64,000 bases of DNA. Origin: Bdellovibrionales bacterium. GTDB taxonomy: Bacteria > Bdellovibrionota > Bdellovibrionia > Bdellovibrionales > JAUICD01. Positions 1-64,000 of this stretch are shown piece by piece. Position 1 is the stretch's first letter, and every line of letters begins with the position of its first letter. Location of the stretch: positions 1,280,001-1,344,000 of the forward strand of contig OZ241865.1 of assembly GCA_965203275.1 (NCBI GenBank). The letters run 5' to 3'. Below the pieces are notes generated by a model. That model made no database searches. It saw nothing but the letters and a program-made list of their open reading frames with translations, and was not told the DNA's origin. The translations under genes and the position numbers were made by a program.

Positions 1-696
1 ATTATTAGGTATCACAGAAACTTCTTTAAAAAACACATCCAAAAAACTTGACTTCTGATCTTGACCTTTCTTTAAAGACCATATCTGTTGAAAGGTCCAT
101 AATGAAGGTCGAATCACATTATCTTTTACATCTTTAAGAATATCACAGTCCTTCAAATTATACAAGATATACTCAAAATTCGATACATTTTTTCCAAAAA
201 TATCCGCAAATTCCTTTGGAAAGCAACTAGTAGCTCTCAAATGGTCATGGAAAGTCAAGGCTGGCTTCCAGTCTTTCTCACCATGATAAAATACAATCGG
301 TATAATTGGACAACGATAAATATTATACAGAATAGAAATATAAGAGAGTTGCTGTGCAAAAATATCTGGATTGTCATATTGAGATTTATGTTCTACCATC
401 AAAACCACTTTGGCTTTGTGCGGGCTACCTATAAGAGGTACTTCAGCAATAATATCCATAATTTGAGCTTCTAAGTGTGGCTTGATATGAACTGTCCTTT
501 GAATGGTTAATTGTGATAAGTTTAAAACACGAGATTTTTCTTTTAAGATCAAATCGAGCAATCTTTTTAGTCTATCTTCATCATCAAACACACCTTGGAA
601 GGCATCGTTGTGGATAGAACCAGCTTTTTTTGGTAATAAAATATCTTGCTTTTCTTTTGCTGTCTGTATGCCTTTTTGAGTAACTTTAGCAGACAT
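1..696 (-). CDS. Rpn/YhgA-like PD-(D/E)XK nuclease (Transposase_31 type), 3' end outside window
   Basis: Absent from the ORF track because it has no stop in the window. Manual translation from ATG 696 (SD TAAGGAGGT) gives MSAKVTQKG..HNDAFQGVF..MDIIAEV..VEHKSQYD..PIVFYHGEKDW, the typical Rpn motifs. Confidence 0.85.
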   Translation of the reverse strand, partial: MSAKVTQKGIQTAKEKQDILLPKKAGSIHNDAFQGVFDDEDRLKRLLDLILKEKSRVLNLSQLTIQRTVHIKPHLEAQIMDIIAEVPLIGSPHKAKVVLMVEHKSQYDNPDIFAQQLSYISILYNIYRCPIIPIVFYHGEKDWKPALTFHDHLRATSCFPKEFADIFGKNVSNFEYILYNLKDCDILKDVKDNVIRPSLWTFQQIWSLKKGQDQKSSFLDVFFKEVSVIPNN

Positions 697-771
697 AAAA
701 CCTCCTTATTATTGCCCTCTGAGTTGTTGGAAGTACTAGCTAAGCACTTATGTTTAAGCTTGTCAAGTACG

Positions 772-870
772 TTTTCACTCAAAATGCCCTGTCTGCCGGA
801 TCCCGGATCTCAGATTATGATTTTCAAAAAAGCGTGAATGTTATGAGTGGGAGGCAGGAGCAGAGTGAAA
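772..870. repeat. Degenerate repeat mosaic (A end, D heptamers, C fragment)
   Basis: TTTCACTCAAAATG, CCGGATCCCGGATC and ATGAGTGGGAGGC all match modules seen elsewhere in the window. Confidence 0.7.
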
Positions 871-879
871 AACTTGACT

Positions 880-3729
880 TTATCTTCGACGACCACCTTG
901 CCCTTGTCGGACACGACCTCTGGAAGAACCTCTCCTTTGATAAGAACCACCTTGTCTACCTCTTTGGTAACTTCCACCTCTTTGATTATAACCACCTCGT
1001 TGACGGTTATAACCACCTCCTCGATTATAACCACCTCTCTGGCCACCTCTTCCTCTACGATTATAACCACCACTACCTCTAGGTCCTCGCCCTACAGCCC
1101 CAGGAGAGTACAAGCTTCCACCGCCATATTGGACCTGATAGAGCTTACGTGTTAGCTCTTGAATTTCCATTTGTATTGAATAAGCTGTTTGTTGTCTGGC
1201 CATTTGATTGGCTTGCATTTCTCTTTGCATATCCATCAGGCGTTGATGGTATTCCATCTGCATTTGCATAGCACCATACCCTCCGCCTAGACCCCCGGGG
1301 TACATGCCTGGGGCACCGGCCATACCAAGCCCCCCGCCACCAAAGCCACCGAATGGACTTCCCATTCCATAAGGAAAGCCTCCTCCACCCATGCCAAAGC
1401 CTCCGTGTAATCCGCCACCAAATGGGTTACCAAAGGGACTTCCTATTCCGTAGGGGGAACCTCCACCCATGCTAAAGCCTCCGTGCAATCCGCCACCAAA
1501 TGGGTTGCCAAAGGGACTTCCTATTCCGTATGGGGAACCTCCGCCCATGCTAAAGCCTCCGTGTAATCCGCCACCAAATGGGTTACCAAAAGGACTTCCT
1601 ATTCCGTATGGAGAACCTCCGCCCATACCAAAGCCTCCGTGCAGTCCGCCATAGAGAGGGCTAAAGCCAGGGTTGCCAAAGGGCATGCCAAAGCCAGGCA
1701 TACCAAAGGCTCCATGTAGACCACCCCTCATACCTAGACCGGGGTAGCCATACGGCATAGCTGGCATGCCGTAGGGGTTGATCATGCCGTGTGGTCCCAT
1801 GCGGTACATACCACCAAAGCCGGGGTAGCCAGCAGCACAGCCAAATCCAGAGCCGGCGAACATAGAGCCGTAGAGGACACCTGCTGTCAGTCCAAAGCTA
1901 GGGACAGGGTAGGGTGGGGCGGGTTGATTGATTGTGCGGGCAAAAGCTGAGGCTCTTGAGTGTTGTTTGTGGCCAAAGTAAGCTAGCCCTCCATCAATGA
2001 GGCCTGCAGCGATGAGCTTAGCCCAAAAGCCTTTGCCATGACTAGATTGATGGCAATCTACACAGTGGTAATAGCCATCTCTGTTGGGGTTTTCTCTATA
2101 TGTTCTTTGTCCTCGCCCTCTTCTTCTAGTGGTTCTTTCTCTTGTTCTTTCTCTTCTTCTTAATTCACCTACTCTATTTTTGCATAGACGATCTTCCCTT
2201 TTAAGTCTTTCATATTCTCTTAAAGTATCTTCACAGTCTTCATAAAACTCACTATCTCTTTGAATCCAACCTTTGGCTTTGAGTCCTCTACATATTTCAC
2301 TGACAGTGAGGGTTTTGCAATTAGGTGGTTCAGGAGGGGGGACATTTCTCTCTGGACAAGTTCCTGGGGTTCTTGGAGGAGTTTCTGGTCTTTCAATAGG
2401 ACATACTGTTCCACTTGTTCCTCCTGTACATTCTCTTGTTTCTTCAGCACAAGGGCATTGATTGGTAGGGCAATTTGCTGTTTCTGTTGCTTCACATGGT
2501 GGACATGGCTTTTTACAATCAGGATTTCTGTCACAAAGTTGTCTACAAGCATCTGACATAGTTCCTTCAAAAGGAGTACCAATCAAACGACACCTACAAG
2601 ACATACAATTTGGTGGAGGAGGTGGACCGGCAGTACTACCACCAATTGGATTTTCTATAACACATAATTCTCTACAAGTACCAGTTTGACATTCCTGTTG
2701 GCTTTTTGATGAGTCTGTTTGACATTGACTTATACATTGCTGACAATTTGGTGGTAGAGTAAAAGACTTTTTTACTTCTTCTTCTGGTGCTGGCTCTGGC
2801 AGAGGTGGTGCTACTACTGGTGGAGGTGGTGCTGGCTCTGGCAGAGGTGGTGCTACTACTGGTGGAGGTGGTGCTGGCTCTGGCAGAGGTGGTGCTACTA
2901 CTGGTGGAGGTGGTGCTGGCTCTGGCAGAGGTGGTGCTACTACTGGTGGAGGTGGTGCTGGCTCTGGCAGAGGTGGTGCTACTACTGGTGGAGGTGGTGC
3001 TGGCTCTGGCAGAGGTGGTGCTACTACTGGTGGAGGTGGTGCTGGCTCTGGCAGAGGTGGTGCTACTACTGGTGGAGGTGGTGCTGGTGGTGTTGAGCAA
3101 TCAGAATTATTGTTCATACACCAATTTTGACAGTCAAAATGATCTTCTCGCTGTTGTGGACATGTAGTGTTAATACATGTCTGACATTTAGCAGAGTTTA
3201 CTCCTGCGAAGGGTGCATCTCCTGTTGGTGGTGTAACCTGTGTGTCTGCAAAGGTAGGGGGGATAAAAAGATCAGCTAGAGCAGGGAAGATTTCAGAAAT
3301 ACTCGGTACTTGTCCAAAGATACCATCTCCACTACTCCTTCCAGAAGGACCATCTGGTGGATTGCAACATATTCTATTTCTTTGCAAAATATCATCTAAA
3401 GTTTGTTCATACTCACATCCTTCTTTTGTAAATCCATGGTCAAAATCAATGCTTAACCCTTCTTCAATAATGTTTCTTTCTTCTGCAAGGTTGTCGTTTA
3501 TTTCATCACAATCATCTTGAACATCATCAGATGTTTCACGATCACGTCCAGGTCCCCGAGGATGGGAAGGACAAGCACCAGCCCCCATACTCACTCCTCC
3601 AGGATAATAAGGGTAATATCCCCACACATCTAGTGGTATCAATAAAATCAAAATAAAAACCCAATATCTCAAAAAAATACACTCCTTTTTATTGTTTTGT
3701 TTTTTTTGTTTTGCTTTGTTTTCGCTCAT
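880..3729 (-). CDS. Secreted Cys-rich / Pro-repeat / Gly-rich low-complexity protein
   Basis: 949-aa ORF with an N-terminal hydrophobic segment, CxxC clusters, a Pro repeat, a Gly-Phe-Met-rich region and an RGG-rich tail. Confidence 0.8.
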   Translation of the reverse strand: MSENKAKQKKQNNKKECIFLRYWVFILILLIPLDVWGYYPYYPGGVSMGAGACPSHPRGPGRDRETSDDVQDDCDEINDNLAEERNIIEEGLSIDFDHGFTKEGCEYEQTLDDILQRNRICCNPPDGPSGRSSGDGIFGQVPSISEIFPALADLFIPPTFADTQVTPPTGDAPFAGVNSAKCQTCINTTCPQQREDHFDCQNWCMNNNSDCSTPPAPPPPVVAPPLPEPAPPPPVVAPPLPEPAPPPPVVAPPLPEPAPPPPVVAPPLPEPAPPPPVVAPPLPEPAPPPPVVAPPLPEPAPPPPVVAPPLPEPAPEEEVKKSFTLPPNCQQCISQCQTDSSKSQQECQTGTCRELCVIENPIGGSTAGPPPPPNCMSCRCRLIGTPFEGTMSDACRQLCDRNPDCKKPCPPCEATETANCPTNQCPCAEETRECTGGTSGTVCPIERPETPPRTPGTCPERNVPPPEPPNCKTLTVSEICRGLKAKGWIQRDSEFYEDCEDTLREYERLKREDRLCKNRVGELRRRERTRERTTRRRGRGQRTYRENPNRDGYYHCVDCHQSSHGKGFWAKLIAAGLIDGGLAYFGHKQHSRASAFARTINQPAPPYPVPSFGLTAGVLYGSMFAGSGFGCAAGYPGFGGMYRMGPHGMINPYGMPAMPYGYPGLGMRGGLHGAFGMPGFGMPFGNPGFSPLYGGLHGGFGMGGGSPYGIGSPFGNPFGGGLHGGFSMGGGSPYGIGSPFGNPFGGGLHGGFSMGGGSPYGIGSPFGNPFGGGLHGGFGMGGGGFPYGMGSPFGGFGGGGLGMAGAPGMYPGGLGGGYGAMQMQMEYHQRLMDMQREMQANQMARQQTAYSIQMEIQELTRKLYQVQYGGGSLYSPGAVGRGPRGSGGYNRRGRGGQRGGYNRGGGYNRQRGGYNQRGGSYQRGRQGGSYQRRGSSRGRVRQGQGGRRR
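1390..1650. repeat. 78-bp coding tandem repeat (~3 copies, GGLHGGFxMGGGSPYGIGSPFGNPFG)
   Basis: Visible in both DNA and protein. Confidence 0.9.
2785..3087. repeat. 42-bp perfect coding tandem repeat (7 copies, APPPPVVAPPLPEP)
   Basis: Unit tggtgctggctctggcagaggtggtgctactactggtggagg repeated. Confidence 0.95.
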
Positions 3730-4039
3730 TTTGTTTCATTCTGCTTTATTTTGTTCTGTTTCATTTTGTCTCATTTTGCTTCTTTTCATTTTGTCTCATT
3801 TCACTATGTTGTTTTATAGCAGGTGCTAGCAGTATCAGTCGAAGATATATGTTCTTTTTATTGTGGAGTTCACTGCATCTTATGATGTAAAAACTGACAG
3901 CTTATTTCCGTTGATAACTTTTCTAGGAACAGATATCGAGGATTGCCAATTTCCAGATAAACCACACCTTAAATCTCTATCGTCATTTAGAAAAAATCTC
4001 TTAAATATTTCCAGCTATCTAAAAGACCAGAAGTTGGCT

Positions 4040-4328
4040 CACTAAAAGTAAACTGACCTCTGGTCACTTTTGGGTAGCCAGCCCGACGGCTACCGCCGTC
4101 GATCAAAGGCTGGCTACCTCAAAAGTCCGTTTACTTTTAGTAGGAAGGATCCCTTCGTCTCTTGACCACATGTTAAGGAAAAAGTCCTATTTTACGCCTT
4201 TTGGCTGTCGTCGTCGATCAAAGGCTGGATACCTCAAAAGTCCGTTTACTTTTAGTAGGGGAGGATCCTCTCGTCTCTTAACCACATGTTAAGGAAAAAT
4301 TTCCTTTATTGCATTGAGCTTGTTTCCC
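4040..4328. repeat. Repeat mosaic: module A (4040-4183), partial A, half B
   Basis: ACTAAAAGTAAAC/GTTTACTTTTAGT outer stem, TGACC-TCT-GGTCA hairpin, CGACGGC-TACC-GCCGTCG hairpin, TGTTAAGGAAA end. Confidence 0.9.
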
Positions 4329-4530
4329 AAAAACACAATCGGCGATATAGATAAGAAAAATTTAGTATTTACAGGTGTATGAATACTTGCATATTGAGCT
4401 TTTAGCTCTTTGTATCTTTCAATATAAGGTTCAAATTCAGGATTAGTTTGCATCTGTGCAATAGTTTTGAACAAAGCTGAATGTGATCGAAATGCATTTT
4501 GAATATCAGTTAATAAGACAGGATATTCTT

Positions 4531-4791
4531 CTATTTTTTCAATTTTTCAGTTTTCACACCTTTTACGGATTGTAATTCAAGAGTGACTTTTTCTTTTCTC
4601 TTCAGATTGTCTTGCTGCACTAAGTTCCTAGGAATTGTGATCTTTAAACCAGCTTCTTTTTGATATAATACGACACTTTTTTCATTGAAGCTGTGAACAA
4701 ATCCTTTAACCTGAAACCCTGAAATACCAGCCATAGCTACAGCAGAACCAAATGAACATACAAATATGATCAATATTACTAATTTGTTCAT
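4531..4791 (-). CDS. Small basic secreted protein
   Basis: 86 aa, signal peptide, SD GGAGG upstream. Confidence 0.75.
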   Translation of the reverse strand: MNKLVILIIFVCSFGSAVAMAGISGFQVKGFVHSFNEKSVVLYQKEAGLKITIPRNLVQQDNLKRKEKVTLELQSVKGVKTEKLKK

Positions 4792-4853
4792 AACTCTTCC
4801 TCCCTTTGATATGTTTAGCTACTTTTTTAATTAAATTATTTTTAAAAATATTT

Positions 4854-5888
4854 TTAATGTGTCCCTCCTCCTGGTGCGAATCTTCTTTCATATCGATGAC
4901 TGTCGTCTATCTCTCTTCGTTGGATAAATTCTTGTACCTCAGTATAATTTCCAACATCATCTGCTTCATCATTAGCACATTCGTTAGGATCTGTAGGGCA
5001 AGTACATCGTACGGGACCAGCACCACGAATACATTCTTTCCTATCACAAATTGCACCTCCAATGACACCATCGGCCCAATCTCCATCTGCATTTTTACAT
5101 CTTATTAATGTCATACGACATTGAGTCCCTACAAGTTCTGTAGCACCTATTTGTTCACAGCTATGATAAGTTCCACCTATTTCTTCTTCAGCTCTTTCTT
5201 CAGCTTCATCTTCTCCTATTTTTTCTGTCTCAGTATAATTTCCAACATCATCTGCATCATTATCATTAGCACATTCGTTAGGATCTGTAGGGCATGAATT
5301 ACGTGGAAAACTACCACAGTCTATACTAGGACAAGATCTGCCTTGAGATGGTACACAGTTACAGGCAGGGTTTTCATAAGCAACATTACAATTCGCTGTA
5401 GCTCTAGCATTCTCTGGGATGAGAGGTTCTCCATCTTGTATACAACCAGTAACAACGATATGACATAGATTATCTTCAATATAAGTCTCTCCCGCTCTTT
5501 CACAATTACTTATACCTCCTTGGTAAACTGCACTAGATGCAACTGCTGTAGCAGTATATCTTACAAGACCATCCGAATCATAATCATTAGCACACTCGTT
5601 AGGATTCGTAGGGCATGAATTACGTTGTGCATCACCACAATGTACAGGACAAGAGTCTGAACAATTATTACATGCAGGGTCTGCATAAGCAGCATCACAA
5701 CTTGCTGTAGCGGAGGGAATAGTTCGCTCTCCATCGCTACATCCCCTGACTTCTACAATACATAAACCCTCTGTATTAACTGAGTAGGAGCCAACAACTT
5801 GACAGTCCGTGTAAGTGTCACTTTGAGCATAAACAAATATGCTACCATAAATAATACCTAAGAGTGAAAAATAAAAAAAATATTTCAT
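4854..5888 (-). CDS. Secreted Cys-rich repeat protein (3 domains ending CPT[DN]PNECAND)
   Basis: 344 aa, signal peptide, internal repeats. Confidence 0.85.
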   Translation of the reverse strand: MKYFFYFSLLGIIYGSIFVYAQSDTYTDCQVVGSYSVNTEGLCIVEVRGCSDGERTIPSATASCDAAYADPACNNCSDSCPVHCGDAQRNSCPTNPNECANDYDSDGLVRYTATAVASSAVYQGGISNCERAGETYIEDNLCHIVVTGCIQDGEPLIPENARATANCNVAYENPACNCVPSQGRSCPSIDCGSFPRNSCPTDPNECANDNDADDVGNYTETEKIGEDEAEERAEEEIGGTYHSCEQIGATELVGTQCRMTLIRCKNADGDWADGVIGGAICDRKECIRGAGPVRCTCPTDPNECANDEADDVGNYTEVQEFIQRREIDDSHRYERRFAPGGGTH

Positions 5889-5972
5889 AAGAAATCTCCA
5901 TAAAATTTTATAAAGTTTTTACTTAAATTTTAATCCATCAAATAAAAATATTATTACCATTCAATAATGATC

Positions 5973-6299
5973 TCATCTTCGAGATCTTTTTTGTTTCTTG
6001 TTTATTCTTTGAGATTTATGATTAGAAGCCGTCTTTCTTTTGGGGAAAACAACAGCAGAAACAGGAATATTTAATTTAATAGACTGACCAATTTTTTTAA
6101 ATTGACTTCTTAAAGGTCTTGAAATCTTTGATTTTTGAATTTTTAATACTGACTTGTCGTCTGTTTGAACATAATAAAAACCATTACGATAAGTTTTAAG
6201 TCGGCCCTCAACAGAGATGCTAATGTTAGCAAAAGCTGATGTTGCTAGAAAAAGAAAAACTACTCCAAAACCCAAAAAATTAAGTTTTTTATAATACAT
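5973..6299 (-). CDS. Small basic secreted protein
   Basis: 108 aa with an AFA signal-peptide cleavage motif. Confidence 0.75.
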   Translation of the reverse strand: MYYKKLNFLGFGVVFLFLATSAFANISISVEGRLKTYRNGFYYVQTDDKSVLKIQKSKISRPLRSQFKKIGQSIKLNIPVSAVVFPKRKTASNHKSQRINKKQKRSRR

Positions 6300-6454
6300 A
6301 TTAAACCCCTTATTTAATATTTAAAATAAATAGACCTACAAAAGTTTTTATATCTACTTATATTATCGATTATAAATAGAAAAAACTTTAAAGATTCTGT
6401 AAGATTTTGATTTTTTCAGATTAAAGTACCCATTTCTCCACTTTAGTCGTGGTC

Positions 6455-7256
6455 TGTTTCACTCAAAATGAGCCACACTTCTGGTGTGTTTTTGGGCATT
6501 GCTCTGACAGCTATCGCTGTCTAAAAAGAGCAATGTCTCAAAAGTCCGTTTACTTTTAGTAGGAAGGATCCCTCTTGCTTTTTAACACAATGTTAAGGAA
6601 AAAGAGTTTCATTTGTAAACCCGGTTGCTCTTGAGACAATAAAAGGACTTTTTCCTTAACATGATGTAAAGGAATAAAAGGATCCTCCTCTACTCAAAAT
6701 AAATGAATTTTCTAGGCAGTTAGCCTTTGATGACGGCGTGAGCCGTCGGGCTAAACAGCTTATTTCCTTACCATGATGTTAGGAGACGAAGATATCCTCT
6801 TTACTCAAAGTGAACAGGCTTTTGAGACAATGACCATTTTGTCAAAGGCGAAAGCCTTTGCGGTCATTGTCCAAAAGTGGCCAGAGGCCAGTTCACTTTG
6901 AGTGAAACAGAGGTGTGGTTCATTTCAAGTGCAAAAGACGGCATGATTTATTTTGAGTGAAATGTTAAGGAAAAAGTTCCTTTCTTTTTGTTTTTTTATT
7001 CTCTTTTAGATTTTGCGTAAACTCAAACAAGAAGTAATTAAAATGAGAATGGGGCAGTGGGAGACTGAAGATCTTCCGCAAATTGAGCTTGCTCCTTGAA
7101 GGCAAGCTCAATTGAGGACTTCGGAAGGCTCCCACTGCCCTATTCTCAATTAAAAACAAGATGGAAAAGCAGAATCGAAGGGCGGTGGGTGGGGTTAGGG
7201 ATCATCCTTCTGATGCCTGACTGCCGGATCCCAGATAAATTACATGTTAAGAAAAC
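6455..7256. repeat. Repeat mosaic: A(+)-B-A(-,partial), A(-), stacked ends, C (6963-7201), D
   Basis: Direct reading of the module sequences. Confidence 0.9.
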
Positions 7257-7289
7257 AGGTTTGGTGGATTGTTCAACAAACGATAATGT

Positions 7290-7553
7290 TTAGCTTAGAT
7301 TATTTAGTTTTTTCTGTATTTCTCGTATTTTGTTCTCTGTAGACTCTGTGATTTTTGCAATGGTCGAAATATCCATGTTATTTTTAAGCATTTTTAAGAT
7401 GACACTTTGTTCTCCTTCCTGTCGCCCTTCTTGTCGCCCTTCCTGTCGCCCTTTTTGTTCTCCTTCTTGCAGGCCTTCCTGTCGCCCTTTTTGTAACCCT
7501 TTTTGCAATCCTTCTTGTAATAATCTTTCTCTTGTGATCTGTAGTGGTGGCAT
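7290..7553 (-). CDS. RpnS-like C-terminal small protein from an internal start
   Basis: SD AAAGGAGG followed by ATG (MPPLQITRE..EGRQEGRQ..), 87 aa, intact. Confidence 0.6.
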   Translation of the reverse strand: MPPLQITRERLLQEGLQKGLQKGRQEGLQEGEQKGRQEGRQEGRQEGEQSVILKMLKNNMDISTIAKITESTENKIREIQKKLNNLS

Positions 7554-7634
7554 GGTTCTTTCCTCCTTTGATATATGTTTTTCTTCTATTTTTCGCAATA
7601 CTTTCCATGTAAAACTAGGATCATAAATCCTGTC

Positions 7635-8009
7635 TGTTTCACTCAAAGTGAACTGGCCTCTGGCCACTTTTGGACAATGACCGCAAAGGCTTTCGCCTTT
7701 GACAAAATGGTCATTGTCTCAAAAGCCTGTTCACTTTGAGTAGGAAGGATCCCTTCCTCTTTTGACACGATGTTAAGGAAACAAGCTGTCTCTTAACATA
7801 ATGTTAAGGGAAAAAGTTTTATTTGTAAACTCGCTTGCCCTTAAGGCAATAAAAAACTTTTTCCTTAACATGGTGTAAAGGAATAAAAAGATCCTCCTCT
7901 ACTTAAAATAAATGGATTTTCTAGGTAGTTAGCCTTTGATCGACGGCGGTAGCCGTCGGGCTAACTGCCAGAAAACATGCCAGAGGCATGATTTATTTTG
8001 AGTGAAACA
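7635..8009. mobile_element. A-B-A composite element with TGTTTCACTCAAA at both termini, inside the rpn gene
   Basis: Inverted termini; interrupts a coding sequence. Confidence 0.7.
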
Positions 8010-8539
8010 ATACTTGCACCTTTGATGATGGAAAATTCAAATATCCATGGAAACTCAATGGCATCTTCCAAGGCTCCTTACCTGAATAAACCAATACAGG
8101 AATTACCAAAGAAGGCACTTTATTTTTACCCTGTTTACTATCTTTTTCATAAATATTAGCTTGGTAATTGAGCATCTGGATAAAAACACTAGGGTCGTTA
8201 TAAGACTTATGCTCAAAAAGAAAAATAATCTCAACCATCTGCCCTGTTTTCAGTTTAACAGAAAAAATCACATCAGCCCGACGCTCTCTAAAAGCCTTAT
8301 CTATAAAAACAGTCACTCTAGATTGCAAAGTACTCCAATCAAAAAGTTCAAATTCCTCTGAAGTTAAAACCAAACGGAATAAATCTAAAATATATTGTTC
8401 CTTGCTGTAAACTTCATAAAATAAATGGTCAAATAAATGTAAGACATCACGCTTAAAACCTTTTTTGTTCTTTTTAAGATGTTTGAATTTTTTAGACATA
8501 ATCACTCCTTATGTGTTTTTGTTTCAGTAAAAATAGTCT

Positions 8540-8670
8540 TGTTTATTTTTAGTATAGAGGATCCCTCCATTTCTTGACACAATGTTAGGGAAAAAGTTCT
8601 TTCTCATGCCAGATTGCCAGATCCCGGATGCCGGATGCCAGATCCCAGATCCCAGATGCCAGGATCCCGG
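8540..8670. repeat. Right half of module A plus D heptamer tract
   Basis: ..TTTTAGT..GGATCC..TGTTAGGGAAA followed by a GATCCCG/GATGCCG/GATGCCA/GATCCCA run. Confidence 0.85.
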
Positions 8671-8713
8671 AAGAAGGGGGCTTAAGTCACGCCTGTCACA
8701 AAGTTAATGGGAA

Positions 8714-9121
8714 TTAATCAGCCTTAGGAAGTGTGATCAGTCCTATATCAGAAATACCAGCAGCATTCACTTCCCCCATAACTTCAGCAACCACCCCATA
8801 ATATGCCATTTTATCCGCTTGAATATAAATTTGTTTGTTTTGCCTGACCTCAAAAATAGCTGTAAGCTTTTGTCGCAATGATTCTATAGGTATGTGAACA
8901 GAGTCAACTTTAATTTGACCGTCTCTTTGAATGATCAATACAAAGGGATCTTCACGAGTAGCTACTCCAGAACTTGCTGTCTCTGGTAGTTGCACATCAA
9001 TACCTTGTTGCATCATAGGCGTTGTCACCATAAAGATCACTAACAGAACCAACATCACATCTACAAAGGGAGTGATATTGATTTCACTAAGCATGCTTTT
9101 TTGATGAACTGTCATGCTCAT
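8714..9121 (-). CDS. tolR: TolR/ExbD family protein
   Basis: EINITPFVDVMLVLLVIFMVTTPM motif. Confidence 0.9.
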   Translation of the reverse strand: MSMTVHQKSMLSEINITPFVDVMLVLLVIFMVTTPMMQQGIDVQLPETASSGVATREDPFVLIIQRDGQIKVDSVHIPIESLRQKLTAIFEVRQNKQIYIQADKMAYYGVVAEVMGEVNAAGISDIGLITLPKAD

Positions 9122-9864
9122 TCGTTTTCTTTTCCTTTTCTAAAGAAGTTTTTTTTAGCTATGTTTAAAAAATCAGAAACAAAATGACTCAACCCCACCT
9201 CTATTTGTTTGCACTGTGCTAAGTATTGATTATAAGCTACTACAGCAGGGATAGCAACTAACAAGCCAAAAGCGGTTGCAATCAAAGCTTCTGAAATGCC
9301 AGGGGCAACAACAGCAAGGTGAGCAGCTCCTGTTGTACCAATCTTTTGAAAGGCATTCATAATACCCCAAACAGTACCAAAAAGTCCAATAAAAGGGGAT
9401 GTGCTACCTATTGTAGCCAATAAGCTAAGACTTGATTCTAGCTTACCTGTTTCCAGTTCAGAGGCTTTTCTTAAAGCCCTTTGGACATTATCAATATCTA
9501 CTATATCAAAGGCTTGTTTTTCTTTAAATGCTTTTAAGCCTGATAGTTTAGCAAGGTGTTTAAGCTCTTCAAATCCTGCATGGAAAATAGCTTCTGATGG
9601 ACTTTCTCTTTTTTGGTTGTAATGGGTGGAGCGAGGGATATCATTCCAAGAAGAAATACTCCAAAAACGTTTTAAGAAAATATCATCTGCTTGTTTGACT
9701 TGAGAAAAATGCTTAAACTTCATAAAAATAATAGACCAAGATAAAACAGAAAAGACAATTAACACTAATAAAGTGATCTGTACAACAATGCTAGCAGATA
9801 GCACAGCATCTATGGCGTCAAATTCTATAACAGGGGTTGTGGTTTGTGCGTATAGTTTTGTCAT
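9118..9864 (-). CDS. tolQ: TolQ/ExbB/MotA proton channel
   Basis: PFIGLFGTVWGIM and APGISEALIATAFGL motifs. Confidence 0.9.
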   Translation of the reverse strand: MTKLYAQTTTPVIEFDAIDAVLSASIVVQITLLVLIVFSVLSWSIIFMKFKHFSQVKQADDIFLKRFWSISSWNDIPRSTHYNQKRESPSEAIFHAGFEELKHLAKLSGLKAFKEKQAFDIVDIDNVQRALRKASELETGKLESSLSLLATIGSTSPFIGLFGTVWGIMNAFQKIGTTGAAHLAVVAPGISEALIATAFGLLVAIPAVVAYNQYLAQCKQIEVGLSHFVSDFLNIAKKNFFRKGKENE

Positions 9865-9956
9865 ATTATTTTTTACTATAACTAATTTGTTCTTAAAAAG
9901 ATAACAAAAAAATTAAGTAAAAAAACAGCTTATTTATTTTTTTATACTCTTGTTTT

Positions 9957-10080
9957 TCCGGGATCCGGGATCCCGGGAATCGGGCAACCCGGCAACAGGC
10001 AGGAGTGAAGTGAACATCTTGTTTCCTTAACATTTCACTCAAAATGCATCATGCCGTCTTTTGCACTTGAAATGAACCAA
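9957..10080. repeat. D heptamers plus stacked module ends
   Basis: 10021-10079 is nearly the reverse complement of 6918-6973. Confidence 0.85.
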
Positions 10081-10081
10081 C

Positions 10082-10546
10082 CTACTGGCTTTTTCTGTTT
10101 TCATTGAGTCTTCTGACAGTTAATCGCAGATCAAATAAACTAATATTTCTGATTTTGCATTCGGCAGTAGGATGTTCTCTATGCCATTTAATCCTTGCTG
10201 TAGGTGGCCTATAACGTACATTAATGTAAACCTTGGGGTTAAGCACTTTAGAATTAGTTGGTAGACGAGGAGTACATTGATGTTTAAAAAAATCAATTTT
10301 AATTGTAGGTACAAGGGCCCTACTTTGATCAGATATATGCTCTATTAACATAGGACAAGATGTGATTGCTAATCGTGACTTTGTGTTTTCTTTAGGCTGA
10401 AATATTAAATATGCTTGCCCAACACTATCTAAAGTCAGCTTTCCTGTATACTTTGAATGAGAAAAACGACAATCTAAAATATTAGTATTAGCAAAAGCTA
10501 AAGGACACCATAAACATAATAAAATAAAAATCAATACATATTTCAT
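10082..10546 (-). CDS. Secreted hypothetical protein
   Basis: 154 aa, AFA signal peptide, coupled to the upstream gene. Confidence 0.75.
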   Translation of the reverse strand: MKYVLIFILLCLWCPLAFANTNILDCRFSHSKYTGKLTLDSVGQAYLIFQPKENTKSRLAITSCPMLIEHISDQSRALVPTIKIDFFKHQCTPRLPTNSKVLNPKVYINVRYRPPTARIKWHREHPTAECKIRNISLFDLRLTVRRLNENRKSQ

Positions 10547-10552
10547 TTATTT

Positions 10553-12271
10553 TTACCTCCTAGTACCTCTGTTTTGGTTTGTTAAATTATGCCTTATTTG
10601 AGAAGTAGTCACAGGTCTACAAGTATGAATAGTATGGGAAACACAATGTAAGTTACCCATAAGAGAGTGAGAATATTCAGTAGTATCTACAAAACGAGCT
10701 GTGATTTTCCTTTTGTTGTATTCATTTTTCATATATTCTTGAAAAGCTGTGTTGCCTCCGGGTGTAGGGATTATTAAGTGATCGTTTATGGAAACAGCAT
10801 TATTTGAGTTGGGTAAAATAGATAATCCTGTCTTTCTATCTAAAGTGATCTCTCCATCAGGACTTTCTGTTATTTCTCCAGAGAAAAGATCTGGAGTTTG
10901 AATAAAATCAGGAGTGCAACCAAGCCTATTTTTTATATTATTTCTTAATGTTATTCTAAGAGTGTCCATTTCTTTTTGAACTACATCATTGTATTTTTTA
11001 TAATCTGTATCATTTTGAAGAAGCATCAATACATCACTATTTTTAAGTATTGTATTTTGACATGCTTCTCTTCTTGCTTTTTCTCTTTCTTCTCTACGCT
11101 CTCTTCGCTCTCTTTCAAGAACCACAAAATGCTCCCATAAAGGATCAACAGGAGCATAAGCATAAGGAATCATCCAACGATAAAGTTTATAGAATAATTG
11201 AGAGATGCCTTCACCTCTCTGAGGAGATCTTCTTCTTCTTTCTCTAGATTTGTTTAATTTTAACTCGTTTGCTTTGATACACATATTCATTACAGTACCT
11301 TCCATAGGCATAGATGTAAAGGGTTCATCAGGATTGCTTCTTAAAAGCTCTGTGGCCTTTCTGGGACTAGATAAGGCTATAGAAAAGTTACATTGTCCTG
11401 GTTTGGGATTGAGATTTCTAATTGGTTTCATAATCTCATCAGTATGTCCTACTTCAAGCCAATAGGTAGGAACTTTGATCTTATTGTCTGGGTTTGTACC
11501 ACAGAATTGATTGGCGTATGCTTCCCATTGGTTTCCTTGAAAATCATCATCTCCTAAAAGACAAAAGCCTCCAGGGAGTCCTTCAATATTACCTCCACCA
11601 TGTCCATTACGCATTCTAGGGGCTGTTTTCAGTGGAGAAGCACTTTGCACTCCGCAATTTTTAAGTGTATTGACAATACTTGAGGTACTCTCCTGAAATG
11701 ATTCAATGGACATGTTATTGTCATAACCTTCAACATTTCTTATAACTGCTTGTCCAGTATTTGGATCAACAAAAGATTCAAAATAATCTTGTTGCCATGT
11801 AAACTGTGGTACATGAGGTATCGGTCTTAAAGCTGCAACAGCTTTATCTTTGAGTGCCTGAGATATATTTAATTTATTAATATGCATTTTAATTTCTTCT
11901 GTTTGAGTTTCAGGTACACCCATAAGCAAGATCAACGGCATAGAGTCTGCTTTTGAAGATCGTATCACTTGTTCTACAAAAGATTGTGTGAATTCCTTAC
12001 CAACTGTTCCTCCTCTAGTAGAAACCACAACAGCAGAGACAGGATAAGTTTCTGGTATGATAGAAGGCATTCCAGGCCTTGGGCAGGCAGGCATATTCTC
12101 ACGTTCTTTAATCCACTGAGGACAATGATCATTGAGGACAGGTGGAGCTGATGGATCAGCTTGAATGATTGTACCAGGTTCAACAGTGTCAAGTATGACA
12201 TCAGCTTGAACAAAATCTGTCAACAGCAATAATAGCAAAACAATGTTTATCAACATCACAGTATTTTTCAT
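10553..12271 (-). CDS. Secreted protein-arginine deiminase (PAD)-like enzyme
   Basis: Signal peptide; WQQD, GGNIEGLP, WLEVGHTDE and GNLHC match the PAD catalytic Asp/His/Asp/Cys motifs. Confidence 0.8.
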   Translation of the reverse strand: MKNTVMLINIVLLLLLLTDFVQADVILDTVEPGTIIQADPSAPPVLNDHCPQWIKERENMPACPRPGMPSIIPETYPVSAVVVSTRGGTVGKEFTQSFVEQVIRSSKADSMPLILLMGVPETQTEEIKMHINKLNISQALKDKAVAALRPIPHVPQFTWQQDYFESFVDPNTGQAVIRNVEGYDNNMSIESFQESTSSIVNTLKNCGVQSASPLKTAPRMRNGHGGGNIEGLPGGFCLLGDDDFQGNQWEAYANQFCGTNPDNKIKVPTYWLEVGHTDEIMKPIRNLNPKPGQCNFSIALSSPRKATELLRSNPDEPFTSMPMEGTVMNMCIKANELKLNKSRERRRRSPQRGEGISQLFYKLYRWMIPYAYAPVDPLWEHFVVLERERRERREEREKARREACQNTILKNSDVLMLLQNDTDYKKYNDVVQKEMDTLRITLRNNIKNRLGCTPDFIQTPDLFSGEITESPDGEITLDRKTGLSILPNSNNAVSINDHLIIPTPGGNTAFQEYMKNEYNKRKITARFVDTTEYSHSLMGNLHCVSHTIHTCRPVTTSQIRHNLTNQNRGTRR

Positions 12272-12571
12272 AAAAACTCTTTATCTAAGATTAATTTTTC
12301 TTGCTAACTCTTAGCACCTTTTGCATTCTGCTGTTAGTTTTTACCAATATTGCTACAATTTTCCTCCAAAATTTCTTCTAAAAGGCTAAGGATAGCAAGG
12401 AACAATAAAACACCAAGAACTTTTAATGCACTGCGTGTTAGGGGAGGAGGACAAAGATATTCCTTTGGACCTAAATATTGGCATATTGACCTCATCTATA
12501 TTTGTATCGACATAATTTATAAAAAATTTAAGATTATTTATATAAACAGGACTTTTATCAGGCTCTTTAAT

Positions 12572-12890
12572 ATTTCACTCAAAATGCATCATGCATTTTG
12601 AGTGAAATTTTAAGGAAAAAGATTTCCTTTTTTTATTTTTTTATTCTTTTTAGATTCTGCGTAACTTTCAAAAAAAATATAAATGTTATGAGTGGGAGGC
12701 GGAGGCAGGCTGGAGATCTTCCGCAGACCCGCTTGCTCTTTAAAAGCAAGCGAAGGTTGAGGACTTCGGAAGCCTGCCTCCGCATTCCACTCATAAAAAA
12801 CATACAAATAGGAAAGCAGAATCAAAGGGCGGTGGGTGGGGTTAGGGAGTTTGGTTTACTTTTAGTGAAACTAGACCACTTTTAATGAAC
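12572..12890. repeat. Palindromic A-end dyad, module C (12609-12848), stacked ends overlapping the mnmG stop
   Basis: TTTCACTCAAAATGCAT-C-ATGCATTTTGAGTGAAA, then the C stems. Confidence 0.9.
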
Positions 12891-14745
12891 CAATGTGATT
12901 GGATTTTTTGTAGATCATCAAGGCCTGAATAGCCGATGGATTAACACCACTGATCCGACTGGCTTGACCTAAACTCCGAGGACGAATAGTTTTTAGCTTT
13001 TCAATCTCTTCTATCGATAATCCCTTAATATTTTCATACTGTAAATTTTCTTCTAATAAAAGACCTTCTAATTTACTAGCTTGATCTATCAATTGTTGTT
13101 GCCTAGTGATATAACCTTCATATTTGATAGCAATTTCCACTGCTTCAGTGATCTGCTCGTCTTCTATAATAGGAAAATTAAAATGCTTTAAATCTTTATA
13201 AGATATTTCACTACGCCGTAATAATTCCTTAAAAGTAATAGGTTTTTGTAAAGGTACCATATTTAATTGCTTAAATTTTTCTTGTATCTTTTCTTTAGGG
13301 GTCAATCGAGTTTGAGATAACAGATCAAGATGCTCTTTTCTTTTCTTTACTATATTATTTAACAGTTTAATATCTTTAGCGGGAATCAAGTGAAACCTTT
13401 GGCTTTTTTCTAGCAACCTCTCTAAAGTATTATCCTCTCTTAAGTTCATCCGAAACTCTGCCCTTGAGGTAAACATTCTATAGGGTTCTTTTGTCCCTTT
13501 TGTGATCAGATCATCGATCAATACTCCAATATAAGCCTTATCTCTTTCTAACAAAAATTCATTTTTATTTTGAACTTTTAAGGCTGCATTGATTCCAGCA
13601 AGTAATCCTTGACCTGCTGCTTCTTCATATCCACTTGTGCCATTGATCTGCCCAGCTAAAAATAAACTTTCAATCAATCGAGTTTCAAGCGTGTGTTTGA
13701 TCTGAGTAGGTTCTACAAAATCATATTCTACAGCATAGCCATACCTTAAAATTTTTACATGTTTTAAAGATGGAATGGTCCTTAAAAATTCATCTTGAAC
13801 TTCCGCAGGCAAACTAGTTGAAATACCCTGAAGATAAATACTATTTGTGTTTAAACCCTCTGGCTCTAAAAAAGTTTGATGTCGAGTCTTATCTGCAAAC
13901 CTCATAACTTTATCTTCTATACTAGGACAATAACGTGGACCAACACCTTCTGCAATACCATTGTACATAGGGCTTTTATGAATATTCTTTTGGATAATTT
14001 TATGGGTTTGCTCATTGGTGTATGTGATGTAACAACTAACTTGAGGTAACTGAGGAGTCGTTGAACTCCTATAACTAAAAGGATAAAATTTACTATCACC
14101 TTTTTGCTCCTCTGTCAAAGACCAATCAATACTTTTTGCATCTAAACGAGCTGGAGTGCCTGTTTTCAAACGACGGACAGAAAAGCCTATAGTAGCTAAC
14201 TGCTGAGAAAGCCCTACTGTTGCTTTCTCTCCTACTCGACCTCCAGATTCTTGTACATGGCCTACATGCATGATCCCGTTCATAAATGTTCCCGTTGTGA
14301 TCACCACAACATGGGAATTTATGCTTGAACCATCTTTTAAGATCACACCCTTACAAGTATTTTTTTCAATCATCAATGAGGAAACTTCTGCTTGAATCAA
14401 ATCAATATTAGGGCAAGCTAGCAAAGCTTGTTTCATGTTTTGAGAGTAAAGGCTTTTATCGCATTGCATTCTAGAGCCTCGAACAGCAGGCCCTCGACTT
14501 GCATTGAGTCTCTTAAATTGTATGCAAACATTGTCAGCTTGGAAGCCCATTTCACCACCTAACACGTCAATTTCTCGGACAATATGCCCCTTAGCAAGTC
14601 CACCAATAGCTGGATTACAGCTCATAAAAGAAATACGATTTGTATTGCTTGTAGCAACTGTGACCTTACAACCAAGACGACTAGCAGCAAGAGCAGCTTC
14701 CACCCCTGCATGCCCTGCCCCTACAATTAAAACATCTGTTTTCAT
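12871..14745 (-). CDS. mnmG: tRNA uridine-5-carboxymethylaminomethyl modification enzyme MnmG
   Basis: GAGHAG, SCNPAIGG, GPRYCPSIEDK, GQINGTSGYEEAA. Confidence 0.97.
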   Translation of the reverse strand: MKTDVLIVGAGHAGVEAALAASRLGCKVTVATSNTNRISFMSCNPAIGGLAKGHIVREIDVLGGEMGFQADNVCIQFKRLNASRGPAVRGSRMQCDKSLYSQNMKQALLACPNIDLIQAEVSSLMIEKNTCKGVILKDGSSINSHVVVITTGTFMNGIMHVGHVQESGGRVGEKATVGLSQQLATIGFSVRRLKTGTPARLDAKSIDWSLTEEQKGDSKFYPFSYRSSTTPQLPQVSCYITYTNEQTHKIIQKNIHKSPMYNGIAEGVGPRYCPSIEDKVMRFADKTRHQTFLEPEGLNTNSIYLQGISTSLPAEVQDEFLRTIPSLKHVKILRYGYAVEYDFVEPTQIKHTLETRLIESLFLAGQINGTSGYEEAAGQGLLAGINAALKVQNKNEFLLERDKAYIGVLIDDLITKGTKEPYRMFTSRAEFRMNLREDNTLERLLEKSQRFHLIPAKDIKLLNNIVKKRKEHLDLLSQTRLTPKEKIQEKFKQLNMVPLQKPITFKELLRRSEISYKDLKHFNFPIIEDEQITEAVEIAIKYEGYITRQQQLIDQASKLEGLLLEENLQYENIKGLSIEEIEKLKTIRPRSLGQASRISGVNPSAIQALMIYKKSNHIGSLKVV

Positions 14746-14790
14746 AATTGATCATATCCCTTGTGTGAAAATAAGTTTCTTAAAATAGTT

Positions 14791-15234
14791 CTAAGATATA
14801 GCTCTCAGAGTCCATTTAGAATGAAAGGCTAGTTCTTTTGCATGCATTCTTTCAGTATCTCTATCTATATTCTTAGGTAAAATGATATCAGCATGATAAG
14901 GATTATCTTTTAAAGGTGTAGCATGTAATTGTCTTCTACTTGCAGATGCATGTACAGCTTGGATTTTAGCCCACCCGTAAAAAGAGCGTTTTTGGGATTC
15001 ATTTTTTGATCTTTGTTCTGCATTTTTATCTTGAATATCAGTTAAATCTTTTATTGAACAAAAGTCAAAACGATCTACTGAAAGAGATTGATCATCCTTT
15101 CTAAAAAATACATGGTATCTTATTTTTTTTGATTTGTTAAAACCTTTACTTGAGAAAATAGCCCTACCCAGAAAGTCTTTATCTTCAATATTTTTAGGCA
15201 GTTTTTGCATAAGTATCCTGTGATAAAGTTTCAA
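14791..15234 (-). CDS. Hypothetical protein, possible ADP-ribosyltransferase-like toxin
   Basis: R..F..LSVDR..NPYHADI pattern; last gene of an overlapping three-gene unit. Confidence 0.45.
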   Translation of the reverse strand: MKLYHRILMQKLPKNIEDKDFLGRAIFSSKGFNKSKKIRYHVFFRKDDQSLSVDRFDFCSIKDLTDIQDKNAEQRSKNESQKRSFYGWAKIQAVHASASRRQLHATPLKDNPYHADIILPKNIDRDTERMHAKELAFHSKWTLRAIS

Positions 15235-15955
15235 GAGATGTCTTTGGCCTATAATTATTTTTATCTTCCGATAATTCCGATAATCTTGTTGATGAATGAA
15301 AGTGTTCAGAGATCAACACAGGGTTAAGTTTTTTATACACTGTTTGTAATGGATAATAAAATTCTTCAAAATGATCACATCGAAAATGACTATTTTTATG
15401 ATCAAATGTTGCAAAATACGCTAAACTCTTCTCAGAATCACAAAGGACTAAAACCCCTCCCTTTTCAGTATCACAGTCAACAGCAATTTCTCTATCTTCT
15501 GTAGGATAAATGTCATATTCATATTGTGGGAAATGATCATATAAAAAATCTAAAACTTTTCTAGCATTATTTCTAGCCACTTCAGAAAAAACTTCAAAGC
15601 CTTCTTCTTCACATTCTTCATGTAAATTATCTAAAGTTTGATGTAAATCTTTTAAGATATTTTGTTTATTTTCCCTATCAATTTTATATTGTAATTGATC
15701 TAAAAAATCTGAAATTTTTCTAACATTCTCTCTCGTTACTTTAGAAAACACTGTAAAGTCTTCTTCCTTAGATTCTTTGTTTAAATTATCTAAATTACTT
15801 TGTCTACTATATCGATATATCCCTTGTTGTTTTTTTTGTAAATAATGTAAATAAGGTGACACTGAGGTGATATGTTCATTATGCTCATCTCGATATTTTG
15901 TTTGCTTTTTAAATAATAATGACAAAAAATTAAACGGCTCTTGAATTTGAGTCAT
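15194..15955 (-). CDS. Hypothetical acidic protein with an internal duplication
   Basis: 253 aa; the motif LDNLxxExxEExFxVFSxVxRxNxRK occurs twice. Confidence 0.7.
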   Translation of the reverse strand: MTQIQEPFNFLSLLFKKQTKYRDEHNEHITSVSPYLHYLQKKQQGIYRYSRQSNLDNLNKESKEEDFTVFSKVTRENVRKISDFLDQLQYKIDRENKQNILKDLHQTLDNLHEECEEEGFEVFSEVARNNARKVLDFLYDHFPQYEYDIYPTEDREIAVDCDTEKGGVLVLCDSEKSLAYFATFDHKNSHFRCDHFEEFYYPLQTVYKKLNPVLISEHFHSSTRLSELSEDKNNYRPKTSLETLSQDTYAKTA

Positions 15956-16616
15956 AAAACCTCTCTGTAAAATTTTTTAGTTTTTTGTAATGACCTTCTA
16001 TTTCTGCAATAAAAGTAGCTTGGTTTTCACTGTAATCCCCAGGATAATGAATATTTACAGCAAAAAAAGGTACACAAATCTTTTTATTATTTTCATTAAC
16101 ACTTTTAATGGATATATTAACTTTCTTTCCCTCCATATTGTAAGATAAATCAATGCCATTGACCTGCCCTTTATTATTGTTTAAGTGAAGTTGAGAAACA
16201 TCTTGTTGAACTATTTTGTGAGCAACAACATTGTAATCTAAATCATCAGCTATAATATCAAAATTAATACCAATATTTTGATACTTATGCCCTAATAACT
16301 GCAAATATTTAAGTGCAGTATCTTTTAATACATTTAACTTCTTCAAACAATCATCGTTTATAGTGAGATTGGCTATTTGAAAAATCACTCTCTTTAATTC
16401 AGATTCAGTGATTAAACTAAATCCATTCTCATAATGCAGTTGGCTAATAATAGGTGTTGTAAAAGAATGATTTTTTTTCAAGACAAAATCATTAGGAATG
16501 ACTTTTTGATGGACCAAAAAGCTGTGATCTAAAGGTGACACTTGATCTTTTTTTTGTGCCACTAAGACTATGGAGCTGTTTAACAATATTAGACTCATAA
16601 TATACCTTATCGGCAA
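15930..16616 (-). CDS. Hypothetical protein (TIGR04255-like appearance)
   Basis: 228 aa; NIGINF and AVNIHY motifs. Confidence 0.55.
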   Translation of the reverse strand: MPIRYIMSLILLNSSIVLVAQKKDQVSPLDHSFLVHQKVIPNDFVLKKNHSFTTPIISQLHYENGFSLITESELKRVIFQIANLTINDDCLKKLNVLKDTALKYLQLLGHKYQNIGINFDIIADDLDYNVVAHKIVQQDVSQLHLNNNKGQVNGIDLSYNMEGKKVNISIKSVNENNKKICVPFFAVNIHYPGDYSENQATFIAEIEGHYKKLKNFTERFYDSNSRAV

Positions 16617-16688
16617 AAGTTCTTAGAGATTTATTTTTAAGAAGGATATCCACATTAATACCTAACTGTCAAGCTTTAAAATGACTTT

Positions 16689-17174
16689 TTAAGCAGAATC
16701 TCTTTCTTCTTCGAGTAAAATTTTAACAGTCTTTTTTAACGTATTAATTTCAAATGGTTTTTTAATGTAGTCATCGGCTCCCTTTTCAAATCCTTTTTTG
16801 ATAGCCTCCTCCTCTGTATGACTAGAGAGGAAAATCATAGGAATATCTTGTAAGTCTTCGCTTTGTTTGAGAATATCTGCCAGCTCATATCCATTCACCC
16901 AAGGCAAACCCACATCAAGTATAATAAAGTCAATGGGCTTATCTGCAATTGTATTTAACTGTACCCCATCTTCTATACATAAAACACCATATCCTTCAAG
17001 TTCAAAAGCTCTTTTAAGAGCTGCTCTGATTGTGGGATCATCATCTACCACAAGAATATTTTTTCTTCTTGTCTTAAGTGGTGTTCTAAATTGATCCAAT
17101 GAGACAACTTCTTGTTGGCACATGCGAGAACGTGCCATTTGTTCTATCTTATAAATCACATCTTTGAGTTTCAT
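16689..17174 (-). CDS. Response regulator receiver protein
   Basis: ILVVDDD, ILDVGLP, GADDYIKKPF. Confidence 0.92.
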   Translation of the reverse strand: MKLKDVIYKIEQMARSRMCQQEVVSLDQFRTPLKTRRKNILVVDDDPTIRAALKRAFELEGYGVLCIEDGVQLNTIADKPIDFIILDVGLPWVNGYELADILKQSEDLQDIPMIFLSSHTEEEAIKKGFEKGADDYIKKPFEINTLKKTVKILLEEERDSA

Positions 17175-17224
17175 TGGATCACCTTCAAATTATAAATCTT
17201 TACTTTAAACTACCTTAGCCTTAA

Positions 17225-18145
17225 TTAAATACCTCTTGCTTCTAGCCACCTTTCAGCATCTATTGCTGCCATACAACCACTGCCAGCTGCTGTGATGGCT
17301 TGTCTGTAAACAAAGTCTTGGACATCTCCTGCTGCGAAAATGCCATCCACAGACGTGTAAGTGGAATCTTTCTTTGTTATGATATAACCCTTATCGTCTG
17401 TTTCTAGAATATCCTTGAATATTTCTGTATTCGGCTGATGGCCAATAGCTATAAAGACTCCTCCGCAAGGTAAATTCGATGTCTGGCCTTCTTTTGTATT
17501 TTCTAAAATCACACTTTCAACAGCTTTCTGCCCTATAATGTCTTTGACAACACAGTTCCATAAAACTTTAACCTTGGGATTATTGATAGCTCTTTCTGCC
17601 ATAATCTTAGAGGCTCTAAAGTGATCCCTTCTATGAACAATATATACTTGTTTTGCAAAGCGAGTGAGGAAGATAGCTTCTTCCATAGCACTGTCTCCCC
17701 CGCCGACTACAACAATATCTTCGTCTTTAAAAAAAGCCCCATCGCAAGTCGCACAAGTGGAAACCCCTCGACCAAGGAGTTTTTTCTCTGCTTCTAAACC
17801 TAAAAACTTAGACCTTGCACCTGTGGACACAATCAAACAATGGGCTTGGTATTCTTGATGGGATACCCATACCTTAAAAGGATGCTCTGTGACGTCTATC
17901 CTACTGACATCTTTGGTAATATATCGAGTTCCAAAGCGTTCTGCCTGCCGGCGGAAAATATCCATTATTTCTGGCCCTTGGATGCCTTTTTCAAAGCCAG
18001 GGTAATTTTCTACATCGGAGGTGATCATCAATTGACCTCCGTATGCCTCTCCTTCAATACATAATGGATTGAGATTGGCTCTTGCTGTGTAAATTGCTGC
18101 CGTCAAGCCCGCAGGACCGGAGCCTATAATAATGACCTTTTCCAT
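17225..18145 (-). CDS. trxB: Thioredoxin reductase
   Basis: GSGPAG, CATCDG, GGGDSA. Confidence 0.97.
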   Translation of the reverse strand: MEKVIIIGSGPAGLTAAIYTARANLNPLCIEGEAYGGQLMITSDVENYPGFEKGIQGPEIMDIFRRQAERFGTRYITKDVSRIDVTEHPFKVWVSHQEYQAHCLIVSTGARSKFLGLEAEKKLLGRGVSTCATCDGAFFKDEDIVVVGGGDSAMEEAIFLTRFAKQVYIVHRRDHFRASKIMAERAINNPKVKVLWNCVVKDIIGQKAVESVILENTKEGQTSNLPCGGVFIAIGHQPNTEIFKDILETDDKGYIITKKDSTYTSVDGIFAAGDVQDFVYRQAITAAGSGCMAAIDAERWLEARGI

Positions 18146-18331
18146 TCTTTTTTAAACCTATCGTTATTTTATTCGTTGATCTTCATTTTGACTTTGATGC
18201 AATGAACTTAAATTAACTTAAACAAAGCAACTCATAGTATAACCACTGATTTTTTATTAGTAAAAAAGTTTAATGTTTAAACATTAAACAGTCATACCTC
18301 AGTCTAATCTAAAGTCATGTTGTTTGAAATA

Positions 18332-18994
18332 TTAATTAGCTTGTGTAGGAGGAGGTTGCATTTCAAGGTCTCCCGGAGTTTCTGGAAGGTCTGAAGTCCA
18401 AGCAAAAGAGCGAATAATTTTATTGCATTCTCTTAAGGACATCATAAACGAAGCAATATTATCAATACAATTTAAGATCACAGCCTTTTGTCTTCTTTTG
18501 AAAAACACCACTTGTCTAATTTGTTTTTGAGATCGTTCATTTTTAATATCTATCACATAACTGACTTCTCGATTGTTATGTCGGAAGGGCCTGGAGCCTA
18601 AAACCTGATATCCAAGTCTAGGATAATCACCCATCCACTGTTGGACATATTGATTAATATTGGCAATTTCACCAATATTGTTGTCTACACGTACTGTCAT
18701 AATAGGCTGAAATCCTTGATTAACAACAGGGGAGCGAAACAATAAATGCATGCTCTTTTTGTCTTTTGGTGTTGGGGAATTAAACCAAGTGGTATCTAGT
18801 TGACTAAACAAAAAGCCTTCTTTGCTTCTTAAGGTTTGAAATGTTTGAGCATCTTTTTGTGAGGAAGGAGCAGGGTCAGGTGCAGCTAAGGTATTCAAAT
18901 GTGGTATTATAGGTATAGTGAAAGTCAATAAAATAAAAAGACTGCATATTTGAAAATAATTATTTTGCGTTTGGGATAATTTTTGATTTTTCAT
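18332..18994 (-). CDS. Exported hypothetical protein
   Basis: 220 aa with an N-terminal hydrophobic segment. Confidence 0.7.
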   Translation of the reverse strand: MKNQKLSQTQNNYFQICSLFILLTFTIPIIPHLNTLAAPDPAPSSQKDAQTFQTLRSKEGFLFSQLDTTWFNSPTPKDKKSMHLLFRSPVVNQGFQPIMTVRVDNNIGEIANINQYVQQWMGDYPRLGYQVLGSRPFRHNNREVSYVIDIKNERSQKQIRQVVFFKRRQKAVILNCIDNIASFMMSLRECNKIIRSFAWTSDLPETPGDLEMQPPPTQAN

Positions 18995-19203
18995 TGTGAT
19001 ATACCTCTTTTTGCTTTAAATTTGTTTTCTTCTGATAATTTATTTAATCAAATTCTGTTAAAAATGAAAATCATTATTTTTTAAGCTAGTTATGGGTATA
19101 TCACATAACTAGTCCTTTGCCTAGAATATTTATTGATTATTTTCAGGGTTAAAAACACTCTCAAGAATAAACCTTATTAGGGAAAATAAATATACTTTTG
19201 ATT

Positions 19204-20043
19204 TTAAGCTTTTTGATTTTCGACGAAAAAACAAAAAGTTGAAAGCCATTTTTGTGGAGAGATTTCTTCTGGTCTGGCTGTGTATTGAATATTTAAAACC
19301 TTAAAAGCATTCTTGATGAAAGCTTCTGTCATTATACTTTTTTCAATGACCTCACTTTCATAATTTAAAAGCACTTTTTTTAGTTGTTTGCGTCTTTGAC
19401 TAAACCCTACCTTAAGAAACTTTAAAAATGCCTTAGAAGTTTTATAATTAAAAGACCTAGAAGGTGTAAACACCAAAACCTGACTGCCTATCTGAGGTGG
19501 AGGATAAAAATCTTTTGAACCTGCATTTAAAAGTCTTTTGATTTGCCAATGTGTCTGACTCATAACACTTAACAATCCATAATTAGGTCCATTGGTTTGG
19601 CTTAAAATTCTTTCGGCTACTTCTCTTTGAAACATTAAAACCATCTTGTTTAAAGGCTTAGAATCCAAACACCTATCTACTAAAATACGAGAAGATATTT
19701 GATAAGGCAAATTGCTAACCAATACAGTTTGATCATTGATTAAATTTTGCCAATCCACAAGCAGGGCATCATCTTCTAAAACAAAAAACCCTTTTTGCTT
19801 TAGAAATGTAGCAAATACTTTGTCTTTTTCAATAAGGATGAGGTCCTTGATTTCTGTTAAACCTTCAGTCAGGCAACCTAGTCCTGGTCCTATTTCTATA
19901 ACTTTATGGGCTTTGTGATCGATCACTTCTTTAATGATCTTTTGACATATAAGCGGATTGACCAAGAAATTCTGCCCTAATGATTTCTTAGGATGACATT
20001 TTAATTGTTGCAGTAACAAAATAATCTGCTTTGTTGTATACAT
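19204..20043 (-). CDS. rsmA: 16S rRNA dimethyladenosine transferase
   Basis: KKSLGQNFL, EIGPGLG, NLPY; ATG 20043 chosen as start. Confidence 0.95.
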   Translation of the reverse strand: MYTTKQIILLLQQLKCHPKKSLGQNFLVNPLICQKIIKEVIDHKAHKVIEIGPGLGCLTEGLTEIKDLILIEKDKVFATFLKQKGFFVLEDDALLVDWQNLINDQTVLVSNLPYQISSRILVDRCLDSKPLNKMVLMFQREVAERILSQTNGPNYGLLSVMSQTHWQIKRLLNAGSKDFYPPPQIGSQVLVFTPSRSFNYKTSKAFLKFLKVGFSQRRKQLKKVLLNYESEVIEKSIMTEAFIKNAFKVLNIQYTARPEEISPQKWLSTFCFFVENQKA

Positions 20044-20157
20044 CCCCTTGATGATCCTCTGTGATCTCAATGCTAACAACCTGAGTTTATAGGAAAAGAT
20101 TTTGCCTTATCTAAAAAAATGTAAGCCTATACATTTGAAAGTCTCAAGCAAATCTAT

Positions 20158-20637
20158 CTATAGAATACTATGCATAGCACATAAATTATCTGCATGTTTA
20201 AGTAGCCACTCTTTGGCTTTTTTTTCATTGTTGTCGTTGGGGTAAATTTTCCCTCTTGGCTGATCCAGTAAGTTTTTATTTTTAAAATCTTCTTGAAGCT
20301 TTTGATCCTCTGAATAGAGGAGTCTTGCTCCACTGATTTGAGCTAGGGCTATAATATGTAGATCATTAGACTGGCATTGTTTTTGTTTTTTTAATTCTTT
20401 GGCTCTTGTTTCAATGTCTTCTGCACTGAAAGACTTTGCTTTTTTATTTTTAAGTAATTCTTTTAAAAAATTTAGAACTTCTTTAGAGTTTCCCACAAGC
20501 TCATCTGTTATTTTACCTCCTATGACCAAACGATTTTCCCCTTCGTTTATCCATTCATCAAATACTTTACCTGCCGGTGTAAGTTTTTCAGGATTAAGTA
20601 CTTCATGGCGAACATTTACATCTAAAATAGCACACAT
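20158..20637 (-). CDS. PIN-domain-like protein
   Basis: ILDVNV..NDLHIIALA..LYSEDQKL acidic PIN pattern. Confidence 0.65.
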   Translation of the reverse strand: MCAILDVNVRHEVLNPEKLTPAGKVFDEWINEGENRLVIGGKITDELVGNSKEVLNFLKELLKNKKAKSFSAEDIETRAKELKKQKQCQSNDLHIIALAQISGARLLYSEDQKLQEDFKNKNLLDQPRGKIYPNDNNEKKAKEWLLKHADNLCAMHSIL

Positions 20638-20640
20638 AAA

Positions 20641-22038
20641 TTAAGATCCTGTAAGGCCTAAGGCACGCCTTGTTTCATTCATAAAAAACTCTCTGTAACT
20701 ATCAGGTGTATTGTCAATCCCACCATTTTTTTTAAGTTTGAGTGAATGGATTTGCACTTCAAGGCCTTTACGACGTTCAAAAAACAAAACAGATACATCC
20801 TCTGGTTTAAGTTTTGTTTTGCCATCCCGTATATCCATGCATACCCGATCCAGCAAATAGTCGCTATGTGTTTCAACTATGACTTGATGTTTTTTCTGCT
20901 CTATAGCTTCGCAAAGCAAGCCACCAAAAGTTGCCTGAACACTAGGATGCAAATGAACTTCTGGCTGTTGCAATAAAAAAATGCGAGGATTCTGCTTTCT
21001 TAAGAGTTCAGTTATCAACGGCAATGTTTGACTGACACCGTATCCTACATCAACAAGATTGCGGGGAAGTGCTTTTTGACCCTTTCTGATTTGGATTTGA
21101 AAGGGTTCAATACCGCTTTTTCCAAAATGTTTTATTTTAATCTCATCAAAAAGCCCTGCTTTTTTTCCAAAATCTTCAAAGTTTTTTTTAAGCACCTTCC
21201 ATTGTTTAGGTTCTTTCAGAAATAATTCTGAAAGATACATAGGGATATGAGTTCCTTCAGGATCCCATCTTATTTGTTCAGGGTCATAAGTCCTTTGAGG
21301 TTTTGAACGTACAGGGGCAAAGGCATAAGGGCGTTTGAGAGGATGAAAATTGTTATGAGTAGCTGTAATTATTTTTTCAATTTGTTGAATGTCTTCTTTT
21401 TTCATTTGAGGAGATTCATTGTTTAGTGTTAATTCGAAACCATCTTGTTTGTCTTTAAAAATATCATCTAATATAACAAAAAATAATTGAGCAATAGGAC
21501 CATATAATAGATTGAATACACTACGAAGACGAAGAAATATATGGAGACGACCTTGTTCATTTTCTTTTTTCTGTTTTTCTGAAAGTGTCCAACTTCCATT
21601 GGATGTACCAAAATCTAATTGCCATTTTTCCCCTTGAATATTAGATTCAATCCAAACACCTTGATCATTAGAAAGTTTCTCTCGAATGGGGATAGGTTGA
21701 AATTTATCTTTTCCAAAAATAACCTTGGTATGTATATTTTCCTCTGCAACAGCAAAACTAAATCCTCCTTCAAAAGTTTTTGGTTGATTTTTCTCTGTTT
21801 GATCACGGTAGATAATTTCATCAAAGCTACCTAAATCATAAGGTTTTTCTTTAAAGTTAGGAAAACTTCTGATTTGACCTATATTATCCATTAAAATGCG
21901 GAGCATAGCCATAAAAGAGGTTTTGCCTGTGCTGTTTTCTCCCACCAGCAAAGTCAGTGGAGCTAGCCGAGCTTTTTGTTCTCCTTTAAAACACCGAAAG
22001 TCCTTAAATCTTACTTCATTGATCAATTGAAAAGCCAT
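20641..22038 (-). CDS. ABC-type AAA ATPase (AAA_15/AAA_21, DUF3696-like C-terminus)
   Basis: GENSTGKT, VGYGVSQ, QQPEVHLHP, VETHSD. Confidence 0.85.
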   Translation of the reverse strand: MAFQLINEVRFKDFRCFKGEQKARLAPLTLLVGENSTGKTSFMAMLRILMDNIGQIRSFPNFKEKPYDLGSFDEIIYRDQTEKNQPKTFEGGFSFAVAEENIHTKVIFGKDKFQPIPIREKLSNDQGVWIESNIQGEKWQLDFGTSNGSWTLSEKQKKENEQGRLHIFLRLRSVFNLLYGPIAQLFFVILDDIFKDKQDGFELTLNNESPQMKKEDIQQIEKIITATHNNFHPLKRPYAFAPVRSKPQRTYDPEQIRWDPEGTHIPMYLSELFLKEPKQWKVLKKNFEDFGKKAGLFDEIKIKHFGKSGIEPFQIQIRKGQKALPRNLVDVGYGVSQTLPLITELLRKQNPRIFLLQQPEVHLHPSVQATFGGLLCEAIEQKKHQVIVETHSDYLLDRVCMDIRDGKTKLKPEDVSVLFFERRKGLEVQIHSLKLKKNGGIDNTPDSYREFFMNETRRALGLTGS

Positions 22039-22132
22039 GAATATTCTCCTTTTTTATTTAATAATAAACTAAAAGCTTATTATTTTCAATCCAATGACAG
22101 AACTTATTCTATTCTTTTCTTAAACTCAAGGC

Positions 22133-23185
22133 TTAAAGTGGCCAAACGGGTTGAGGTGTCAATGGAGAGTGACTTTTATATCCTGCCTGCAACCGCAACA
22201 AGCCAGCCAAACCAATCATAGCAGCATTGTCAGTACAATAACGCAGGGGAGGGATTGCTAAAGCAATATCATCTTGCTTAGCCCACTGCTCTGCCCTTTG
22301 CCTCAAGCGATTATTCGCACTGACACCTCCTGCAATCACTACATCTTTAATATTGTGTTGAACAGATGCAGTCTGAAGTTTTTTCAACAGCACATCCACA
22401 ATAGCTTCCTGATAAGCGGCACAGATAGCAGGCTTTTGATCTTCAAGCTCTAAAGAAGGTATTCCTTCAATTAAACGTAAAGCTGCTGTTTTTAAACCAG
22501 AAAAACTAAAATTATGCCCCTTTATTAAAGGACGAGGAAAATCAAAAGCACGGGGGTCACCTTTTTGTGCTAATCGATCAACTAAAACACCTCCGGGAAA
22601 ACCAAGCCCTAACATTTGCCCTAACTTATCAAAGGCTTCCCCTGCAGCATCGTCCACTGTCGTTTCTAAAACTTCATACTCAAACAAACAATGGACTTTA
22701 TAAAGGGTTGTATGTCCACCACTGACAGTTAAAGCCAAAAATGGTTTTGTATAACTAAAAGCAGGTTGATAGCTTTCGTCCTTTAAAAAAGCCGACAAAA
22801 TATGCCCTTCTAAATGATTAACCCCTATAAGAGGTTTTTGTTTTGTCAAGGCTAACACTTCCATTGTTAAAGTCCCTACAAGCAAAGAGCCTATCAAACC
22901 TGGCCCTTGGGTGACTGCAAGTCCATCAATACCATCCCAATCTAACTGTGATTGTGTCAGCACTTGATCGATTAATGGCAATAATACTTCTAAATGTTTA
23001 CGGCCTGCAATCTCAGGGACAACACCTAAAAAAGGCAAGTGCATATTATTTTGGTTTAACACCTTATTGACAAGTACATTTTGATCTTGATGATCTTGTA
23101 TGATGGCTACAGATGTATCATCACAGCTTGTTTCAATGCTAAGTAGTGTTTTTATTTTATGAGATGGTTTTGATAGGTTTGTCAT
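22133..23185 (-). CDS. tsaD: tRNA N6-threonylcarbamoyltransferase TsaD
   Basis: IETSCDDT, NHLEGH, SGGHT, TDNAAMIG. Confidence 0.96.
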   Translation of the reverse strand: MTNLSKPSHKIKTLLSIETSCDDTSVAIIQDHQDQNVLVNKVLNQNNMHLPFLGVVPEIAGRKHLEVLLPLIDQVLTQSQLDWDGIDGLAVTQGPGLIGSLLVGTLTMEVLALTKQKPLIGVNHLEGHILSAFLKDESYQPAFSYTKPFLALTVSGGHTTLYKVHCLFEYEVLETTVDDAAGEAFDKLGQMLGLGFPGGVLVDRLAQKGDPRAFDFPRPLIKGHNFSFSGLKTAALRLIEGIPSLELEDQKPAICAAYQEAIVDVLLKKLQTASVQHNIKDVVIAGGVSANNRLRQRAEQWAKQDDIALAIPPLRYCTDNAAMIGLAGLLRLQAGYKSHSPLTPQPVWPL

Positions 23186-23213
23186 GTCATGCACTAAGCC
23201 TAAGCCAATAGAG

Positions 23214-23753
23214 CTAAAGGGTTGCAACTTCTATATCTTCAGAAATTTTAGAACCTGTGGTTTTCATTTGCCCTTGATATTTGCCTTTATAAGGTGTTTG
23301 AGAAGACTGATCCATTTTGCAAAAGACAAGCTGGCATATCCTTCGACCTGCTGTCAGTTGAATAGGAAGTGCAGTGGCATTGTAAAGCTCTAAGGTGATA
23401 TGCCCCTTAAATCCCGGATCAATCCACCCTGCATTTTGGATAAATAAACCAATGCGTCCCACAGAACTTCTCCCTTCTACAAACGATGTGATATTATGAG
23501 GTAATTCGATGTATTCCATGGTCGTAGCTAGCAGAAAAGAATGCGGTTCTATGATCATATTTTTTGCTCGGATGTCTTCATAGTCATTGTTGTCTGATAA
23601 ACTAATCATTTTTTTTTTGTTTTTAAAACGTAAAAAATGATCACCTAAACGGCAATCTAAAGAAGCCGACTGCAAGGATTCCTCACAGAGAGGTCTTGCC
23701 ACCAATTGCTTGCTATCCAGCATGCTTTTTATTGTTTTGTCAGAAAGAATCAT
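23214..23753 (-). CDS. dcd: dCTP deaminase
   Basis: GRSSVGRIG, IDPGFKGHITLE. Confidence 0.93.
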   Translation of the reverse strand: MILSDKTIKSMLDSKQLVARPLCEESLQSASLDCRLGDHFLRFKNKKKMISLSDNNDYEDIRAKNMIIEPHSFLLATTMEYIELPHNITSFVEGRSSVGRIGLFIQNAGWIDPGFKGHITLELYNATALPIQLTAGRRICQLVFCKMDQSSQTPYKGKYQGQMKTTGSKISEDIEVATL

Positions 23754-23873
23754 GCCTGCCTCTTGTTTTGTTAGTTTATTGCTTTACTTTAAAACATTCG
23801 ATCATTCGGTTTGACAAGTTGAAAATATTCTTTAGCAAGAGCGACTTGTGACACACAAAGTCAAGGCTTTATC

Positions 23874-25343
23874 TCAAAAAAGCTCTGTGTAATTAGGTGC
23901 TTCTTTAGTGATAGAGACATTATGGACATGAGATTCTTTAAGGCCATGCGAGGTCATACGAACAAATTGAGCCTTTTCTTGTAATTGCTGGATAGATTCT
24001 GCTCCTATATATCCCATACCTGATCTTAATCCCCCAACCAGTTGGTGTAGAAGGCTAGTGGTAGGACCTTTATAGGGTACCTTAGCTTCTATGCCTTCTG
24101 GTACGAGTTTATCTAGTGATACATTGGATTGTTGATAACGTTCTCTAGAGCCTTTTTTCATAGCACCTAAACTGCCCATTCCTCTGTAAACCTTATAAGT
24201 CCGCCCTTGATAAAAAATAAACTCACCAGGACTCTCATCTGTTCCTGCCAGTAATCCTCCTAACATCACAGTATGAGCTCCAAGAGCTAACGCTTTGACA
24301 AGATCGCCTGAATATTTAATCCCACCATCAGCTATAATGGTCTTGCCAAGTGATTGGGCCTGATCAATACAGTCTAAAATAGCAGAAGCTTGAGGCATCC
24401 CTACACCTGCTACTATACGGGTAGTACAAATACTACCAGGTCCGACACCTACCTTAATGACGTCAGCCCCTGCCTTAGCAAGAGCTAAGACTCCTTCTCC
24501 CGTGACGACATTACCTGCTACAATGACAATGTCTTTTTTAGATTCTTTGATTCGATTGTGGAGTTGCTCTACAAGTTTGACCACAGATTGAGAATGTCCA
24601 TGTGCTGTATCTACAACTAAAATATTAACCCCTGCTTTGATGAGAGCTTCAGCTCTTTGCAATGTATCTTCACCAGTGCTGACAGCAGCAGCAGCAAGCA
24701 ATTGTCCACGACGATCTTTAGCAGCATGAGGGTAGGCTTGAGATTTTTCAATATCTTTAATTGTGATCAAGCCTTTTAAGAAACCCTTATCATCTACAAC
24801 AGGGAGTTTTTCAATGCGGTTGCTTTGCAGTATGGTTTTAGCTTTTTCTAGGTTGGTACCTACTTGGGTGGTGATCAGATTATCTTTTGTCATAATGTTG
24901 GAGATAGGTTGATCGAGGCAAACTTCAAAGCAAAGGTCTCTATGGGTAAGAATACCTACTAGTTTTCCCTTGACAGTGATAGGAACTCCATTAATAGAAT
25001 GCTGTTCCATCAATTCAAGAGCATCAGAAACAGGAGCTTCGGGAGGTAAGGTGATGGGATCTGAAATCATAATACTTTCAAATTTTTTGACCTTTTTAAC
25101 TTCGGTAGCTTGTTCTTTGATGGAAAGATTTTTGTGGATGACGCCAAAGCCTCCAGCCTGAGCCATCACAATAGCCATTTTATGTTCTGTGACAGTATCC
25201 ATAGCTGCTGAAATAATAGGAATTGTTAAATGAATATTTTTAGCAAAATGGACAGAAGTACTCACTTGAGAAGGAAGTACTTGAGAATATTGAGGGACAA
25301 GTAAAATATCATCAAAAGTAAAAGCTTGCTTTATATTGTTCAT
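23874..25343 (-). CDS. guaB: IMP dehydrogenase
   Basis: [20 protein letters not shown] pair. Confidence 0.97.
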
Positions 25344-25476
25344 ATTTGCTCCATGCTTTACTTCATATAAGCACAATCCTATAAAGTCAATATAAAATGT
25401 TCATTGCTTTTTATATTGTCCTTCGATATTCTTTTGAGGATTGTAAGGATATTGTTTTCAAGAATGTCATCTCAAA

Positions 25477-26565
25477 GTGAGGATTTTTATGTTTTTCCAG
25501 TGGTTATATCAATTTTCGGATACAGTTTCTGTATTGAATGTCTTTCAGTACATTACTTTTAGGACTTTTCTTTCTTTTTTAACAGCTTTCTCTATTGCTT
25601 GGTTTTTAGGTCCTTACTTTATCAAGCAAATGACAGGTCGTAAATTTAAACAAGTGATTCGAGAAGATGGCCCTGAAACTCATTTTAAAAAAGTCGGCAC
25701 TCCTACTATGGGGGGATGGCTTGTGTTATTTAGTGTGATGGTCGCCTCTCTTCTTTGGGCTAATTGGTCGAACCCTCTTGTTTTAGCCTTGTTGTTGATA
25801 ACCTTTAGCTTTGGTCTTATTGGCTATTGGGATGATCACCTCAAAATCTCTAATAATTCTTCTAAGGGGCTTTCAGGTAAGGCTCGTCTTTTTTTGGAAT
25901 TTCTCATATCTGCTTTAATTATAGTCGCACTGATTCAATGGTTTGATTTTTCTACCCAAGTGTCTGTCCCTATCTTTAAAAATGTTAATTTTAATTTAGG
26001 TTGGTTTTATGTGCTTTTTTCTTGCTGTGTGATTGTGGGTTGTGCTAACGCAGTCAACCTAACGGATGGCTTAGATGGATTGGCCATTGCCCCTATCATC
26101 ATTGCGACAGGGACTTATTTAATTTTGGCTTATGTGGCAGGGCATGTTAGAATTGCAGAATACCTTCAAATCCCATTTGTTCCAGGGGCAGGAGAGTTAG
26201 CTCCTCTTGCAGCTATGGTTGTAGCAGCAGGCTTAGGTTTTCTCTGGTATAATTTTTACCCTGCTCAAATTATTATGGGCGATGTAGGCAGTTTAAGTAT
26301 GGGGAGTTTTTTAGGAACTATGGCTGTTCTGACAAAAAATGAGTTACTCTTGACAATTATTGGTGGGATATTTACATTAGAGGCTTTATCAGTGATCACA
26401 CAAGTTATATGTTTTAAACTGACAGGCAAGCGAATTTTTAGGATGGCACCTATCCATCATCATTTTGAACTCAAAGGTATTGACGAAACAAAGATAGTTG
26501 TGAGATTTTGGATTATCTCTATTCTACTAGCAGTGTTGAGTTTAAGCACACTTAAGTTGAGATAA
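25477..26565 (+). CDS. mraY: Phospho-N-acetylmuramoyl-pentapeptide transferase
   Basis: [24 protein letters not shown]. Confidence 0.97.
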
Positions 26566-26614
26566 TTTAAGGTAAATTTATAAAAAATCTATCAGAAATG
26601 GAGGCTTATATTTT

Positions 26615-28006
26615 ATGAAAAGAATAACTAAAGAAAGCTTGAGAAACAGAAGAATCATGGTAGTAGGGCTTGCTAAAACAGGTGTAGCCCTTGCAAGGTT
26701 TTTATGTGAAGTAGGGGCAGAGGTTTCTGTCAGTGACCACAAATCAGTTGCAGAATTATCTGACTGCTTAGAAAGCATCGAGGATTTAGATATTCATTAT
26801 GATTTAGGAGGTCATACTCCTAAAGCTATGCTAGCTCAAGAGATGATTATTTTAAGTCCAGGAGTTTCCCCTAGCTTGCAAATCTTTCATTATGCAAGGC
26901 AACATGGAGTGAAGATCACATCAGACATAGAGTTTGCTTCACAAATGATCAAGGAGCCTATCATAGCCATCACAGGGACGAATGGCAAAACCACAACAGC
27001 TGAAATGACCAATGCCTTTTTAACAAGGTCTGGGGTGAAGACATGGATAGGTGGTAATTATGGGAACCCTTTGATTGAATACATCAGAACCAAGCAAAAA
27101 GCTGATGTTTTGATCTGTGAGGTGTCTAGCTTCCAATTAGAATTAATAGAAACCTTTACTCCTCAGACAATTATTTTCACTAACATTGCTCCCAACCACT
27201 TTGATAGATATAAAAGCTTGGATGCTTACATTAAAGCAAAACGACGTATTTTTATGAATGCTAATTCTGAAACAAAAAACATTTTAAATGCTGATGACCA
27301 TCGAGTGGTCAATATTGCCAATGACCCTATTGTCAAGCAGGGTTATATTTTTTATTTTTCTAGGAGGCCTTCTTTTGAACAAATCATTATGGAAGAAACT
27401 GGTGGTGGTGTTTATATTGGTAACGAAATTCACATTCGGGTCAGCCCTGAAAAAGAAGTCTATTCTAGTAGCAATATGCAAATTTTAGGAGAACATTCTG
27501 TAGAAAATATGATGGCTGCTATTTGTGCTGCTAGAGGTTATGGGGCAAAACCATCAGTGATTCAAGAGGTCATTAATTCTTTTGAGTCTATCCCTCACAG
27601 GATAGAATATGTCAGAAAGGTTGGTGGAGTATATTTTTATAATGATTCTAAAGCGACAAATATTCATGCTGTGCAGAGAGCTTTGGCTTCTTTTGATGAG
27701 AATGTTATTCTTATTTCAGGAGGGAAAGATGCTGACTTAAATTTTGAGGGCCTTGCTCCTATTATTAGAGAAAGGGTTAAAACATTAATTCTTTTTGGAG
27801 AATCTAAGGAAAAAATCAACCGGGCTATTGGAAACTGTACTGATACCTATTTGATAGGAACATTTGATGAAGCGGTTTTAATAGCCTATCAGAAGTCTAA
27901 GATCAATGATATTGTTTTGTTATCCCCTGGGTGTCCAAGCTTTGACCTCTTTGACAGTTATGTAGAAAGAGGAAACCGCTTTAAAAAAATCGTCAATGCT
28001 TTATAA
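26615..28006 (+). CDS. murD: UDP-MurNAc-L-Ala:D-Glu ligase
   Basis: TGTNGKTT, NDSKATN, LSPGCPSFD. Confidence 0.96.
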   Translation: MKRITKESLRNRRIMVVGLAKTGVALARFLCEVGAEVSVSDHKSVAELSDCLESIEDLDIHYDLGGHTPKAMLAQEMIILSPGVSPSLQIFHYARQHGVKITSDIEFASQMIKEPIIAITGTNGKTTTAEMTNAFLTRSGVKTWIGGNYGNPLIEYIRTKQKADVLICEVSSFQLELIETFTPQTIIFTNIAPNHFDRYKSLDAYIKAKRRIFMNANSETKNILNADDHRVVNIANDPIVKQGYIFYFSRRPSFEQIIMEETGGGVYIGNEIHIRVSPEKEVYSSSNMQILGEHSVENMMAAICAARGYGAKPSVIQEVINSFESIPHRIEYVRKVGGVYFYNDSKATNIHAVQRALASFDENVILISGGKDADLNFEGLAPIIRERVKTLILFGESKEKINRAIGNCTDTYLIGTFDEAVLIAYQKSKINDIVLLSPGCPSFDLFDSYVERGNRFKKIVNAL

Positions 28007-28029
28007 ATTCAGTATATTTGAGCTACTGT

Positions 28030-28491
28030 CAGGCTAACTGCCTCAAAAGCCTGTTCACTTTTAGGAAGGAGGATCTCCTCATTTCTTAACACGATGTTAA
28101 GGAAAAAGGAGTTTCTTTTTTTGTTTTTTTATTCTCTTTTAGATTCTGCGTAATTTTCAAAAAAGCATGAATATTATGAGTGGGAGGCGGGGGCAGGCTG
28201 GAGATCTTCCGCAGACCCGCTTGCTCCTTAAAAGCAAGCGAAGGTTGAGGACTTCGGAAGCCTGACTCCGCATTCCACTCATAAAAAATATACAAATGGA
28301 AAAGCAGAATCGAAGGGCGGTGGGTGGGGTTAGGGAGTTAGCTGTTTCACTCAAAGTGAACTGGCCTCTGGCCACTTTTGGGCAATGACTGCAATGGCTT
28401 TCGCCATTGGCAAAATGGTCATTGCCTCAAAAATCTATGCATTTTGAGTAGGGCGAATCTCCTTGCTTCTTGACACGATGTTAGGGAAACA
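28030..28491. repeat. Repeat mosaic: partial A, C (28095-28336), chimeric A (28343-28491)
   Basis: Direct reading; lies between convergent genes. Confidence 0.9.
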
Positions 28492-28522
28492 AGATATGCT
28501 TCTCAAAAACCAGGTGGCTATG

Positions 28523-30439
28523 CTAAGCTGCCATCTTAAGATGAGATTTTTTAAGGTTAGGTTTTTTGCCTAACTTCTTAGCTTCCTTTATAACAATATT
28601 TTGTTGCTTCTGTATATTCTTAATATATGGATGTAATGCTTCTCTGATCTGTTCAACATATACCTTCACTTGATCAGATAAGCCTTTCATGCTTTGAACA
28701 CGTTGATTGAGTATAGCTTTTTCTGCCTCTTTAACTTGTTGTACGATGTGATCTTCTCTGTTGTGTCTTTCCCTCTCTGTTTTTTCAATTTCAGATAAAA
28801 TAAATTGACGGCATAAGCCCTTTTGAGCAAACGCTTGAAATAAAAGACCTCTGTCTTTATATTTATTGTTTTTAAAATCTTTTGCAAAAGACTCTTTGAG
28901 ATCTTGTATGAATTGCTTGTTTTTTTCATAGATGACAAATTCTTGACTTGGCCAAAAATATTCTATCCAACTGAATGCTTTTGTTATTTCCACTGTGGAA
29001 TCTGGAATATTGTTAAGTAATTTTTGTTTTAATTCTGTAGATGGCTTTTCTTTTAAAATAGTCCATTCTGTTAAGTCTTGTACTTTGCTGTTTATTTTGA
29101 TCTTTGCCTCAGAAGCTATTTGATTCAAACGTTTTTGCTCTGATTGTTTGTATTGATGGAACTGATCTTCATATTGTTGTCCTGTTTCTTTACTGACTTT
29201 TTGAAACTTTTTAAATACTCTTTTAAGCTTTTTCATAGCTTCTCGTAAAGGTTCTTCTTTTATTTCATTTGTAAACCCTCGTCCAAAAAGACCTCCAATA
29301 AGGCCTCCAGCAACACCTCCAATAACTGTTCCAGGACCAGGTATAATAGAACCAATAGTTGCTCCCAAAGCGGCACCTCCACTCATGCCCACTCCAGTAC
29401 CTACACAATCAAGTCCGACATTTACTAAAGCTGATTCTATATCTGTATTATTTTTTCTTAAAAGATTTATTTCTCGATAACCAGAAAATGCTGCTGTAAA
29501 TAAAGGAAGAGAGAAACCACCAACCTCTCCTAAAGCAAAATCACTGCCTGCCTCAACACCTTCTGTCACAGCTTCTTTGGAAAGGCTATGAACACTTTCT
29601 GTCACAGCTTCGTTGGAAAGGCTATGATCAACAATGACTCCATTGGTAGGATTGTCTTCTAAAAAGCTATTTAAACCATCCACACCCTCAGAAGGATCAA
29701 AATGAAAGGCTGTGGCTGTCTCGGGGATGTTGTCTGCATCAGCAGGGATTACGACAGGAATATCAGAATGCCCTTTGAAATGTTTTGTAAGGCTACTAGC
29801 ATCTTTTACTAGTTTGACTTGTACTTGATTGTCATTGAGTAAAAGGTCCCATCCTTCTTGATTGGAAGCCTCTGCCCACTGTACATCTATTCCAGCTTCT
29901 TTAAAATGCTCAGCGACATGGCTTTCTGCTACATGGCCTTTGAGTTTATTTAAAGCTCCTTCTGTAAGTCCTTCAGAATCACGAGCATAATCTTTGAGTT
30001 TTGCAGACAGATCAGAAAAGTTATTTATTTGCTCCCCAGACATACGAGAAATACCTTCATAAAGGTGAGTATCTACAGCTAGATATCGATGAAAGATACT
30101 AGCTCCTGCAATAGCACTATCAGCAATAACCGGAGTAACAGGGAGTTGATGAATATTTGATTTTTCTGTCCCTGATGTATTAGAGCTTGATGTATTAGAA
30201 TTTAATGTATCAGAAGAAGACATAGAAGTTGAAGATACAGCATTTATTTTAGGAGTAGAGTGTTTAAGGTGGGAGTTTTTATTTCTTAGGTTTTTCATAT
30301 AACTGCCTATATCGTAAGGGGAAAGATTTGCTTTTGCTTGGTGTTCCACTGTTTTAGAGTAGAATAAGTAGAGATGACGAACCAAGCTTGTAAAACACAA
30401 TAAAAATAAAGTACTTAATACATAAAATAATATGTTCAT
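28523..30439 (-). CDS. Membrane-anchored protein with glycine zipper and coiled-coil C-terminus
   Basis: 638 aa; N-terminal TM; GAALGATIGSIIPGPGTVIGGVAGG zipper. Confidence 0.75.
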   Translation of the reverse strand: MNILFYVLSTLFLLCFTSLVRHLYLFYSKTVEHQAKANLSPYDIGSYMKNLRNKNSHLKHSTPKINAVSSTSMSSSDTLNSNTSSSNTSGTEKSNIHQLPVTPVIADSAIAGASIFHRYLAVDTHLYEGISRMSGEQINNFSDLSAKLKDYARDSEGLTEGALNKLKGHVAESHVAEHFKEAGIDVQWAEASNQEGWDLLLNDNQVQVKLVKDASSLTKHFKGHSDIPVVIPADADNIPETATAFHFDPSEGVDGLNSFLEDNPTNGVIVDHSLSNEAVTESVHSLSKEAVTEGVEAGSDFALGEVGGFSLPLFTAAFSGYREINLLRKNNTDIESALVNVGLDCVGTGVGMSGGAALGATIGSIIPGPGTVIGGVAGGLIGGLFGRGFTNEIKEEPLREAMKKLKRVFKKFQKVSKETGQQYEDQFHQYKQSEQKRLNQIASEAKIKINSKVQDLTEWTILKEKPSTELKQKLLNNIPDSTVEITKAFSWIEYFWPSQEFVIYEKNKQFIQDLKESFAKDFKNNKYKDRGLLFQAFAQKGLCRQFILSEIEKTERERHNREDHIVQQVKEAEKAILNQRVQSMKGLSDQVKVYVEQIREALHPYIKNIQKQQNIVIKEAKKLGKKPNLKKSHLKMAA

Positions 30440-30592
30440 TTTTTTCTCCTTATTTTATATTTGTTGCTATTTCTTACTTTCTTATCGGCAGTTTGTCAGT
30501 TTAAATTCAAAAAAAATCACAATTTATCACAAAATAATCAAAAAAATTAAACAGTGTCTTTTTATTTTTCAGTTTGTATTGAATATTGTACA

Positions 30593-30954
30593 TTTCACTC
30601 AAAATGCATCATGCCTCTGGCATGTTTTTGGACAATGACCGCAATGGCTTTCGCCATTGGCAAAATGGTCATTGCCTCAAAAATCTATGCATTTTGAGTA
30701 GGGCGAATCTCCTTGCTTCTTACACCATGTTAGGGAAAATTTCTTTTATTGCCTCAAGAGCAAGCGGGCTACAATAAAGGAGTTTTTTCCTTAACATGTA
30801 GTAAAAAAACGAAGGTTTCCTCCTTACTAAAAGTGAACAGGCTTTCTAGGTTGCCAGCATTTGAGAAGGCGGTAGCCTTCGGCTGGCAACCAGAAAGTGA
30901 CCAGAGGTCAGTTCACTTTGAGTGAACCAGAGGCATGATTTATTTTGAGTGAAA
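30593..30954. mobile_element. A-B-A composite (30593-30927) plus a stacked end supplying the fumC stop
   Basis: Two different A arms in inverted orientation joined by B. Confidence 0.8.
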
Positions 30955-32388
30955 TGTAGCATGGGTCATTTTCTGAGGGTCTACGTATTGATCAAATTCC
31001 TCTGCTGTAAGTAGCTTTAGAGCTATGGCTTCTTCCTTAAGATTCCGTCCACTTGCATAAGCAGCCTTCGCAATTTGAGCAGCCTTGTCATAACCAATAT
31101 ATGGGTTCAAAGCAGTCACTAACATAAGTGAATTTTCTAAATGTTGTTTTAACCGCTCCTTATTTGCTTGCAACCCCATTAAACATTTATCTGTAAAACT
31201 TATACAACCATCTGAAAGTAACCGGATACTATTTAAGACATTAAAAATCATCAAAGGTTTAAAAGCATTCAACTCAAAATGCCCATTAGCACCTCCAATA
31301 TTTACCGCTACATCATTGCCTAAAACTTGAGCAGCTACCATGGTCAAAGCTTCACATTGTGTAGGATTGACTTTGCCCGGCATAATAGAACTGCCAGGTT
31401 CATTAGCTGGCAAAATAAGTTCTCCAATACCAGATCGAGGACCACTACCTAACATACGAATATCATTAGCGACTTTCATTAAAGAACAAGCTAATGTTTT
31501 TAAAGCACCACTGACTTCTACTAAAGCATCATGGGCTGCGATGCCTTCAAATTTGTTCATAGCTGAAGTAAATGGTAAATGTGTTTCTTGAGCAATAAAT
31601 TCTATTGCCAGAAAGGCAAAATCTTTATGTGTATTCAAGCCTGTCCCTACGGCTGTTCCACCTAATGCTAAAGGATATAGTGCATGTAAGCTATTTTGAA
31701 GGCGTTGAATGCCTTTGTCTATTTGTGTACGATAGCCAGAAAATTCCTGAGCTAAGGTCAAAGGGGTCGCATCCATAAAATGTGTACGACCAATTTTCAC
31801 AATATCTTTAAATTCTTCTTCTTTTTTTAAAAACTCTTTTGATGTTTTTTCTAAAGCAGGCAATAAACAGGTGTGTATTTGCTCTGCAACAGCAATGTGC
31901 ATAACTGAAGGGAACACATCATTAGAGCTTTGCCCTTTATTGACATCGTCATTAGGATGAATAGGATATTTTTGACCTAACTGCCCACCTAAGATTTCAA
32001 TAGCTCGATTAGCAATCACCTCATTGGCATTCATGTTTGTTTGAGTGCCACTACCTGTTTGCCAAACCACTAAAGGAAAGTGGGCATCTAATTGGCCTGA
32101 GATCACTTCATCTGCTGCTTGACAGATGGCTTGAGATTTTTTTAAGTCCATAAGTTTTAGTTTTTGATGGGCTAATGCTGTTGCTTTTTTAAGAAGACCC
32201 AATGCCCGAATAAATTCTCTTGGAAAATGATCTTGACCAATCTTAAAATTTTCTAAGGACCTTTGTGTTTGAGGACCCCAATACTTATCTTGAGGGACAG
32301 AAACCTCACCTAAAGTGTCTTTTTCTACACGATATGCTATTTGCTGATCAGCCTTAAGTTTATTATTTGTTGTAATATCTTTATGCAT
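30940..32388 (-). CDS. fumC: Class II fumarate hydratase
   Basis: [26 protein letters not shown]. Confidence 0.97.
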
Positions 32389-32426
32389 ATTGTTTTACTC
32401 CTGCAACTATCAAAATCATACAAAGT

Positions 32427-34244
32427 CTACTTACCATCAACAAAACAATAAAGACGATCACCAGGTGTTGGCTTTAAAGGCTTCTCTGCCATTTCAAAGA
32501 TTAACTTCCCTGTTTTAGAAATTATAAAAAGAGGATATGCTTTGTCTTTATAAATTTTTAAAAAGTTACTGAATTTAAATTTTTCATCCACAAGGGTCTC
32601 TTGAAAATGCCATCCTTTAAAGTATTTTTCTATAATTTGTTCATATTTAAGATGTTTTCCAAACAATATTTGACCACAGCTTGTACTTTTAATGATATCT
32701 GATTCTGTTTGTTCATCTTCATCCAATGTTAATTTCATAGAATGCATGGGTAACTGGAAAACATGATCAGGACCAAAGTCTCTTTTGAAAGCATTGCAAA
32801 CCAGTGCATTATAAGCATCATTATCTGTGGTAGCTAGGATGTCATTTATTTCTGCAAGATTAAGTGATTGTTCAGTTGCATCTGATAAAATTTCTCCTTC
32901 AAATACAGGTATATCTTTTGCTTTGGCTTCTTGCAGTTTGTGCCAAGCATGATCAACTAATAAAACAGGAAATTTATGCTTTTTTAAGAGAGCTGCCATT
33001 TCTATTGTCCAAGGAGAAACCCCTATAATTAAAACTCCTTTTGGCCTTTGAGCTATTAAGCCAAGTCTTTTAGCAATTGTACTTAAAGATAATCCATGAA
33101 TGACCACTGTTAAAAAAACAACAGCAAAAATCAATGGAGTGAGCATTTCTGCCCCTTCATACCCTCTGTCTATAAGAGTTGGAGCAAAAAGCCCTGCAAC
33201 TGAAACAGCCACAACACCCCTCGGTGCAATCCAACCTAAAAGCAGTCGTTCTTTCCAAGTGAGATCTCCTCCAATGGTGGCAAGCCATACAGCAAGAGGT
33301 CTGACAACAAACAAAATCGAACCTAAAAATGCCAAACTTCGCCAATCAAGAGCATGAATATGTTCCATCTTCAAACTAGCTGTTAAAACAATAAAAACTG
33401 TAGAAATAAGAAAGATGGAAATATATTCTTTGAATCGTCTTAATTCATGGATGATACCTAAGCCCACATTACAGAGGGTAAAACCAAAAGCTGTAACAGC
33501 TAAGAGACCTGCTTCTTCTTGAATTAAATTAGCAGCTCCATAAATAAGCATAATAAAACAAAGGATCACAGGTACTTTTAAAAACTCAGGACACATTCTC
33601 CATCGGAATGTATATTTAATGAAAAAGCCACTACCGACACCAATAAGCATAGAGATCAAAATAGGGCTACCAATATTCAGAACAATATCTAATGGTGGTG
33701 TGGATTTTGTGGTTGTGATATAATATTCAAAAATAAACACCGCAAGTAAAACACCTAGAGGATCATTGACAACACCTTCCCACTTCATTAAAGAAGCTAC
33801 TCTAGGTGTCAACCTATTTTGACGTAAAAGAGGTATGATCACAGTAGGACCTGTCACCACTAAAATAGCTCCAATAATAGAAGAAACAGGCATAGACAAA
33901 CCTGCCACAAAATAAGCAAAAGCTGTGGCTATCATCCAAGAAATAGGCAAACCCAATAAGACCAACCGCCTTACTCCAGGGCCTGCTTGTTTGAGTTCAG
34001 AAACTTTAAGATTTAACCCCCCTTCAAACAAAATAATGGCCACAGCTAATTTGATCATGACTTCCATGACCTGACCAAAATCCTTATCCGGCTCTAGCCA
34101 TCCAAAAATAGGACCCGCCAAAAGACCAATGATAGAAAGTAAAACAATAGCAGGCATACGTATTCGCCATGCAATCCATTGGGCTGCAATTCCTAGAACA
34201 ATTAAAAGAATAGCTTTTTGAAGCAACACAGATAAAGTAATCAA
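32427..34244 (-). CDS. CPA1 cation/H+ antiporter with a TrkA-N-like domain
   Basis: Multi-TM; TGPTV, EGVVNDP, APRGVVA. Confidence 0.88.
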   Translation of the reverse strand: MITLSVLLQKAILLIVLGIAAQWIAWRIRMPAIVLLSIIGLLAGPIFGWLEPDKDFGQVMEVMIKLAVAIILFEGGLNLKVSELKQAGPGVRRLVLLGLPISWMIATAFAYFVAGLSMPVSSIIGAILVVTGPTVIIPLLRQNRLTPRVASLMKWEGVVNDPLGVLLAVFIFEYYITTTKSTPPLDIVLNIGSPILISMLIGVGSGFFIKYTFRWRMCPEFLKVPVILCFIMLIYGAANLIQEEAGLLAVTAFGFTLCNVGLGIIHELRRFKEYISIFLISTVFIVLTASLKMEHIHALDWRSLAFLGSILFVVRPLAVWLATIGGDLTWKERLLLGWIAPRGVVAVSVAGLFAPTLIDRGYEGAEMLTPLIFAVVFLTVVIHGLSLSTIAKRLGLIAQRPKGVLIIGVSPWTIEMAALLKKHKFPVLLVDHAWHKLQEAKAKDIPVFEGEILSDATEQSLNLAEINDILATTDNDAYNALVCNAFKRDFGPDHVFQLPMHSMKLTLDEDEQTESDIIKSTSCGQILFGKHLKYEQIIEKYFKGWHFQETLVDEKFKFSNFLKIYKDKAYPLFIISKTGKLIFEMAEKPLKPTPGDRLYCFVDGK

Positions 34245-34843
34245 GATGTACGCTCTTGGGGTTGTTTAGACTTTTGCACCCATCCCGTTAGGGTTTGTGA
34301 TAAAGCCTTATCTACAGGAATATTTATTTCTTCTACCTGGTTTTTAGACATAAAAATTGTAAAACCACCTAACTGATAACTCATAGGCATATAAACAGAT
34401 ACAAGATTTTTCTTATCAAGCTCTTTTTCATCCTGAAAATTCTCACGGGTCACAAGTCCTAAGATTTTCCTACCTCCTCCTATATCAACTAAAACAACGG
34501 AATTCATTCCATTTGTGTTTTTAGCAGAAAAGAAACCAACAAGATCTTTCATAGAGGCATAAACAGTTTTAATAAAAGGAATTTTATTTAAAATATCTTC
34601 GCCAAACTTAAGTAATCTTCGGGTAATCCATGCATTTAAAGCCAATCCAATAACAAATATAAGTAGAAAGGCAAAGAGTACCCCCATACCAGGTAAGTAA
34701 GAAACATCTGGAAGTAAATACTTGAGGATTTGACCAGCTAGTTTTTCTGTAAAAGTTACAAACCAAACAAAAAGACCAATAGTAGCAGCAATAGGAATCA
34801 CTGTGATCAGTCCCTTTAAAAAAGTGCTTTTAATGTGTTTCAT
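34241..34843 (-). CDS. DUF502 family membrane protein
   Basis: KGLITVIP..IPFIKTVY..VYMPMS pattern. Confidence 0.85.
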   Translation of the reverse strand: MKHIKSTFLKGLITVIPIAATIGLFVWFVTFTEKLAGQILKYLLPDVSYLPGMGVLFAFLLIFVIGLALNAWITRRLLKFGEDILNKIPFIKTVYASMKDLVGFFSAKNTNGMNSVVLVDIGGGRKILGLVTRENFQDEKELDKKNLVSVYMPMSYQLGGFTIFMSKNQVEEINIPVDKALSQTLTGWVQKSKQPQERTS

Positions 34844-35246
34844 ATATTGAGTCCCCTTTTGATTAAGTTGTAATAAATTCTATTTATTATTTTAGATTTT
34901 TTACATTTTATCAAGTCTTTATATTTGAGCCTGTTATGATATATGCCATTTTTGTTGATTTTTTCAGAAGTATACACCTACAACTGACCTGAAAAATCAT
35001 AATGCACGGCGTCAATTTGTAAGTTATTGAAATTATTTTTATTTATGATGTTTTTTAAAGTACTTAAGAGATTTGCTTTGAAAATAACATTTTTTATTGT
35101 ATTTAATTAAGGTTAAGATTGCTAATAGAGTAAAGAGACAGAACTTATTATTGATTAAAGGGGAATTGATTAAAGGGGATAGTAGAAGTGGTTTTATTTT
35201 AAAATTTTATTTAAATAAACATAATTTAACCAAAGAGGTGATTATT

Positions 35247-36419
35247 ATGAAACAAAATCAAGTAAAAAAATTAATAAAATTAAAATTAATTAATTTAGTG
35301 AGCTTTCTTTTAACTTTAATATTGAGTATGACACTCAATGCACAATATGCACAATCACAAGGCTTTTCTCATCTAGATCAAGCTATCGCTGAACAAGAAC
35401 TACTTGAACGTTTAATGAACATAGATCAAATGAGTTTAGAAAACTTAAGAGCTAAATTACTAGCAGCAGAAGAAGATAATGAAGGAGCTATGGCAGAAGA
35501 TGGAACTTACATCACAGAAAATGGAACATACTTCATAGAGCTATCAGAGGAAGAAGCCAATATAATAACTTTATTTCAAGATGTAGCTGATGTTTTTCAA
35601 TATGAAAATGCTGTTTCCACATTACCTTTATCCATTAGTCATTTAAGTAGTGTAAACGACCCTGATTCTACTACGAATGCTGATGTTGCAATATCACAAC
35701 AACCACAACAAGCTAACGTGCAACAAGCACCTCCACCTGTAGCCCCTCCCCCTGTAGCGGTCAAAAAAAATGGGGTGCTTAAACGTACTTTTAGTGGGCT
35801 TGGATATACATTTAAGATACTAACACCAAAACCAGTAAGAACAGCCTTTATGATAACGGCATCGGTTATTATGGGAGTATCTACCTATAAATACTTAGAA
35901 GAAAATCCTGATATAGATGGAGCTATACCTGCAAGAATTGCAATCAATGTTTCAAAAGAAGTTATAGTATTTGTATTGAAAATGACTAATGCTGCTATAG
36001 AGTTTCTTGCGAGCTTTGCCCCTGACCTCGGTGAAAATCAATCTTATCAAACCCCAACAGAGGTACCAGCACCAGCACCAGGAGGAGATACAACGCTTCA
36101 GCAAAGTCATGATGGGACTACTGCTGCCACTAGAAGCGAAATGATACTCACCGGCGGAGAAACAACACCTCCAGATCATGATGAAACTGTTGCTACTTTT
36201 GACCGCAACACACAACAAGGTGTAGAACATGTAGAACAACAACCTCCTCTGCCATCAGTTACTGAAACAGAAGTTCAAGTCCATGAACCGCATTGGATCT
36301 TGACAGTGCCGGGGCATTTGAAAGCTGTTAGAAAAGAAGTTGATGTTACTACCAATGACAGTGAACCTGCTGATTCTCTACTTACACGTATTCCTCCTAC
36401 ACGTCCTCCTTCTCAATAA
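35247..36419 (+). CDS. Exported hypothetical Pro/Thr/Gln-rich protein
   Basis: SD GAGGTG before ATG 35247; signal-like segment. Confidence 0.7.
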   Translation: MKQNQVKKLIKLKLINLVSFLLTLILSMTLNAQYAQSQGFSHLDQAIAEQELLERLMNIDQMSLENLRAKLLAAEEDNEGAMAEDGTYITENGTYFIELSEEEANIITLFQDVADVFQYENAVSTLPLSISHLSSVNDPDSTTNADVAISQQPQQANVQQAPPPVAPPPVAVKKNGVLKRTFSGLGYTFKILTPKPVRTAFMITASVIMGVSTYKYLEENPDIDGAIPARIAINVSKEVIVFVLKMTNAAIEFLASFAPDLGENQSYQTPTEVPAPAPGGDTTLQQSHDGTTAATRSEMILTGGETTPPDHDETVATFDRNTQQGVEHVEQQPPLPSVTETEVQVHEPHWILTVPGHLKAVRKEVDVTTNDSEPADSLLTRIPPTRPPSQ

Positions 36420-36423
36420 AAAT

Positions 36424-36502
36424 GGTCAGGCTTTCTAGGCGATGACCATTTTATCGATGGCGAAAGCCCATCGTGGTCATCTAGACCACTTTTAGTGAGA
36501 CA
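36424..36502. repeat. Truncated module A (reverse)
   Basis: GATGACC..GATGGC-GAAA-GCCCATC..GGTCATC followed by GACCACTTTTAGTGA. Confidence 0.8.
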
Positions 36503-36572
36503 AAAGAAGTGAAACTTTATCTTTCCGCTCTTGTATATCTTTCTTATTCTGCTATTTTTTTTAAGCAAAAAA

Positions 36573-38885
36573 TCATACAGTTAAAAGTTTTTCTATAATA
36601 ATATTAAAAGTTGCGCTTGGTCTCATAGCTTTTGTGACAGCCTTTTCATCAGGATGGTAATAGCCTTTCAGATCCACAGGTTGTCCTTGAACATTGTTTA
36701 TTTCTTCTAATATTTGTTTTTGTTTCGCCTTTAACTGACAAGCTACTTGATGATATTGTGATTTTATTTCCTCAAGCTTTTGTTTTTCTTCTGCTGTTTC
36801 ATCCCTTATCTCCTTGTTTAATTCCTCCACAAGGGCTTCTGTCAAATACAATGTCCAATAAAAATGACTACCTCTTGTATCTAATTGATACACTTTTCTT
36901 TTTGGTGATTTTTCTTCTTTTAAAAACCTCTCATTGGCTTTGTTTAAAGCATTAGCTAAAATGGAAGCCCCTTTATGAAGGTTTTTTTCAGATAAGTCTT
37001 CTAAGGCTACGGCAAAGGCTAAAAACTCACCTAAAGAATCCCACCTGAGATGGTTTTCTTTTAAAAACTGATCGACATGTCGGGGAGCTGTACCACCAGC
37101 CCCTGTTTCATAAAGCCCTCCCCCTTTTAACAAAGGCACAATAGATAACATTTTAGAACTTGTACCTACTTCTAAAATCGGGAAAAGATCTGTCAAATAA
37201 TCTCTTAAAACATTACCTGTGACAGAAATAACATTATCCCCTCTAGTAGTGGTTTCAAGAGTTAGCTTCATCGCCTCTCTAGGTGATAAAATATGAATAT
37301 CTAAATTTTTTGCATCTTGTTGCTCTGCATCTTGTTGCTCTGCATCTTGTTGCTTTAAATATTGTTCTACCCTTTCAATCAAGCATCTATCATGGCTCCG
37401 ATGACGATCCAACCAAAAGATAGTCTTCTGCTTTGTAACCCTAGCTCTTTTCACAGCTAATTGGATCCAATCCCTTATAGCTTTGTCTTTTGTTTGACAC
37501 ATTCTCCAGATATCCCCTTGTTTGACCTGATGTTTTAAAAGAATTTTTTGTGAAGATTTGTCTACGACTTGAATGATTCCATCATAAGGAGCTTGAAAAG
37601 TTTTATCATGGGAGCCATATTCTTCAGCCTTTTGAGCCATTAACCCTATATTAGACACACTGCCCATTGTTTGAGGGTTGATAGCTCCATGCTCCTTACA
37701 AAAAGCTATAACTTCTGTGTAAATACCAGCATAACTTCTATCAGGAATAAGAGCTTTTGTAGGGTAAAGTTTGCCATCAGGTCCCCACAATTTTCCTGCT
37801 GAACGAATTAAAAAAGGTATGGATGAATCAATGATCACATTGTGAGGGCTATGTAGATGTGTAATACCTTTATGTGAATCCACCATTGCCAAAGCAGGTC
37901 GATTTGCATAGCACTGATCAAAGGCTTTGATGATCTCTTTTTGTAGAGGAGAAGACTTTATCTTGGCAAATAAGTCATTAAGACCACTGCGAAAATTAAC
38001 AGATAGCCTTTGGATGTCACTTTCATACTGCTCAATAGCTTTTTTAAAATATACTTCGATAGCTTTGGCAAAAATAATAGGATCAGAGATTTTCATCATA
38101 GTAGATTTAAGATGTAAAGAAAGTAAAAGCTTTTGATGATAGCTTTGTGTTATTTCTTTCTCAAAAAACTGCTGTAAAGCCTCTATACTCATCATTGATG
38201 TATCTATAATCTCGTCTTTTAAAATAGACAAATGTGGTTTCAAAATATGCTCATGGCCTTGTTGATCGACAAATTTCACAGCCACATCCACAGCTTGAGA
38301 TATAGTTAAAGATTGTTCATTGCTATAAAAGTCACCTTTTGTCATAGAGGCTATGTGAGACAGGCTATCTTTGTCCCATTTTTCCATAAAGGAAGGATTT
38401 TTTTGAGCGTACTGTTTGACAGGTTGAGGCACACGACGATCTGAATTGCCTTCACGCAAAACAGGATTGACAGCACTGCCTAAGATTTTTTTGTATTTTT
38501 TTAAAATCTCTTGTTGTTCACCTAATAAGTTAGAGCCTTCTGGATAAGAGGGAAGATCAAAGCCTTGTTTTTGAAGTTCGCTAATGGTAGCTTTCAGTTG
38601 AGGTATAGAAGCACTGATATTTGGTAACTTGATAATATAAGCTGTAGGCATTTGAACAAGCTTTGATAATGCTAAGAGGTCATCCGGCACTTTTGACTTG
38701 AGGGAGGGTTGATGAGGGAAAGTAGCTAAGATACGTCCTGCTAAAGAAATATCTTTCATCTCAATAGAAATTTTCATCACGGATAAAATGGCTTGAATGA
38801 TAGGGAATAAAGAATAAGTCGCCAGAGCAGGTGCTTCATCTGTTTTTGTATAGATCATCTTAAGAGAAGAAATTTGATCAGCCAT
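36573..38885 (-). CDS. icd: Monomeric NADP-dependent isocitrate dehydrogenase
   Basis: YTKTDEAPALATYS, KLPNISAS, GTSSKMLSIVPL. Confidence 0.95.
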   Translation of the reverse strand: MADQISSLKMIYTKTDEAPALATYSLFPIIQAILSVMKISIEMKDISLAGRILATFPHQPSLKSKVPDDLLALSKLVQMPTAYIIKLPNISASIPQLKATISELQKQGFDLPSYPEGSNLLGEQQEILKKYKKILGSAVNPVLREGNSDRRVPQPVKQYAQKNPSFMEKWDKDSLSHIASMTKGDFYSNEQSLTISQAVDVAVKFVDQQGHEHILKPHLSILKDEIIDTSMMSIEALQQFFEKEITQSYHQKLLLSLHLKSTMMKISDPIIFAKAIEVYFKKAIEQYESDIQRLSVNFRSGLNDLFAKIKSSPLQKEIIKAFDQCYANRPALAMVDSHKGITHLHSPHNVIIDSSIPFLIRSAGKLWGPDGKLYPTKALIPDRSYAGIYTEVIAFCKEHGAINPQTMGSVSNIGLMAQKAEEYGSHDKTFQAPYDGIIQVVDKSSQKILLKHQVKQGDIWRMCQTKDKAIRDWIQLAVKRARVTKQKTIFWLDRHRSHDRCLIERVEQYLKQQDAEQQDAEQQDAKNLDIHILSPREAMKLTLETTTRGDNVISVTGNVLRDYLTDLFPILEVGTSSKMLSIVPLLKGGGLYETGAGGTAPRHVDQFLKENHLRWDSLGEFLAFAVALEDLSEKNLHKGASILANALNKANERFLKEEKSPKRKVYQLDTRGSHFYWTLYLTEALVEELNKEIRDETAEEKQKLEEIKSQYHQVACQLKAKQKQILEEINNVQGQPVDLKGYYHPDEKAVTKAMRPSATFNIIIEKLLTV

Positions 38886-38903
38886 ATTTCATTTCACAAT
38901 GTA

Positions 38904-39380
38904 TTATCCCAGTGAGCTTTTAAGCATCCATGCCGTTTTTTCATGGTACTCGATCCTTTCGCCCAGCAAACTCACTGTACCTTCATCGTTAGCATGATCT
39001 AATACAGTGAGGATATGCTTTGCTGTCTTGACAACTTGTTCATGGTCTTTGAGGAGATGAGCCAACATGGCTTGGCTGTCAGTTTCTAATTGAGGGTCTT
39101 CCTTAACTGCACTTAATTTAGCAAACTCTGTGTAGGAACCTGGCGATTTGACACCCATCACTCGAATACGTTCTGCAATTTCATCCACAGCTAAAGCCAA
39201 AGCCGTGTATTGTGTTTCAAAAAGTGTGTGCAGAGGTTGAAACATTGGCCCTGTGACATTCCAGTGGTATTTGTGTGTTTTCAAATAAAGTGTATACGTT
39301 TCGGCTAGTAGTTTTGATAAACCTTGAGCGATTTCAATACACTTATCACTTGCAATCCCAATATCTAAGTTTTTTGTCAT
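38904..39380 (-). CDS. dps: Dps DNA protection protein
   Basis: HWNVTG..DEIAER..HEKTAWML. Confidence 0.95.
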   Translation of the reverse strand: MTKNLDIGIASDKCIEIAQGLSKLLAETYTLYLKTHKYHWNVTGPMFQPLHTLFETQYTALALAVDEIAERIRVMGVKSPGSYTEFAKLSAVKEDPQLETDSQAMLAHLLKDHEQVVKTAKHILTVLDHANDEGTVSLLGERIEYHEKTAWMLKSSLG

Positions 39381-39485
39381 TATATCTGTCCTCTTTGTAA
39401 AGTGGTGAATATTTTTATTTCTTTAAATAGCTTTAAGCCTCTATTATATAAGCTCTTTGGTATTAGCTCAACAGTATATTGTAAA

Positions 39486-40229
39486 CTAACCTCCAAAAGA
39501 AAAGCCAATGCCTGCAAGAATATAAAAGCTATTTAGCTTTATGTGTCCAGGCATATCTACTGTTACTGGCGAAATTTCTGTTTCTCCTTCCTCTGGAAGT
39601 TTAGCATTCTGCTTAAGATCATCAAAGGAAGACAAATCATAACCTCCTTCTACTTTAACAAGTAATTGAGGGGTAAAATGCAATCCTATTTCTAAACCTA
39701 ATTGGCCGGTGATCCGTTGCCATAAAAACTGATTACTTGATATAGATTCTAAAGCATTTGCATCAGTACCAGATGTACTTTCTTCTTGAGATGTAGGTGG
39801 TAGATCAAAAGAGATCTTTAAATTTTTCCAAATATCAATCCCTGCTACAACACCTACAAAAAATGAACTGACATGAAATCTATAATTAGCTGAAAGAGCT
39901 ACGCGGTGGGTTCTTATTTTGTGGTCAAATTGGAATATACTTTCAATAGTACCTTCAGAATCTTTTTTCTCTGGATACCAACCATAGCCATATCGCACTC
40001 CTAAAGCCATACTACCTTGATTGTTAATAAAATGCCTATAGAGAAACTCTGCTCCTAAACCATAGCCTCTTTTTGAATCTATGTCTTGTGGCTCTTGCTC
40101 TTGAAGTTGCATTTTGATTTTTTTATTAAGGTTCATCCTTCCATGAATAGAAAGCTCTGGACTAGCTTGTGTTTGAAAAAAGCTTAAAATACCTAAAGCG
40201 AAAATAGCTAAATGAATAAAACTTTTCAT
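39486..40229 (-). CDS. Outer-membrane beta-barrel protein
   Basis: Signal peptide, amphipathic strands, C-terminal GIGFSF. Confidence 0.75.
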   Translation of the reverse strand: MKSFIHLAIFALGILSFFQTQASPELSIHGRMNLNKKIKMQLQEQEPQDIDSKRGYGLGAEFLYRHFINNQGSMALGVRYGYGWYPEKKDSEGTIESIFQFDHKIRTHRVALSANYRFHVSSFFVGVVAGIDIWKNLKISFDLPPTSQEESTSGTDANALESISSNQFLWQRITGQLGLEIGLHFTPQLLVKVEGGYDLSSFDDLKQNAKLPEEGETEISPVTVDMPGHIKLNSFYILAGIGFSFGG

Positions 40230-40497
40230 AATAAACCCCTCCTTTTTTGAGTGTTAAAATATGAAACAAATGAAACCTATTTTGAATATAGTCCAACAAA
40301 ATGAAAAAAACAACACTAACACACTTAAAAACTGTCAAAAAGTCATTCAAAAAAGAAGGAATTTAAAAAAATATACAAATAAATTATGATATTTAATAAA
40401 ATAGTGATATGATAAATATATGCATTTAAAAATAAATCAACAGGTAGTCTTAAATATATGATTTTATTAACTTAATTATTAAAAGTGAGGGGATATT

Positions 40498-41859
40498 ATG
40501 AATAAAGTATTATGGTCTTTTTGTTTGTTTGCTATGACTTTTTTATTAATGATAGGCTGTCAGACTGCACCGGATAAGAGAGTAGAAAATTTATTTCCAG
40601 AAGGTCCAGATGTTTCTGCTTTCAATGAAGAATCTTTTACTTCTCAGAATGCTCAAAATCAAGAAGACTTAAAGCTGACCCAGCCTGTCTTCAAGCCTAT
40701 ACCTGAAGTTATGAATACTTTTGTACAGAAATGGCTAGATTATTTCCAAGGACGTGGCCGTAAGTATATGGAGCTTTATTTAAGTCGATCGAGTAAATAT
40801 AAACCCTTAATGATGACCTTATTAAAAGAATCAGGGTTACCGGAGGATTTAATTTATGTGGTCTTTATTGAATCAGGCTTTAGTAGTACAGCAAGGAGCC
40901 ATGCTTCTGCTGTGGGATATTGGCAGTTTATCAAAGGGACTGGCCGTCACTACAATCTCAAAATTAATCATTTTGTAGATGAACGTAGGGATCCAGAGCT
41001 ATCAACCCTTGCTGCAATAGATTATTTTAAGAGCTTGTATAGTTTGTTTGGTTCCTGGTATTTAAGCCTTGCTGCTTACAATGCAGGGGAAAATCGAATT
41101 AAAAGTGCTGTTATGAGAAATCAAACAAGAGACTTTTGGCAATTAGCTTATCAAAGACAATTACCTGTTGAGACTATTAATTATATTCCTAAATTTTTAG
41201 CAGCTCGTTTAATTGCAAAAAATCCTCAAAAATATGGCTTTACTGAAGTGGCTTATGAGCCTGCATTAGAATATATCAAATGGCCTATAGAGCAACCCGT
41301 AGATCTCTCATTGATGGCAAAGCATAGTGATATTGCTTATACAGATATTAAAAGCCTTAATGCAAGTGCTTTGGATCGCTATCTCCCTGTTTTTTCAGAT
41401 AAACAACAATATATAAAATTACCTGTACAACAAGAAGATATATTGCAAGCAGCTCTGTCTAATAGTTATGTCAGTCATAAAAAATTGCGTATTAATTCTA
41501 TTCGATATCATCGGGTGAGAAGAGGAGAAACAGTCTCTCACATTGCTAGAAGATTCGGCACGACAGCATATAAAATTAAAAGTATCAATTCACTGGGAAG
41601 GAGGTATCATATCAGAGCAGGACAGGTGCTTAAAATTCCAACTCGTCACTATCAATCACCTCGCAGGCCAGCCAGTGGTACTTTAAAAAAATCTAAAAAA
41701 AAAAATAATCGAAAAAATATACATATTGTAAAGAGAGGGGAAACTCTGTTTGGTATTTCTAGAAAATATCGAGTTTCTGTAGCTCAGATAGCTAATGTGA
41801 ATGCTTTAAAAAATAGGTCTTTAATTCATGTTGGTAAACGGCTTGTCATCCCTGATTGA
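40498..41859 (+). CDS. MltD-like lytic transglycosylase lipoprotein with two LysM domains
   Basis: IESGF, AVGYWQF, AAYNAG, LysM repeats, lipobox Cys. Confidence 0.92.
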   Translation: MNKVLWSFCLFAMTFLLMIGCQTAPDKRVENLFPEGPDVSAFNEESFTSQNAQNQEDLKLTQPVFKPIPEVMNTFVQKWLDYFQGRGRKYMELYLSRSSKYKPLMMTLLKESGLPEDLIYVVFIESGFSSTARSHASAVGYWQFIKGTGRHYNLKINHFVDERRDPELSTLAAIDYFKSLYSLFGSWYLSLAAYNAGENRIKSAVMRNQTRDFWQLAYQRQLPVETINYIPKFLAARLIAKNPQKYGFTEVAYEPALEYIKWPIEQPVDLSLMAKHSDIAYTDIKSLNASALDRYLPVFSDKQQYIKLPVQQEDILQAALSNSYVSHKKLRINSIRYHRVRRGETVSHIARRFGTTAYKIKSINSLGRRYHIRAGQVLKIPTRHYQSPRRPASGTLKKSKKKNNRKNIHIVKRGETLFGISRKYRVSVAQIANVNALKNRSLIHVGKRLVIPD

Positions 41860-41933
41860 TTTTCATTGATTGATTTTCATTCAACATTCAAAGTGAGTAG
41901 AATTTCAGAAACAATATACTTTCAAAAAGATTT

Positions 41934-43406
41934 TTATACTTTCACTTCTAAAGACTTTCCTGAAAGGAGTGTGGCAGCATCCACTCCAGAAAGGGCTTGT
42001 GAAACAAACAAAGGGCCTCTTTGGATATGTTGCACAACACCTGCTTGATTGATAAAAGTACCTGATTTTTCTACGAAAGACCTTAAAGGCACTTGCCACT
42101 GAAAGTCTTCAAAAAGATTATTCTTTGTTGGAGCAAACCATGCCACATTTTGAGCTTTTGAGAACAACTTAACTTTGTCTTTTAGATCAGGATAAACGGC
42201 TTGATTTTCTGGTCCTAGAACCACCAAATAATCTAAACCTGCTTTTAATGCATTTTCTAAATCAACCCATTTTGTTTTGATTTTAAAGTTTTTAAGGACT
42301 TCTTGTAGTCCTTGGGTGTTGGGATTTTTATCCCCTCTAATCAAAAGTCCATCAAAGTCATCAAGGGTTTCAGGGTTATTGATCCAATGAAATATTTGAG
42401 TGCTATTAAAGTTTTCTATAAAGGTTTTAACAAAGGCATTATATTCTTCCGTTGTGTACTGCCCTGTTAAAACCAAGGCTATTTTATCAGATTTGAGGGC
42501 TTTGAGTTCCTTACCAATTTCTATGGCAGCTTGACCAGGAGGAAGTGTAGCAAGCTCTTTGTTGGTTTTGTGATAACCTTGTGTGATACGATGTTCAAGG
42601 TTGACAAATTTATACACGTCACGTCCCTCATCACACATCCAATGCCCATTGACTTTTTCATTGTAAAGGGGGGTGACTCGATAAAGGCCATTTTCGTTAA
42701 AGTAAATTTTAATGTTACAACCAGTGGAGCAACCCTGGCAGACTGTATTGAAGTTTTTTAAAAACCAAACTCGTTGTTGAAAGCGAAAATCCTTAGAGGT
42801 CAAAGCTCCTACAGGGCAAATATCCACTACATTTAATGAATATTGGTTATTGAGAGGCTTGTCTTGAAATGTACCAATTTCACTATGGTCTCCTCTGTTG
42901 AAAATACCTAGTTCATGTGTTTGAGAAACTTCATCAGTAAAGCGAACACAACGAGAACATAAAATGCATCTTTCTGTATCTAAGACAACTTGAGGACCTA
43001 GATCAACGACTTTACGTTTTTTGACTTTTCGCTCTGCCATTTGAGAGTCATAATTGCCATGAGCCATAAAGTATTCTTGCAATCCACATTCACCAGCTTG
43101 ATCGCAAATAGGACAATCAAGAGGATGATTGATCAAGTGAAACTCTAAACCCCATTTAACAGCTTCTTTGACTTTTTCAGAATTATTAGAAACCACCATA
43201 CCATCTTGTACAGGGATATTGCAGGCAATTTCTAATTTAGGACGGCCTTCAATCTCCACAAGGCACATACGGCACACACCAGCGACACTAAGGCCCGGAT
43301 GCCAACAGTAGTGGGCTATGTCGGTGGACGTCTGCATAAAGGCTTCAATGAGTTTGGAACCCTCTTTAAGTTGACATGTTTTACCATTAACTGTCAGCTT
43401 GGGCAT
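41934..43406 (-). CDS. nuoG: NADH:quinone oxidoreductase subunit G (short form)
   Basis: CRMC, HPLDCPICDQAGEC, CILCSRC, CPVGAL. Confidence 0.93.
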   Translation of the reverse strand: MPKLTVNGKTCQLKEGSKLIEAFMQTSTDIAHYCWHPGLSVAGVCRMCLVEIEGRPKLEIACNIPVQDGMVVSNNSEKVKEAVKWGLEFHLINHPLDCPICDQAGECGLQEYFMAHGNYDSQMAERKVKKRKVVDLGPQVVLDTERCILCSRCVRFTDEVSQTHELGIFNRGDHSEIGTFQDKPLNNQYSLNVVDICPVGALTSKDFRFQQRVWFLKNFNTVCQGCSTGCNIKIYFNENGLYRVTPLYNEKVNGHWMCDEGRDVYKFVNLEHRITQGYHKTNKELATLPPGQAAIEIGKELKALKSDKIALVLTGQYTTEEYNAFVKTFIENFNSTQIFHWINNPETLDDFDGLLIRGDKNPNTQGLQEVLKNFKIKTKWVDLENALKAGLDYLVVLGPENQAVYPDLKDKVKLFSKAQNVAWFAPTKNNLFEDFQWQVPLRSFVEKSGTFINQAGVVQHIQRGPLFVSQALSGVDAATLLSGKSLEVKV

Positions 43407-43427
43407 ATTCTATCCTTTTTTTAAAAG

Positions 43428-43958
43428 TCAGGTTTTTATATTTAATGGATCCATACGCTCGCTTAAAAATTCTTTCAAAACAACTTCAAACTTATTTATT
43501 GGTTGCAATTCAGAAATACATTTTGTAAGTTTGAATGAAGCATTTGCTCCTTTTTCCATAGAAACCAATTTTCCAACTTTTTCAGTAGCTATGTCTGCCT
43601 TAGAGTATATATTGAAATAAATATTATTGGGAGCTATTCCAATACAAATCACAGCATCATAACTTCTATGATGTCTAATGTGGTTGAATTGAAATTTGCC
43701 ATGGGTGTCTTCTGTAGCTGTTTTTATTTCAATTCTGCTTTTTGTAATTTCAATATCCCAAGACGTTTGTTGTGTTGGTATATTAAAATTGAGATTTAAG
43801 TTTTCTAAAATCTTACGTACAAATTTTTCTCCAACTGTTCCAACGGCCCTATTATTTATTAACTTAATCTTTCTAAAATGACACTGATCCCATTTCTTCT
43901 GGTTATTTTCTTTGTCTAAAATATGTTGAAGTATTTTGTTATAATTCATTACTATCAC
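43428..43958 (-). CDS. Putative restriction endonuclease (PD-(D/E)XK)
   Basis: GEKFV..WDI..IEIKTA; overlaps the methyltransferase gene. Confidence 0.6.
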   Translation of the reverse strand: MIVMNYNKILQHILDKENNQKKWDQCHFRKIKLINNRAVGTVGEKFVRKILENLNLNFNIPTQQTSWDIEITKSRIEIKTATEDTHGKFQFNHIRHHRSYDAVICIGIAPNNIYFNIYSKADIATEKVGKLVSMEKGANASFKLTKCISELQPINKFEVVLKEFLSERMDPLNIKT

Positions 43959-44892
43959 ACAGCCTTTTTTGTATATGAAATATACTTATATGATGACAAT
44001 TATGAGTTGTTAAATTGCTATATTTTATCCAATTTGTATTTTCAATAATTCTTTTTATTTTTGCCTTATCCCTTTTTATAATAAAACCATAACCGCAAGT
44101 ATATTTGACTTTAGAAAAACAATGCACAATAGAAGGTGGGACATCATAAAATGTTCTTTGTAGAAAAAAATCAGCCTTTTTCATTTTTGTTTGACCACAA
44201 AGTCTTTCTTTTCTGTTATCAACAGTAAATATATCGACAAATGTAGAGAGGTCTTTTAATTTGACCTTTTGGTTTTCTCCTTTTTTCCAAATTTGCCATA
44301 ATGTGTTCATTTTCATCGTCTGTCCTTGAGCATTTGCAAAAGAACCCATGGGTAGTTTTTCAGAATGTATTAATTGCATTTCTTTTATTCTTAACTTAGG
44401 AGAACCTCTGACCTCACTTTGAAAAGACATAGGAAGGATAAACCCAACATAATCTGAGAATATAGCACAATGATTTAAAAACTTTATAGCAAGCCATGCA
44501 CGGTAACCAAACGGTGGATTTCCGATACATATATATTTTTCACCTTGAGGTTGCCATGACAAAAAATCTTGCTTTATAACCCCTTCTGCTTTAGGGTCTA
44601 TGTCTAAGCCTATTCTTTTTTTAGGAAGTATTTTAAAAAAACTTCCGTTTCCTGCACTTGGTTCAATAAATGTGTATTCATCTAATTTTACATTTTTATT
44701 TTTTAAAATTGTAATGAAAGAGGCAAGACAATATCTTGCTATTTTAGGTTTTGTATAAAATTGATCTAAATCAAAATTTTTTAAAGCCCATGTAGGAATG
44801 ATTTTTCTCTTTTTCCAAGAAATTAAAAGATTTCTCTCTTTTAAAGAATGATAATTATTTAAAATATAGGAATCAAATCCATCCATTTTCAA
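43939..44892 (-). CDS. Amino-DNA methyltransferase
   Basis: DQFYT, IEPSAGNG, GNPPFG motifs. Confidence 0.85.
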   Translation of the reverse strand: MKMDGFDSYILNNYHSLKERNLLISWKKRKIIPTWALKNFDLDQFYTKPKIARYCLASFITILKNKNVKLDEYTFIEPSAGNGSFFKILPKKRIGLDIDPKAEGVIKQDFLSWQPQGEKYICIGNPPFGYRAWLAIKFLNHCAIFSDYVGFILPMSFQSEVRGSPKLRIKEMQLIHSEKLPMGSFANAQGQTMKMNTLWQIWKKGENQKVKLKDLSTFVDIFTVDNRKERLCGQTKMKKADFFLQRTFYDVPPSIVHCFSKVKYTCGYGFIIKRDKAKIKRIIENTNWIKYSNLTTHNCHHISIFHIQKRLCDSNEL

Positions 44893-44965
44893 AAGGTCTT
44901 CCCCCTAACTCAAATGTCTATCAATCTACATAATTTAAAAACAAATCCAAATATCCTTTTAGGAT

Positions 44966-45385
44966 TTAGTTACTTTTAAAGATATTTAATACTATAGCCC
45001 TACCAAATGTAAGAAGACTTGCAACCATGCTACCTAAAATGGCTATAAATTCATATTCTTTAAAAAAGAACTTCCCATCACCAAGAAAATTCATATATCC
45101 CTGCAAGAAGATACAAACCAAAGCAACAACTATCCATCCAATGCTTACGTAATAAAACAAATCTGCATATTTTTTATTATAATTTCTACTAGATTCTGAT
45201 GTTTTGATCTGTTCTTCTATTGTTTTTAGTTTAAGCTCATCGAGCTTTCTTTTCATTTCAAAGGAATGCCCCCTATATTTATTGATTTGAGTTTGTGTTT
45301 TTATTGCTTCTAAGGATTCTTCTTTCTCTTCTTGAGACATCCTATCGAGAATGGTTTTATCTATGTTTGACATTGAATCTCTCAT
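44966..45385 (-). CDS. Two-TM protein, candidate toxin partner of the Panacea antitoxin
   Basis: Overlaps the upstream gene by 4 nt; two C-terminal TM helices. Confidence 0.55.
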   Translation of the reverse strand: MRDSMSNIDKTILDRMSQEEKEESLEAIKTQTQINKYRGHSFEMKRKLDELKLKTIEEQIKTSESSRNYNKKYADLFYYVSIGWIVVALVCIFLQGYMNFLGDGKFFFKEYEFIAILGSMVASLLTFGRAIVLNIFKSN

Positions 45386-45885
45386 TCAGCTTGTTTTTTG
45401 AATTTTAAATAATACGTCTTGATCATTTCATTATCTATTGACATACCTTCAATTTCATTGCTTTTTTCTATTGTTTGAGACCAAGGACTTCCTTCAACAT
45501 GAGTTAAAGCTGATAATTCCCACGCTGCCATATTACCGTATTTGTTTAAAATAAAGTCCATGATAGCCATTTCATTTTCTGTAAAATCAGATTGACACTC
45601 TCTTAAATTTTCACCCATATCATCAAATTCTCTCGCTTTTTGGCTTTTTGTAATCTGACTTAATTTTTTAAACTCGTGGTATATGGAAGGGAAAACAGGA
45701 CCATATTTCCAAGCCAAGGCATATTCATTAACTAAAGGTTGATTTGTAATGGCTAAAGTGTACCCATGAGCTATATACACAAGCTTAATTAGCTTTGTAC
45801 AAGTCAATCTATCATCACTTTGTTCAATAAAATAATTTGCCACAGCTAAGGGATTATGTCCTTTGTCCATCTTTTCTCCTCTCAT
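45382..45885 (-). CDS. Panacea (DUF4065/SocA-like) antitoxin
   Basis: VANYFI..KLIKLVYIAHG..AWKYGPV..LSALTH..SPW. Confidence 0.9.
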   Translation of the reverse strand: MRGEKMDKGHNPLAVANYFIEQSDDRLTCTKLIKLVYIAHGYTLAITNQPLVNEYALAWKYGPVFPSIYHEFKKLSQITKSQKAREFDDMGENLRECQSDFTENEMAIMDFILNKYGNMAAWELSALTHVEGSPWSQTIEKSNEIEGMSIDNEMIKTYYLKFKKQAE

Positions 45886-46027
45886 ATAAATATATCATTT
45901 AAGTCTATAAATTTGAAGTTTATTGTTCGGATAAGGTTCAACAAATATTACTTTTTTATACCTGTGTCAATAATATACCTTGTGCAGTTATGGCATGGTA
46001 GAGTGTAGTGCAGTAAATAGTCCTCTA

Positions 46028-47293
46028 TTATTTGATCACTTTTGATCGGCCTTCCTTAATAAAGAATTCAAATTCATCTCTAAATTTTGTAATAAAACCA
46101 ATGGTGGGCATAGCAGCAGCATCAGACAAGGCACATATAGTCCGTCCTTGCATATTATTAGAAATCCTCTCTAATAAATCAATATCTTGTAATCGACCTC
46201 TGCCTTCCATAATCCCTTGAACAATTTTTTCTGTCCATCCTGTGCCTTCCCTACAAGGCGTACATTGGCCACAAGATTCATGGTGATAAAAATGCAATGT
46301 GATCTTAAGCATATCCACCATACATCGCGTTTCATCTAAAATGATCACAGCCCCAGAACCTAACATCGACCCCATCTCTGCTAAACACTCATAATCCATT
46401 GTAGCTTTTTGGCATTCAGCATAAGTCAGAATAGGAGCAGAACTTCCTCCCGGAATACAACCTTTAAGTTTATGACCATCTCTCATCCCTTGGCATTCCT
46501 TCTCGATCAAATCCATTAAAGGATAACCTAATGGCACTTCATAGTTACCAGGCCTGACCACATCACCACTGACAGAAAATAACTTAGTACCAGATGACTT
46601 TTCTGTTCCATACTTACGGTAACCCTTAGCCCCTATCTTTAAAATATACACCACAGTAGCTAGAGTCTCTACATTATTGACAATAGTGGGCTTACCTAAA
46701 TACCCTTCTACAGCAGGAAAGGGAGGTTTTAACTTTGGTTGGCCTTTTTTGCCTTCAAGAGAAGAAATCATCCCTGTCTCTTCCCCACAAATATATGCAC
46801 CTGCTCCTCGATACACATCTAAATCAAAATGAAATTTACTGCCTAAAATATTACGACCCAACAAATTAGCTTTGTAAGCTTCAGAAATAGCCTTCATCAA
46901 AATATTGTAGGCGTCTGAATATTCCCCCCGAATATAAATATATCCTTTATGAGAAGATATGGCATAAGCAGAAATAAGCATCCCTTCTATCAATTGATGA
47001 GGAGCCTTTTCCATCATTAAGCGATCTTTAAAAGTCCCCGGCTCCCCTTCATCTGCATTGCACAGTAAATAACGAGGTTCAGAGTTTTTAGGTAAGAAAC
47101 TCCACTTTAACCCCGTAGGAAAACCAGCTCCACCTCTTCCTCGGAGGCCTGATTGCTTGACCTCCTCTATAATAGATTGAGGTTTCATTGTAAAGGCTTT
47201 GTTCAACATCTCATAACCACCATGTTTTTGATAGCCTTTGAGTGTTTGAAATTCCTTTTTATCGTAATGTTCTGTCAACAGTGGCTTTTTCAT
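46028..47293 (-). CDS. nuoF: NADH:quinone oxidoreductase subunit F
   Basis: [30 protein letters not shown]. Confidence 0.97.
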
Positions 47294-47295
47294 TT

Positions 47296-47793
47296 TTATT
47301 TCAGTGATTTTAAAAGTTTATTCATTTTGTCTTTATTTATTCTATCGTAGTATTTATCATTGATTTGCACAGCAGGAGCTTGATCACAAGAGCCTAAACA
47401 TTCAACCCTCGTAATTGTAAAACGTCCATCTTTAGCCATTTCACCTTCTTTGACTTTTAACTGTTTGCAAGTGTATTTGAGCAATTCTCTGGCTTGGAAC
47501 ATGCAACAAGTAAGGTTGCAACAAATTTGTATATGGTATTTGCCAACTGGCTTTTTATTAAACATGGTGTAAAAGTGTAGAACCTCATTGATATGAGCTT
47601 CTGGAATCTCCATAAATGCACTCAAGCTACTGACAGTGTCTGGACTAATCCAGCCATCTTCTTTCTGAACTCGGTAGAGAACAGGCAATATAGCAGAACG
47701 TTTATCTTCATACCTTGTCAGTTCCTTTTTGATAAAGGTTTTGGCTTGTGCAGAGAGTTTATAATTTGTTGATTTTTGAGATTGACGTTTCAA
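47296..47793 (-). CDS. nuoE: NADH:quinone oxidoreductase subunit E
   Basis: FYTMF, CxxxxC, ECLGSC; start position uncertain. Confidence 0.93.
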   Translation of the reverse strand: MKRQSQKSTNYKLSAQAKTFIKKELTRYEDKRSAILPVLYRVQKEDGWISPDTVSSLSAFMEIPEAHINEVLHFYTMFNKKPVGKYHIQICCNLTCCMFQARELLKYTCKQLKVKEGEMAKDGRFTITRVECLGSCDQAPAVQINDKYYDRINKDKMNKLLKSLK

Positions 47794-48393
47794 AATAAAC
47801 TAAGTCCTCATTTAAAATGCCATTTTGGATTTCTCCCGAAGCTGTAAAAAATAACCTGCCATATTGGCCCTTATCTTTTACTTTAAGCCGGGTACTATTT
47901 CTGTAAAAACATCAGGTGAGTACAAGAAATAATCTCATAATACTTGAAATTAAAAGTGATTAGAGCAACATAACTACCAGTTAAAATCTTACTATTTTGA
48001 ATTTCTTGTTCCCCTTTTTTACTAAATTACTAACACCTGTGTCAAAAAGTTTAAAAGCATCTAATGGCACAGTGTGCTATCATTTAACTTTACTTAGAAC
48101 AAATTCATAAGTCTATATTTGTTTTTCCCGGTACTCTTAAAAAACATTACCGAAAAATAAACCTTTTTAAATGTATAAGGTTTTATCTCAATAGTTTTTG
48201 TCAATTATTGTCAATTATTTAAATACATCTTAAAATTGCAGAACCATTGAAAGACTGTAAGTGCAGAAAAACCATACCTAAGTTCGACAATGAATTTTAT
48301 TTTTAAACAGAGTAACTGATGTCATTTGATAAGGCTTTGATATTCATCAAAATGATGTTATTATAATAATAAACTAACCATAGGACTTGATCT

Positions 48394-49152
48394 ATGAGAC
48401 AGGTACCGCTAAAAACACCAAAAGACACATCTTATTTAAAAGCTTTTTCTTGCTATGGACTTGTGGGTTCAGGCAAACTAGCTAAGCATTTTGCTCATTA
48501 TTTAAAATTACTCAACCTGCCATTTAAAACTTGGTCTCGCCGTAACAAAACCTTTATCAACAAAGCCCTTAAAGATTGTTCTCACGTACTCATTCTGATC
48601 AAAGACTCTGAAATTCACCCCTTCCTTCAAAACCATCAAAGCTTACTCCATAACAAAATATGCTTACATTGTTCAGGTGCTATTTTCACACCTCTTGCCA
48701 TTGGAGTTCATCCTTTAATGACCTTCAGTCAAAAGCTCTATGACTTAAAAGTTTATAAACAAATGCATTTTGTTATGGATCACCCATCCCCGTTTAGAAC
48801 AATCTTACCTGGATTACCTAACTCCCACAGCATTATTGATCCTGCACAAAAGGCTAAATATCATGCTCTCTGTGTGATAGCAGGTCATTTTTCTTCTTTG
48901 CTCTGGCAAATATTTTTCCATCAAATGACAAAACATTTTGGTATTTCTAAATCACAAGCTTTGGTTTATTTCAATCAAGTTTTTGCTAATATTTCTCACT
49001 TAGATCACCACTTTACAGGTCCTTTGCAACGCAAAGACTATCAAACTGTCAAGCTCAACCTGCAAGCATTAAAAAATGAGCCGTTACTTTATGAAACTTA
49101 TCAAACATTTATTAAATTAAACAGCATAGAAAATTTTCAAGGAGGGGTATGA
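48394..49152 (+). CDS. Rossmann-like/DUF2520 protein, probable alternative ketopantoate reductase (PanG-like)
   Basis: GSGKLA, HCSGA, HPLMTF, TGPLQR; first gene of the panB-panC operon. Confidence 0.75.
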   Translation: MRQVPLKTPKDTSYLKAFSCYGLVGSGKLAKHFAHYLKLLNLPFKTWSRRNKTFINKALKDCSHVLILIKDSEIHPFLQNHQSLLHNKICLHCSGAIFTPLAIGVHPLMTFSQKLYDLKVYKQMHFVMDHPSPFRTILPGLPNSHSIIDPAQKAKYHALCVIAGHFSSLLWQIFFHQMTKHFGISKSQALVYFNQVFANISHLDHHFTGPLQRKDYQTVKLNLQALKNEPLLYETYQTFIKLNSIENFQGGV

Positions 49153-49937
49153 GTCCGCTCACTTTTAAAGACAAAAAAAACAAAAAACAAAAAATCTCCA
49201 TGATCTCTTGTTATGATACATGGAGTGCAAAAATTCTCTCTAAGACAAACATAGATATTCTGCTTGTGGGGGATAGTTTAGCCATGGTCATTTATGGCCA
49301 TGATTCCACTCTACCTGCGGATGTATCTACAATGGTTTTACATACTCAAGCCGTTAAAAAAGGAGCAAATAAAAAATTTATAATAGCAGATATGCCCTTT
49401 ATGGGTGTGCATAAAGGCTTATATCGATCCATGCAGAATATAGAAAGACTTATAAAAGCAGGGGCTAATGCTGTTAAAATAGAAGGTTGCTTTGGCATTG
49501 AGCTTGTTATTCAAAAAGCTGTGCAAGCTGGTGTACCTGTCATGGGACATCTAGGACTCACTCCGCAGTTTATTAATCAAATAGGTGGCTTTAAAGTTCA
49601 AGGGACAACATTGACTGAAAGAGAAAGCATTATAGAACAAGCCAAACAGCTTGAAAATTTAGGATGCTTTGCTGTGGTGTTAGAATGTGTACCTGCTTCT
49701 TTAGCAAAAACAGTAACTTCTTTATTGAAGATTCCTACTATTGGCATTGGAGCGGGTGGGGATGTCGATGGCCAAGTGCTTGTTCTACATGACCTTTTAG
49801 GAGTAAACAAAGACTTTGTACCCCAATATTTAAGAACTTATATGAAGGGACACGATTTAATCCTTCAAGCTGTTGCTCAATTTGACCAGGATGTTAAAAA
49901 TAAAAAATATCCTGATCATAATGAAAAATACGAATAA
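49149..49937 (+). CDS. panB: 3-methyl-2-oxobutanoate hydroxymethyltransferase
   Basis: LVGDSL, ADMPF, GHLGLTPQ. Confidence 0.96.
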   Translation: MSPLTFKDKKNKKQKISMISCYDTWSAKILSKTNIDILLVGDSLAMVIYGHDSTLPADVSTMVLHTQAVKKGANKKFIIADMPFMGVHKGLYRSMQNIERLIKAGANAVKIEGCFGIELVIQKAVQAGVPVMGHLGLTPQFINQIGGFKVQGTTLTERESIIEQAKQLENLGCFAVVLECVPASLAKTVTSLLKIPTIGIGAGGDVDGQVLVLHDLLGVNKDFVPQYLRTYMKGHDLILQAVAQFDQDVKNKKYPDHNEKYE

Positions 49938-49953
49938 AGAGAAATGGTTTGTG

Positions 49954-50712
49954 ATGAAAGTTTTAAAAACACCTCTTGAGGTCACCCATTGGAAAAACTC
50001 ACTTTCTCAATGTCGTTTGGGCTTTGTTCCCACAATGGGAGGGATACATGAGGGTCATCTTTCTCTAGTAAAACAATCATTATCAGAAAATACACATACT
50101 CTTGTGAGCATTTTTCTTAACCCGAAGCAATTTAATAATAAGGTAGACCTTAAAACATATCCTCAAAATATTTCATTAGATATTCAAAAATTAAAAGAGC
50201 TTAACGTGGATGCTGTTTTGACTCCTACTCAAAGAGATATTTACCCTGATCATGACAAATACACTGTGACAGAAGCACCTTTAAGTCAAACACTTTGCGG
50301 ACAATCTAGGAAAGGTCATTTTGATGGTGTACTCACTGTAGTTTTAAAATTATTTCTTATAGTGCAACCTCATCAAGCTTACTTTGGTCAAAAAGACTAC
50401 CAACAATTAGAGTTGGTACAAGGATTGGTCCAGTCGTTTTTTTTAAATATAAAAATTATTGCTTGTCCTACAGTGCGAGAGGCATCAGGACTTGCTTTGA
50501 GTTCCCGCAATGAACTTTTATCTTCAGCAGGTAGACAGCACGCAAGTAAGTTTTTTCAAATTTTAAAATCAGCACCTACAGTGCAGTTAGCTAAAGACCA
50601 GCTTCAAGAACAAAACTTTAAGGTAGATTATGTGGAAGAAAAAGCTGGTCGAAGATATGGTGCTGTGTTTTATGAAAATGTCAGGCTCATTGATAATTGT
50701 TCCATTATTTGA
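49954..50712 (+). CDS. panC: Pantoate-beta-alanine ligase
   Basis: VPTMGGIHEGH, FGQKDYQQ, GLALSSRN. Confidence 0.96.
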   Translation: MKVLKTPLEVTHWKNSLSQCRLGFVPTMGGIHEGHLSLVKQSLSENTHTLVSIFLNPKQFNNKVDLKTYPQNISLDIQKLKELNVDAVLTPTQRDIYPDHDKYTVTEAPLSQTLCGQSRKGHFDGVLTVVLKLFLIVQPHQAYFGQKDYQQLELVQGLVQSFFLNIKIIACPTVREASGLALSSRNELLSSAGRQHASKFFQILKSAPTVQLAKDQLQEQNFKVDYVEEKAGRRYGAVFYENVRLIDNCSII

Positions 50713-50764
50713 TTTTGATCACTATTAGTGTCAATATCTCTCAACGTGCAGTTGAGGTTTTAAG

Positions 50765-51721
50765 ATGCCATCAAATATATTTTTAGAAAGTGGGATTCTT
50801 TTGATCAACAAGCCTGGCGGTATGACAAGCCATGACGTTGTTGAAAAAGTGCGTCAAATATTAGGTACTAAAAAAGTAGGGCATTCAGGGACTTTGGATC
50901 CTTTGGCTTCTGGTCTGATGATTTTGTTAATTAATCAAGGGACTAAGTTGTCTTCTTATTTGCTCAATGCTCATAAAACATATAGGGTTTTTGTTAAGTT
51001 AGGTATACGAACTGATACATGGGATCAGGATGGACGGACCATTACAGAGCAGAAAACAGAGCATTTATCTTGTGAAAAAATCAAACAAGTAATAGAAAAA
51101 CACACAGGGGTATTATCTTTAAGAGTACCTGATTATTCGGCTGTGAAATTTCAAGGGAAAAAACTTTACGAGTATGCTAGACAACATACTCAAAATAAAA
51201 AAATTAAAGTACCAGAAATTTATAGAGATATGTCTTTCGACCAACTAGAAATTATAGAAATTCAACCTTCCTGCTTTAAAGCTTCTGTTAGGGCATCTAA
51301 AGGCTCTTTTATCCGCTCTTGGGCTAGTCACATTGGTGAAGAATTAGGTGTAGGAGCTGTTGTTTCTGCTATTGAAAGAATAACTTCTGAGCCTTACACT
51401 CTAAAACAAGCCATCAGTTTAGATACTTTGAAGGTCTGGCCTATAGAGCAGAGGCCAGGCTTTATTCCTTTAGAAGAAACTTTGCCTAATTGGCCTAGGT
51501 ATGTTGTACGTGGACGATGGGAAAAATATATTCTCAACGGAATATTGCCAGAAGAAATGCAATGGGATATAAAAAATAGACTTTCTCAAATTCAAGAAGA
51601 GCAGGGGATTAAAGTTTACAGTGCAACAAATAAGCATTTACTGGTTCTACTCAAATATAATTCTACAAAAAGTAGGGCAAAAATAGCTTGTGTTTTCAGT
51701 CAAAATGCTTTATCAAAATAA
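50765..51721 (+). CDS. truB: tRNA pseudouridine(55) synthase
   Basis: KPGGMTSHD, GHSGTLDPLASG. Confidence 0.95.
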   Translation: MPSNIFLESGILLINKPGGMTSHDVVEKVRQILGTKKVGHSGTLDPLASGLMILLINQGTKLSSYLLNAHKTYRVFVKLGIRTDTWDQDGRTITEQKTEHLSCEKIKQVIEKHTGVLSLRVPDYSAVKFQGKKLYEYARQHTQNKKIKVPEIYRDMSFDQLEIIEIQPSCFKASVRASKGSFIRSWASHIGEELGVGAVVSAIERITSEPYTLKQAISLDTLKVWPIEQRPGFIPLEETLPNWPRYVVRGRWEKYILNGILPEEMQWDIKNRLSQIQEEQGIKVYSATNKHLLVLLKYNSTKSRAKIACVFSQNALSK

Positions 51722-51776
51722 GGTTGATTAAAATATAGATTGATTTTAAACTTTTATGGTAAGGAGATCATTCATT

Positions 51777-52073
51777 ATGAAATTTCAAAAAGAAGAAAAA
51801 CTTAATATGATTAAAAAGTTTCAAGCAATGGGACATTCATCAAGCAACCCACCTAAAGTCTTAAACACAGGATGTTTAGAGGTTCAAATTGCTTTATGGA
51901 CACATTCCATTGTGCATCTGACCGAACACTTTAAAATTCACAAAAAAGACCACCACGGTCGTAGAGGTCTCATTCGTTTGGTCAATAAACGACGTAACTT
52001 GCTTTCTTATTTAAAAAGAAACAACTTTAAAAGATATAAAGCTTTGATTACTGAACTTAATATTCGCAAATGA
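51777..52073 (+). CDS. rpsO: 30S ribosomal protein S15
   Basis: [17 protein letters not shown]; truB-rpsO-pnp synteny. Confidence 0.95.
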
Positions 52074-52228
52074 TTATTTCACTCAAAATACATCATTGAT
52101 TGACTCAAGATCAGCATTCATTATATCTACTTGTCTTTCGACCTTAGAATAAAATACTAGTAATTAGAAAATACAGTGTTAGAATAAAAAAGTCTGAGAA
52201 ATATAACAAAGGTTAAAAAGGAGTAAGG

Positions 52229-54331
52229 ATGTCTAAAACAATAACAGAATGTAAAGTAGGGCAGAACACTATTTGTCTTGAAACAGGGGTCATGGCCAAG
52301 CAAGCTGACGGGGCGGTGGTAGCAAAGTGTGGCAACAACATTGTGTTGGCCACAGTGGTTTCATCTAAACAGCCTTCATCATTTGATTTTTTCCCTTTGA
52401 CGGTGGAATACCAAGAGAGGCTTTATGCCTCTGGGAAGATCCCTGGAGGTTATTTTAAAAGGGAGGGTAGGCCAACAGAATTAAATACTCTTAACTGTCG
52501 ATTGATCGATCGTCCTTTAAGGCCTCTTTTCCCTGAAGGTTACAATCATGAAACACAAATCATTACCTCAGTGTTGAGTTTTGATGGGCTTTTCCCTGTT
52601 CATATTTTAGCTGGCATAGCTTCTTCAACAGCACTTCATATTAGTGATATTCCTTTCCATGGACCTGCTTGCTCTATTCAGCTAGCAAGGGTCAACAAGG
52701 AGTTCATTGTCAATCCTGATTCTAAGCAAATAGAGGAATCTGATATGAATATGGTGATTGCAGGGACAACAAAAGGGCTTTTGATGGTGGAAGGAGAATC
52801 TCAATTTTTAACAGAAAATGAAATTTTAGAGGCACTCAAATTTGCACATCAGTCTTTTCTTCCTTTAATTGAAGCACAAGAAGATTTACGATCTAAAGTA
52901 GGGCATACCAAGAGAGATTTTACACCTGTCAGTATTGATCCTTCTATTAGAGAAAAATTAGAACAAAAATTTAAAAGCCAAATTGTGACAGGACTTAAAA
53001 TTAAAACCAAGCAAGAAAGATATGCCCATCTTGCAGACCTTCAGGTAGAAGCTACTGAGAATATCACAGAAGAGATATTAGATGAGTCTGCAACAGAGCA
53101 AGAAAAAGAGGCTACTCAACAAACAGTACAGACAGTATACAATCAGTTAAAGTATGAGATTGTCCGCAATATGATTTTAAATGAAGGTGTACGTATTGAT
53201 GGAAGGAACAGCACAGATGTACGTCCTATTGAATGTGAAGTGGGTGTATTACCTAGAACACATGGTTCAGGACTTTTTACAAGAGGTGAGACCCAAGTGC
53301 TAGGTACGATCACTTTAGGCACATCTGATGACGCACAAAGTATTGATACTCTGTATGGTCCTTTAAGTAAAAGGTTTCTTTTACATTATAATTTCCCTCC
53401 TTTTTGTGTAGGAGAGACAGGACGTGTAGGAGGTCGAAGTCGTAGAGAAATTGGCCATGGCTTTTTAGCAGAAAGAGCCTTATCTGCTATTTTACCTCAA
53501 GAGGAAACCTTTCCTTACATTATTAGATTGGTTGGCGAAGTATTAGAATCAAATGGCTCAAGTTCTATGGGAACAGTGTGTTCTGGTATGTTAGCTCTTT
53601 TAGATGCAGGAGTGCCAGTGCAGAAAAATGTAGCAGGTATTGCTATGGGATTGATTAAGGAAGGGGAACAAGTAGCTATTTTATCTGATATTTTAGGTGA
53701 CGAAGATCATTTAGGGGATATGGATTTTAAGGTAGCTGGTGCAAGAGATGGTATCACAGCACTGCAAATGGATATTAAGATTGATAATATTGACTTTGAT
53801 ACAATTGAAAAGGCCTTGATGCAGGCCAAGCAAGGTCGTAATGAAATTTTAGACAAAATGGAGCAGGTTATATCTCAACCTCGGGCTGATTTATCTCCAT
53901 TTGCACCTCGCATTGAGACCATTAAAATCAATCCAGATAAGGTAAGAGATGTCATAGGTCCAAATGGTCGAACCATTAAAGATATTATTGCCACAACAGG
54001 TGTTAAAATTGACATTATGGATGATGGCACGATCAATGTGGTATCTTTAGAACCTGAAACCAGACAGCAAGCCTTAGATATGATTAAGAATATTATAGCT
54101 GATCCAGAAGTAGGAAAAGTATATAAAGGAACAGTGGTCAAGATCGCTGACTTTGGTGCTTTTGTAGAAATTTTATCAAATACAACAGGTCTATTGCATA
54201 TTTCTGAGATAGCAAGAGAGCGTGTGACGAATGTATCAGATTACCTGAAAGAAGGCGATCAGATTGATGTAAAGGTATTAGATATGGATCGCACGGGTCG
54301 TATCAAACTATCCCGCAAAGTTTTATTGTGA
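52229..54331 (+). CDS. pnp: Polyribonucleotide nucleotidyltransferase
   Basis: RNase PH domains, KH and S1 domains; GDMDFKVAG. Confidence 0.97.
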   Translation: MSKTITECKVGQNTICLETGVMAKQADGAVVAKCGNNIVLATVVSSKQPSSFDFFPLTVEYQERLYASGKIPGGYFKREGRPTELNTLNCRLIDRPLRPLFPEGYNHETQIITSVLSFDGLFPVHILAGIASSTALHISDIPFHGPACSIQLARVNKEFIVNPDSKQIEESDMNMVIAGTTKGLLMVEGESQFLTENEILEALKFAHQSFLPLIEAQEDLRSKVGHTKRDFTPVSIDPSIREKLEQKFKSQIVTGLKIKTKQERYAHLADLQVEATENITEEILDESATEQEKEATQQTVQTVYNQLKYEIVRNMILNEGVRIDGRNSTDVRPIECEVGVLPRTHGSGLFTRGETQVLGTITLGTSDDAQSIDTLYGPLSKRFLLHYNFPPFCVGETGRVGGRSRREIGHGFLAERALSAILPQEETFPYIIRLVGEVLESNGSSSMGTVCSGMLALLDAGVPVQKNVAGIAMGLIKEGEQVAILSDILGDEDHLGDMDFKVAGARDGITALQMDIKIDNIDFDTIEKALMQAKQGRNEILDKMEQVISQPRADLSPFAPRIETIKINPDKVRDVIGPNGRTIKDIIATTGVKIDIMDDGTINVVSLEPETRQQALDMIKNIIADPEVGKVYKGTVVKIADFGAFVEILSNTTGLLHISEIARERVTNVSDYLKEGDQIDVKVLDMDRTGRIKLSRKVLL

Positions 54332-54343
54332 CTTTTGTTTCCC

Positions 54344-55230
54344 TTTCACTCAAAATGAGCCACATCTCTGTTTCACTAAAAGTGGTCTGACCTCTGGTCA
54401 CTTTCTGGTTGCCAGCCGAAGGCTATTCGCCTTCTTAAATGCTGGCAACCTAGAAAGCTTGACCACTTTTAGTAAGGAGGATCCATTTCTCATTTAACAC
54501 CATGTTAAGGAAAAAGTTCTTTCTTACACCTTTTGACCACGATGGCTTTCGCCATCGGTAAAATGGTCATCACCTAGAAAGCCTGACCACTTTTAGTAAG
54601 GAGGATCTCTTCGTTTCTTAACACCATGTTAAGGATTTGTTTCACTCAAAATGCATCATGCCTCTGGCATGTTTTCTGGCAGTTAGCCCAACGGCTTATC
54701 GCCGTTGATCAAAGGCTAACTGCCTAGAAAATCCATTTATTTTGAGTAGGGAAGGATCTTCTCGTCTCTTAACATGATGTTAAGGAAACAGTTCCTTCTT
54801 ACACCTGCTTGCCTGATGCCGGATCCCGGGATCCCGGATCCCGGAAAAAATCAATTTTAACTTTAAGTGTTTTTACACAACTTGTATAAATAAGCTCCTA
54901 ATTGATCAGCTTGTTTTGCTAATTCCATACAGCCACTAAATTCCAAGTCTAGTATTGCCTGAACTGTTTTTCACTAAAAGTAAACTAGCCGTCTTTTGCA
55001 CTAAAAGTAAACTGACCTCTGGTCACTTTTGGGTTGCCAGCCGAAGGCTATTCGCCTTCTTAAATGCTGGCAACCTCAAAAGTCCGTTTACTTTTAGTAG
55101 AGGAGGATCTCTTCGTTTTTTGACTACATGTTAAGGAAAATGTCCTTCTAATGGCAGTTAGTCCGACGGCTTATCGCCGCCGATCAAAGGCTAAGCTGTT
55201 TCACAGTGGTCTAGCCTCTGGCTACTTTTT
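54344..55230. repeat. Large repeat mosaic: three full A copies (54369-54514, 54638-54790, 54999-55140), partial copies, D tract, stacked ends
   Basis: Direct reading of the module sequences. Confidence 0.9.
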
Positions 55231-55342
55231 GGTTGGTTTTTTGACTAAGTTATAATATAATGTTTCATTAGTTAGACAGATGATTAGAAATTAAGTTATT
55301 ATTAAGTATTATGTTTAAAGATATAAAGGGAGGTTCAAAGTT

Positions 55343-56416
55343 ATGACAGAGAGAATTTTATTACAATTAACAATAGATGCTATTTTCAAGGCTTTTTTTG
55401 AAAATAGAAAAGATCTTTTAATTTCACTGGTAGAGAATTTTGTACCTTTGCCTAAGGGTTCTGTGATAGAGGATGTTTCATTATTAAACACAGAGCTTCT
55501 TCCCGATAAGGTTCCAGACGAATACAAATCCTTTACTTTAGATTTGCGTGTGAAATTAAGAAGACAGGTCAGAGGCGTTCTTCAAGATACAGATATTGTC
55601 CATGTAGAAGTTCAAACAACAAGTCAAAAATTTTTTACAGATCGGATATTAGTTTATGCTTCTAGGGCTTATTCTGGTCAGATAAAGAAAGGCGAAGATT
55701 TTAATCAATTACTTCCTGTGTATTCACTTGTTTTTACAACAGCTAATTTAAAAGAATTTGCAGGGATAAAGGATTACTATCATATCTGCAATATCCGTCG
55801 GACAAAACCACCAGAAGTGATTATGTCTCGTGGATTGTGTTTTGTCATTGTGGAATTAGGCAAGTTTCAGTCAAGTTTGCATGAATTATTTGACAAAAAG
55901 GCAGATTGGTGTTATCTTTTAAAGAACTCTGGTAATATGGATTTAAAGGAGTATACCAATTTTCAAAACAAGGGAGGTATTATGGCAGAAGCAGCAAAGC
56001 ACTTATGGATATTATCAAAAGATGAGACATTACAGGAACTTGCAATGGTGAAAGAGAGAGACAGAAAAGATCAAGCAGCCAGAGAAGAGGGTGCTTATGA
56101 AGAAGGAATGAAGAAAGGGATGAAGAAAGGTCGTAAGGAAGGAATGGAGGAAGGAATGGAGAAAGGAATGGAGAAAGGAATGGAGGAAGGAATGGAGAAA
56201 GGAATGGAGAAAGGAATGGAGAAAGGAATGGAGAAAGGAATGGAGAAAGGAATGGAGAAAGGAATGGAGAAAGGGATGGAGAAAGGGATGAAGAAAGGTC
56301 GTAAGGAAGGAATGGAGAAAGTGGCACAAAATATGTTGAAAGAAAATCTCAATATTTCATTGATTTCTACAATGACAGGTTTATCCAAAGATGACATTCT
56401 CAAGCTGAAAAAATAA
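55343..56416 (+). CDS. Rpn-family PD-(D/E)XK nuclease with GMEK repeats
   Basis: DAIFKAFF, LDLRV, HVEVQ, DRILVYAS; SD GGGAGG upstream. Confidence 0.9.
   Translation: MTERILLQLTIDAIFKAFFENRKDLLISLVENFVPLPKGSVIEDVSLLNTELLPDKVPDEYKSFTLDLRVKLRRQVRGVLQDTDIVHVEVQTTSQKFFTDRILVYASRAYSGQIKKGEDFNQLLPVYSLVFTTANLKEFAGIKDYYHICNIRRTKPPEVIMSRGLCFVIVELGKFQSSLHELFDKKADWCYLLKNSGNMDLKEYTNFQNKGGIMAEAAKHLWILSKDETLQELAMVKERDRKDQAAREEGAYEEGMKKGMKKGRKEGMEEGMEKGMEKGMEEGMEKGMEKGMEKGMEKGMEKGMEKGMEKGMEKGMKKGRKEGMEKVAQNMLKENLNISLISTMTGLSKDDILKLKK
56101..56321. repeat. 12-bp coding tandem repeat (GMEK/GMEE/GMKK, ~18 units)
   Basis: ggaatggagaaa repeated. Confidence 0.95.
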
Positions 56417-56421
56417 TTTGC

Positions 56422-56838
56422 TCAAAAGTAGCCAGAGGATTATCCCTAACCCCACCCCCCACCCTTTGATTGCTTTTTTCACTCAAAATGAACTGGCCTC
56501 TGGCCACTTTTGGGTAGCCAGCCCGACTGCTCACGCCGTCGTAAAAAGCTGGCTACCTCAAAAGCTTGTTCATTTTGAGTAGAGAAGGATCTCCTCATTC
56601 CTCTACACCATGTTAGGGAAAAAGTGCTTTTATTACCTTAAGAGCAAGCGGTTTACAAATGAGGGACTTTTTCCTTAACATGTAGTTAAAAAACGAGGAG
56701 ATCCTCCTTACTAAAAGTAAACGGATTTTTGAGGCATTGCTCTTTTTGGACAGCGATAGCTGTCAGAGCAATGCCCAAAAACAGCCAGAGGCTGGTTTAC
56801 TTTTAGTGAAACAGAGGCTGGTTTATTTTTAGTGAGAA
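56422..56838. mobile_element. A-B-A composite (56477-56813) with flanking fragments
   Basis: Two different A arms joined by B. Confidence 0.8.
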
Positions 56839-56852
56839 TAAAAGGAGGCGTT

Positions 56853-57167
56853 ATGGCAGAGGCAGCAAAGCACTTATGGATATTATCAAAAGATGAGACA
56901 TTACAGGAACTTGCAATGGTGAAAGAGAGAGACAGAAAAGATCAAGCAGCCAGAGAAGAGGGTGCTTATGAAGAAGGAATGAAGAAAGGAATGAAGAAAG
57001 GAATGGAAAAAGGGATGGAGAAAGGGATGGAGAAAGGTCGTAAGGAAGGAATGGAGGAAGGGATGGAGAAAGTAGCACAAAATATGTTGAAAGAAAATCT
57101 CAATATTTCATTGATCTCTACAATGACAGGTTTATCCAAAGATGACATTCTCAAGCTGAAAAAATAA
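56853..57167 (+). CDS. Stand-alone RpnS-like protein (copy of the Rpn C-terminus)
   Basis: SD AAAGGAGG plus ATG; near-identical to 55982-56416 but with fewer repeats. Confidence 0.75.
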   Translation: MAEAAKHLWILSKDETLQELAMVKERDRKDQAAREEGAYEEGMKKGMKKGMEKGMEKGMEKGRKEGMEEGMEKVAQNMLKENLNISLISTMTGLSKDDILKLKK

Positions 57168-57171
57168 ACTG

Positions 57172-57940
57172 CTCAAAAGTGACCAGAGGTCAGTTTACTT
57201 TTAGTGAAACAACTATCCCTAACCCCACCCGCCACCCTTCGATTCTGCTTTCTCATTTTGTTTTTACTTGAGGATGAGGGCAGAGGGAGCCTTCCGAAGT
57301 CCTCAATTGAGCTTGCTTTTAAGGAGCAAGCTCAATTTGCGGAAGATCTCCAGTCTCCCTCTGCCCCCATCCTCCCCTAAATGATTTTTTATTTGAGAGT
57401 TACGCAGAATCTAAAAAAAATAAAAAAACAAAAAATACTTCCTCCGGGATACGGAATCCCGGGATCCGGGATCTGGGATCCGGGATCTGGCAAGCCGGCA
57501 TCAGATCCCGGGATGCCAGATTGCTTGATCCCGGATCCCGGGAGTAAATGTTTTGTTTCCTTAACATGGTGTTAAGAGAAAAAAGGATCCTCCTCTACTC
57601 AAAATAAATGAATTTTCTAGGCAGTTAGCTTTTGATCGACGGCGGTAGCCGTCGGGCTAACTATTAGAAGAATGTTTTCCTTAACATGGTGTTAAGAAAC
57701 GAAGAGATCCTCCCTACTCAAAGTGAACAGGCTTTTGAGACAATGACCATTTTGTCAAAGGCGAAAGCCTTTGCGGTCATTGTCCAAAAGTGGCCAGAGG
57801 CCAGTTCACTTTGAGTGAAACAGAGGTCAGTTCATTTTGAGTGAAAAAAATTGAGGACTTCGGAAGGCTCACACTGCCCTATCCTCAAATAAAAATAAAA
57901 TGGAAAAGCAGAATTGAAGGGCGATGGGTGAGGTTAGGGA
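57172..57940. repeat. Repeat mosaic: A end, C(-) 57216-57435, D tract 57444-57543, two A(-), partial C
   Basis: Direct reading of the module sequences. Confidence 0.9.
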
Positions 57941-57978
57941 TTGGGGGTTTGGATAGAGGGGCAGGGGTAGATCCAGAG

Positions 57979-60147
57979 TTAGGGGGTGGGGCCGGGAAGT
58001 AAATCTTGTCTATCTTGAGGATGCCAACCTTTACTATCATACGGAAGTTGTCTATTATGATTTTGACTCCCTCTTATACAACAATGATGGTCACTTTCTG
58101 TTTTTACCTCATACACATCTGTAGTATTGCTTGACAGCTTAAATTTGAAAGGGTCATAAAAAGTAAAGTCATGCCAGTCCGTTCTACCATAGTGGTCTAA
58201 ATCCTCACAATCTTTTGTATAACAAGCATCGAGACGGCTTGGACACATATTATTGTGAAGATCGTCATTGTCTTCAAGATACTGTTGTTGACCTGTCCAA
58301 CCTGCTAATTTAGCAGCAGTGGCACAAGTAGGGTAACATTCACCAGCACTAGATACATATTTATATCCAGGAGGACAATCTCTTTTGTAAGCTCGTCTGC
58401 AACATTTATCTTCTACAGCACCTTTAATTTCCAAAACATTCCAGGTCTGTCTATCAACATCGCAATAATCCCCAGTTTGTGTTTCAACTAAGAGAGCTTT
58501 TGCAGTTGTTTTCTCAAACACCATACAACGTGGAAGGCATTGACTCCCACCTACAGGTGTAGCATAGCCTGCAAGTATTTGCTCCTGAGTACAAGTAGCA
58601 TTCACATCTTCCTCTCCCTCCTCAGATGATGATGCAGTGGAGGTGGGGCTAGATGAAGAAACGGGTACACAACCATTAGCAGCACTTGTTCCACATCCAG
58701 GGTAGTAAGGTATTGACGGTTGACCAGGAGGTCTTGGACGGGTATATATCCATCCATATTTATTTACAGAAGCTTGAGGTGTTGCACCTGATGAAGAACT
58801 TTGCATAAAGAAGGCATCCTCAACTCCCCTAACCCCTGTGCCTACTTCAGAAGATTCATCGTTACTTCCAGATCTTCCAGTGGTCGTAGATGTTGTTGAA
58901 TCTGTGCTAGATTCTGCCGGGTCAGGACTGGCCTGCCATGTTGTTGTACCTTTACCATGAATGATTTGAACTGTTCTTACGATAGCTTGATTATTAATTA
59001 AGCATTTATATGCAATGCGATCGGTCTCAACCTCTTCGACAGTTGCACAGTTACCAGTGCATGCATACCCCCAATTAGGGTCTCCACCTGAGCCTTTTTG
59101 TAAAATTTGTACAACACGATCCATAAATCTCCAGTTTTCATTTGTGTGTTGAGCTTGATCTGTTATAGTGTTTTGATGATGTTTAAAAAATGTATTAAAC
59201 TCTTCTTCATACTGCTGTCTTGTCATATCTACAACCCTCTCCTGCTCATTAGGGATATTACATCTGCCTGGGCAAGCTTCACTGTTAGGATCCTCAGAAC
59301 ATGACCTAACAATTTCACAACAACAGTTCTCTTTACAATTCTCATCCTGTGAACATTCACTACCATCAAAGTTATCTGAAGCCTCAAAATTGAAAACACA
59401 ACCATTCCCCTTTGTGCTAGGTAATTTGACTAACACCAGCTCAGATCTTTCTCTTATATTGCCTGCATGACCAGCAGGAAGTCTCTTTTTAACAAGACCT
59501 GACACCATTAAGCCAATCACATCTCCAGAGCGAAGCACTAAATTTTCTAGTTTTGAAGCCTCTGTACGTCGACCCAATGATAATCTTTTATTTGGTACCC
59601 ATCGATAATCATATAAATTTTTGATATTCTCAGCATCTAATGTGTGACAAGCCTCACCCTCTCTCATATAATCATAAGTAGCAGCAACAGACTCATCGTC
59701 ATTTAGCTTTACTAAAATCCATGGATTGCCTTCGACTTTTACATCCATATTAGGAAGTGATAAAGACGGCCATTGACCTAATTGAGTATGATCAATGCAA
59801 ATTTGTCCATTTTTTTTAATCTCTATTTTTGTTATTTTAGATGTTTCAGGCCACTTTCCTACAATTGGTTCGCCTCCCGGCGGTCCCTCATCCCCTGGAG
59901 GGACTTCAACACCAGGATCGTCTATATCTTTATCAGGGTCAGGAGGATCAGGGTCAGGGAGAACAGTATCACCGGGGCGATCTGCGGCACGATTAGAAGG
60001 ATATTCAGACGATTCTTCCCCTCCTAAAAAAGAACAGTTCATAAACATCAAAAGGCTTGCAATACTTGTTAGGCTAAGAGCCATTAATACTTTTTCTTTT
60101 TGATGATTACGTTTGACTGGAATTTTCATTTTAAATAACAACCTCAT
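57979..60147 (-). CDS. Cys-rich lipoprotein
   Basis: LMFMNC lipobox-like site, many paired Cys, Ser/Thr linkers; start uncertain. Confidence 0.8.
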   Translation of the reverse strand: MRLLFKMKIPVKRNHQKEKVLMALSLTSIASLLMFMNCSFLGGEESSEYPSNRAADRPGDTVLPDPDPPDPDKDIDDPGVEVPPGDEGPPGGEPIVGKWPETSKITKIEIKKNGQICIDHTQLGQWPSLSLPNMDVKVEGNPWILVKLNDDESVAATYDYMREGEACHTLDAENIKNLYDYRWVPNKRLSLGRRTEASKLENLVLRSGDVIGLMVSGLVKKRLPAGHAGNIRERSELVLVKLPSTKGNGCVFNFEASDNFDGSECSQDENCKENCCCEIVRSCSEDPNSEACPGRCNIPNEQERVVDMTRQQYEEEFNTFFKHHQNTITDQAQHTNENWRFMDRVVQILQKGSGGDPNWGYACTGNCATVEEVETDRIAYKCLINNQAIVRTVQIIHGKGTTTWQASPDPAESSTDSTTSTTTGRSGSNDESSEVGTGVRGVEDAFFMQSSSSGATPQASVNKYGWIYTRPRPPGQPSIPYYPGCGTSAANGCVPVSSSSPTSTASSSEEGEEDVNATCTQEQILAGYATPVGGSQCLPRCMVFEKTTAKALLVETQTGDYCDVDRQTWNVLEIKGAVEDKCCRRAYKRDCPPGYKYVSSAGECYPTCATAAKLAGWTGQQQYLEDNDDLHNNMCPSRLDACYTKDCEDLDHYGRTDWHDFTFYDPFKFKLSSNTTDVYEVKTESDHHCCIRGSQNHNRQLPYDSKGWHPQDRQDLLPGPTP

Positions 60148-60285
60148 AATCTTTTATCGGCAAAATATTGTCTTAATTTGAGTCTTTTTTTCTTAAAACC
60201 TCTTTTTTATTGTTTGATTAAAAATTTGGCTTATCTTTATATTAAAAATTGACTTATCTTTTAAAAATAATTCACAATAACCCTT

Positions 60286-60843
60286 ATGGAACAAAACCTT
60301 TCTGACCACAAATCTCAAATTATAGCTATTATAAAAAAGCGATCACTTCAAAAAGGACCTATTCGCTTAGCTTCTGGTAAGGTCAGCAATTTCTATATCG
60401 ATCTCAAACAAACTATCCTTGACCCTCAAGGACTTGACCTCTTATCAGACTTGATTTTAGAGTTCTTAAACAAAAAAAATCTTGTTGGTGTGGCAGGCTC
60501 TGGTATAGGAGCATTGCCTCTCACAACGGCTGTCACCCTAAAATCGCTAAATACTCCTAAACCCTTTCTGCATCTTTATATACGATCTCAAGTAAAGGAG
60601 TGGGGGACTAAACAAGTGATAGAAGGCACTCACAGCTTCCAACCTAAAGATAAAGTTTGGATTTTAGAAGATGTTGTCACAACAGGCGGTTCTAGCCTCT
60701 ATGCTACTCAAAAGTGTCAAGAGTTTGGTCTCCAGGTAGAAGGCATTCTCACCTGTGTTGACCGACAAGAGGGAGGGAGAGAAAAGATTGAAAATAAAGG
60801 CATTCACTTTCACAGCTTAATCCATATGTTTGATTTACACTAA
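60286..60843 (+). CDS. pyrE: Orotate phosphoribosyltransferase
   Basis: LASGKVSNFYID, EDVVTTGGS. Confidence 0.94.
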   Translation: MEQNLSDHKSQIIAIIKKRSLQKGPIRLASGKVSNFYIDLKQTILDPQGLDLLSDLILEFLNKKNLVGVAGSGIGALPLTTAVTLKSLNTPKPFLHLYIRSQVKEWGTKQVIEGTHSFQPKDKVWILEDVVTTGGSSLYATQKCQEFGLQVEGILTCVDRQEGGREKIENKGIHFHSLIHMFDLH

Positions 60844-61811
60844 AAGTAAACTGACCTCTGGTCACTTTTGGACATTGCTCTGACAGCTATCGCTGTCCAA
60901 AAAGAGCAATGTCGTTGGTTCACTAAAAGTGGTCTGACCTCTGGTCACTTTCTGATTGCCAGCCGAAGGCTATTCGCCTTCTTAAATGCTGGCAACCTAG
61001 AAAGCATAACCACTTTTAGTAGGAGGATCCTTTCCTCTTTTAACATCATGTTAAGGAAACAGAACTTTATTCGCAAACCGCTTGCTTCTGAGGTAATAAA
61101 AGAAATTTTCCTTAACATGGTGTAAAAGAATAAAAGGGTCCTCCTCTACTCAAAATGCATAGATTTTTGAGGCAATGACCATTTTGCCAACGGCGTAAGC
61201 CGTTGCGGTCATTGCCCAAAAACATGCCAGAGGCATGATGCATTTTGAGTGAAATGTTAAGGAAAAAGTCCTTTCTGATGCCGGGTTGCCAGATCCCGGA
61301 TCCCGGGTGAACACAATGTTAAGGGTTTGTTTCACTCAAAATGCATCATGCCTCTGGTTCACTAAAAGTAAACTAGCCTCTGGCTACTTTTGGGTAGCCA
61401 GCCCGACGGCTCTCGCCGTCGATCAAAGGCTGACTACCTCAAAAGCTTGTTCAATTTTAGGAAGAAGGATCACCTTGCTTTTTAACATGATGTTAAGGAA
61501 AAAAGATTTCCTTTTTTTTGTTTTTTTTATTCTTTTTTAGATTCTGCGTAATTTTCAAAAAAACATAAAATTTATGAGTGGGAGGCGGGGGCAGGCTGAA
61601 GATCTTCCGCAAATTGAGCTTGCTTTTAAGGAGCAAGCTCAATTGAGGACTTCGGAAGCCTGACCCCGCATTCCACTCATAAAAAACATACAAATGGAAA
61701 GGCAGAATCAAAAGGGTGGCGGGTGGGGTTAGGGAGTTTGTTTCACTAAAAATAAACCAGCCGTCATTTTCACTCAAAATGAATTGACCTCTGGACGCTT
61801 TTAGTGAAACA
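60838..61811. repeat. Repeat mosaic: partial A, A-B-A (60918-61254), D, A (61358-61503), C (61491-61735), stacked ends
   Basis: Direct reading; lies between convergent genes. Confidence 0.9.
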
Positions 61812-61948
61812 ACATAGATTGTCTAAAATTCTGCCACAAAAACAAAAACCTAGTGGCACAAAATCTCTTTCGACTCATAACCTACTGATTTTACTCAACT
61901 TTATTTTGCAGGCTATCAAACTCAGGAATCAAAAAAAGATTAAACACG

Positions 61949-64000
61949 TTAATTGTTGCTTAAGTGAATATCTGATATTCTTCTCTGAATTCCATTGCGG
62001 TCAACAGATATTTCTCCATTATCTTTAATGTTAATAACTATTTTACCATTTTCAACCTGCCAATTAAATATAATATTTCCATCCTGCAGTTGGCTTTTGT
62101 TTACTTTTACCCAAGCTTTATTATTCTCATTCTCAATTCTTGATCTAATATCACTAAAACCACTTGCTCTATCTTGCATTTGCAAATATTCTTCAACTAA
62201 GAAATCTATAACCGCAGGGTCTACAACATATCTTATTGTTTTTTGACTGCTTTCCATCATGTCCAACTCAGACTGTACTACTTCCATCAAGGCATCTCTA
62301 CTTAAAAATCCCATCCAAAAAGTATGATCAATTCTTCGATAAAAGGCAGCTGGACCTCCTGAATTACGGTTGCTCATTATAGAATCTGTACCAGAAAATT
62401 CTTTTCTTAGCTGAGCAATTGCTTCTGACTTAAGCTCCGCAGGGAGTTCTAATAAATCTTCTGCTGGATATCGTCTTTTGAAATTTTCTACAGCTCTACT
62501 TAGATCTTCTGGAGTTATTTCTTCTTCTGTACGCTTACCATTGATCACTGCTATTATCTCTCTCTGTGTAGGTGCCAGTTCGTTTGGATTTAAATCATTT
62601 AGCTGATTGTTTCTTATTTTCATAATAAAATCCAAATCTTCTTTTGATCTTTCATTGATTCTCAGTTCTTCCATTTGTTCTGCATTAAACCCATACTTCA
62701 AAAGACTAAAATCTGGGTTTAAATCTAAGAAGATCATTGTATTTTGAAAAGACACAAGCCGACCTTTTGAATCTTCTATCACTCCATCTTCAAAAATATT
62801 CATCAAAATATTTAAAATACTAGATGGCATCTGATTGACCTCATTGATATAGATGACAGCACGAGGATTATTAATCACTTTTGCAGTAAGAGATTGATTA
62901 TCTGCTAAGGAATCATTGTCTCTATTTAGAAGATCCTTATTTCCTAATAAGCTTTCTATAGTGGCAGTAGAACCTCTCACTTTGATAATAGCGTCTTCTT
63001 TTTGCTTTCCTGGATGAAAGAATTTCCCTATTGTTTCAACTAATATGGTTTTACCAATGCCTGGTGGACCAAGAAGAAGTATAACTCTAGTAGGTCTTTC
63101 TGGTTTAGAAGTCATTTTGGATGCAGCACCTAGTAGCATATTACCAATGTCTTCAACGAGAGAACCATAGCCTTTGAATCTAGCCCTTACAGATTGTACA
63201 AAGTTCTCTAAACTGTGATATAATTCTGGCCCTGCGTATGTTTCCACAGGCATTCCCAATGCTTCCCCTACAATAATATCTATATCTTGAATAGTTATGG
63301 AAGTTTGTAAATTTTCAATACGTTCTTGGATTATATCTAAAGAAAGACCCTCTTTTATGTCTCTTTGTAGTTGATGAAATGAATCTTTTTGAGTTTCATT
63401 TAGATTATTTTCTGCATAATCAAAAATGTTATCGAGAAGTGTTTTTCTGCTCTTGAAATATTCAGATCCAAAGTGATAGTATTTATTCGCAAGAAATAAA
63501 GCTCGATCCATAATAAGTGTCTTTTGTGTTGATGTGAAAAGAGGTTTATTGAGATTGTTTTGATCAAATAAATAGTTTGAGACAGATTCTATCTGCCTTT
63601 GATCAGGTGTAGGCATGTCTACCGTGGTAAATCCTTGACCTATCTGACTGCCCATAAAATTTCTGGATTGTCCTTGTCTTAATCTACCAACAATCCTTAA
63701 TCCACCACTATGTGGGTCTTCAGCAGCTTTTTTCATGATACCTAGTAAACTCGATCCAATATTATCATTTGGAGAGCCTTCTGTTGGTCCTTTTTCAAAT
63801 AAGTCTCTGACTAAATCATCTACTACCAAAATACACTGGCCATTACAATTTGCAATTGCATCTTTCATTTTCAGCATATTTTTTTCTAGGTCACCAGAAT
63901 ATCTAGTCCCTGCTACTGCATGTTCAGAATTTAATCGAAAAAATCCTATATTTACTAAACGCGGATCTATCTTACCATGATAGGGGCTATTAGGATCCTT
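61949..64000 (-). CDS. Divergent ClpA/ClpB-like AAA+ ATPase, 5' end outside window
   Basis: The frame is open to 64000 (AGTRYSGDLE pore loop); second Walker A GPPGIGKT; EDSKGRLVSFQNT. Confidence 0.8.
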   Translation of the reverse strand, partial: KDPNSPYHGKIDPRLVNIGFFRLNSEHAVAGTRYSGDLEKNMLKMKDAIANCNGQCILVVDDLVRDLFEKGPTEGSPNDNIGSSLLGIMKKAAEDPHSGGLRIVGRLRQGQSRNFMGSQIGQGFTTVDMPTPDQRQIESVSNYLFDQNNLNKPLFTSTQKTLIMDRALFLANKYYHFGSEYFKSRKTLLDNIFDYAENNLNETQKDSFHQLQRDIKEGLSLDIIQERIENLQTSITIQDIDIIVGEALGMPVETYAGPELYHSLENFVQSVRARFKGYGSLVEDIGNMLLGAASKMTSKPERPTRVILLLGPPGIGKTILVETIGKFFHPGKQKEDAIIKVRGSTATIESLLGNKDLLNRDNDSLADNQSLTAKVINNPRAVIYINEVNQMPSSILNILMNIFEDGVIEDSKGRLVSFQNTMIFLDLNPDFSLLKYGFNAEQMEELRINERSKEDLDFIMKIRNNQLNDLNPNELAPTQREIIAVINGKRTEEEITPEDLSRAVENFKRRYPAEDLLELPAELKSEAIAQLRKEFSGTDSIMSNRNSGGPAAFYRRIDHTFWMGFLSRDALMEVVQSELDMMESSQKTIRYVVDPAVIDFLVEEYLQMQDRASGFSDIRSRIENENNKAWVKVNKSQLQDGNIIFNWQVENGKIVINIKDNGEISVDRNGIQRRISDIHLSNN

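Follow-up and report, generated by a model that had tools for sequence, protein, structure and literature searches.

The DNA analysed here, referred to as the window, is a 64,000-nt stretch (contig OZ241865.1, positions 1,280,001-1,344,000, assembly GCA_965203275.1, Bdellovibrionales bacterium) of a single-contig genome of 2.57 Mb. It carries many copies of a folded element, the unit being about 150-156 nt long. This element is probably a family of non-coding, selfish repeats at the DNA level, of the REP/REPIN/BIME/MITE-like kind. Its architecture is distinct, no transposase is recognised as its partner, and among selfish intergenic repeats it appears to be a new family.

In the fold, an outer stem, P1, surrounds two further helices: hairpin P2, and P3, a long stem that has bulges and ends in a terminal hairpin; a tail follows. 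All the details named in the original prediction are present: the P2 loop TCT, an A-rich bulge on the 3' side, the single bulged T, the terminal hairpin and the GATC-containing tail ending TGTTA(A/G)GGAAA. One or two small covarying hairpins in the tail had been missed; the tail end consists of a hairpin and then an A/T-rich run. The motif (T/C)TG is conserved immediately 5' of the unit.

An nhmmer profile built on 715 full-length BLAST copies finds 26 copies in the window, 17 full (model positions <=5 to >=147) and 9 partial, where about 15 full and many partial copies had been predicted. The tail motif TGTTARGGAAA, with at most one mismatch, occurs there 32 times versus 5.9 +/- 2.5 in shuffled sequence (0/100 shuffles reach 32). 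Some copies form a head-out palindrome, A-B-A', i.e. a copy, a linker B of about 45 nt and an inverted copy. All 26 were located by nhmmer, with further evidence in brackets:

4035-4185, + strand: full copy, P1 ACTAAAAGTAAAC, P3 GTAGCCAGCC (model 3-153, E 2e-44; ssDNA fold -42.2 kcal/mol, z -10.2)
4202-4300, + strand: 5'-truncated copy, model 55-152; its P1 3' arm is of the P1 type of the preceding full copy (sequence)
6454-6605, + strand: full copy, left arm of a tail-to-tail pair
6647-6755, - strand: 5'-truncated copy, model 45-153
6759-6910, - strand: full copy
7634-7785, + strand: full copy, left arm of an A-B-A' composite splitting an Rpn-like gene (fold)
7855-8009, - strand: full copy, right arm of the A-B-A' composite begun at 7634
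8538-8598, + strand: fragment, P1 3' arm and tail, model 94-154; 33 bp 5' of the start of the Rpn-like gene
28031-28109, + strand: fragment, model 75-153
28343-28493, + strand: full copy
30592-30740, + strand: full copy, left arm of a tail-to-tail pair
30783-30927, - strand: full copy, right arm of the pair with the 30592 copy
36407-36503, - strand: 3'-truncated copy, model 2-117
54368-54518, + strand: full copy; in front of it lies a 5' fragment from a different subfamily, ending ...CTCTG in the P2 loop (sequence)
54533-54635, + strand: 5'-truncated copy, model 45-147, with the GGTCATCA arm (sequence)
54637-54793, + strand: full copy
54994-55143, + strand: full copy, 200 bp 5' of an Rpn-like gene
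56475-56625, + strand: full copy, 59 bp 3' of that Rpn-like gene and forming the left arm of a tail-to-tail pair (fold)
56666-56814, - strand: full copy, right arm of the pair with the 56475 copy
57168-57211, - strand: 5' fragment, model 3-46
57553-57664, - strand: 5'-truncated copy, model 42-152
57673-57823, - strand: full copy, top score in the window
60835-60913, + strand: 5' fragment, model 5-86
60916-61063, + strand: full copy, left arm of a tail-to-tail pair
61105-61255, - strand: full copy, right arm of the pair with the 60916 copy
61355-61505, + strand: full copy

The stems keep their complementarity while their sequences change. Within the genome (677 full copies), 26,187 of 27,467 stem cells are Watson-Crick and most positions show two to four pair types; the exceptions are 128 G:T or T:G, 360 A:C or C:A and 792 other mismatches. 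Across 69 copies from three genomes RNAalifold returns P1, P2 and P3, and both sides have changed in 29 of 38 pairs. In this set 94.6% of the cells are paired, versus 31-47% with slid partners and 76.6% after shuffling (0/500 shuffles attain the observed value, a control that sequence kinship alone could beat); 26 cells are of the G-U type and 138 unpaired. Thus structure rather than sequence is conserved, as had been proposed. Six ssDNA test sequences (five copies, two of these copies being folded on both strands) all gave z values of -7.3 to -11.1, and in the two copies the strands differ little in energy (-45.0/-44.1 and -42.2/-43.1 kcal/mol). Each ~156-nt unit is predicted to be able to extrude as a three-way junction from either strand.

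The five pair variants expected for P1 and the five for P2 all occur in the window rows of the alignment. The picture for the six P3 versions is more mixed: five are found in the window as complementary arm pairs, while the sixth (TGATGACC) is represented there only by its 3' arm at 54533-54635, the full pair being present elsewhere in the genome. Nor are these versions unrelated, as had been stated, since they form a few groups one to three substitutions apart (e.g. GGCAATGACC / GACAATGACC / GGCGATGACC, and GGTAGCCAGC / GGTTGCCAGC in a second group). The 677 full copies display 165 combinations of P1, P2 and P3a/P3b: they are mosaics, in which lineages have swapped entire helices. The stems are thus modules that come from a few lineages and have been reshuffled.

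Genome-wide, nhmmer detects 1,406 copies, 768 of which cover at least 140 of 156 positions. They total 159,564 bases, about 6.5% of the 2.57 Mb. Long ORFs (>=100 aa) span 76.5% of the genome and contain 7,777 element bases (4.9%); about 95% lies outside, where the element accounts for roughly a quarter of all bases. It occupies 372 of 1,597 intergenic gaps (31% of the convergent, 28% of the divergent and 18-21% of the co-directional ones). By majority orientation, 79 co-directional gaps run with the genes versus 96 against, so orientation is independent of transcription. The copy nearest a gene end has its head facing the gene in 388/611 cases. Copies interrupt genes, including several Rpn genes, and one another. 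Many are mutually 95-100% identical, which argues for recent copying.

Neighbouring copies at most 150 bp apart lie on the same strand in 679 cases, tail-to-tail in 168 and head-to-head in 69, and 58 of the 168 tail-to-tail pairs have a gap of 40-49 nt. Two features had escaped the original prediction. About half of the full copies (332/677) have another copy directly upstream, and the tail usually meets other repeat modules or copies, the 5' head usually meeting unique DNA. In 96 of the 332 abutting cases the older upstream copy stops exactly at position 30 (CCTCTG). These fragments derive from at least five subfamilies, and the P2 loop is a sharp junction hot spot of the arrays (...CCTCTG^TTTC...). 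Of 62 apparent nestings, just 15 have upstream and downstream fragments that pair perfectly, so most arrays are not clean insertions into a single older copy; much of the local pile-up may have arisen by recombination or template switching. Because many junctions recur as identical composites, independent junction events are far fewer than copies. Of the structured mobile element that had been proposed, the structure is borne out by covariation; as to mobility, target-site duplications did not exceed those of shuffled pairs (114 unique solo copies, 7 unique head-out composites) and no empty insertion site was found, gene order relative to the congener being scrambled.

Among 41 related genomes, the source included, three carry the element: the source genome (~1,400 copies), its congener (a few hundred; 146 tail motifs vs 2 in the control) and G004 of a sister genus (12 model matches). 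The sister genome G003 has none by BLAST, covariance model or tail motif.

No Y1 (RAYT/IS200) transposase was matched in the source genome or G004, and neither IS110 nor reverse transcriptase in the source genome. A single 29-bit TnpB match within a 1,365-aa frame was judged not to be TnpB, and an IS256-like parent was rejected, IS256-like ends being unrelated to those of the element. There is no integron integrase, only two Xer-like recombinases (integron model 55 bits vs cut-off 265), and no small Ssn-like GIY-YIG gene; the sole GIY-YIG match lies in a 653-aa frame, which we take from its size to be UvrC. No Rfam family reaches threshold (best 43 bits vs cut-off 100, a plant microRNA hairpin). 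With neither these enzymes nor a target duplication, the element does not pass as a REPIN, a classical MITE, an attC site or an Ssn repeat, in line with the view that it is not REP, attC or a known ncRNA.

Among the known systems closest to it are the REP/REPIN/BIME repeats, described with RAYT (TnpA-REP) transposases in E. coli and Pseudomonas (PMC3116915, PMC2817692). Both are high-copy extragenic palindromes that hold pairing as sequence drifts, with a vertical, lineage-restricted distribution. Like REPINs the element forms inverted doublets with a spacer, like BIMEs it builds mosaic arrays from units and linker motifs, and like REP it has a GTAG before a short palindrome, here at the P1/tail joint. 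But REP is a single hairpin of 20-40 nt, whereas the element is a ~156-nt three-way junction of five helices, its lineages swap whole helices, and its genome and G004 are without a Y1/RAYT gene. Chenal et al. 2025 (PMC11893778) describe Ssn single-strand nucleases, the NTS/SRM hairpin repeats that go with them, and mosaic arrays in Neisseria. As in that description, there are hundreds of intergenic hairpin repeats in mosaics and, as a working idea, a nuclease gene amid its own target hairpins; judged by gene content and repeat size, the element differs in being much larger and in having no small Ssn-like gene. With the DDE-derived MITEs, which include Correia/CREE, RUP and ERIC, it shares the 100-160 bp size class, intergenic location, strong secondary structure, lack of coding capacity and bursts in host-restricted bacteria. 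It departs from them by having no detected target-site duplication, ends only weakly alike (8-9/11, by eye) and asymmetric (structured body vs tail), and no parent IS found with matching ends. PATE (IS200/IS605-derived) and attC resemble it in fold-based recognition, extrahelical bases, absence of target duplication, a short conserved 5' motif and orientation-specific stacking, but the genome has neither a Y1 transposase nor an integron integrase, and no gene cassettes lie between the copies.

We propose that the fold would be recognised by a trans-acting protein or by the replication/repair machinery, and that only copies with intact helices would be copied onward, which would keep the pairing. 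New copies would preferentially enter existing ones or their immediate surroundings, using unpaired loops as sites, via single-stranded or cruciform DNA, and exchange at conserved joints (the TCT loop, CTTTTGG/CTCAAAAG, TAGTAGG) would reshuffle the stems. A burst to 6.5% of the genome would fit relaxed selection, as in a host-associated bacterium whose genome has been rearranged. Selection on structure most probably serves the propagation of the element itself and not a host function.

The trans-acting protein might be an Rpn-family PD-(D/E)XK nuclease, the family being expanded in the same genomes. By analogy with RAYT/REPINs and Ssn/hairpins, Rpn would act on the folded unit by binding or cutting it and so drive its copying or recombination. 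Rpn is the largest nuclease/transposase-like family in the genome (14 PF12784 and 16 PF04754 matches; identity confirmed by TIGR01784, 91.6 bits vs cut-off 52.1) and the only such family tested that adjoins the element. Element DNA lies within 500 bp of 44 of 46 Rpn-like ORFs, which are not 44 independent events since paralogues share flanks, versus 28% of 1,431 single-copy ORFs, 22% of 9 IS256-like and 29% of 7 IS4-like ones. Rpn genes occur in 3/3 element-bearing versus 5/38 element-free genomes. RpnA is described by Kingston et al. 2017 (PMC5350276) as a nuclease promoting RecA-independent recombination, for which they report no in vitro sequence specificity and leave the specific in vivo target open. 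But G003 has 16 PF04754 matches without the element, and four of its Rpn-bearing stretches show no dense repeat family; in G022 (14 PF12784 matches) the flanks share no repeat of at least 40 nt beyond the gene unit, a filter that misses shorter hairpins. Moreover, the broken Rpn genes fit co-residence in junk regions, the head-toward-gene layout is general, and the toxin-antitoxin or defence role also described for Rpn genes (PMC10400941) would place them in variable regions anyway. We regard it as unlikely that the element is an Rpn substrate.

Still less is to be said for a REPIN or IS200/IS605-type ssDNA relic, whose HUH (Y1) transposase would since have been lost, leaving copies reshuffled only by recombination. 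The hairpin-rich ends without target duplication, the 5' (T/C)TG, the insertion-like junctions at loops in one orientation and the REPIN-like doublets are consistent with it, and Y1 matches are common in the order (30/41 genomes, some with 15-29). However, the single-contig source genome and G004 have no Y1 match, the congener's sole Y1 gene belongs to a typical IS200 whose hairpins are unrelated and which lies 1.8 kb away from the closest copy, the near-identity of many copies argues for recent copying, and the unit is four to five times the length of REP.

It is very doubtful that the unit is a multiplied structured ncRNA or cis-acting RNA signal (terminator, stabiliser, processing site). 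The strong covarying fold and the tail hairpin with its A/T-rich run would suit one, but the strands fold equally well, G:T is rarer than A:C in the stems, Rfam is unmatched and orientation is independent of flanking genes, which together indicate a DNA-level selfish repeat; divergent gaps are also occupied as often as convergent ones and about half of the copies are stacked on others.

Equally hard to sustain are host-kept DNA structural sites (for a nucleoid protein, gyrase or a recombination system), as for some E. coli REP/BIME: location is strictly intergenic, three unpaired motifs (TCT loop, bulged T, ATGTTAAGGAAA) are conserved across three genomes, and the regular A-B-A' with its conserved linker may recall the REP-linker-REP units that bind IHF, but copy number varies hugely among relatives, copies disrupt genes and each other, and about a quarter of the DNA outside long ORFs far exceeds any need for binding sites.

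Module A is a non-coding hairpin unit of ~156 nt, in which an outer stem (P1) encloses a short hairpin (P2) and a long bulged stem (P3). From its head (the 5' end) to its tail (the 3' end) the consensus is composed as follows:

5' part: (T/C)TG-TTTC, P1 5' arm (13 nt), P2 hairpin (5 bp, loop TCT), CTTTTGG
P3 part: 10-bp stem, 7-bp terminal hairpin, A-rich bulge, return arm, bulged T, CAAAAG
3' part: 3 unpaired bases, P1 3' arm, tail

The tail contains a short GATC-centred palindrome and a CTTAACA-NNN-TGTTAAG hairpin, and AAGGAA-N4-TTCCTT often comes next. Five copies folded as ssDNA each adopt a three-way junction (z -7.3 to -11.1). For the 677 full copies of G000, the genome under study, 26,187 of 27,467 stem cells are Watson-Crick, and most stem positions display two to four pair types; e.g. 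one pair of P3 is GC in 356 copies, CG in 203 and TA in 103.

An alignment of 69 copies was then made across three genomes, with 17 copies taken from the window, 47 from G001 (the congener) and 5 from G004 (a sister genus). On this alignment RNAalifold recovered P1, P2 and P3 unaided. Paired cells fall from 94.6% to 76.6% when the 3' letters are shuffled (0/500 shuffles as high), although this shuffle ignores relatedness, and to 31-47% when the partners are slid by 1-3 columns. The slid control, together with the several pair types across three genomes, makes chance or descent alone an unlikely cause of the pairing. The original prediction that structure rather than sequence is conserved thus holds across the three genomes, where both sides change in 29 of the 38 pairs while the pairing is kept. 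The P1 and P2 variants that this prediction lists are correct for the window. Of its six P3 variants, five are found there with both arms paired and one with its 3' arm alone; the P3 versions, described as unrelated, fall instead into related groups.

G000 is a single contig of 2.57 Mb (35% G+C, marker completeness 90%), of which the window is G000:C1:1280001-1344000. The tail motif TGTTARGGAAA has 32 sites in the window vs 5.9 expected, and 1,128 exact occurrences across the genome. A nhmmer profile made from 715 full-length BLAST copies detects 1,406 stretches genome-wide, 768 of which span at least 140 of the 156 model positions. In the window it finds 26 copies (17 full and 9 partial), in agreement with the ~15 full and many partial copies first reported. 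Altogether module A amounts to 159,564 bases, i.e. 6.5% of G000 and about one quarter of its DNA outside long ORFs. ORFs of at least 100 aa span 76.5% of the genome and contain 4.9% of the module A bases. The copies are packed, 1,379 of them lying in 372 of the 1,597 intergenic gaps; the proportion of occupied gaps is 31% for convergent, 28% for divergent and 18-21% for co-directional gaps. Truncations affect the 5' side in 322 copies and the 3' side in 248.

Several results point to module A acting as DNA and not as RNA: both strands fold equally, G:T pairs are not preferred, orientation is independent of the genes, and nothing reaches the Rfam threshold. The folding energy is near-equal on the two strands for the two copies folded both ways. 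The non-Watson-Crick stem cells of the 677 copies comprise 128 G:T/T:G, 360 A:C/C:A and 792 other mismatches; the G:T and A:C classes are roughly even, since three subfamily-wide positions account for about half of the A:C cells. In the three-genome alignment 26 G-U-type cells are found vs 138 unpaired cells. In the co-directional gaps of G000 the majority orientation follows the gene direction in 79 cases and opposes it in 96. The Rfam search that the original prediction had proposed, carried out on the whole window, gave 0 families at the gathering cut-off; below the threshold, the top-scoring matches are to generic microRNA hairpins (43 bits vs a cut-off of 100).

The stems are combined as a mosaic. 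G000 has ~9 main forms of P1, 6 of P2, 5 of the P3 base and ~10 of the P3 stem, and its 677 copies display 165 stem combinations, with both linkage and many recombinants. Neighbouring copies at most 150 bp apart are same-strand in 679 cases, tail-to-tail in 168 and head-to-head in 69. The tail-to-tail pairs peak at a gap of 40-49 nt (58/168), which is filled by a conserved linker, module B; two inverted tails around module B form an A-B-A' palindrome of ~350 bp. The head adjoins unique DNA, with only (T/C)TG conserved ahead of it, and beyond the tail there is almost always module B, a module C run or another copy. The two accompanying modules occur in the window at these positions:

6606-6646, 7786-7854, 30741-30782, 56626-56665 and 61064-61104: module B, ~45 nt, ...CATTTGTAAACCCGCTTGCTCTTGAGGTAATAAAAG... 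in either direction
8610-8675 and 54805-54845: module C, runs of CCGGGAT/CCAGAT-like heptamers beside module A tails

In line with a head that borders unique DNA and a tail that borders repeat modules, among 611 cases of a copy closest to a gene end in G000, 388 have the head facing the gene.

Another copy lies directly upstream of 332 of the 677 full copies. In 96 of these stacked cases the older copy ends right after CCTCTG, in the P2 loop, and the older fragments concerned represent at least five subfamilies; further recurrent stops of older copies fall at model positions 147, 26, 115, 81 and 87-89. The downstream fragment seldom resumes where the upstream fragment ended, and the outer arms are perfectly paired in 15 of 62 apparent nestings. 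The arrays are thus mosaics of several copies, not simple nestings, and the 15/62 figure rules out clean self-nesting as the sole route of their growth. To look for exact ends, contigs of four DNA runs were mapped on window positions 52000-63900, where every listed joint joins copy to copy; we attribute these joints to cross-mapping between copies, not to excision. Unique read contigs end at the repeat blocks, where the depth is ~100-250 times that of single-copy bins.

By BLAST, module A is present in three of 41 relatives: G000, G001 and G004. The covariance model, for which 150 of ~1,000 candidates were scored per genome, detects 12 copies in G004; in G002, G003, G011 and G022 it detects none. 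G001 contains 146 tail motifs vs 2 for a control pattern, and many of the 146 form tandem arrays. At G001:C1:2868258-2870190 and in other places these arrays are long and regular (periods of 231-431 bp, at least 8 copies), a satellite-like form that is not seen in the window. The genes of G001 and G000 are 67-78% identical and each gene block maps elsewhere, so that no orthologous gap can be compared. In public genomes, a profile check of 80 of at least 81 stretches retrieved with a loose pattern left at least 26 real loci, all on one 2.94-Mb record. A strict pattern, which finds 721 copies in G000, retrieved 9 stretches and no real copy from a metagenome collection; plasmid and phage collections gave no match. 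The public runs listed as containing the stretch include no RNA run. One of the DNA runs is labelled 'sponge metagenome'; its contigs span the neighbouring single-copy genes and differ there by a few percent.

Module A is best filed as a selfish intergenic repeat defined by its fold, a kind that is itself already known. No published description of it was found in the REP/REPIN/RAYT, Rpn and sponge-symbiont literature searched. One of the closest known systems is REP/REPIN-RAYT: module A likewise forms inverted doublets with a spacer (168 tail-to-tail) and has 95% of its bases outside long ORFs. However, a Y1 (RAYT) gene, usually repeat-flanked, is expected in that system, and the Y1 model (PF01797, which also covers IS200) has 0 matches in G000 and in G004, while the control was positive in 6 of 14 genomes including E. 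coli. The single Y1 gene of G001 is that of an ordinary IS200, which lies 1.8 kb from the nearest module A copy and has hairpins of an unrelated kind. Moreover, a REP is an imperfect palindrome of 20-40 nt with a GTAG or CGTC head, whereas module A has ~156 nt and five helices; a GTAG does precede its short tail palindrome, but within the P1 stem, and it varies with P1. IS200/IS605-derived PATEs depend on a Y1 TnpA that acts on subterminal hairpins and inserts them 3' of a short fixed motif. Module A resembles them in having hairpins, a conserved 5' motif, here (T/C)TG, and no duplication, but G000 has no Y1 gene.

A DDE-type MITE should be flanked by a target-site duplication of fixed length and share its terminal inverted repeats with a parent IS in the genome. 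No duplication was detected around 114 unique solo copies (best k-mer excess 10 vs 3 expected) or around a small sample of 7 unique head-out composites. The two ends of module A agree in 8-9 of 11 bases (by eye). An all-against-all comparison and visual inspection pointed to two transposon families in G000. One is IS256-like, with a cluster of 9 ORFs, of which the six aligned are identical; its ends (GAGCATGTCC...) show no relation to module A. The other is IS4-like and has 7 copies. Two of the IS256-like copies are inserted into module A. An Ssn-SRM/NTS system would require a small GIY-YIG Ssn gene, and the sole PF01541 match of G000 lies inside a 653-aa frame. The comparison with integron attC sites fails, as there are no ORF cassettes between module A copies and G000 has no integron integrase, its two tyrosine recombinases both being matched best by Xer models (TIGR02249 55 and 54 bits vs a cut-off of 265). 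G000 also gave no match for IS110 or reverse transcriptase, and its single match to TnpB (29 bits, inside a 1,365-aa frame) was judged not to be a TnpB; the search for an IS91-type Y2 gave 0 matches, with a control that likewise matched nowhere.

To our knowledge, the Rpn nucleases (PD-(D/E)XK; PF12784 and PF04754) have long been classed as putative transposases, with no mobile DNA defined for them. G000 has 14 matches to PF12784 and 16 to PF04754. Four Rpn-family (PD-(D/E)XK, YhgA-like) genes or pieces lie in the window:

1-696 (-): Rpn-family gene or piece
7290-8505 (-): Rpn gene, split by an A-B-A' composite
55343-56416 (+): intact Rpn gene of 357 aa, passes the NCBIfam Rpn model
56832-57167 (+): Rpn-family gene or piece

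The C-terminal parts of these genes carry runs of a four-residue EG/QG-rich repeat. Compared with an intact paralogue, the gene at 7290-8505 has lost 230 bp at the composite, and the block containing it was later duplicated elsewhere in G000. Module A DNA lies within 500 bp of 44 of the 46 ORFs in the Rpn paralogue cluster, vs 28% of 1,431 single-copy ORFs and 22-29% for two IS transposases, and all three element-bearing genomes among the 41 relatives have Rpn genes. A fixed layout of Rpn gene and element was rejected, the head-toward-gene bias being general.

It is conceivable, though improbable in our judgement, that Rpn nucleases are the trans-acting partner of module A, which would make the two, after RAYT-REPIN and Ssn-SRM, the third system of a nuclease with its hairpin repeat. 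If true, this pairing would account for both the reshuffling of the mosaic stems and the scrambled genome. We hold it as a minority reading because of two element-less genomes and of the published properties of Rpn proteins. In the sister genome G003 (16 Rpn matches) module A was found neither by BLAST, nor by the covariance model (150 of ~1,000 candidates scored), nor by the tail motif, and four Rpn-bearing stretches contain no dense repeat. In G022 (14 Rpn matches) the covariance model, with the same number of candidates scored, found no copy, and the Rpn flanks share no repeat of at least 40 nt. In the literature Rpn proteins are reported as nucleases that promote recombination and for which no sequence specificity was detected in vitro (PMC5350276), and as toxic nucleases with an internal antitoxin (PMC10400941).

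If module A is indeed a selfish repeat defined by its fold, it would be among the densest and most elaborately folded bacterial repeat families, and it would spread without any enzyme known to move hairpin repeats. It then lends itself to testing what copies DNA repeats defined by their fold where RAYT, IS200 and Ssn are absent, and whether Rpn nucleases have a natural DNA target. As it marks the breakpoints of a genome that is both host-associated and heavily rearranged, it also bears on how repeats reshape symbiont genomes. On a plainer view, it is one more lineage-specific selfish repeat.

Other features of G000 suggest that this host-associated genome is in flux. One paralogue cluster has 153 members, and its representative is, as judged by eye, rich in ankyrin-like repeats; there are 34 pilin-like ORFs, the IS256-like copies are identical, and the GC skew is flat along the whole contig, with no pattern. 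Two window ORFs, 880-3729 (-) of 949 aa and 4854-5888 (-) of 344 aa, have no Pfam match at E<=0.001. A second repeat, a long hairpin that contains a further palindrome (GAAGATCTTCCGCA ... GAGGACTTCGGAAGG), lies beside module A copies at window ~7050-7135, and is common to G000 and G004 (stretches L008, ~10380-10440, and L009, ~7950-7990, of the latter). In G003, positions 14888-15033 of stretch L136 contain three 41-nt tandem units forming CATGTTAAAGAA...TTTTTTAACATA palindromes, which resemble fused module A tails in a genome otherwise without the element. Finally, a 101-aa ORF is present in nine near-identical copies in G000 (e.g. 472364-472669), and its product looks, by eye, like a four-helix-bundle protein. 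A module A copy lies 60-100 bp downstream of each, with the tail toward the gene in 8 of 9 cases. Module C runs occur on both sides of this gene, and two or three copies are bracketed A-C-gene-C-A', an arrangement that resembles cargo in a composite.

Follow-up and report, generated by a model that had tools for sequence, protein, structure and literature searches.

Enterobacterial BIMEs (bacterial interspersed mosaic elements) combine a few modules into mosaics within intergenic islands, and the bacterial MITEs Correia/NEMIS, Nezha and RPE also lie, nested, in intergenic islands. IS200/IS605 elements have asymmetric ends without inverted repeats and make no regular target duplication; their imperfect hairpins carry an extrahelical T, shape counts above sequence, and insertion orientation follows the direction of replication. 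Integron attC sites conserve a folded single-strand shape but little sequence; some bases stand outside the helix and the terminal structure varies. Their R boxes read RYYYAAC/GTTRRRY, and the sites belong to arrays of promoterless cassettes, all in one orientation, beside an intI gene. In REP/REPIN systems the hairpin is made by two inverted REP palindromes of 20-40 nt with a conserved GTAG/CGTC-type head, and the genome also has a single-copy Y1 (RAYT) transposase gene with the repeats on its flanks. The repeat analysed here, module A, recalls each of these in part. It shares with BIMEs a small module vocabulary and mosaics in intergenic islands, but swaps both stem arms together and, by reading, has no sequence relation to them. 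It resembles the bacterial MITEs in size class and copy number, in its nesting and in forming intergenic islands, whereas its unit has neither terminal inverted repeats, nor a fixed duplication, nor a parent IS sharing its ends. As in IS200/IS605, the ends are asymmetric, inverted repeats and target duplication are absent and there is an extrahelical T; however, no TnpA was found, and the hairpin branches and is of much greater size. The likeness to REPs and REPINs (Bertels and Rainey 2011; PMC3116915) is that of a short, extragenic, high-copy, non-autonomous repeat with a long hairpin, forming diverse populations inside one genome and occurring as singlets, doublets and clusters. Instead of two inverted REPs, module A has a fold branched around an asymmetric three-way junction. 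Its copy number and genome share (5.8%) are unusually high beside those of REPINs, and by reading it has no head of the GTAG/CGTC type. No Y1/RAYT gene was found in the genome studied (G000) or in that of another genus of the same family (G004), and the Y1 gene of a congener (G001) has no adjoining copy. That module A is undescribed is a judgement that rests on Rfam and full-text literature searching.

The window, a 64,000-nucleotide (64-kb) stretch of a Bdellovibrionales genome, had been reported in a first-pass annotation to hold full and partial copies of one architecture. A sequence profile (nhmmer, made from 46 copies; full-length means model positions 1-142) bears this out, with 26 matches, 17 of them full and nine partial, spanning positions 4040-61501 (Table 1). 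With up to one mismatch allowed, the tail motif TGTTARGGAAA is present at 32 places in the window where 5.9 would be expected; 0 of 100 shuffles attain that count. In the entire 2.57-Mb genome the profile search finds 1318 copies covering 148,517 bases (5.8%): 745 are full, 288 5'-truncated, 210 3'-truncated and 68 internal, the broken ones numbering 566. One identical core sequence recurs 20 times; such repeated identical cores and the high copy number are signs of youth.

Table 1. Module A copies and neighbouring genes in the 64-kb window.
Feature	Position	Strand	Basis
Full copy, P1 ACTAAAAGTAAAC, P3 GTAGCCAGCC	4040..4181	+	nhmmer 1-142; DNA fold -42.2 kcal/mol, z -10.0
5'-truncated copy (model 48-142), directly 3' of full copy 4040..4181	4202..4297	+	profile, reading
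Full copy	6460..6601	+	profile, reading
5'-truncated copy (model 39-142), tail towards tail of 6460..6601	6651..6754	-	profile, reading
Full copy	6763..6904	-	profile, reading
Full copy, left arm of composite in Rpn-like gene	7640..7781	+	profile, paralog comparison, fold
Full copy, right arm of composite begun by 7640..7781	7860..8004	-	profile
3' fragment (model 87-142)	8538..8593	+	profile
3' fragment (model 68-142)	28031..28105	+	profile
Full copy, member of alignment A1	28348..28489	+	profile
Full copy, convergent with 30786..30924	30596..30738	+	profile
Full copy, convergent with 30596..30738	30786..30924	-	profile
Internal fragment (model 38-109)	36408..36480	-	profile
Full copy, 5' stub ending CTCTG ahead	54374..54513	+	profile, reading
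5'-truncated copy (model 39-140)	54534..54635	+	profile
Full copy	54643..54788	+	profile, fold
Full copy, stub ahead	54999..55139	+	profile, reading
Full copy, convergent with 56670..56808	56480..56621	+	profile, reading
Full copy, convergent with 56480..56621	56670..56808	-	profile, reading
5' fragment (model 1-39), abuts stop of Rpn-like gene fragment	57168..57206	-	profile, reading
5'-truncated copy (model 31-142)	57556..57668	-	profile
Full copy, among 9 sharing top CM score of 162.2 bits	57676..57817	-	profile, CM
3'-truncated copy (model 1-79), full copy 60921..61059 immediately after	60838..60913	+	profile, reading
Full copy, convergent with 61107..61251	60921..61059	+	profile, reading
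Full copy, convergent with 60921..61059	61107..61251	-	profile, reading
Full copy, stub ending CTCTG ahead	61360..61501	+	profile, reading
Short 5' stubs (P1 arm + P2 arm), below the profile's length reach	61733..61811	+	reading
Neighbour, not shown part of element: intact Rpn/Transposase_31-like gene, 357 aa, between copies	55343..56416	+	TIGR01784 91.6 bits
Neighbour: Rpn-like gene broken by composite at 7632-8012	7290..8505	-	profile, paralog comparison

The unit, about 160 bp long, is a branched hairpin with a three-way junction, ordered as leader TYTGTTT, branched core, purine/pyrimidine-rich segment, tail CATGTTARGGAAA and some 10-20 more bases. The extent first described is present but too short, omitting the leader before CACT and the 10-20 or so bases after GGAAA. 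By reading, the fold is a single long stem (P1 + P3) plus a side hairpin, with a conserved head, TYTGTTTCACT. P1 has 13 bp; P2, the side hairpin, lies on the 5' side only and keeps an invariant CC-TCT-GG; P3, of 17 bp, carries a terminal hairpin, an A-rich bulge and a single bulged T. The annotation is borne out for the terminal hairpin, for the 3' bulge rich in A and for the segment from GGATC to the tail. Of 627 copies, 602 have T as the bulged nucleotide at the base of P3, 21 have G and 4 have A. The five P1 pairs, five P2 pairs and six P3 words listed from the window were all recovered genome-wide with matching 3' arms. Six versions of P3 do exist, but they had been called unrelated, and several lie 1-3 bases apart (GTAGCCAGCC/GTTGCCAGC; GCAATGACC/GCGATGACC/ACAATGACC; GCAGTTAGCC/GCAATCAGCC), so that clearly distinct P3 lineages number about 4-5. 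Among 569 copies, ten types of P1 combine with 16 of P3 in 48 ways: stem modules are swapped between copies, both arms together, with pairing kept. P1 is perfectly complementary in 505 of 686 full copies (unbiased set). Divergence from the consensus, within 25 subfamilies (448 copies), affects 0.5-2% of positions in the 3' arms; it rises to 7.8% in the junction, 9.5% in the terminal loop, 15% in the GGATC segment and 30% in the tail loop.

Covariation was assessed in an alignment (A1) of 46 out of 50 distinct copies; these come from three genomes and were selected through invariant motifs alone, with stems ignored. Measured against shuffling and slid partners as controls, with no phylogenetic correction, 95.3% of cells pair versus 80.5% when shuffled, and both sides change at 28 of the 45 predicted pairs. 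Double-change cells number 343 compared with 112.5 in shuffles, none of 500 shuffles matching them; sliding the partners lowers pairing to 34-53% and the covariation score from 0.451 to 0.081 or less. The proposal that structure rather than sequence is conserved is thereby upheld. Covariation backs the core alone, namely P1, P2, P3 and the terminal hairpin. It lends no support to the GGATC hairpin (80.7% paired versus 78.7% shuffled), and in A1 variation in the tail hairpin is confined to one side. A sister species and a second genus show the same architecture with new stem sequences. Repair or conversion inside hairpins, and not selection for copying, could also be what keeps the stems complementary.

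Module A is extragenic: no overlap of at least 100 nt with a copy was seen in any of 875 ORFs of at least 300 aa. Copies occupy 291 intergenic regions in both orientations, and all four intergenic classes contain them, divergent promoter regions included. Strand counts are even across all ten chromosome tenths (366 plus, 379 minus); there is thus no replichore orientation bias, such as would be expected if a strand-specific single-stranded DNA reading holds. Relative to co-directional flanking genes, 162 copies have the same orientation and 180 the opposite, again without bias. Copies are nested in the P3, loop or bulge region of others, their own leader included, and since the leader moves along with the element, a fixed target word 5' of it is not demonstrable. 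Within 400 nt, full copies have 256 tandem neighbours (55 with a gap below 20 nt), 95 tail to tail and 19 head to head. Junctions coincide with short shared sequences, TCTG for example, and in each of three copies a small gene separates the 5' half from the 3' half. The composite of two copies at 7632-8012 substitutes for 231 nt of an Rpn-like gene. Three Rpn paralogs elsewhere contain module A plus a GGATCCC-type module, with the 8-bp direct repeat TTTTATTC on either side, their nearest "empty site" being the uninterrupted paralog at 55343..56416; the repeat matches the sequence there poorly and is perhaps no duplication at all. An active-looking IS256-family element in the genome, which makes 8-bp duplications, uses module A for insertion no differently from other targets. 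Public contigs end at module A repeats, and gene order is scrambled between G000 and its congener, matched gene stretches being 68-77% identical.

The distribution of module A among relatives is patchy. A covariance model finds it in three of five genomes of the family (G000, G001 and G004) and in 0 of 96 genomes from 12 other families of the order; in a phylum-wide sample of 151 further genomes, G000 alone had it. Two members of the same family, G002 and G003, have no copies, the closed genome of G003 being empty even at E ≤ 1. This absence, which makes the element dispensable, argues against a structural DNA repeat of the REP/BIME kind, retained by the host and spread mainly by recombination and slippage with no dedicated transposase, as do the indifference to gene orientation, the occupation of all four intergenic classes and the disruption of paralogous genes and of module A's own copies. 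Strictly extragenic placement, mosaic modular combinations, tandem arrays, junctions at TCTG-like words, the lack of a detected transposase and maintenance in two genera would all suit host retention, which we nevertheless consider unlikely. Uses of the kind such a repeat might have include nucleoid organisation, topoisomerase or IHF-like binding and mRNA 3'-end protection.

Derivation from a DDE insertion sequence, as a classical cut-and-paste MITE mobilised in trans by that IS, appears improbable. The one insertion flanked by an 8-bp direct repeat, the IS256-family element with duplications of that length, and the long inverted ends formed by convergent copy pairs fit it; yet the single unit, running from TYTGTTTCACT to ...AAGGAAA..CTTC, has no terminal inverted repeats, and the IS256 ends (GAGCATGTCC) are unrelated to it. 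Nor is there a regular target-site duplication: direct repeats of at least 7 nt flank 11 of 129 simple islands, no excess over an offset control (8 of 129). The depletion of head-to-head pairs (19 versus 256 tandem) is likewise unexpected for random DDE insertion. No IS200/RAYT (HUH) gene was found in the genome, the Y1 transposase profile PF01797 matching nothing in G000 or G004 (6 of 14 control genomes were positive). G001 has one PF01797 gene; short hairpins of its own lie on its flanks, and the strongest module A match in that 6.5-kb locus is weak (31 bits, about 1.8 kb from the gene). The Y2 (IS91/rolling-circle) profile PF04986 gave no match and was likewise silent in all 14 control genomes, and a TnpB-type search returned only a zinc ribbon within a 1365-aa ORF. 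An IS110/bridge-RNA element was rejected for want of matches to the DEDD transposase PF01548 in the genome, and a retroelement-derived repeat for want of reverse transcriptase (PF00078) matches there and on the truncation at both ends (288 5', 210 3'), where a retroelement would leave 5' truncations alone.

Strong covariation, a three-way-junction fold and invariant loops might also be expected of a multi-copy structured non-coding RNA gene or cis-acting RNA motif, an explanation that we find decidedly improbable. The core stems are almost pure Watson-Crick and avoid wobble: G·T is no commoner than A·C (67/89 in P1, 17/16 in P2, 164/268 in P3), and in helices 1-5 one-sided (wobble) changes account for 22 cells versus 342 double changes. 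Both strands fold alike (z -10.0 and -10.6). In the tail segment G·T outnumbers A·C by 935 to 48, which would suit one transcribed strand, but the 5' arm there simply varies between C and T, even where it faces A (a single column has 235 C·A), so the excess is no proof of pairing. An RNA would further need 745 full and 566 broken gene copies in 2.57 Mb. Rfam 15 gives no match at gathering score in the window; at E ≤ 1 it returns just miRNA-type hairpin look-alikes (20-43 bits against cut-offs of 45-117). Taken together, Watson-Crick stems, strand-equal folding, indifference to gene orientation, nesting, truncation and head-to-tail order fit a non-autonomous DNA-level mobile element and not an RNA gene.

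A highly improbable alternative is an attC-type site, at which a tyrosine recombinase would act on one folded strand when capturing or shuffling cassettes: like attC, module A keeps its shape with little sequence, has a variable terminal structure, extrahelical bases and an asymmetric bulge that could mark one strand, and in three copies encloses a small gene, but it is scattered in both orientations over 291 intergenic regions with no cassette array or neighbouring integrase, its arms show no R-box consensus, most copies flank no cassette, and the genome has just two Phage_integrase-type genes. The original suggestion of a mobile or recombination element is supported in its mobile half, through nesting, truncation, insertion into a paralogous gene and patchy occurrence; its recombination half, taken as attC-like, is unsupported.

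Rpn/PD-(D/E)XK nuclease genes adjoin module A copies. A copy is no more than 1 kb away from 14 of the 16 Rpn N-domain loci, compared with 42% of 1535 ORFs of at least 150 aa, and PF04754 is present in four of five family genomes and in none of 26 others of the order. G003 has 16 Rpn matches yet no module A, so Rpn is not sufficient for the element. E. coli Rpn proteins are reported to promote RecA-independent recombination, with cuts that can prime template switching (PMC5350276). By association, this lineage-specific Rpn/PD-(D/E)XK (Transposase_31) nuclease family is the best candidate for the enzyme, and it seems conceivable, as speculation, that its members act through breaks and template switching.

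Some 1300 copies of module A land in and beside their own copies, keep their fold and change their stems by compensatory substitution; judged from sequence, this looks like a mobile element. The reading that we favour, with a probability of roughly 0.6, is that of a selfish DNA repeat, non-autonomous and some 160 bp long, whose fold is read at the DNA level by a trans-acting enzyme. The fold would be read as a hairpin or cruciform formed by one strand, and the enzyme would recognise shape together with invariant single-stranded motifs, namely the P2 loop, the junctions, the bulged T and the tail. Insertion is polar, new copies sitting head to tail behind old ones or tail to tail with them. Further copying would be restricted to copies with intact stems; if only these have multiplied, the stems would stay paired while the unpaired parts drift.

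The closed chromosome of the source genome (2,567,810 bp, 35.1% G+C) is densely seeded with module A, a hairpin repeat of about 160 bases. Its tail motif, TGTTARGGAAA, is found 32 times in the window when one mismatch is allowed (5.9 expected; none of 100 shuffles reached 32) and 1128 times exactly in the genome. A structural census, in which the P1 arms had to be complementary and P2 had to form a hairpin closed by a TCT loop, returned 646 matches, 627 of them with a core of 90-102 nt, and 347 distinct cores; because this set is biased towards pairing, it was used for vocabulary only. A seed set chosen by invariant motifs alone (CCTCTGG, TTKAGTA, the tail and a CACT-like head) comprised 50 distinct copies, taken from the window and from loci in three genomes. 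Alignment A1 contains 46 of these; it leaves out the three longest copies, in which extra stubs are present, and one near-identical tandem copy. The sequence profile of A1 has 1318 matches in the genome, including 745 full, 288 5'-truncated, 210 3'-truncated and 68 internal ones, and they cover 148,517 bases (5.8%). The first-pass annotation had counted about 15 full and many partial copies in the window, in good agreement with the 26 given by the profile between 4040 and 61501, 17 of them full. In all, 14-mers present at least four times hold 25.9% of the bases of the genome, and repeat islands make up 20.0% of the chromosome in a 14-mer scan that replaced an 11-mer version flagging 93%.

Module A starts with a leader, TYTGTTT, followed by CACT and the 13-bp 5' arm of P1. 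The P2 hairpin comes next, invariant at CC-TCT-GG and variable in its lower stem, then P3-base (CTTTTGG or CTTTCTGG), P3 (9-10 bp) and a terminal hairpin (6-7 bp, loop of 4-5 nt). An A-rich bulge of 5-6 nt, on the 3' side only, lies between the terminal hairpin and the P3 3' arm, and a bulged base (T in 602 of 627 copies) sits between the 3' arms of P3 and P3-base. A 3-nt junction opposite P2 and the 3' arm of P1 follow. Downstream are a purine-rich and then a pyrimidine-rich stretch, usually with GGATC, the tail CATGTTARGGAAA, and 10-20 extra bases ending in CTTC-like words. Single-stranded DNA folds of four copies gave -39 to -44 kcal/mol (z -9.4 to -10.6), the reverse strand of the copy at 4040-4181 folding as well as the forward. 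Twelve copies share one 146-nt insert between P3-base and P3 (e.g. G000:C1 230940, 827659, 2552139).

RNAalifold predicted 45 pairs on A1, 28 of which have changed on both sides. Pairing held in 95.3% of 2059 cells, against 80.5 +/- 0.5% after shuffling, and the covariation score was 0.451 against 0.188, these statistics resting on shuffle and slide controls and not being tree-corrected. The proposal that structure is under selection was borne out: double-change cells numbered 343, against 112.5 +/- 8.8 in shuffles, none of 500 of which reached that value, and when 3' partners were slid by 1-3 columns, a control that preserves relatedness, pairing collapsed to 34-53% and covariation scores to at most 0.081. 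Double changes occur in all of P1, P2, P3 and the terminal hairpin; in the tail helix, variation is confined to one side. A five-pair GGATC helix, suggested by single-sequence DNA folds, was 80.7% paired against 78.7% in the control and was excluded from the supported fold because it did no better than shuffled and slid alignments. For the stem types catalogued in the source genome, each 5' word has its complement in the 3' arm, and P3-base covaries as well, TTTCTG being paired with CCTAGAAA(G/A) in 163 of 166 copies. The same architecture is built from stem words absent from the source genome at L001, a locus in a genome of another genus, and likewise in a 2.94-Mb chromosome labelled 'MAG: Bdellovibrionales bacterium'.

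Stem types with at least five copies number about 10 for P1, 7 for P2 and about 16 for P3. The P3 versions described earlier as unrelated are partly related, some being 1-3 changes apart. In 569 copies, 48 different combinations of a P1 with a P3 type were counted, P1 type ACTAAAAGTAAAC alone combining with nine P3 types; paired modules are therefore swapped as wholes. Constraint was gauged in 25 subfamilies with shared 5' arms (448 copies), as divergence from the subfamily consensus. The 5'-arm columns being zero by construction, the figures for arms come from the 3' arms alone: about 0.5% for P1 and about 2% for P3. The terminal loop diverged by 9.5%, the junction by 7.8%, the GGATC segment and the tail 5' arm by 15% each, and the tail loop by 30%. 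Paired positions are thus far better kept than unpaired ones; either well-paired copies alone are propagated, or the arms correct each other.

Several observations bear on whether the fold acts in DNA or in RNA. Among 686 full copies taken without bias, Watson-Crick pairs made up 96.4% of P1, 96.6% of P2, 96.2% of the terminal hairpin and 90.7% of P3, where indel misalignment lowers the figure; P1 was perfectly paired in 505. The G·T/A·C counts were 67/89 in P1, 17/16 in P2, 164/268 in P3 and 67/45 in the terminal hairpin, G·T being no commoner, and helices 1-5 of A1 hold 22 cells with a one-sided change against 342 with a double change. Structured RNAs normally make free use of wobble pairs; module A stems, unlike these, do not. 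Orientation showed no preference relative to co-directional neighbouring genes (162 same, 180 opposite), and the 291 intergenic regions occupied by copies are convergent, divergent and tandem alike. A rough ORF set covers only 78% of the genome. No ORF of at least 300 aa (875 in all) shares 100 nt or more with a module A copy, and of the 1535 ORFs of at least 150 aa, 14 share 30 nt or more with one. No known ncRNA family had been recognised at first pass, and Rfam indeed gave no match at gathering score, only hairpin look-alikes far under threshold appearing at E<=1. The lack of wobble use, of orientation bias and of an Rfam family leads us to read module A as a DNA-level structure.

Some signs of mobility come from genes of the Rpn/Transposase_31 family, PD-(D/E)XK nuclease genes that adjoin module A copies. 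Three copies of one Rpn-like paralog carry a 187-nt insert made up of module A and a GGATCCC-type module and bounded by two copies of TTTTATTC; the closest paralog, at 55343-56416 in the window, has no interruption at that site. The TTTTATTC repeat is not counted as a proven duplication because it matches the empty site poorly. In the Rpn-like gene at 7290-8505, a composite of two convergent module A copies replaces 231 nt. The 187-nt insertion in three Rpn paralogs was the one real event in a split-gene scan of the genome, whose 129 candidate pairs were nearly all tandem-repeat genes or module A copies; two others were unrelated to module A. In the 14-mer island scan no regular target duplication emerged: 11 of 129 islands scored, and so did 8 of 129 in the control. 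Only 13 single copies with unique upstream sequence qualified for such a scan.

Some copies also lie inside others, in the P3, the loop or the bulge region. Nested copies carry their own leader, which makes the leader part of module A, and in some nests the outer halves have matching P1 arms but differ in their P3 halves, which again points to exchange. Short 5' stubs, more than 100 of them, stop exactly at CCTCTG and are joined directly to the leader of the next copy. Full-copy neighbours at most 400 nt apart are mostly tandem (256, 55 with less than 20 nt between) or tail to tail (95, 36 of them at 40-59 nt), with only 19 head to head; sister genomes have head-to-tail arrays of 158 and 235 nt. 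Contigs from four public runs over window positions 1-20000 stop at repeat islands, and the apparent joints are cross-matches between copies; runs with small shares were set aside, and none of the 17 public runs listed is recorded as RNA.

R1, the covariance model, found module A in the source genome, in a congener and in one genome of a second genus (G004). Two other members of the family (G002, G003) gave none even at E<=1, with 150 candidates scored. Larger searches, which scored only 21-31 candidates per genome so that weak relatives can be missed, found it in 0 of 96 genomes from the 12 other families of the order, and in a further phylum sample of 151 genomes the source genome was the sole match. 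The module A pattern had no match in viral or JGI metagenome collections. Matched gene stretches of the source genome and its congener are only 68-77% identical, with scrambled gene order, which led us to set aside a comparison of orthologous empty sites. At several loci of the sister species (L022, L023, L025-L027, L029, L031, L034, L036, L039, L040, L046) P2 is enlarged by additional units, one to three in number and about 13-14 nt long, that are GAGGCGAGCCTCT-like and end at the same CCTCTGG. This expansion parallels the stacked CCTCTG stubs of the source genome and suggests the P2 loop as a site of breakage or joining.

Other repeats accompany module A (see table). A microsatellite-like module often lies 5' or 3' of the tail motif. 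A linker unit of about 70-85 nt, two inverted tails flanking the short hairpin TTGCYCTTRAGRCAA, joins convergent module A pairs. A separate long-hairpin repeat, GGGGCAGTGGGAG...GCAAGCTCAATTGAGGACTTCGGAAGGCTCCCACTGCCC with T-rich and G-rich runs on its flanks, has a relative in the genome of the other genus. Since 219 of the 1128 exact tails fall outside module A matches, the tail is common to several repeat modules.

Positions of genes and repeats associated with module A (window coordinates unless stated)
Feature	Position	Remark
Rpn/Transposase_31-like gene	7290-8505	interrupted by two module A copies
Rpn/Transposase_31-like gene	55343-56416	intact
Rpn/Transposase_31-like gene	56832-57167	C-terminal fragment
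GGATCCC/GGGATCT/GCCGGAT microsatellite-like module	8610-8650, 54800-54845, 57440-57545, 61275-61310	
Linker unit	6591-6661, 7802-7870, 30728-30796, 56611-56680, 61049-61117	
Separate long-hairpin repeat	7050-7135, 57270-57360, 61580-61670; L001 ~1350-1430	
IS256-family copies	G000:C1 214394, 377356, 432252, 626507, 1028650, 1474426, 2239690	outside window

Which enzyme might move such an element? Searches of the source genome found no Y1/IS200/RAYT gene, no reverse transcriptase and no IS110, and two tyrosine recombinases. A Y2 model had no match there, nor in any of 14 control genomes. Pfam and NCBIfam gave nothing useful on multi-copy protein families as hidden transposases. A RAYT driver was rejected, the only Y1 gene of the congener being an ordinary IS200-like unit with no good module A copy adjoining. 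An IS256-family element, whose nine-ORF paralog cluster includes seven full copies identical over the aligned ends, carries ends of its own (GAGCATGTCC) and 8-bp duplications. Two of its copies sit within module A, which it thus treats as a target; as the driver it was rejected. At G000:C1 ~242285 a 1365-aa open frame has a Cas12f1-like TNB (TnpB-type) zinc ribbon (29 bits, the sole such match) and could encode a Cas12- or TnpB-related protein. A family of small membrane-anchored coiled-coil proteins (family 3; 79 ORFs, most in tandem arrays) has genes between module A 5' and 3' halves at G000:C1 921515-922100 and 1256833-1258438, twice in tandem.

Rpn/Transposase_31 is the largest genuine multi-copy gene family in the vicinity of the repeats. 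Of 16 Rpn N-domain loci, 14 have a copy within 1 kb, a proximity shared by 42% of 1535 ORFs, and among 31 genomes searched the family is restricted to this bacterial family. The Rpn-like genes of the window have variable C-terminal (E/K)GM(E/K)KG repeats. A '140-member' Rpn-containing paralog cluster consists in large part of spurious ORFs over repeats, 45% containing a tail, and no constant termini flank its 22 longest ORFs, which led us to reject Rpn genes as carriers with module A ends. G003 has 16 Rpn matches, no module A and no tail motif at its Rpn loci; Rpn is therefore at most necessary, not sufficient. One study reports E. coli Rpn proteins to be non-specific endonucleases that raise RecA-independent recombination and whose cuts can prime template switching (PMC5350276). 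By analogy, template switching primed by Rpn would suit the module A joints.

Module A is best read as a non-autonomous, hairpin-shaped family of mobile DNA. It stands near REP/REPIN sequences, IS200/IS605-type hairpin elements and mosaic BIMEs, but none of these definitions fits it. An IS608-like mechanism is tied to the lagging strand, and strand bias along the chromosome is expected of it; the balanced strands of module A (366 plus, 379 minus) would speak against it. Structured repeats of the REP type are as a rule short and linked to a known transposase, whereas module A is large, branched and exceptionally abundant, in a genome without a recognisable enzyme, and is marked by clear compensatory evolution and exchange of paired modules. 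No description of such an element was found in the literature, which is no proof of absence. It seems conceivable, at a probability of roughly one in seven, that module A is mobile DNA of a new class whose defining trait is shape and not sequence: a self-propagating three-way-junction hairpin, cut by a nuclease and copied by template switching. A structure-reading PD-(D/E)XK nuclease of the Rpn type would cut the hairpin at the invariant P2 loop or the junction, and the hairpin would then be copied by primer-template switching. If true, cutting and template switching would together account for four features: the lack of duplicated targets, joints at short words held in common (TCTG), polar arrays that are nested or run head to tail, and the exchange of paired stem modules as wholes.

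Module A explains the scrambled gene order of this lineage and the breaks in its short-read assemblies. With more than 700 intact copies in the source genome and further copies in two other genomes, it is a natural data set for how DNA shape undergoes selection within a genome. It may point to a new mechanism of transposition or recombination, or to a role for Rpn nucleases; if the cut-and-copy proposal is true, module A would be the first natural DNA substrate for 'Transposase_31', a widespread family of unclear function.

Follow-up and report, generated by a model that had tools for sequence, protein, structure and literature searches.

Hyper-abundant intergenic palindromic arrays are known from the REP/BIME/REPIN sequences and their RAYT (TnpA-REP) partners, in which the repeats are believed to act in folded single-stranded form; REPs are simple hairpins of 20–40 bp, tagged at the 5′ end by GTAG or CGTC and paired with a cognate RAYT gene (PMC3333891, PMC3479197, PMC8266576, PMC3733652). 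The subterminal hairpins of IS200/IS605 elements are likewise strand-specific, being imperfect hairpins recognized as single-stranded DNA (ssDNA) by the Y1 transposase TnpA in replication-coupled transposition (PMC6006769), and the target hairpin or cruciform of DGRs has a GC-rich stem of 7–10 bp and a 4-nt loop that reads 5′-GRNA on the sense strand, with loop sequence and size both critical and the hairpin acting at the DNA level (PMC3240598). The DNA mini-hairpin d(GCGNNAGC)/d(GCGNAGC) of Hirao and colleagues consists of two G-C pairs, a C-G closure and a loop that begins with G, ends with A and admits any two bases in between, and the sites described for it act as ssDNA (the complementary-strand origins of G4, St-1 and alpha3, ssiA of RSF1010 and the N4 early promoters; reviewed in PMC13037366).

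In integron attC sites, too, one specific strand folds as ssDNA; their bulges are asymmetric and their terminal structure varies. The Correia/NEMIS, ERIC, BOX, RUP and Rickettsia RPE repeats are high-copy intergenic units of 100–160 nt with strong folds, some of them modular; these families are marked by terminal inverted repeats, a parent IS or both, or else work at the RNA level. We know of no family of this type with a conserved GC-GNNA-GC tip or with combinatorial compensatory variation in five helices.

Here we describe a repeat from a Bdellovibrionales genome, recognized in a window of 64 kb (the whole stretch of DNA analysed, to which the coordinates below refer), that we class among the REP/MITE-like repeats and that departs from each of these systems. 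Unlike a REP, it is a four-helix branched unit of 110–155 nt with the 5′ foot YTACT, in a genome without a Y1 gene; unlike IS200/IS605, it shows no lagging-strand bias, and its genome lacks TnpA and a convincing TnpB. Its terminal hairpin, P3, may be compared with the DGR target hairpin: its stem measures 7–8 bp, and at loop position 2 a purine (A or G) stands in 591 of 709 tetraloops and T in 116. It belongs, however, as an arm to a larger repeat with about a thousand copies, in a genome without a reverse transcriptase. The features listed for attC would be shared as well, but there is no integron integrase and the units stand head to tail without cassette ORFs. The tip itself has the published mini-hairpin motif, although the mini-hairpins reviewed are single functional phage or plasmid sites (PMC13037366), whereas in the present case it forms the tip of a single arm in a chromosomal repeat of ~750 copies. 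The reading that we prefer, to which we give somewhat less than an even chance, is a non-coding, self-propagating DNA repeat whose folded strand, with its mini-hairpin cap, would be acted on by a structure-specific enzyme outside the Y1/HUH group.

Results

The full repeat unit (~155 nt) begins with a 5′ module of 45 nt and continues as a branched hairpin of 110 nt that contains the helices P1, P2a, P2b, P3 and P4; it is described here on the plus strand of a reference copy (6802–6911). The 5′ module (6758..6801) contains a small CCTTAACAT..ATGTTAAGG-type hairpin and a GGATCC-like stretch, and was delimited from the upstream consensus: of 160 nt compared in front of 787 copies, only the last ~45 nt are conserved. 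In both the RNA and the DNA fold, the outer helix P1 (6803..6903, arms 6803–6815 and 6891–6903) encloses P2, P3 and P4; its 5′ arm occurs as 37 haplotypes, with Watson–Crick pairing retained in 7,880 of 8,346 cells. P2 (6819..6877) is divided, again in both folds, into P2a (6819–6824 with 6872–6877) and P2b (6826–6835 with 6862–6871), and most pairs of the two show compensatory variants. Between P2b and P3 lies an asymmetric bulge on the 5′ side (ATTTTG, 6836–6841), which varies among copies and measures 5–6 nt. P3 (6843..6860; CAAAGGC-GAAA-GCCTTTG, loop 6850–6853) ends in the GC-GNNA-GC mini-hairpin tip, and the side hairpin P4 (6878..6890; TGGCC-AGA-GGCCA) has a near-invariant CCAGAGG core surrounded by six covarying outer-pair variants. 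The unit closes with the 3′ tail GAAACAGAG (6904..6912), placed by the consensus boundary and tail variants, and the downstream consensus is lost immediately past the model end. Over all five helices, compensatory change is near-perfect across copies.

Eighteen copies with a P3 loop were found in the window (full length unless stated otherwise). The loop is GAAA in six (the reference copy; 57714..57825, plus strand; 7632..7743 and 30588..30701, minus strand; 28340..28451, minus strand, with the stem CAATGGC; and 36413..36505, plus strand, with a decayed 3′ arm), GGTA in three (4032..4143, minus; 30824..30932, plus; and 7899..8012, plus, overlapping the end of an Rpn-like ORF), the pentaloop GAATA in three (54366..54475, 54991..55100 and 60913..61022, all minus) and GATA in two (6452..6562, minus; 56708..56816, plus), with single copies carrying GTGA (56472..56582, minus), GAGA (61352..61463, minus), GTAA (61146..61259, plus) and the pentaloop GATAA (54635..54749, minus). 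All 18 loops are of the G..A type on the strand that ends in ..AGTGAAA, always with a C-G closing pair, and the eight loop types that the initial annotation had read from the window are exactly those recovered.

The same one-strand rule holds genome-wide. An iterated nhmmer search of the genome (a single contig of 90% marker completeness) gave 1,830 hits that resolved into 1,258 loci, 787 of them near full length, with orientation decided by 65 bits on average; together they cover 4.39% of the genome. For 784 near-full-length copies a P3 hairpin could be called (709 tetraloops and 68 pentaloops), and 749 of the 787 have a G..A or G...A loop. Position 1 of the tetraloops is G in 686 of 709 and position 4 is A in 703 of 709, the most conserved base of the loop; 66 of the 68 pentaloops read G...A (GAATA, GATAA or GTATA), and C-G closes 761 of the 784 hairpins. 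The two middle bases vary (A471/G120/T116/C2 at position 2 and A328/T207/G113/C61 at position 3, the latter, at 46/29/16/9%, near genomic composition), which bears out the initial remark that position 3 tolerates T. The accompanying claim that G1, A4 and the C-G pair never change is slightly exaggerated, with 23 of 709 tetraloops lacking G1, 6 of 709 lacking A4 and 23 of 784 hairpins closed otherwise. Because base composition predicts G..A in only ~6% of loops, and because 846 of the 984 GCGNNAGC sites in the genome lie inside the repeat, a chance origin of the loop rule is excluded.

Loops have diversified within stems as well as between them. On one stem haplotype, GACGGC/GCCGTC (236 copies), we counted GGTA 87 times, GAGA 58, GTGA 36, GAAA 19, GACA 12 and GATA 9. 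Distinct single-site loop events number four at position 1, against four and five at positions 2 and 3, and each loop variant at position 1 or 4 is limited to at most 7 copies, a pattern that we read as selection at the level of spread. Each major loop is found on 8–18 P2b haplotypes and 8–23 P1 haplotypes, which makes a founder effect unlikely. Breakpoints of the 471 partial copies are scattered over many model positions, in broad clusters only, and no sharp cleavage or insertion site was seen among them.

Read on the GNNA strand, the stems contain about three times as many G·T/T·G as A·C/C·A pairs (865 versus 286 over 642 distinct rows); by pair position, G·T exceeds A·C at 24, A·C exceeds G·T at 11 and one is tied (hand tally). 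The GNNA strand also folds better in ~85–90% of distinct copies (564 of 665 with DNA parameters and 599 of 665 with RNA parameters, the larger asymmetry of the latter being owed in part to their tetraloop bonuses). The G·T excess and the better folding of this strand together support a single-stranded fold specific to the GNNA strand, and they suit RNA and DNA equally well. The initial proposal of a strand-specific ssDNA fold resembling the substrates of HUH transposases/RAYTs or integron integrases is supported for the folding of one strand, but not for that resemblance.

We consider it unlikely, although it is the alternative that fares best, that the repeat works as RNA, with transcribed arrays in which the branched hairpin and its C(GNNA)G tetraloop would, for example, cap the RNA against nucleases, mark a processing site of RNase III type or bind a protein, and in which the loop rule would reflect a GNRA-like fold tolerating U or C at position 3. 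The reference copy does fold very stably as RNA (minimum free energy −65.1 kcal/mol, z −9.1; as DNA, −40.3 kcal/mol, z −9.9), and the enrichment of G·U-type pairs on the GNNA strand and the greater asymmetry under RNA parameters point the same way. True GNRA loops make up 429 of the 683 G..A tetraloops, but position 3 is a pyrimidine in the other 254, so GNRA is not dominant; the P3 loops do not keep to the purine that RNA GNRA loops have at position 3, and GGTA, GATA and GACA (and GTTA in the congeneric genome G001) are widely spread. With genes mapped by a crude ORF call (at least 100 aa), the GNNA strand is the sense strand for 348 of 629 elements in tandem gene contexts (103 intergenic regions with a sense majority, 78 with an antisense majority and 15 tied), a slight sense bias; against it, orientation in ‘--’ contexts is 165 versus 162, and orientation relative to neighbouring genes is near random. 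Promoter-like sites were not enriched near the repeats, and no T-run terminator was found after P1. Rfam returned no match over the window at gathering thresholds and, over 6400–8100 at E-value thresholds, only miRNA-like hairpin noise far below the cut-offs.

Mini-hairpin chemistry weighs further towards DNA. In the melting series of PMC13037366, d(GCGNNAGC) variants, including GATA, GACA and GTTA, melt at 69.5–76.5 °C, whereas r(GCGAAAGC) has a Tm of 39 °C against 76.5 °C for its DNA form, a difference that counts against RNA; both terminal G-C pairs are needed, and GCAAAAGC shows no melting and GCTTTTGC a Tm of 33 °C. The loops of the repeat that were compared with these values, GAAA, GACA, GAGA, GTAA, GATA and GGAA (this genome) and GTTA and GCAA (G001), all fall in this 69.5–76.5 °C range. 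The repeat matches the DNA mini-hairpin rule that had been proposed for it, with an exact GC-GNNA-GC tip in 619 of 787 copies. Two further features distinguish the repeat: the pentaloops GAATA, GATAA and GTATA (66 copies), and A4, which is more conserved than the Tm data alone require (PMC13037366). Because d(GCGAABGC) variants still melt at 67–70.5 °C (PMC13037366), stability alone is insufficient to account for A4. If the target hairpins of DGRs are taken as precedent (PMC3240598), a loop-capped hairpin of this kind could act at the DNA level, and we favour DNA over RNA as the candidate folding molecule.

Searches for an enzyme were largely negative. The Y1/HUH transposase partner that had been suggested did not materialize, with 0 matches to Y1_Tnp (PF01797) in the genome (the control was positive in 6 of 14 genomes), and neither did an integron-type integrase: the search for tyrosine recombinases gave only two Phage_integrase matches, both Xer-like, with TIGR02249 scores (55.4 and 54.0 bits) that fall far short of the cut-off of 265. 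The genome also gave 0 matches to the IS110 DEDD transposase, to the reverse transcriptase RVT_1 and to Y2_Tnp, the positive control for the last being equally silent, and it holds no convincing TnpB (the sole hit is to a zinc ribbon, is weak and falls within an ORF of 1365 aa). In the sister genome G001, the one Y1 gene is an IS200 equivalog that lies ~3.5 kb from the nearest element and is not flanked by repeats. The GNNA strand is on the lagging-strand template in 638 of 1,258 loci (p 0.63), that is, without bias, when the replication origin is set at dnaA (1.58 Mb), a weak inference given a nearly flat GC skew; two alternative origin/terminus choices likewise gave no lagging-strand bias, and placing the origin from GC skew alone failed. 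With RAYT, IS200, integron and retroelement enzymes absent, another route of propagation must exist.

Two candidate relationships were tried and rejected. A parent IS, as for a MITE, was sought by BLAST of the 161-nt unit against the IS256 (9) and IS4/5-like (6) loci with 400-nt flanks, which returned only a chance neighbouring copy, and a Xer/dif connection, raised by a slight likeness of the 5′ module to a dif arm, was pursued with dif-type patterns, which found no dif-like site except three inside IS4/5-like copies.

It is quite improbable that the motifs act in duplex DNA, with GGC-GNNA-GCC and CCAGAGG as contacts for a nucleoid protein, a methylase or a DDE transposase and the hairpin potential as a MITE-like by-product of inverted repeats. 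Invariant islands amid covarying stems (CCAGAGG in P4, G..A in P3) would suit such contacts, and the genome does hold IS256 (9 copies), IS4/5-like transposases (6) and 18 N6/N4 methylase paralogues, but this account predicts neither the asymmetry of G·T over A·C and the folding advantage of one strand nor the compensatory change in five helices. The unit ends also show no consistent match to IS256 or IS4/5-like termini, and there is no enrichment of IS256 beside elements (2 of 9 copies upstream and 1 of 9 downstream).

For a folded DNA repeat, the neighbourhood offers one enzymatic lead. A truncated Rpn/Transposase_31-like PD-(D/E)XK ORF of 170 aa lies within the repeat array on the minus strand (7993..8505) and belongs to a paralogue family of 48 ORFs, 35 of which have an element within 300 nt downstream, compared with 17.7% of all 1,836 ORFs; elements overlap 25 of the 48, and 18 of the 19 intact genes have one within 700 nt, at no fixed distance. 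PDDEXK_2 is present in 3 of 3 element-bearing genomes versus 4 of 38 others, a comparison in which kin are not independent. At the PDDEXK_2 loci of relatives, no element was found (0 of 13 in G022 and 0 of 3 in G010/G011), with almost no GCGNNAGC sites, and in view of the 13 G022 loci without an element the link between nuclease and repeat is not obligatory. The expanded Rpn/PDDEXK_2 nuclease family may be the best candidate enzyme, a lead drawn from neighbourhood only. Each of nine Avd-like PF05635 genes also has an element within about 100–200 nt downstream, and in 8 of 9 the nearest has the same orientation as the gene, so these elements would be co-transcribed, as a role in RNA would have it.

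The repeat and its loop rule extend to related genomes. A degenerate pattern scan of genome contigs gave at least 40 loci; among the matches listed, those confirmed by HMM were the six from the congeneric genome. In G001 (a sample of 400 kb plus three loci), 31 of 41 tetraloops are G..A by hand tally; GTGA, GTAA, GTTA, GCGA, GCAA and GAAA loops occur there on other stems, some closed by T-A. In a second genus (G004), both copies of a 3.4-kb locus (L032) have GATA or GTGA loops. The rule thus holds in another species and another genus at 72–79% identity, on different stems. At the one orthologous site examined in G001, downstream of tolQ–tolR, no element occurs within about 4 kb; on this basis we favour a repeat that is probably mobile rather than conserved in place, and the same site speaks against a role as RNA. 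Contigs from four sequencing runs over 3800–13000 of the window are interrupted at every repeat, with no contig spanning an element.

That the G..A loop has no function and was merely inherited from one founder copy and is not yet mutated is very improbable: all copies are related, and copy counts reflect bursts of amplification, such that raw percentages overstate independent events, but on identical stems at least eight widespread variants have arisen at positions 2 and 3, with positions 1 and 4 constant, position 1 variants arise (the four distinct events above) yet stay at 7 copies or fewer, and the rule has been kept across species and genus on different stems.

Discussion

Under the preferred reading of a self-propagating DNA repeat, one specific strand would have to fold for a copy to multiply, either as ssDNA or within an extruded cruciform. 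The P3 tip would form the canonical d(GC-GNNA-GC) mini-hairpin, with a sheared G·A pair stacked on the C-G and G-C pairs, and would provide a very stable nucleation cap from which the unpaired strand could snap into the branched hairpin. A structure-specific enzyme other than a Y1/HUH transposase may then recognize, cut or copy the folded strand, and the cap would serve propagation of the repeat rather than the host.

We also raise, as a speculative and doubtful extension, that the repeat would define a new class of mobile repeats in bacteria, living as folded ssDNA or cruciform without an HUH enzyme, in which an obligatory cap resistant to SSB and nucleases would mark the active strand and a PD-(D/E)XK nuclease of the Rpn/PDDEXK_2 type would cut or copy it. 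If so, the repeat would be the first defined DNA substrate for a widespread ‘transposase’ family, and any involvement of the neighbouring PD-(D/E)XK genes would help to clarify a family that is large and poorly understood.

A strand-specific REP-like repeat has here reached ~4% of a small genome that is without RAYT, IS200, integron and retroelement enzymes. The mini-hairpin motif is familiar from chemical work and from a few phage and plasmid origins. This one genome contains ~750 natural copies that follow its rule on one strand, in which variation of the two central loop bases provides a ready-made series of mutants. The repeat therefore makes it testable whether high-copy hairpin repeats of bacteria function as DNA or as RNA.

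Results and discussion

The reference copy of the repeat (window positions 6802-6911, + strand, 110 nt) is predicted to form a branched hairpin in which P1 (arms 6803-6815 and 6891-6903) encloses the other helices, P2a and P2b (with an ATTTTG bulge on the 5' side) bear the P3 hairpin CAAAGGC-GAAA-GCCTTTG (6843-6860), P4 (TGGCC-AGA-GGCCA, 6878-6890) forms a small hairpin to one side, and the tail GAAACAGAG, 3' of P1 on the same strand, ends the unit. In folding models this copy far outperformed shuffled controls, whether treated as RNA (-65.1 kcal/mol, z -9.1) or as DNA (-40.3 kcal/mol, z -9.9), and an Rfam search of the element returned zero family matches. Across the genome carrying the window (G000; a single contig of 2.57 Mb, 35% G+C), iterated nhmmer searches gave 1830 hits that collapsed to 1258 loci, 787 of them near full length, with strand assigned by a mean of 65 bits; the loci make up 4.39% of the sequence. 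In flank profiles, conservation extended over a 5' module of 45 nt and stopped abruptly at the 3' end, giving a unit of ~155 nt. Genome-wide, neighbours were mostly arranged head to tail (350 '++' and 324 '--' pairs), and opposed neighbours were strongly asymmetric (122 '-+' versus only 27 '+-'), the '-+' gap being ~128 nt (mostly about 126-130 nt; window examples are 6453-6561(-) with 6802-6911(+), and 30593-30700(-) with 30824-30931(+)). This '-+' excess implies a larger inverted composite centred on the 5' modules. Helices occurred as 37 P1, 35 P2b, 24 P3 and 9 P4 haplotypes, combined in many ways with pairing maintained throughout. Short GGATCCCGG/GATGCCGGA-type repeat tracts, often 5' of the 5' module (window 7212-7242, 8605-8671, 9954-9992, 54800-54845, 57448-57542 and 61277-61315), apparently form a further module of this composite.

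The initial annotation had listed GC-GNNA-GC loops on the strand ending ..AGTGAAA (hereafter the GNNA strand), and its loops and C-G closure were true of all 18 full-length window copies; its claim that the first G, last A and closing pair never change holds for 97-99% of copies genome-wide, not as an absolute rule. Of the 787 near-full-length copies, 784 had a callable P3 hairpin, closed by C-G in 761 of the 784. Among the 709 tetraloops, position 1 was G in 686 and position 4 was A in 703, with position 2 (A471/G120/T116/C2) and position 3 (A328/T207/G113/C61) mixed; 66 of 68 pentaloops were likewise G...A, and exact GC-GNNA-GC occurred in 619 of 787 copies. Only three inverted loops were found (TGTC twice, TTATC once), so the P3 tip does not flip. 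Most GCGNNAGC sites in the genome (846 of 984) lay within elements.

This loop rule is under selection, which acts on the spread of copies. On the stem haplotype GACGGC/GCCGTC (236 copies), the six widespread loops differed at positions 2 and 3. Distinct single-site loop events numbered four, four, five and one at positions 1 to 4, respectively; variants at positions 1 and 4 originated about as often as those at positions 2 and 3, but each reached at most 7 copies. Every major loop occurred on 8-18 P2b backgrounds. By BLAST, the family was present in a congeneric genome (G001) and in a genome from a second genus (G004), and was not found in the other 38 relatives searched. In a 400-kb sample plus three loci of G001, GTGA, GTAA, GTTA, GCGA, GCAA and GAAA loops sat on different stems, some T-A closed, with G..A in 31 of 41 tetraloops by our tally; in G004, sampled at one 3.4-kb locus, both copies carried GATA or GTGA.

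We then consider which strand folds, and as which molecule. Counted over the 41 consensus pairs of 642 distinct rows, cells with G·T/T·G outnumbered those with A·C/C·A (865 versus 286; by pair position, G·T led at 24, A·C at 11 and 1 was tied, by our tally), most of the excess coming from three pair positions. Of 665 distinct copies, 564 showed a more stable fold for the GNNA strand than for the complementary strand under DNA parameters (mean 1.3 kcal/mol), and 599 did so under RNA parameters. Because copies are related, these counts are not independent trials, and their direction is consistent. They support a strand-specific, single-stranded fold of the GNNA strand, as had been proposed; the further proposal that the strand acts as DNA is one towards which the evidence tilts, with none of it decisive, since the G·T excess and folding asymmetry are equally compatible with RNA.

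The P3 tip matches the mini-hairpin DNA rule given in a review (Kimoto and Hirao, 2026; PMC13037366), where both G-C pairs are required, d(GCGAAAGC) melts at 76.5 °C, DNA loop variants GACA, GCAA, GAGA, GTAA, GATA, GGAA and GTTA have melting points of 69.5-72 °C, no melting is seen for GCAAAAGC, GCTTTTGC has a Tm of 33 °C and r(GCGAAAGC) one of just 39 °C. Loop position 3 was a pyrimidine in 254 of 683 G..A tetraloops, with near-genomic composition, so the strong GNRA dominance named beforehand as contrary to a DNA fold was not seen. In tandem gene contexts, on a crude map of ORFs of at least 100 aa, the GNNA strand was sense in 348 of 629 elements (by region, mostly sense in 103, mostly antisense in 78 and tied in 15); promoter-like sites were not enriched at elements, and no T-run was seen 3' of P1. 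The tolQ-tolR neighbourhood has an array in G000 and no element within ~4 kb in G001. We count all these results towards DNA. Against the DNA reading, the nearest element downstream of PF05635 genes was co-oriented in 8 of 9 cases, and conservation of A4 exceeds what the DNA melting data would demand (PMC13037366).

The closest known DNA-level precedent beyond phage and plasmid origins is the target hairpin of diversity-generating retroelements (DGRs), with a GC-rich 7-10 bp stem and a 4-nt 5'-GRNA sense-strand loop critical for function (PMC3240598). Nine ~95%-identical 101-aa PF05635 genes (23S rRNA-intervening-sequence/Avd-like four-helix-bundle; G000:C1:472364-472669, others at 785660, 819120, 1094149, 1200332, 1838840, 1905607, 2080455 and 2111804) each lie between flanking GGGATCYGG..CAACCCGGCA repeats, with a hairpin element within ~100-200 nt past the gene, sharing its orientation in all but one. 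G000 has no reverse transcriptase (RVT_1, 0 matches).

A second association is suggestive only. A 48-ORF PD-(D/E)XK family (PDDEXK_2/Transposase_31, Rpn-like; for example, window 7993-8505) sits within element arrays in G000: an element lay at most 300 nt downstream of 35 of the 48 (versus 17.7% of all ORFs), overlapped 25 of the 48, and fell within 700 nt of 18 of 19 intact genes at no fixed distance. PDDEXK_2 occurred in all three element-bearing genomes versus 4 of 38 others; one relative of the same order (G022, 1.9 Mb) carries 14 copies as a ~1 kb repeated unit, with no hairpin element in the 13 loci examined (L061-L073). The 125-aa ORF 7290-7667(-), a paralogue cluster member by BLAST, contains a 12-nt tandem repeat (CCTGTCGCCCTT-like, at least 7 registers; 7394-7513).

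The suggested likeness to HUH/RAYT or integron integrase substrates was unsupported: in G000, the Y1_Tnp (IS200/RAYT) profile (control working), IS110 DEDD and RVT_1 each gave 0 matches, the only two tyrosine recombinases were Xer-like and scored far under the integron-integrase cut-off, and the lagging-strand template held the GNNA strand in 638 of 1258 loci (origin set at dnaA, 1.58 Mb, near a weak skew minimum). Y2_Tnp also gave 0 matches, but its control was silent too; a TnpB-type search found only a zinc-ribbon match, weak and lying within an ORF of 1365 aa, and the one Y1 gene in G001 is an IS200 equivalog ~3.5 kb from the nearest element. An IS256 or IS4/5-like parent was rejected, as the unit ends match neither.

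Other repeated features included a 21-nt tandem repeat (at least 13 registers; window 2743-3129) within a 949-aa ORF (880-3729(-)) with zero NCBIfam matches and, in G000, a 158-ORF paralogue family without a Pfam match, another of 72 small ORFs (one member scanned, with a weak sub-cut-off DUF4455 match only), 34 N-terminal-methylation (pilin-like) ORFs, and 9 + 9 N6/N4 DNA methylase ORFs.

Overall, the initial loop observation was confirmed and extended, and its interpretation held in part. Our reading is that the element is a selfish, REP/MITE-like repeat that has no known partner enzyme and carries an unusual, strand-specific mini-hairpin DNA cap.

Follow-up and report, generated by a model that had tools for sequence, protein, structure and literature searches.

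A hairpin-forming DNA repeat joined by its left end to the hairpin loop of other copies in a Bdellovibrionales genome

Organization of the locus

The window, by which we mean the whole 64,000-nt stretch of DNA analysed here, is part of a single-contig genome (G000) of 2.57 Mb with 35% G+C. It carries stacked and tandem copies of a hairpin-forming unit of ~145–165 nt, hereafter repeat A. The outer helix of the unit, P1, has 14 bp. Inside it lie the hairpin P2, which is short (xxGCC-TCT-GGCxx), and the long arm P3-P4-P5. The P1 inverted repeat is internal, with the tail and its two small hairpins, P7 and P8, beyond it on the 3′ side. The left end of a copy is called its head, and what remains of the start of an older copy in front of a new head is called a leader. 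The features on which the analysis rests are as follows, in window coordinates.

6908–6942 (−): two stacked leaders, one joined at 23|24 (GCC|GTCTTTTG) and one at 27|28 (CTCTG|TTTCACT), with a complete copy next
30927–30951 (−): leader ending CCTCTGG, new head next
54344–54370 (+): 27-nt leader, positions 1–27 of an older A copy, ending CTCTG in the P2 loop, as read from the sequence
54371–54535 (+): complete newer A copy, with TTTCACT straight after the leader and a long tail ending CTTACACCTTTTG
54536–54639 (+): 5′-truncated A unit (model positions ~43–145) after the preceding tail, then TTTG
54640–54807 (+): third complete A copy, in tandem; joint TTAAGGA+TTTG+TTTCACT at 54629–54646
54967–54998 (+): second joint type, leader cut after GCC (position 23) plus GTCTTTTG; next head at 54999
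55343–56416 (+): neighbouring gene for an Rpn-family PD-(D/E)XK nuclease ("putative transposase"; PDDEXK_2, TIGR01784), a candidate enzyme only
56812–56834 (−): leader ending CCTCTG, new head next
57821–57843 (−): leader ending CCTCTG, new head next
61333–61357 (+): leader ending CCTCTGG, new head at 61358
61736–61774 (+): second joint type, GCC|GTCATTTT+CACT, then a foldback mini-unit to ~61812
Exact 12-mer joint CTCTG|(T/G)TTCACT: 54366–54377 (+), 61352–61363 (+), 6901–6912 (−), 30921–30932 (−), 56805–56816 (−) and 57814–57825 (−)

The truncated unit at 54536–54639 is not the remainder of the copy that left the leader at 54344, because its P1 3′ arm mismatches that leader.

Several other repeats share the window with repeat A. 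Foldback mini-units (window 61764–61812; genome 760188–760262) run from the head through the P2 loop and continue as a reverse-complement head, the two parts sharing a 7–8-nt joint. A second module of ~235 nt has a central hairpin between G-rich ends and frequently adjoins tails and heads of A (57213–57440 on the minus strand, 61502–61737 on the plus strand, 12616–12851 and 28104–28339). Runs of short repeats of the GGATCCCGG type form a third module (54808–54850 and 57455–57545) and often end in the tail hairpin of A. A tandem of period 21 nt, repeated 13 times (2743–3129), lies inside a 949-aa ORF on the minus strand (880–3729).

Parts of the window are also present in 14 public sequencing runs, among them runs labelled sponge metagenome (shares 0.20–0.35) and runs of two organisms (shares 0.49–0.70). 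The contigs of four runs (X1, X9, X10 and X13) break at repeats, for instance at 54373, and the joints there derive from other repeat copies. The unique gene flanks show no differences from X9, X10 and X13, and four differences in 288 letters from X1.

Abundance and fold of repeat A

With a single copy as query (window 54366–54535), the genome gave 1,074 matches, 736 of them full length, which are dispersed round the entire chromosome and divided evenly between the strands (519 and 555 copies). A profile built from the 736 copies recovered 2,285 whole or partial matches at E ≤ 1, amounting to 166 kb or 6.5% of the genome. No orientation bias was seen in any of 26 chromosome bins. Since the GC skew is almost flat and does not locate the replichores, this result is uninformative on the replication strand.

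The stems vary in sequence among copies while pairing is kept, with 93% Watson-Crick pairs and compensating changes, and hardly any variation is seen in the P2 loop and at a few junction letters. Among stem mismatches, G-T (419) and A-C (409) are about equally frequent, and a search of the entire window returned no Rfam match at gathering score. Because of these two observations, A looks like a DNA palindrome rather than an RNA gene. Repeat A is a lineage-restricted, non-autonomous, hairpin-forming DNA repeat with more than 1,000 whole or partial copies, and we read it as a novel form among the REP/REPIN/MITE-like mobile repeats.

Left ends join at one place in the P2 loop

The sequence-only reading had pointed to six junctions of the form CTCTG|(T/G)TTCACT at which a new left end meets the P2 loop of an older one. 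All six are exact. With up to one mismatch allowed, the 12-mer joint has eight matches in the window against 0.90 expected (100 shuffles, largest 4), the two additional matches being GTCTG followed by a head at 6452 and 7632. The placement in the P2 loop was also right: exchange occurs between G27 and G28 of the hairpin xxGCC-TCT-GGCxx.

Genome-wide, 99 profile matches end precisely at model position 27, the G of CCTCTG. A regular expression finds 163 loop joints, consisting of 130 CTCTG|TTT-CACT, 20 CTCTGG|TT-CACT and 13 other forms, and these comprise 102 distinct pairs of older and newer variants, 35 resident variants and 146 distinct upstream 20-mers. An IUPAC pattern for the joint matches 165 times in this genome, 18 times in G001, a genome of the same genus, once in G004, and never in G002 or G003, two relatives that lack repeat A. 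As a control, the same pattern read backwards has no matches, and the joint in the opposite orientation (CCAGAG followed by a head, as the loop would read on the other strand) is absent from the genome. Joining is therefore position-specific and strictly orientation-specific, with 165 cases one way and none the other. The specificity also lies in the loop and not merely in a short motif, as no heads are assigned by profile hits to model positions 36–38 (CTTTTG|G), a closer match to GTTTG, whereas the same assignment places 99 at the P2 loop.

Stacks with up to three or four different leaders occur. A heads also join older copies at a few further discrete positions, mostly at helix boundaries. 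The roles of individual variants are one-sided: CCCT-AAAATTGAACT is incoming in 59 joints and resident in eight, and AAAAATAAACC and CAAAATGCATC, with 20 and 18 cases as residents, respectively, are never incoming. One A variant bears a leader on 59 of its 78 heads. Incoming and resident variants were not separated by their within-variant identity, taken as a test of age.

A second joint and the left flank

A second recurrent joint, GCCGTCWTTTKCACT, had been proposed for four places in the window, and it is exact at each of them: 6928–6942 (−), 10053–10067, 54988–55002 and 61760–61774. One near match lies at 59756 (−); the chance expectation is 0.01. This joint corresponds to the P2 loop cut at its 5′ edge, C23|T24, and occurs in 75 cases genome-wide. 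At the loop, then, either the TCTG of the resident is kept (27|28, 163 cases) or the letters of the incoming copy are kept after GCC (23|24, 75 cases). Because the letters of either partner can survive, the second joint is the same site at its other edge and not an unrelated site.

Concerning the bases ahead of left ends, the sequence-only reading cited four ends in unique DNA preceded by YTG. The trinucleotide stands at all four (CTG at 6451, 7631 and 28340; TTG at 8010 on the minus strand), but the flank at 28340 belongs to another repeat module and not to unique DNA. Genome-wide, most heads have T-Y-T-G in front of TTT-CACT; among 698 heads for which no A part was recognised upstream, the letters are T (.60), Y (.86), T (.80) and G (.56). 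The motif is element-borne in many joints. The idea of a YTG-like target holds in part: such letters belong to the target at the P2 loop and at a GTTTTG pre-existing in 10 intact paralogs, but GTT(T)G often arrives with the incoming head. Joints elsewhere in older copies are of the latter kind: GTT(T)G comes with the head, and no motif is common to the cut sites in the residents. Some left ends abut truncated genes with no YTG there.

Tail-to-head tandem joints, of which there are 84, read TTAAGG(A)+GTT(T)G+TTTCACT. Wherever GTT(T)G follows the tail hairpin, a head comes next in 84 of 85 cases, and the GTT(T)G letters therefore belong with the head. One circularly permuted A unit, inserted at TG|AG, suggests a circular or tandem intermediate.

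Insertion, replacement and recombination

No target-site duplication had been visible in the window, and this is borne out by every filled/empty comparison, which leaves at most one ambiguous G. At genome position 759643, a resident leader is followed by a whole incoming copy and then by the remainder of the resident; the P1 and P2 arms match across the insert, and nothing is duplicated. Some joints, at least, therefore arose by genuine insertion of a complete copy into an older copy. In 23 of the 163 joints, an orphan P1 3′ arm that matches the leader and belongs to no other head lies 180–260 nt downstream, compared with 8.6 ± 2.5 for permuted leaders (maximum 17 in 300 permutations). The strict remainder, defined as the P2 3′ arm plus the TTTT at the start of P3, is found in only two of the 52 joints whose stems are distinctive enough to test, and most joints lack the rest of the older copy.

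Other loci point to replacement. Loci 3088 and 2354669 have both flanks in common: one holds an intact copy, and the other holds the first 27 nt of that copy followed by a different complete copy, with an identical right boundary. In this paralog pair the resident body was replaced by the incoming copy. Replacement also occurs outside the repeat: within a family of 28 copies of one flank, 10 are intact, seven have a head directly after the pre-existing GTTTTG, and 10 have a head ~47 nt further on; where both flanks are readable, A replaces 4–47 nt without duplication.

Recombination between existing stacks has also contributed. Up to the loop, locus 7540 is the same as locus 2446, and from there onwards it is the same as locus 1231; the crossover lies inside the shared CCTCTG. 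In addition, identical composites of leader and element recur at several loci. For both reasons, the 163 joints are an upper bound on the number of independent events. The proposal that the stacks are built by insertion of new ends into older ones is accordingly upheld for the clean nested case and is consistent with the 23 joints with a matching arm, but most stacks are replacements or recombinants, not simple nested insertions.

Occurrence in related genomes

Among 201 genomes of the same order, the A family was found in three: this one, G001 and G004. Between the ribosomal protein genes S17 and L14, G001 carries four tandem units at 700–1490 of the locus, each made of an A copy on the minus strand and 37 nt of the 3′ end of S17. 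The same site is no more than a 20-nt spacer in G000, at 1478–1502 of the corresponding locus, and is without an A copy in G003, giving an orthologous pair of filled and empty sites. The G001 array also shows growth by duplication of the element together with its flank.

Contig C11 of G004 has the S17-L14 insertion (2950–3660 of the locus) as in G001. Its L14 is 98% identical to that of G001, but its identity to the L14 of G003, a genome assigned to the same genus as G004, is only 76%; the occurrence of A in two genera is therefore doubtful. Those contigs of G004 that bear A may have come from a G001-like organism as contamination, and the family may be confined to one genus.

Search for a mobilizing enzyme

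The sequence-only reading had likened the joints to HUH chemistry of the IS91 or IS200/IS605 type. The behaviour fits in position, orientation and lack of duplication, but no Y1 or IS91-type gene was found. The Y1_Tnp profile (PF01797) has no match in G000 and matched in six of 14 control genomes, and tblastn of this genome with the TnpA of G001 gave a best E-value of 0.24. That TnpA, of IS200 type, is the only one in G001, and no A match lies in its 3.4-kb locus or within 1.5 kb of it. The profiles Y2_Tnp and Zn_Tnp_IS91 (PF04986 and PF14319) likewise returned nothing, with weak controls (PF04986 matched no control, and PF14319 none above cut-off). The genome has no match to RVT_1 (reverse transcriptase) or DEDD_Tnp_IS110. 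The sole match to PF07282, a zinc ribbon in a 1,365-aa ORF, was set aside. Only two tyrosine recombinase genes are present, and four resolvase-like ORFs and genes of IS256 type and IS4/5 type all lie kilobases from A copies.

Proximity draws attention to the Rpn family of PD-(D/E)XK nucleases. The genome has 37 such ORFs, of which 92% have an A match no more than 100 nt away, compared with 18% of all ORFs. As an autonomous core of repeat A the Rpn-like genes were rejected: 13 full-length copies have common promoter regions but no common A-derived ends. G003 has 16 Transposase_31 genes and no A element, and the single Transposase_31 gene of G004 lies 3.4 kb from two A copies with transporter genes between. 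RpnA has been described as a non-specific endonuclease (PMC5350276), and Rpn proteins have been described as toxin-antitoxin defence genes and argued not to be transposases (PMC10400941). A short ORF in the window (56855–57168 on the plus strand) matches only the C-terminal tail of the Rpn-like gene at 55343–56416, has runs of GMEK/GMKK-type four-residue repeats, and resembles the separately translated RpnS antitoxins of PMC10400941.

Another gene family also neighbours the repeat. An 11-member family of secreted proteins (genome 2512136–2514877 and 10 paralogs), with tandem units of ~58 residues resembling helix-turn-helix, lies within 100 nt of A in 82% of cases. The multi-copy ORFs without a Pfam family (fam7, fam12, fam17 and fam28) were set aside; judged by eye, their translations resemble secreted proteins and not nucleases.

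Comparison with known mobile repeats

Repeat A resembles single-strand, orientation-specific elements that make no duplication (IS200/IS605, IS91 and REP-RAYT) in its behaviour; the likeness is partial, in that membership in the Y1 groups fails on the defining enzyme, and no IS91-type enzyme was found with profiles whose controls were weak. Elements of the IS91/ISCR/Helitron type insert directionally beside a CTTG/GTTC-like tetranucleotide without duplication, have a hairpin on the 3′ side, form head-to-tail tandems and carry flanking DNA along, and their one-ended events delete or replace adjacent DNA. Repeat A has several of these traits, namely the lack of duplication, the tail hairpins P7 and P8, 84 tail-to-head joints and, in G001, a 37-nt S17 flank repeated four times. 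It differs in being only ~150 nt long, and a Y2/Rep gene was not found with PF04986 and PF14319, whose controls hardly matched.

IS200/IS605 elements insert beside a short motif on one strand without duplication, lack terminal inverted repeats at their extreme ends, and have subterminal hairpins and circular single-strand intermediates. Repeat A is like them in the absence of duplication, the lack of inverted repeats at its extreme ends, the hairpins near its ends and one circularly permuted copy, and in part in the short motif beside its left end. Unlike them, it has no TnpA, its loose T-Y-T-G motif is often element-borne, its two exchange points lie 4 nt apart, and no replication-strand bias is detectable, the GC skew being flat. 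The family, with members such as IS608 and ISDra2, and its short derivatives are treated in PMC6006769.

The REP, BIME and REPIN sequences with their RAYT (TnpA-REP) enzymes (PMC3116915, PMC2817692 and PMC3333891) are similar to A in being abundant intergenic palindromes that are non-autonomous and form mosaic arrays, and are thought to be handled as folded single strands without target duplication. The abstracts of these papers mention no nucleotide-precise joining of a left end into the apical loop of another copy. The units also differ in size and shape, since A has 145–165 nt with three nested arms and two tail hairpins and REP has 20–40 nt. Unlike REP-RAYT systems, the genome of A has no RAYT or Y1 gene.

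IS1397 is an insertion sequence that targets REP hairpins. ISPpu9, of the IS110 family, similarly to A lands at a fixed place in a palindromic repeat (PMC12288879 and PMC8450116). Both are autonomous insertion sequences acting on a different repeat family, whereas the target of A is its own family, and the genome lacks an IS110 gene. Two other classes were considered and rejected. A classical DDE MITE does not fit, given no duplication in filled/empty pairs, a P1 that is internal with the tail outside it, and IS256 and IS4/5-type genes far from A. The attC sites of integrons form an array beside the integrase gene and exchange at G|TT of a GTTRRRY core; A is dispersed over the chromosome, its head GTTTCAC misfits that core, and only two tyrosine recombinase genes are present. 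A limited, abstract-level literature search returned no publication on a bacterial repeat that inserts into its own hairpin loop.

Discussion

The recurrent loop joint points to a precise DNA cutting-and-joining activity. The account we favour, and to which we give about an even chance of being right, is that A is a non-autonomous repeat that targets itself, with a P2 loop imitating the left junction of the element, and that a putative strand-specific activity makes the joints. The left end of A is joined, in one orientation and without duplication, in the apical P2 loop of resident copies at G27|G28 or C23|T24. The loop TCTG occupies the place that GTTG or GTTTG of the element holds before TTTCACT, so that each resident copy offers a look-alike of the left junction. 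Insertion of a whole copy at the loop is seen in one clean case; more often the part of the resident from the loop to the right end is missing, leaving a 23- or 27-nt leader. Leaders accumulate in stacks, and the composites are copied on and reshuffled by crossover in the conserved loop. The chemistry would be a strand-specific nick-and-join at T-Y-T-G on single-stranded DNA presented by the hairpin, like that of IS200/IS605, IS91 or REP-RAYT, and the enzyme would either lie outside those families or no longer be encoded in the genome. Counting against this account, a single-site HUH nick does not predict that the loop can be cut at one edge or the other. No candidate HUH, reverse transcriptase or IS110 gene was found, and there are only two tyrosine recombinases. 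Incoming heads that bring GTT(T)G to other resident sites, left ends without YTG at truncated genes, the recombinant origin of one stack, the lack of an orientation bias and the outcome of the age test also weigh against it.

The two-edged outcome is in keeping with the main rival, an account without a dedicated transposase, which we consider possible but rather unlikely. Here the hairpins would stall or break replication, and a 3′ end in ...TCTG would prime at ...GTTG or GTTTG before TTTCACT of another copy by microhomology template switching, with Rpn nucleases possibly making the breaks; the copied stretch would end at the end of the element, and the resident body would therefore be replaced. 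The overlap of TCTG with GT(T)TG lets the 4–5 letters of either parent survive, and both outcomes are seen (163 and 75). Heads join at several helix boundaries as well, other rearrangements such as the foldback mini-units have 7–8-nt microhomology, and the equal G-T and A-C mismatches with 93% Watson-Crick stems are as expected of arms corrected by template switching. The 37 Rpn-like ORFs, 92% of them ≤100 nt from A against 18% of all ORFs, and the non-specific endonuclease activity given for RpnA in PMC5350276 also agree with it. However, position 36 offers a better microhomology, CTTTTG|G, that goes unused, and the clean exact-ended insertion and the exact common right boundary look site-specific. 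The account also leaves unexplained how A arrived at unique positions, for example in the 20-nt spacer that separates two ribosomal protein genes and is filled in G001. A part for Rpn is weakened by the secreted repeat-protein family, which is almost as near to A (82% ≤100 nt), by G003 with its 16 Transposase_31 genes and no A, and by the argument in PMC10400941 that Rpn proteins are not transposases. We think it improbable that A is the DNA partner of the Rpn/"transposase_31" PD-(D/E)XK nucleases or of a wholly unrecognised enzyme, in which case the nuclease would open the P2 loop on one strand and the ...TCTG 3′ end would be joined to another left end by strand transfer or GTT(T)G priming. 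It is similarly improbable, in our judgement, that a few founder joints gave rise to all 163 through copying of composites and shuffling of leaders by crossover or gene conversion in CCTCTG, with no repeated targeting of the loop. Locus 7540, with its 2446-type left and 1231-type right parts and a crossover in CCTCTG, the identical composites at several loci, the leader on 59 of 78 heads of one variant and the growth of G001 arrays by tandem duplication of element and flank are all in keeping with a founder origin, yet 102 pairs and 35 resident variants would require very frequent exchange over 6–7 nt of identity. Stacks of three or four different leaders, the presence of the joint in G001 with diverged copies, the strongly one-sided roles of variants and the one clean nested insertion also speak against it.

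The two remaining explanations invoke familiar classes. True membership in the IS200/IS605 or REP-RAYT group, with a Y1 HUH transposase moving A as a PATE- or REPIN-like element, would account for the lack of duplication, the fixed orientation, the hairpins near both ends and the T-Y-T-G left flank, and one IS200-type TnpA does exist in G001. We nevertheless regard it as very unlikely: Y1_Tnp is absent here by profile and by tblastn, the TnpA gene of G001 has no A within 1.5 kb, the unit measures 145–165 nt and not 20–40 nt, and no orientation bias was seen, with a flat GC skew. The elaborate conserved fold with compensating stem changes might instead recall a structured RNA gene or a retro-element copied from RNA, which is hardly credible given zero Rfam matches at gathering score, G-T and A-C mismatches in equal number (419 and 409), equal strands (519 and 555) and no reverse transcriptase found.

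If a dedicated activity makes the joints, the system would be one of mobile DNA with nucleotide-precise specificity for a hairpin loop and no recognisable transposase. Self-targeting would steer new copies into existing junk and away from genes and, if true, would explain how more than 1,000 copies are tolerated in a 2.6-Mb host-associated genome. It would also supply a defined substrate with which to look for the enzyme, namely a 13-nt hairpin whose cut is mapped. Should the reading with an Rpn or wholly unrecognised partner enzyme be true, it would mean hairpin-guided DNA movement without HUH, DDE, serine or tyrosine chemistry. Even on an ordinary reading, repeat A preserves a clear record of how mosaic arrays of palindromic repeats arise in bacteria: a copy inserts into a loop, the interrupted remainder is lost, composites are copied, and crossover takes place in the conserved loops.
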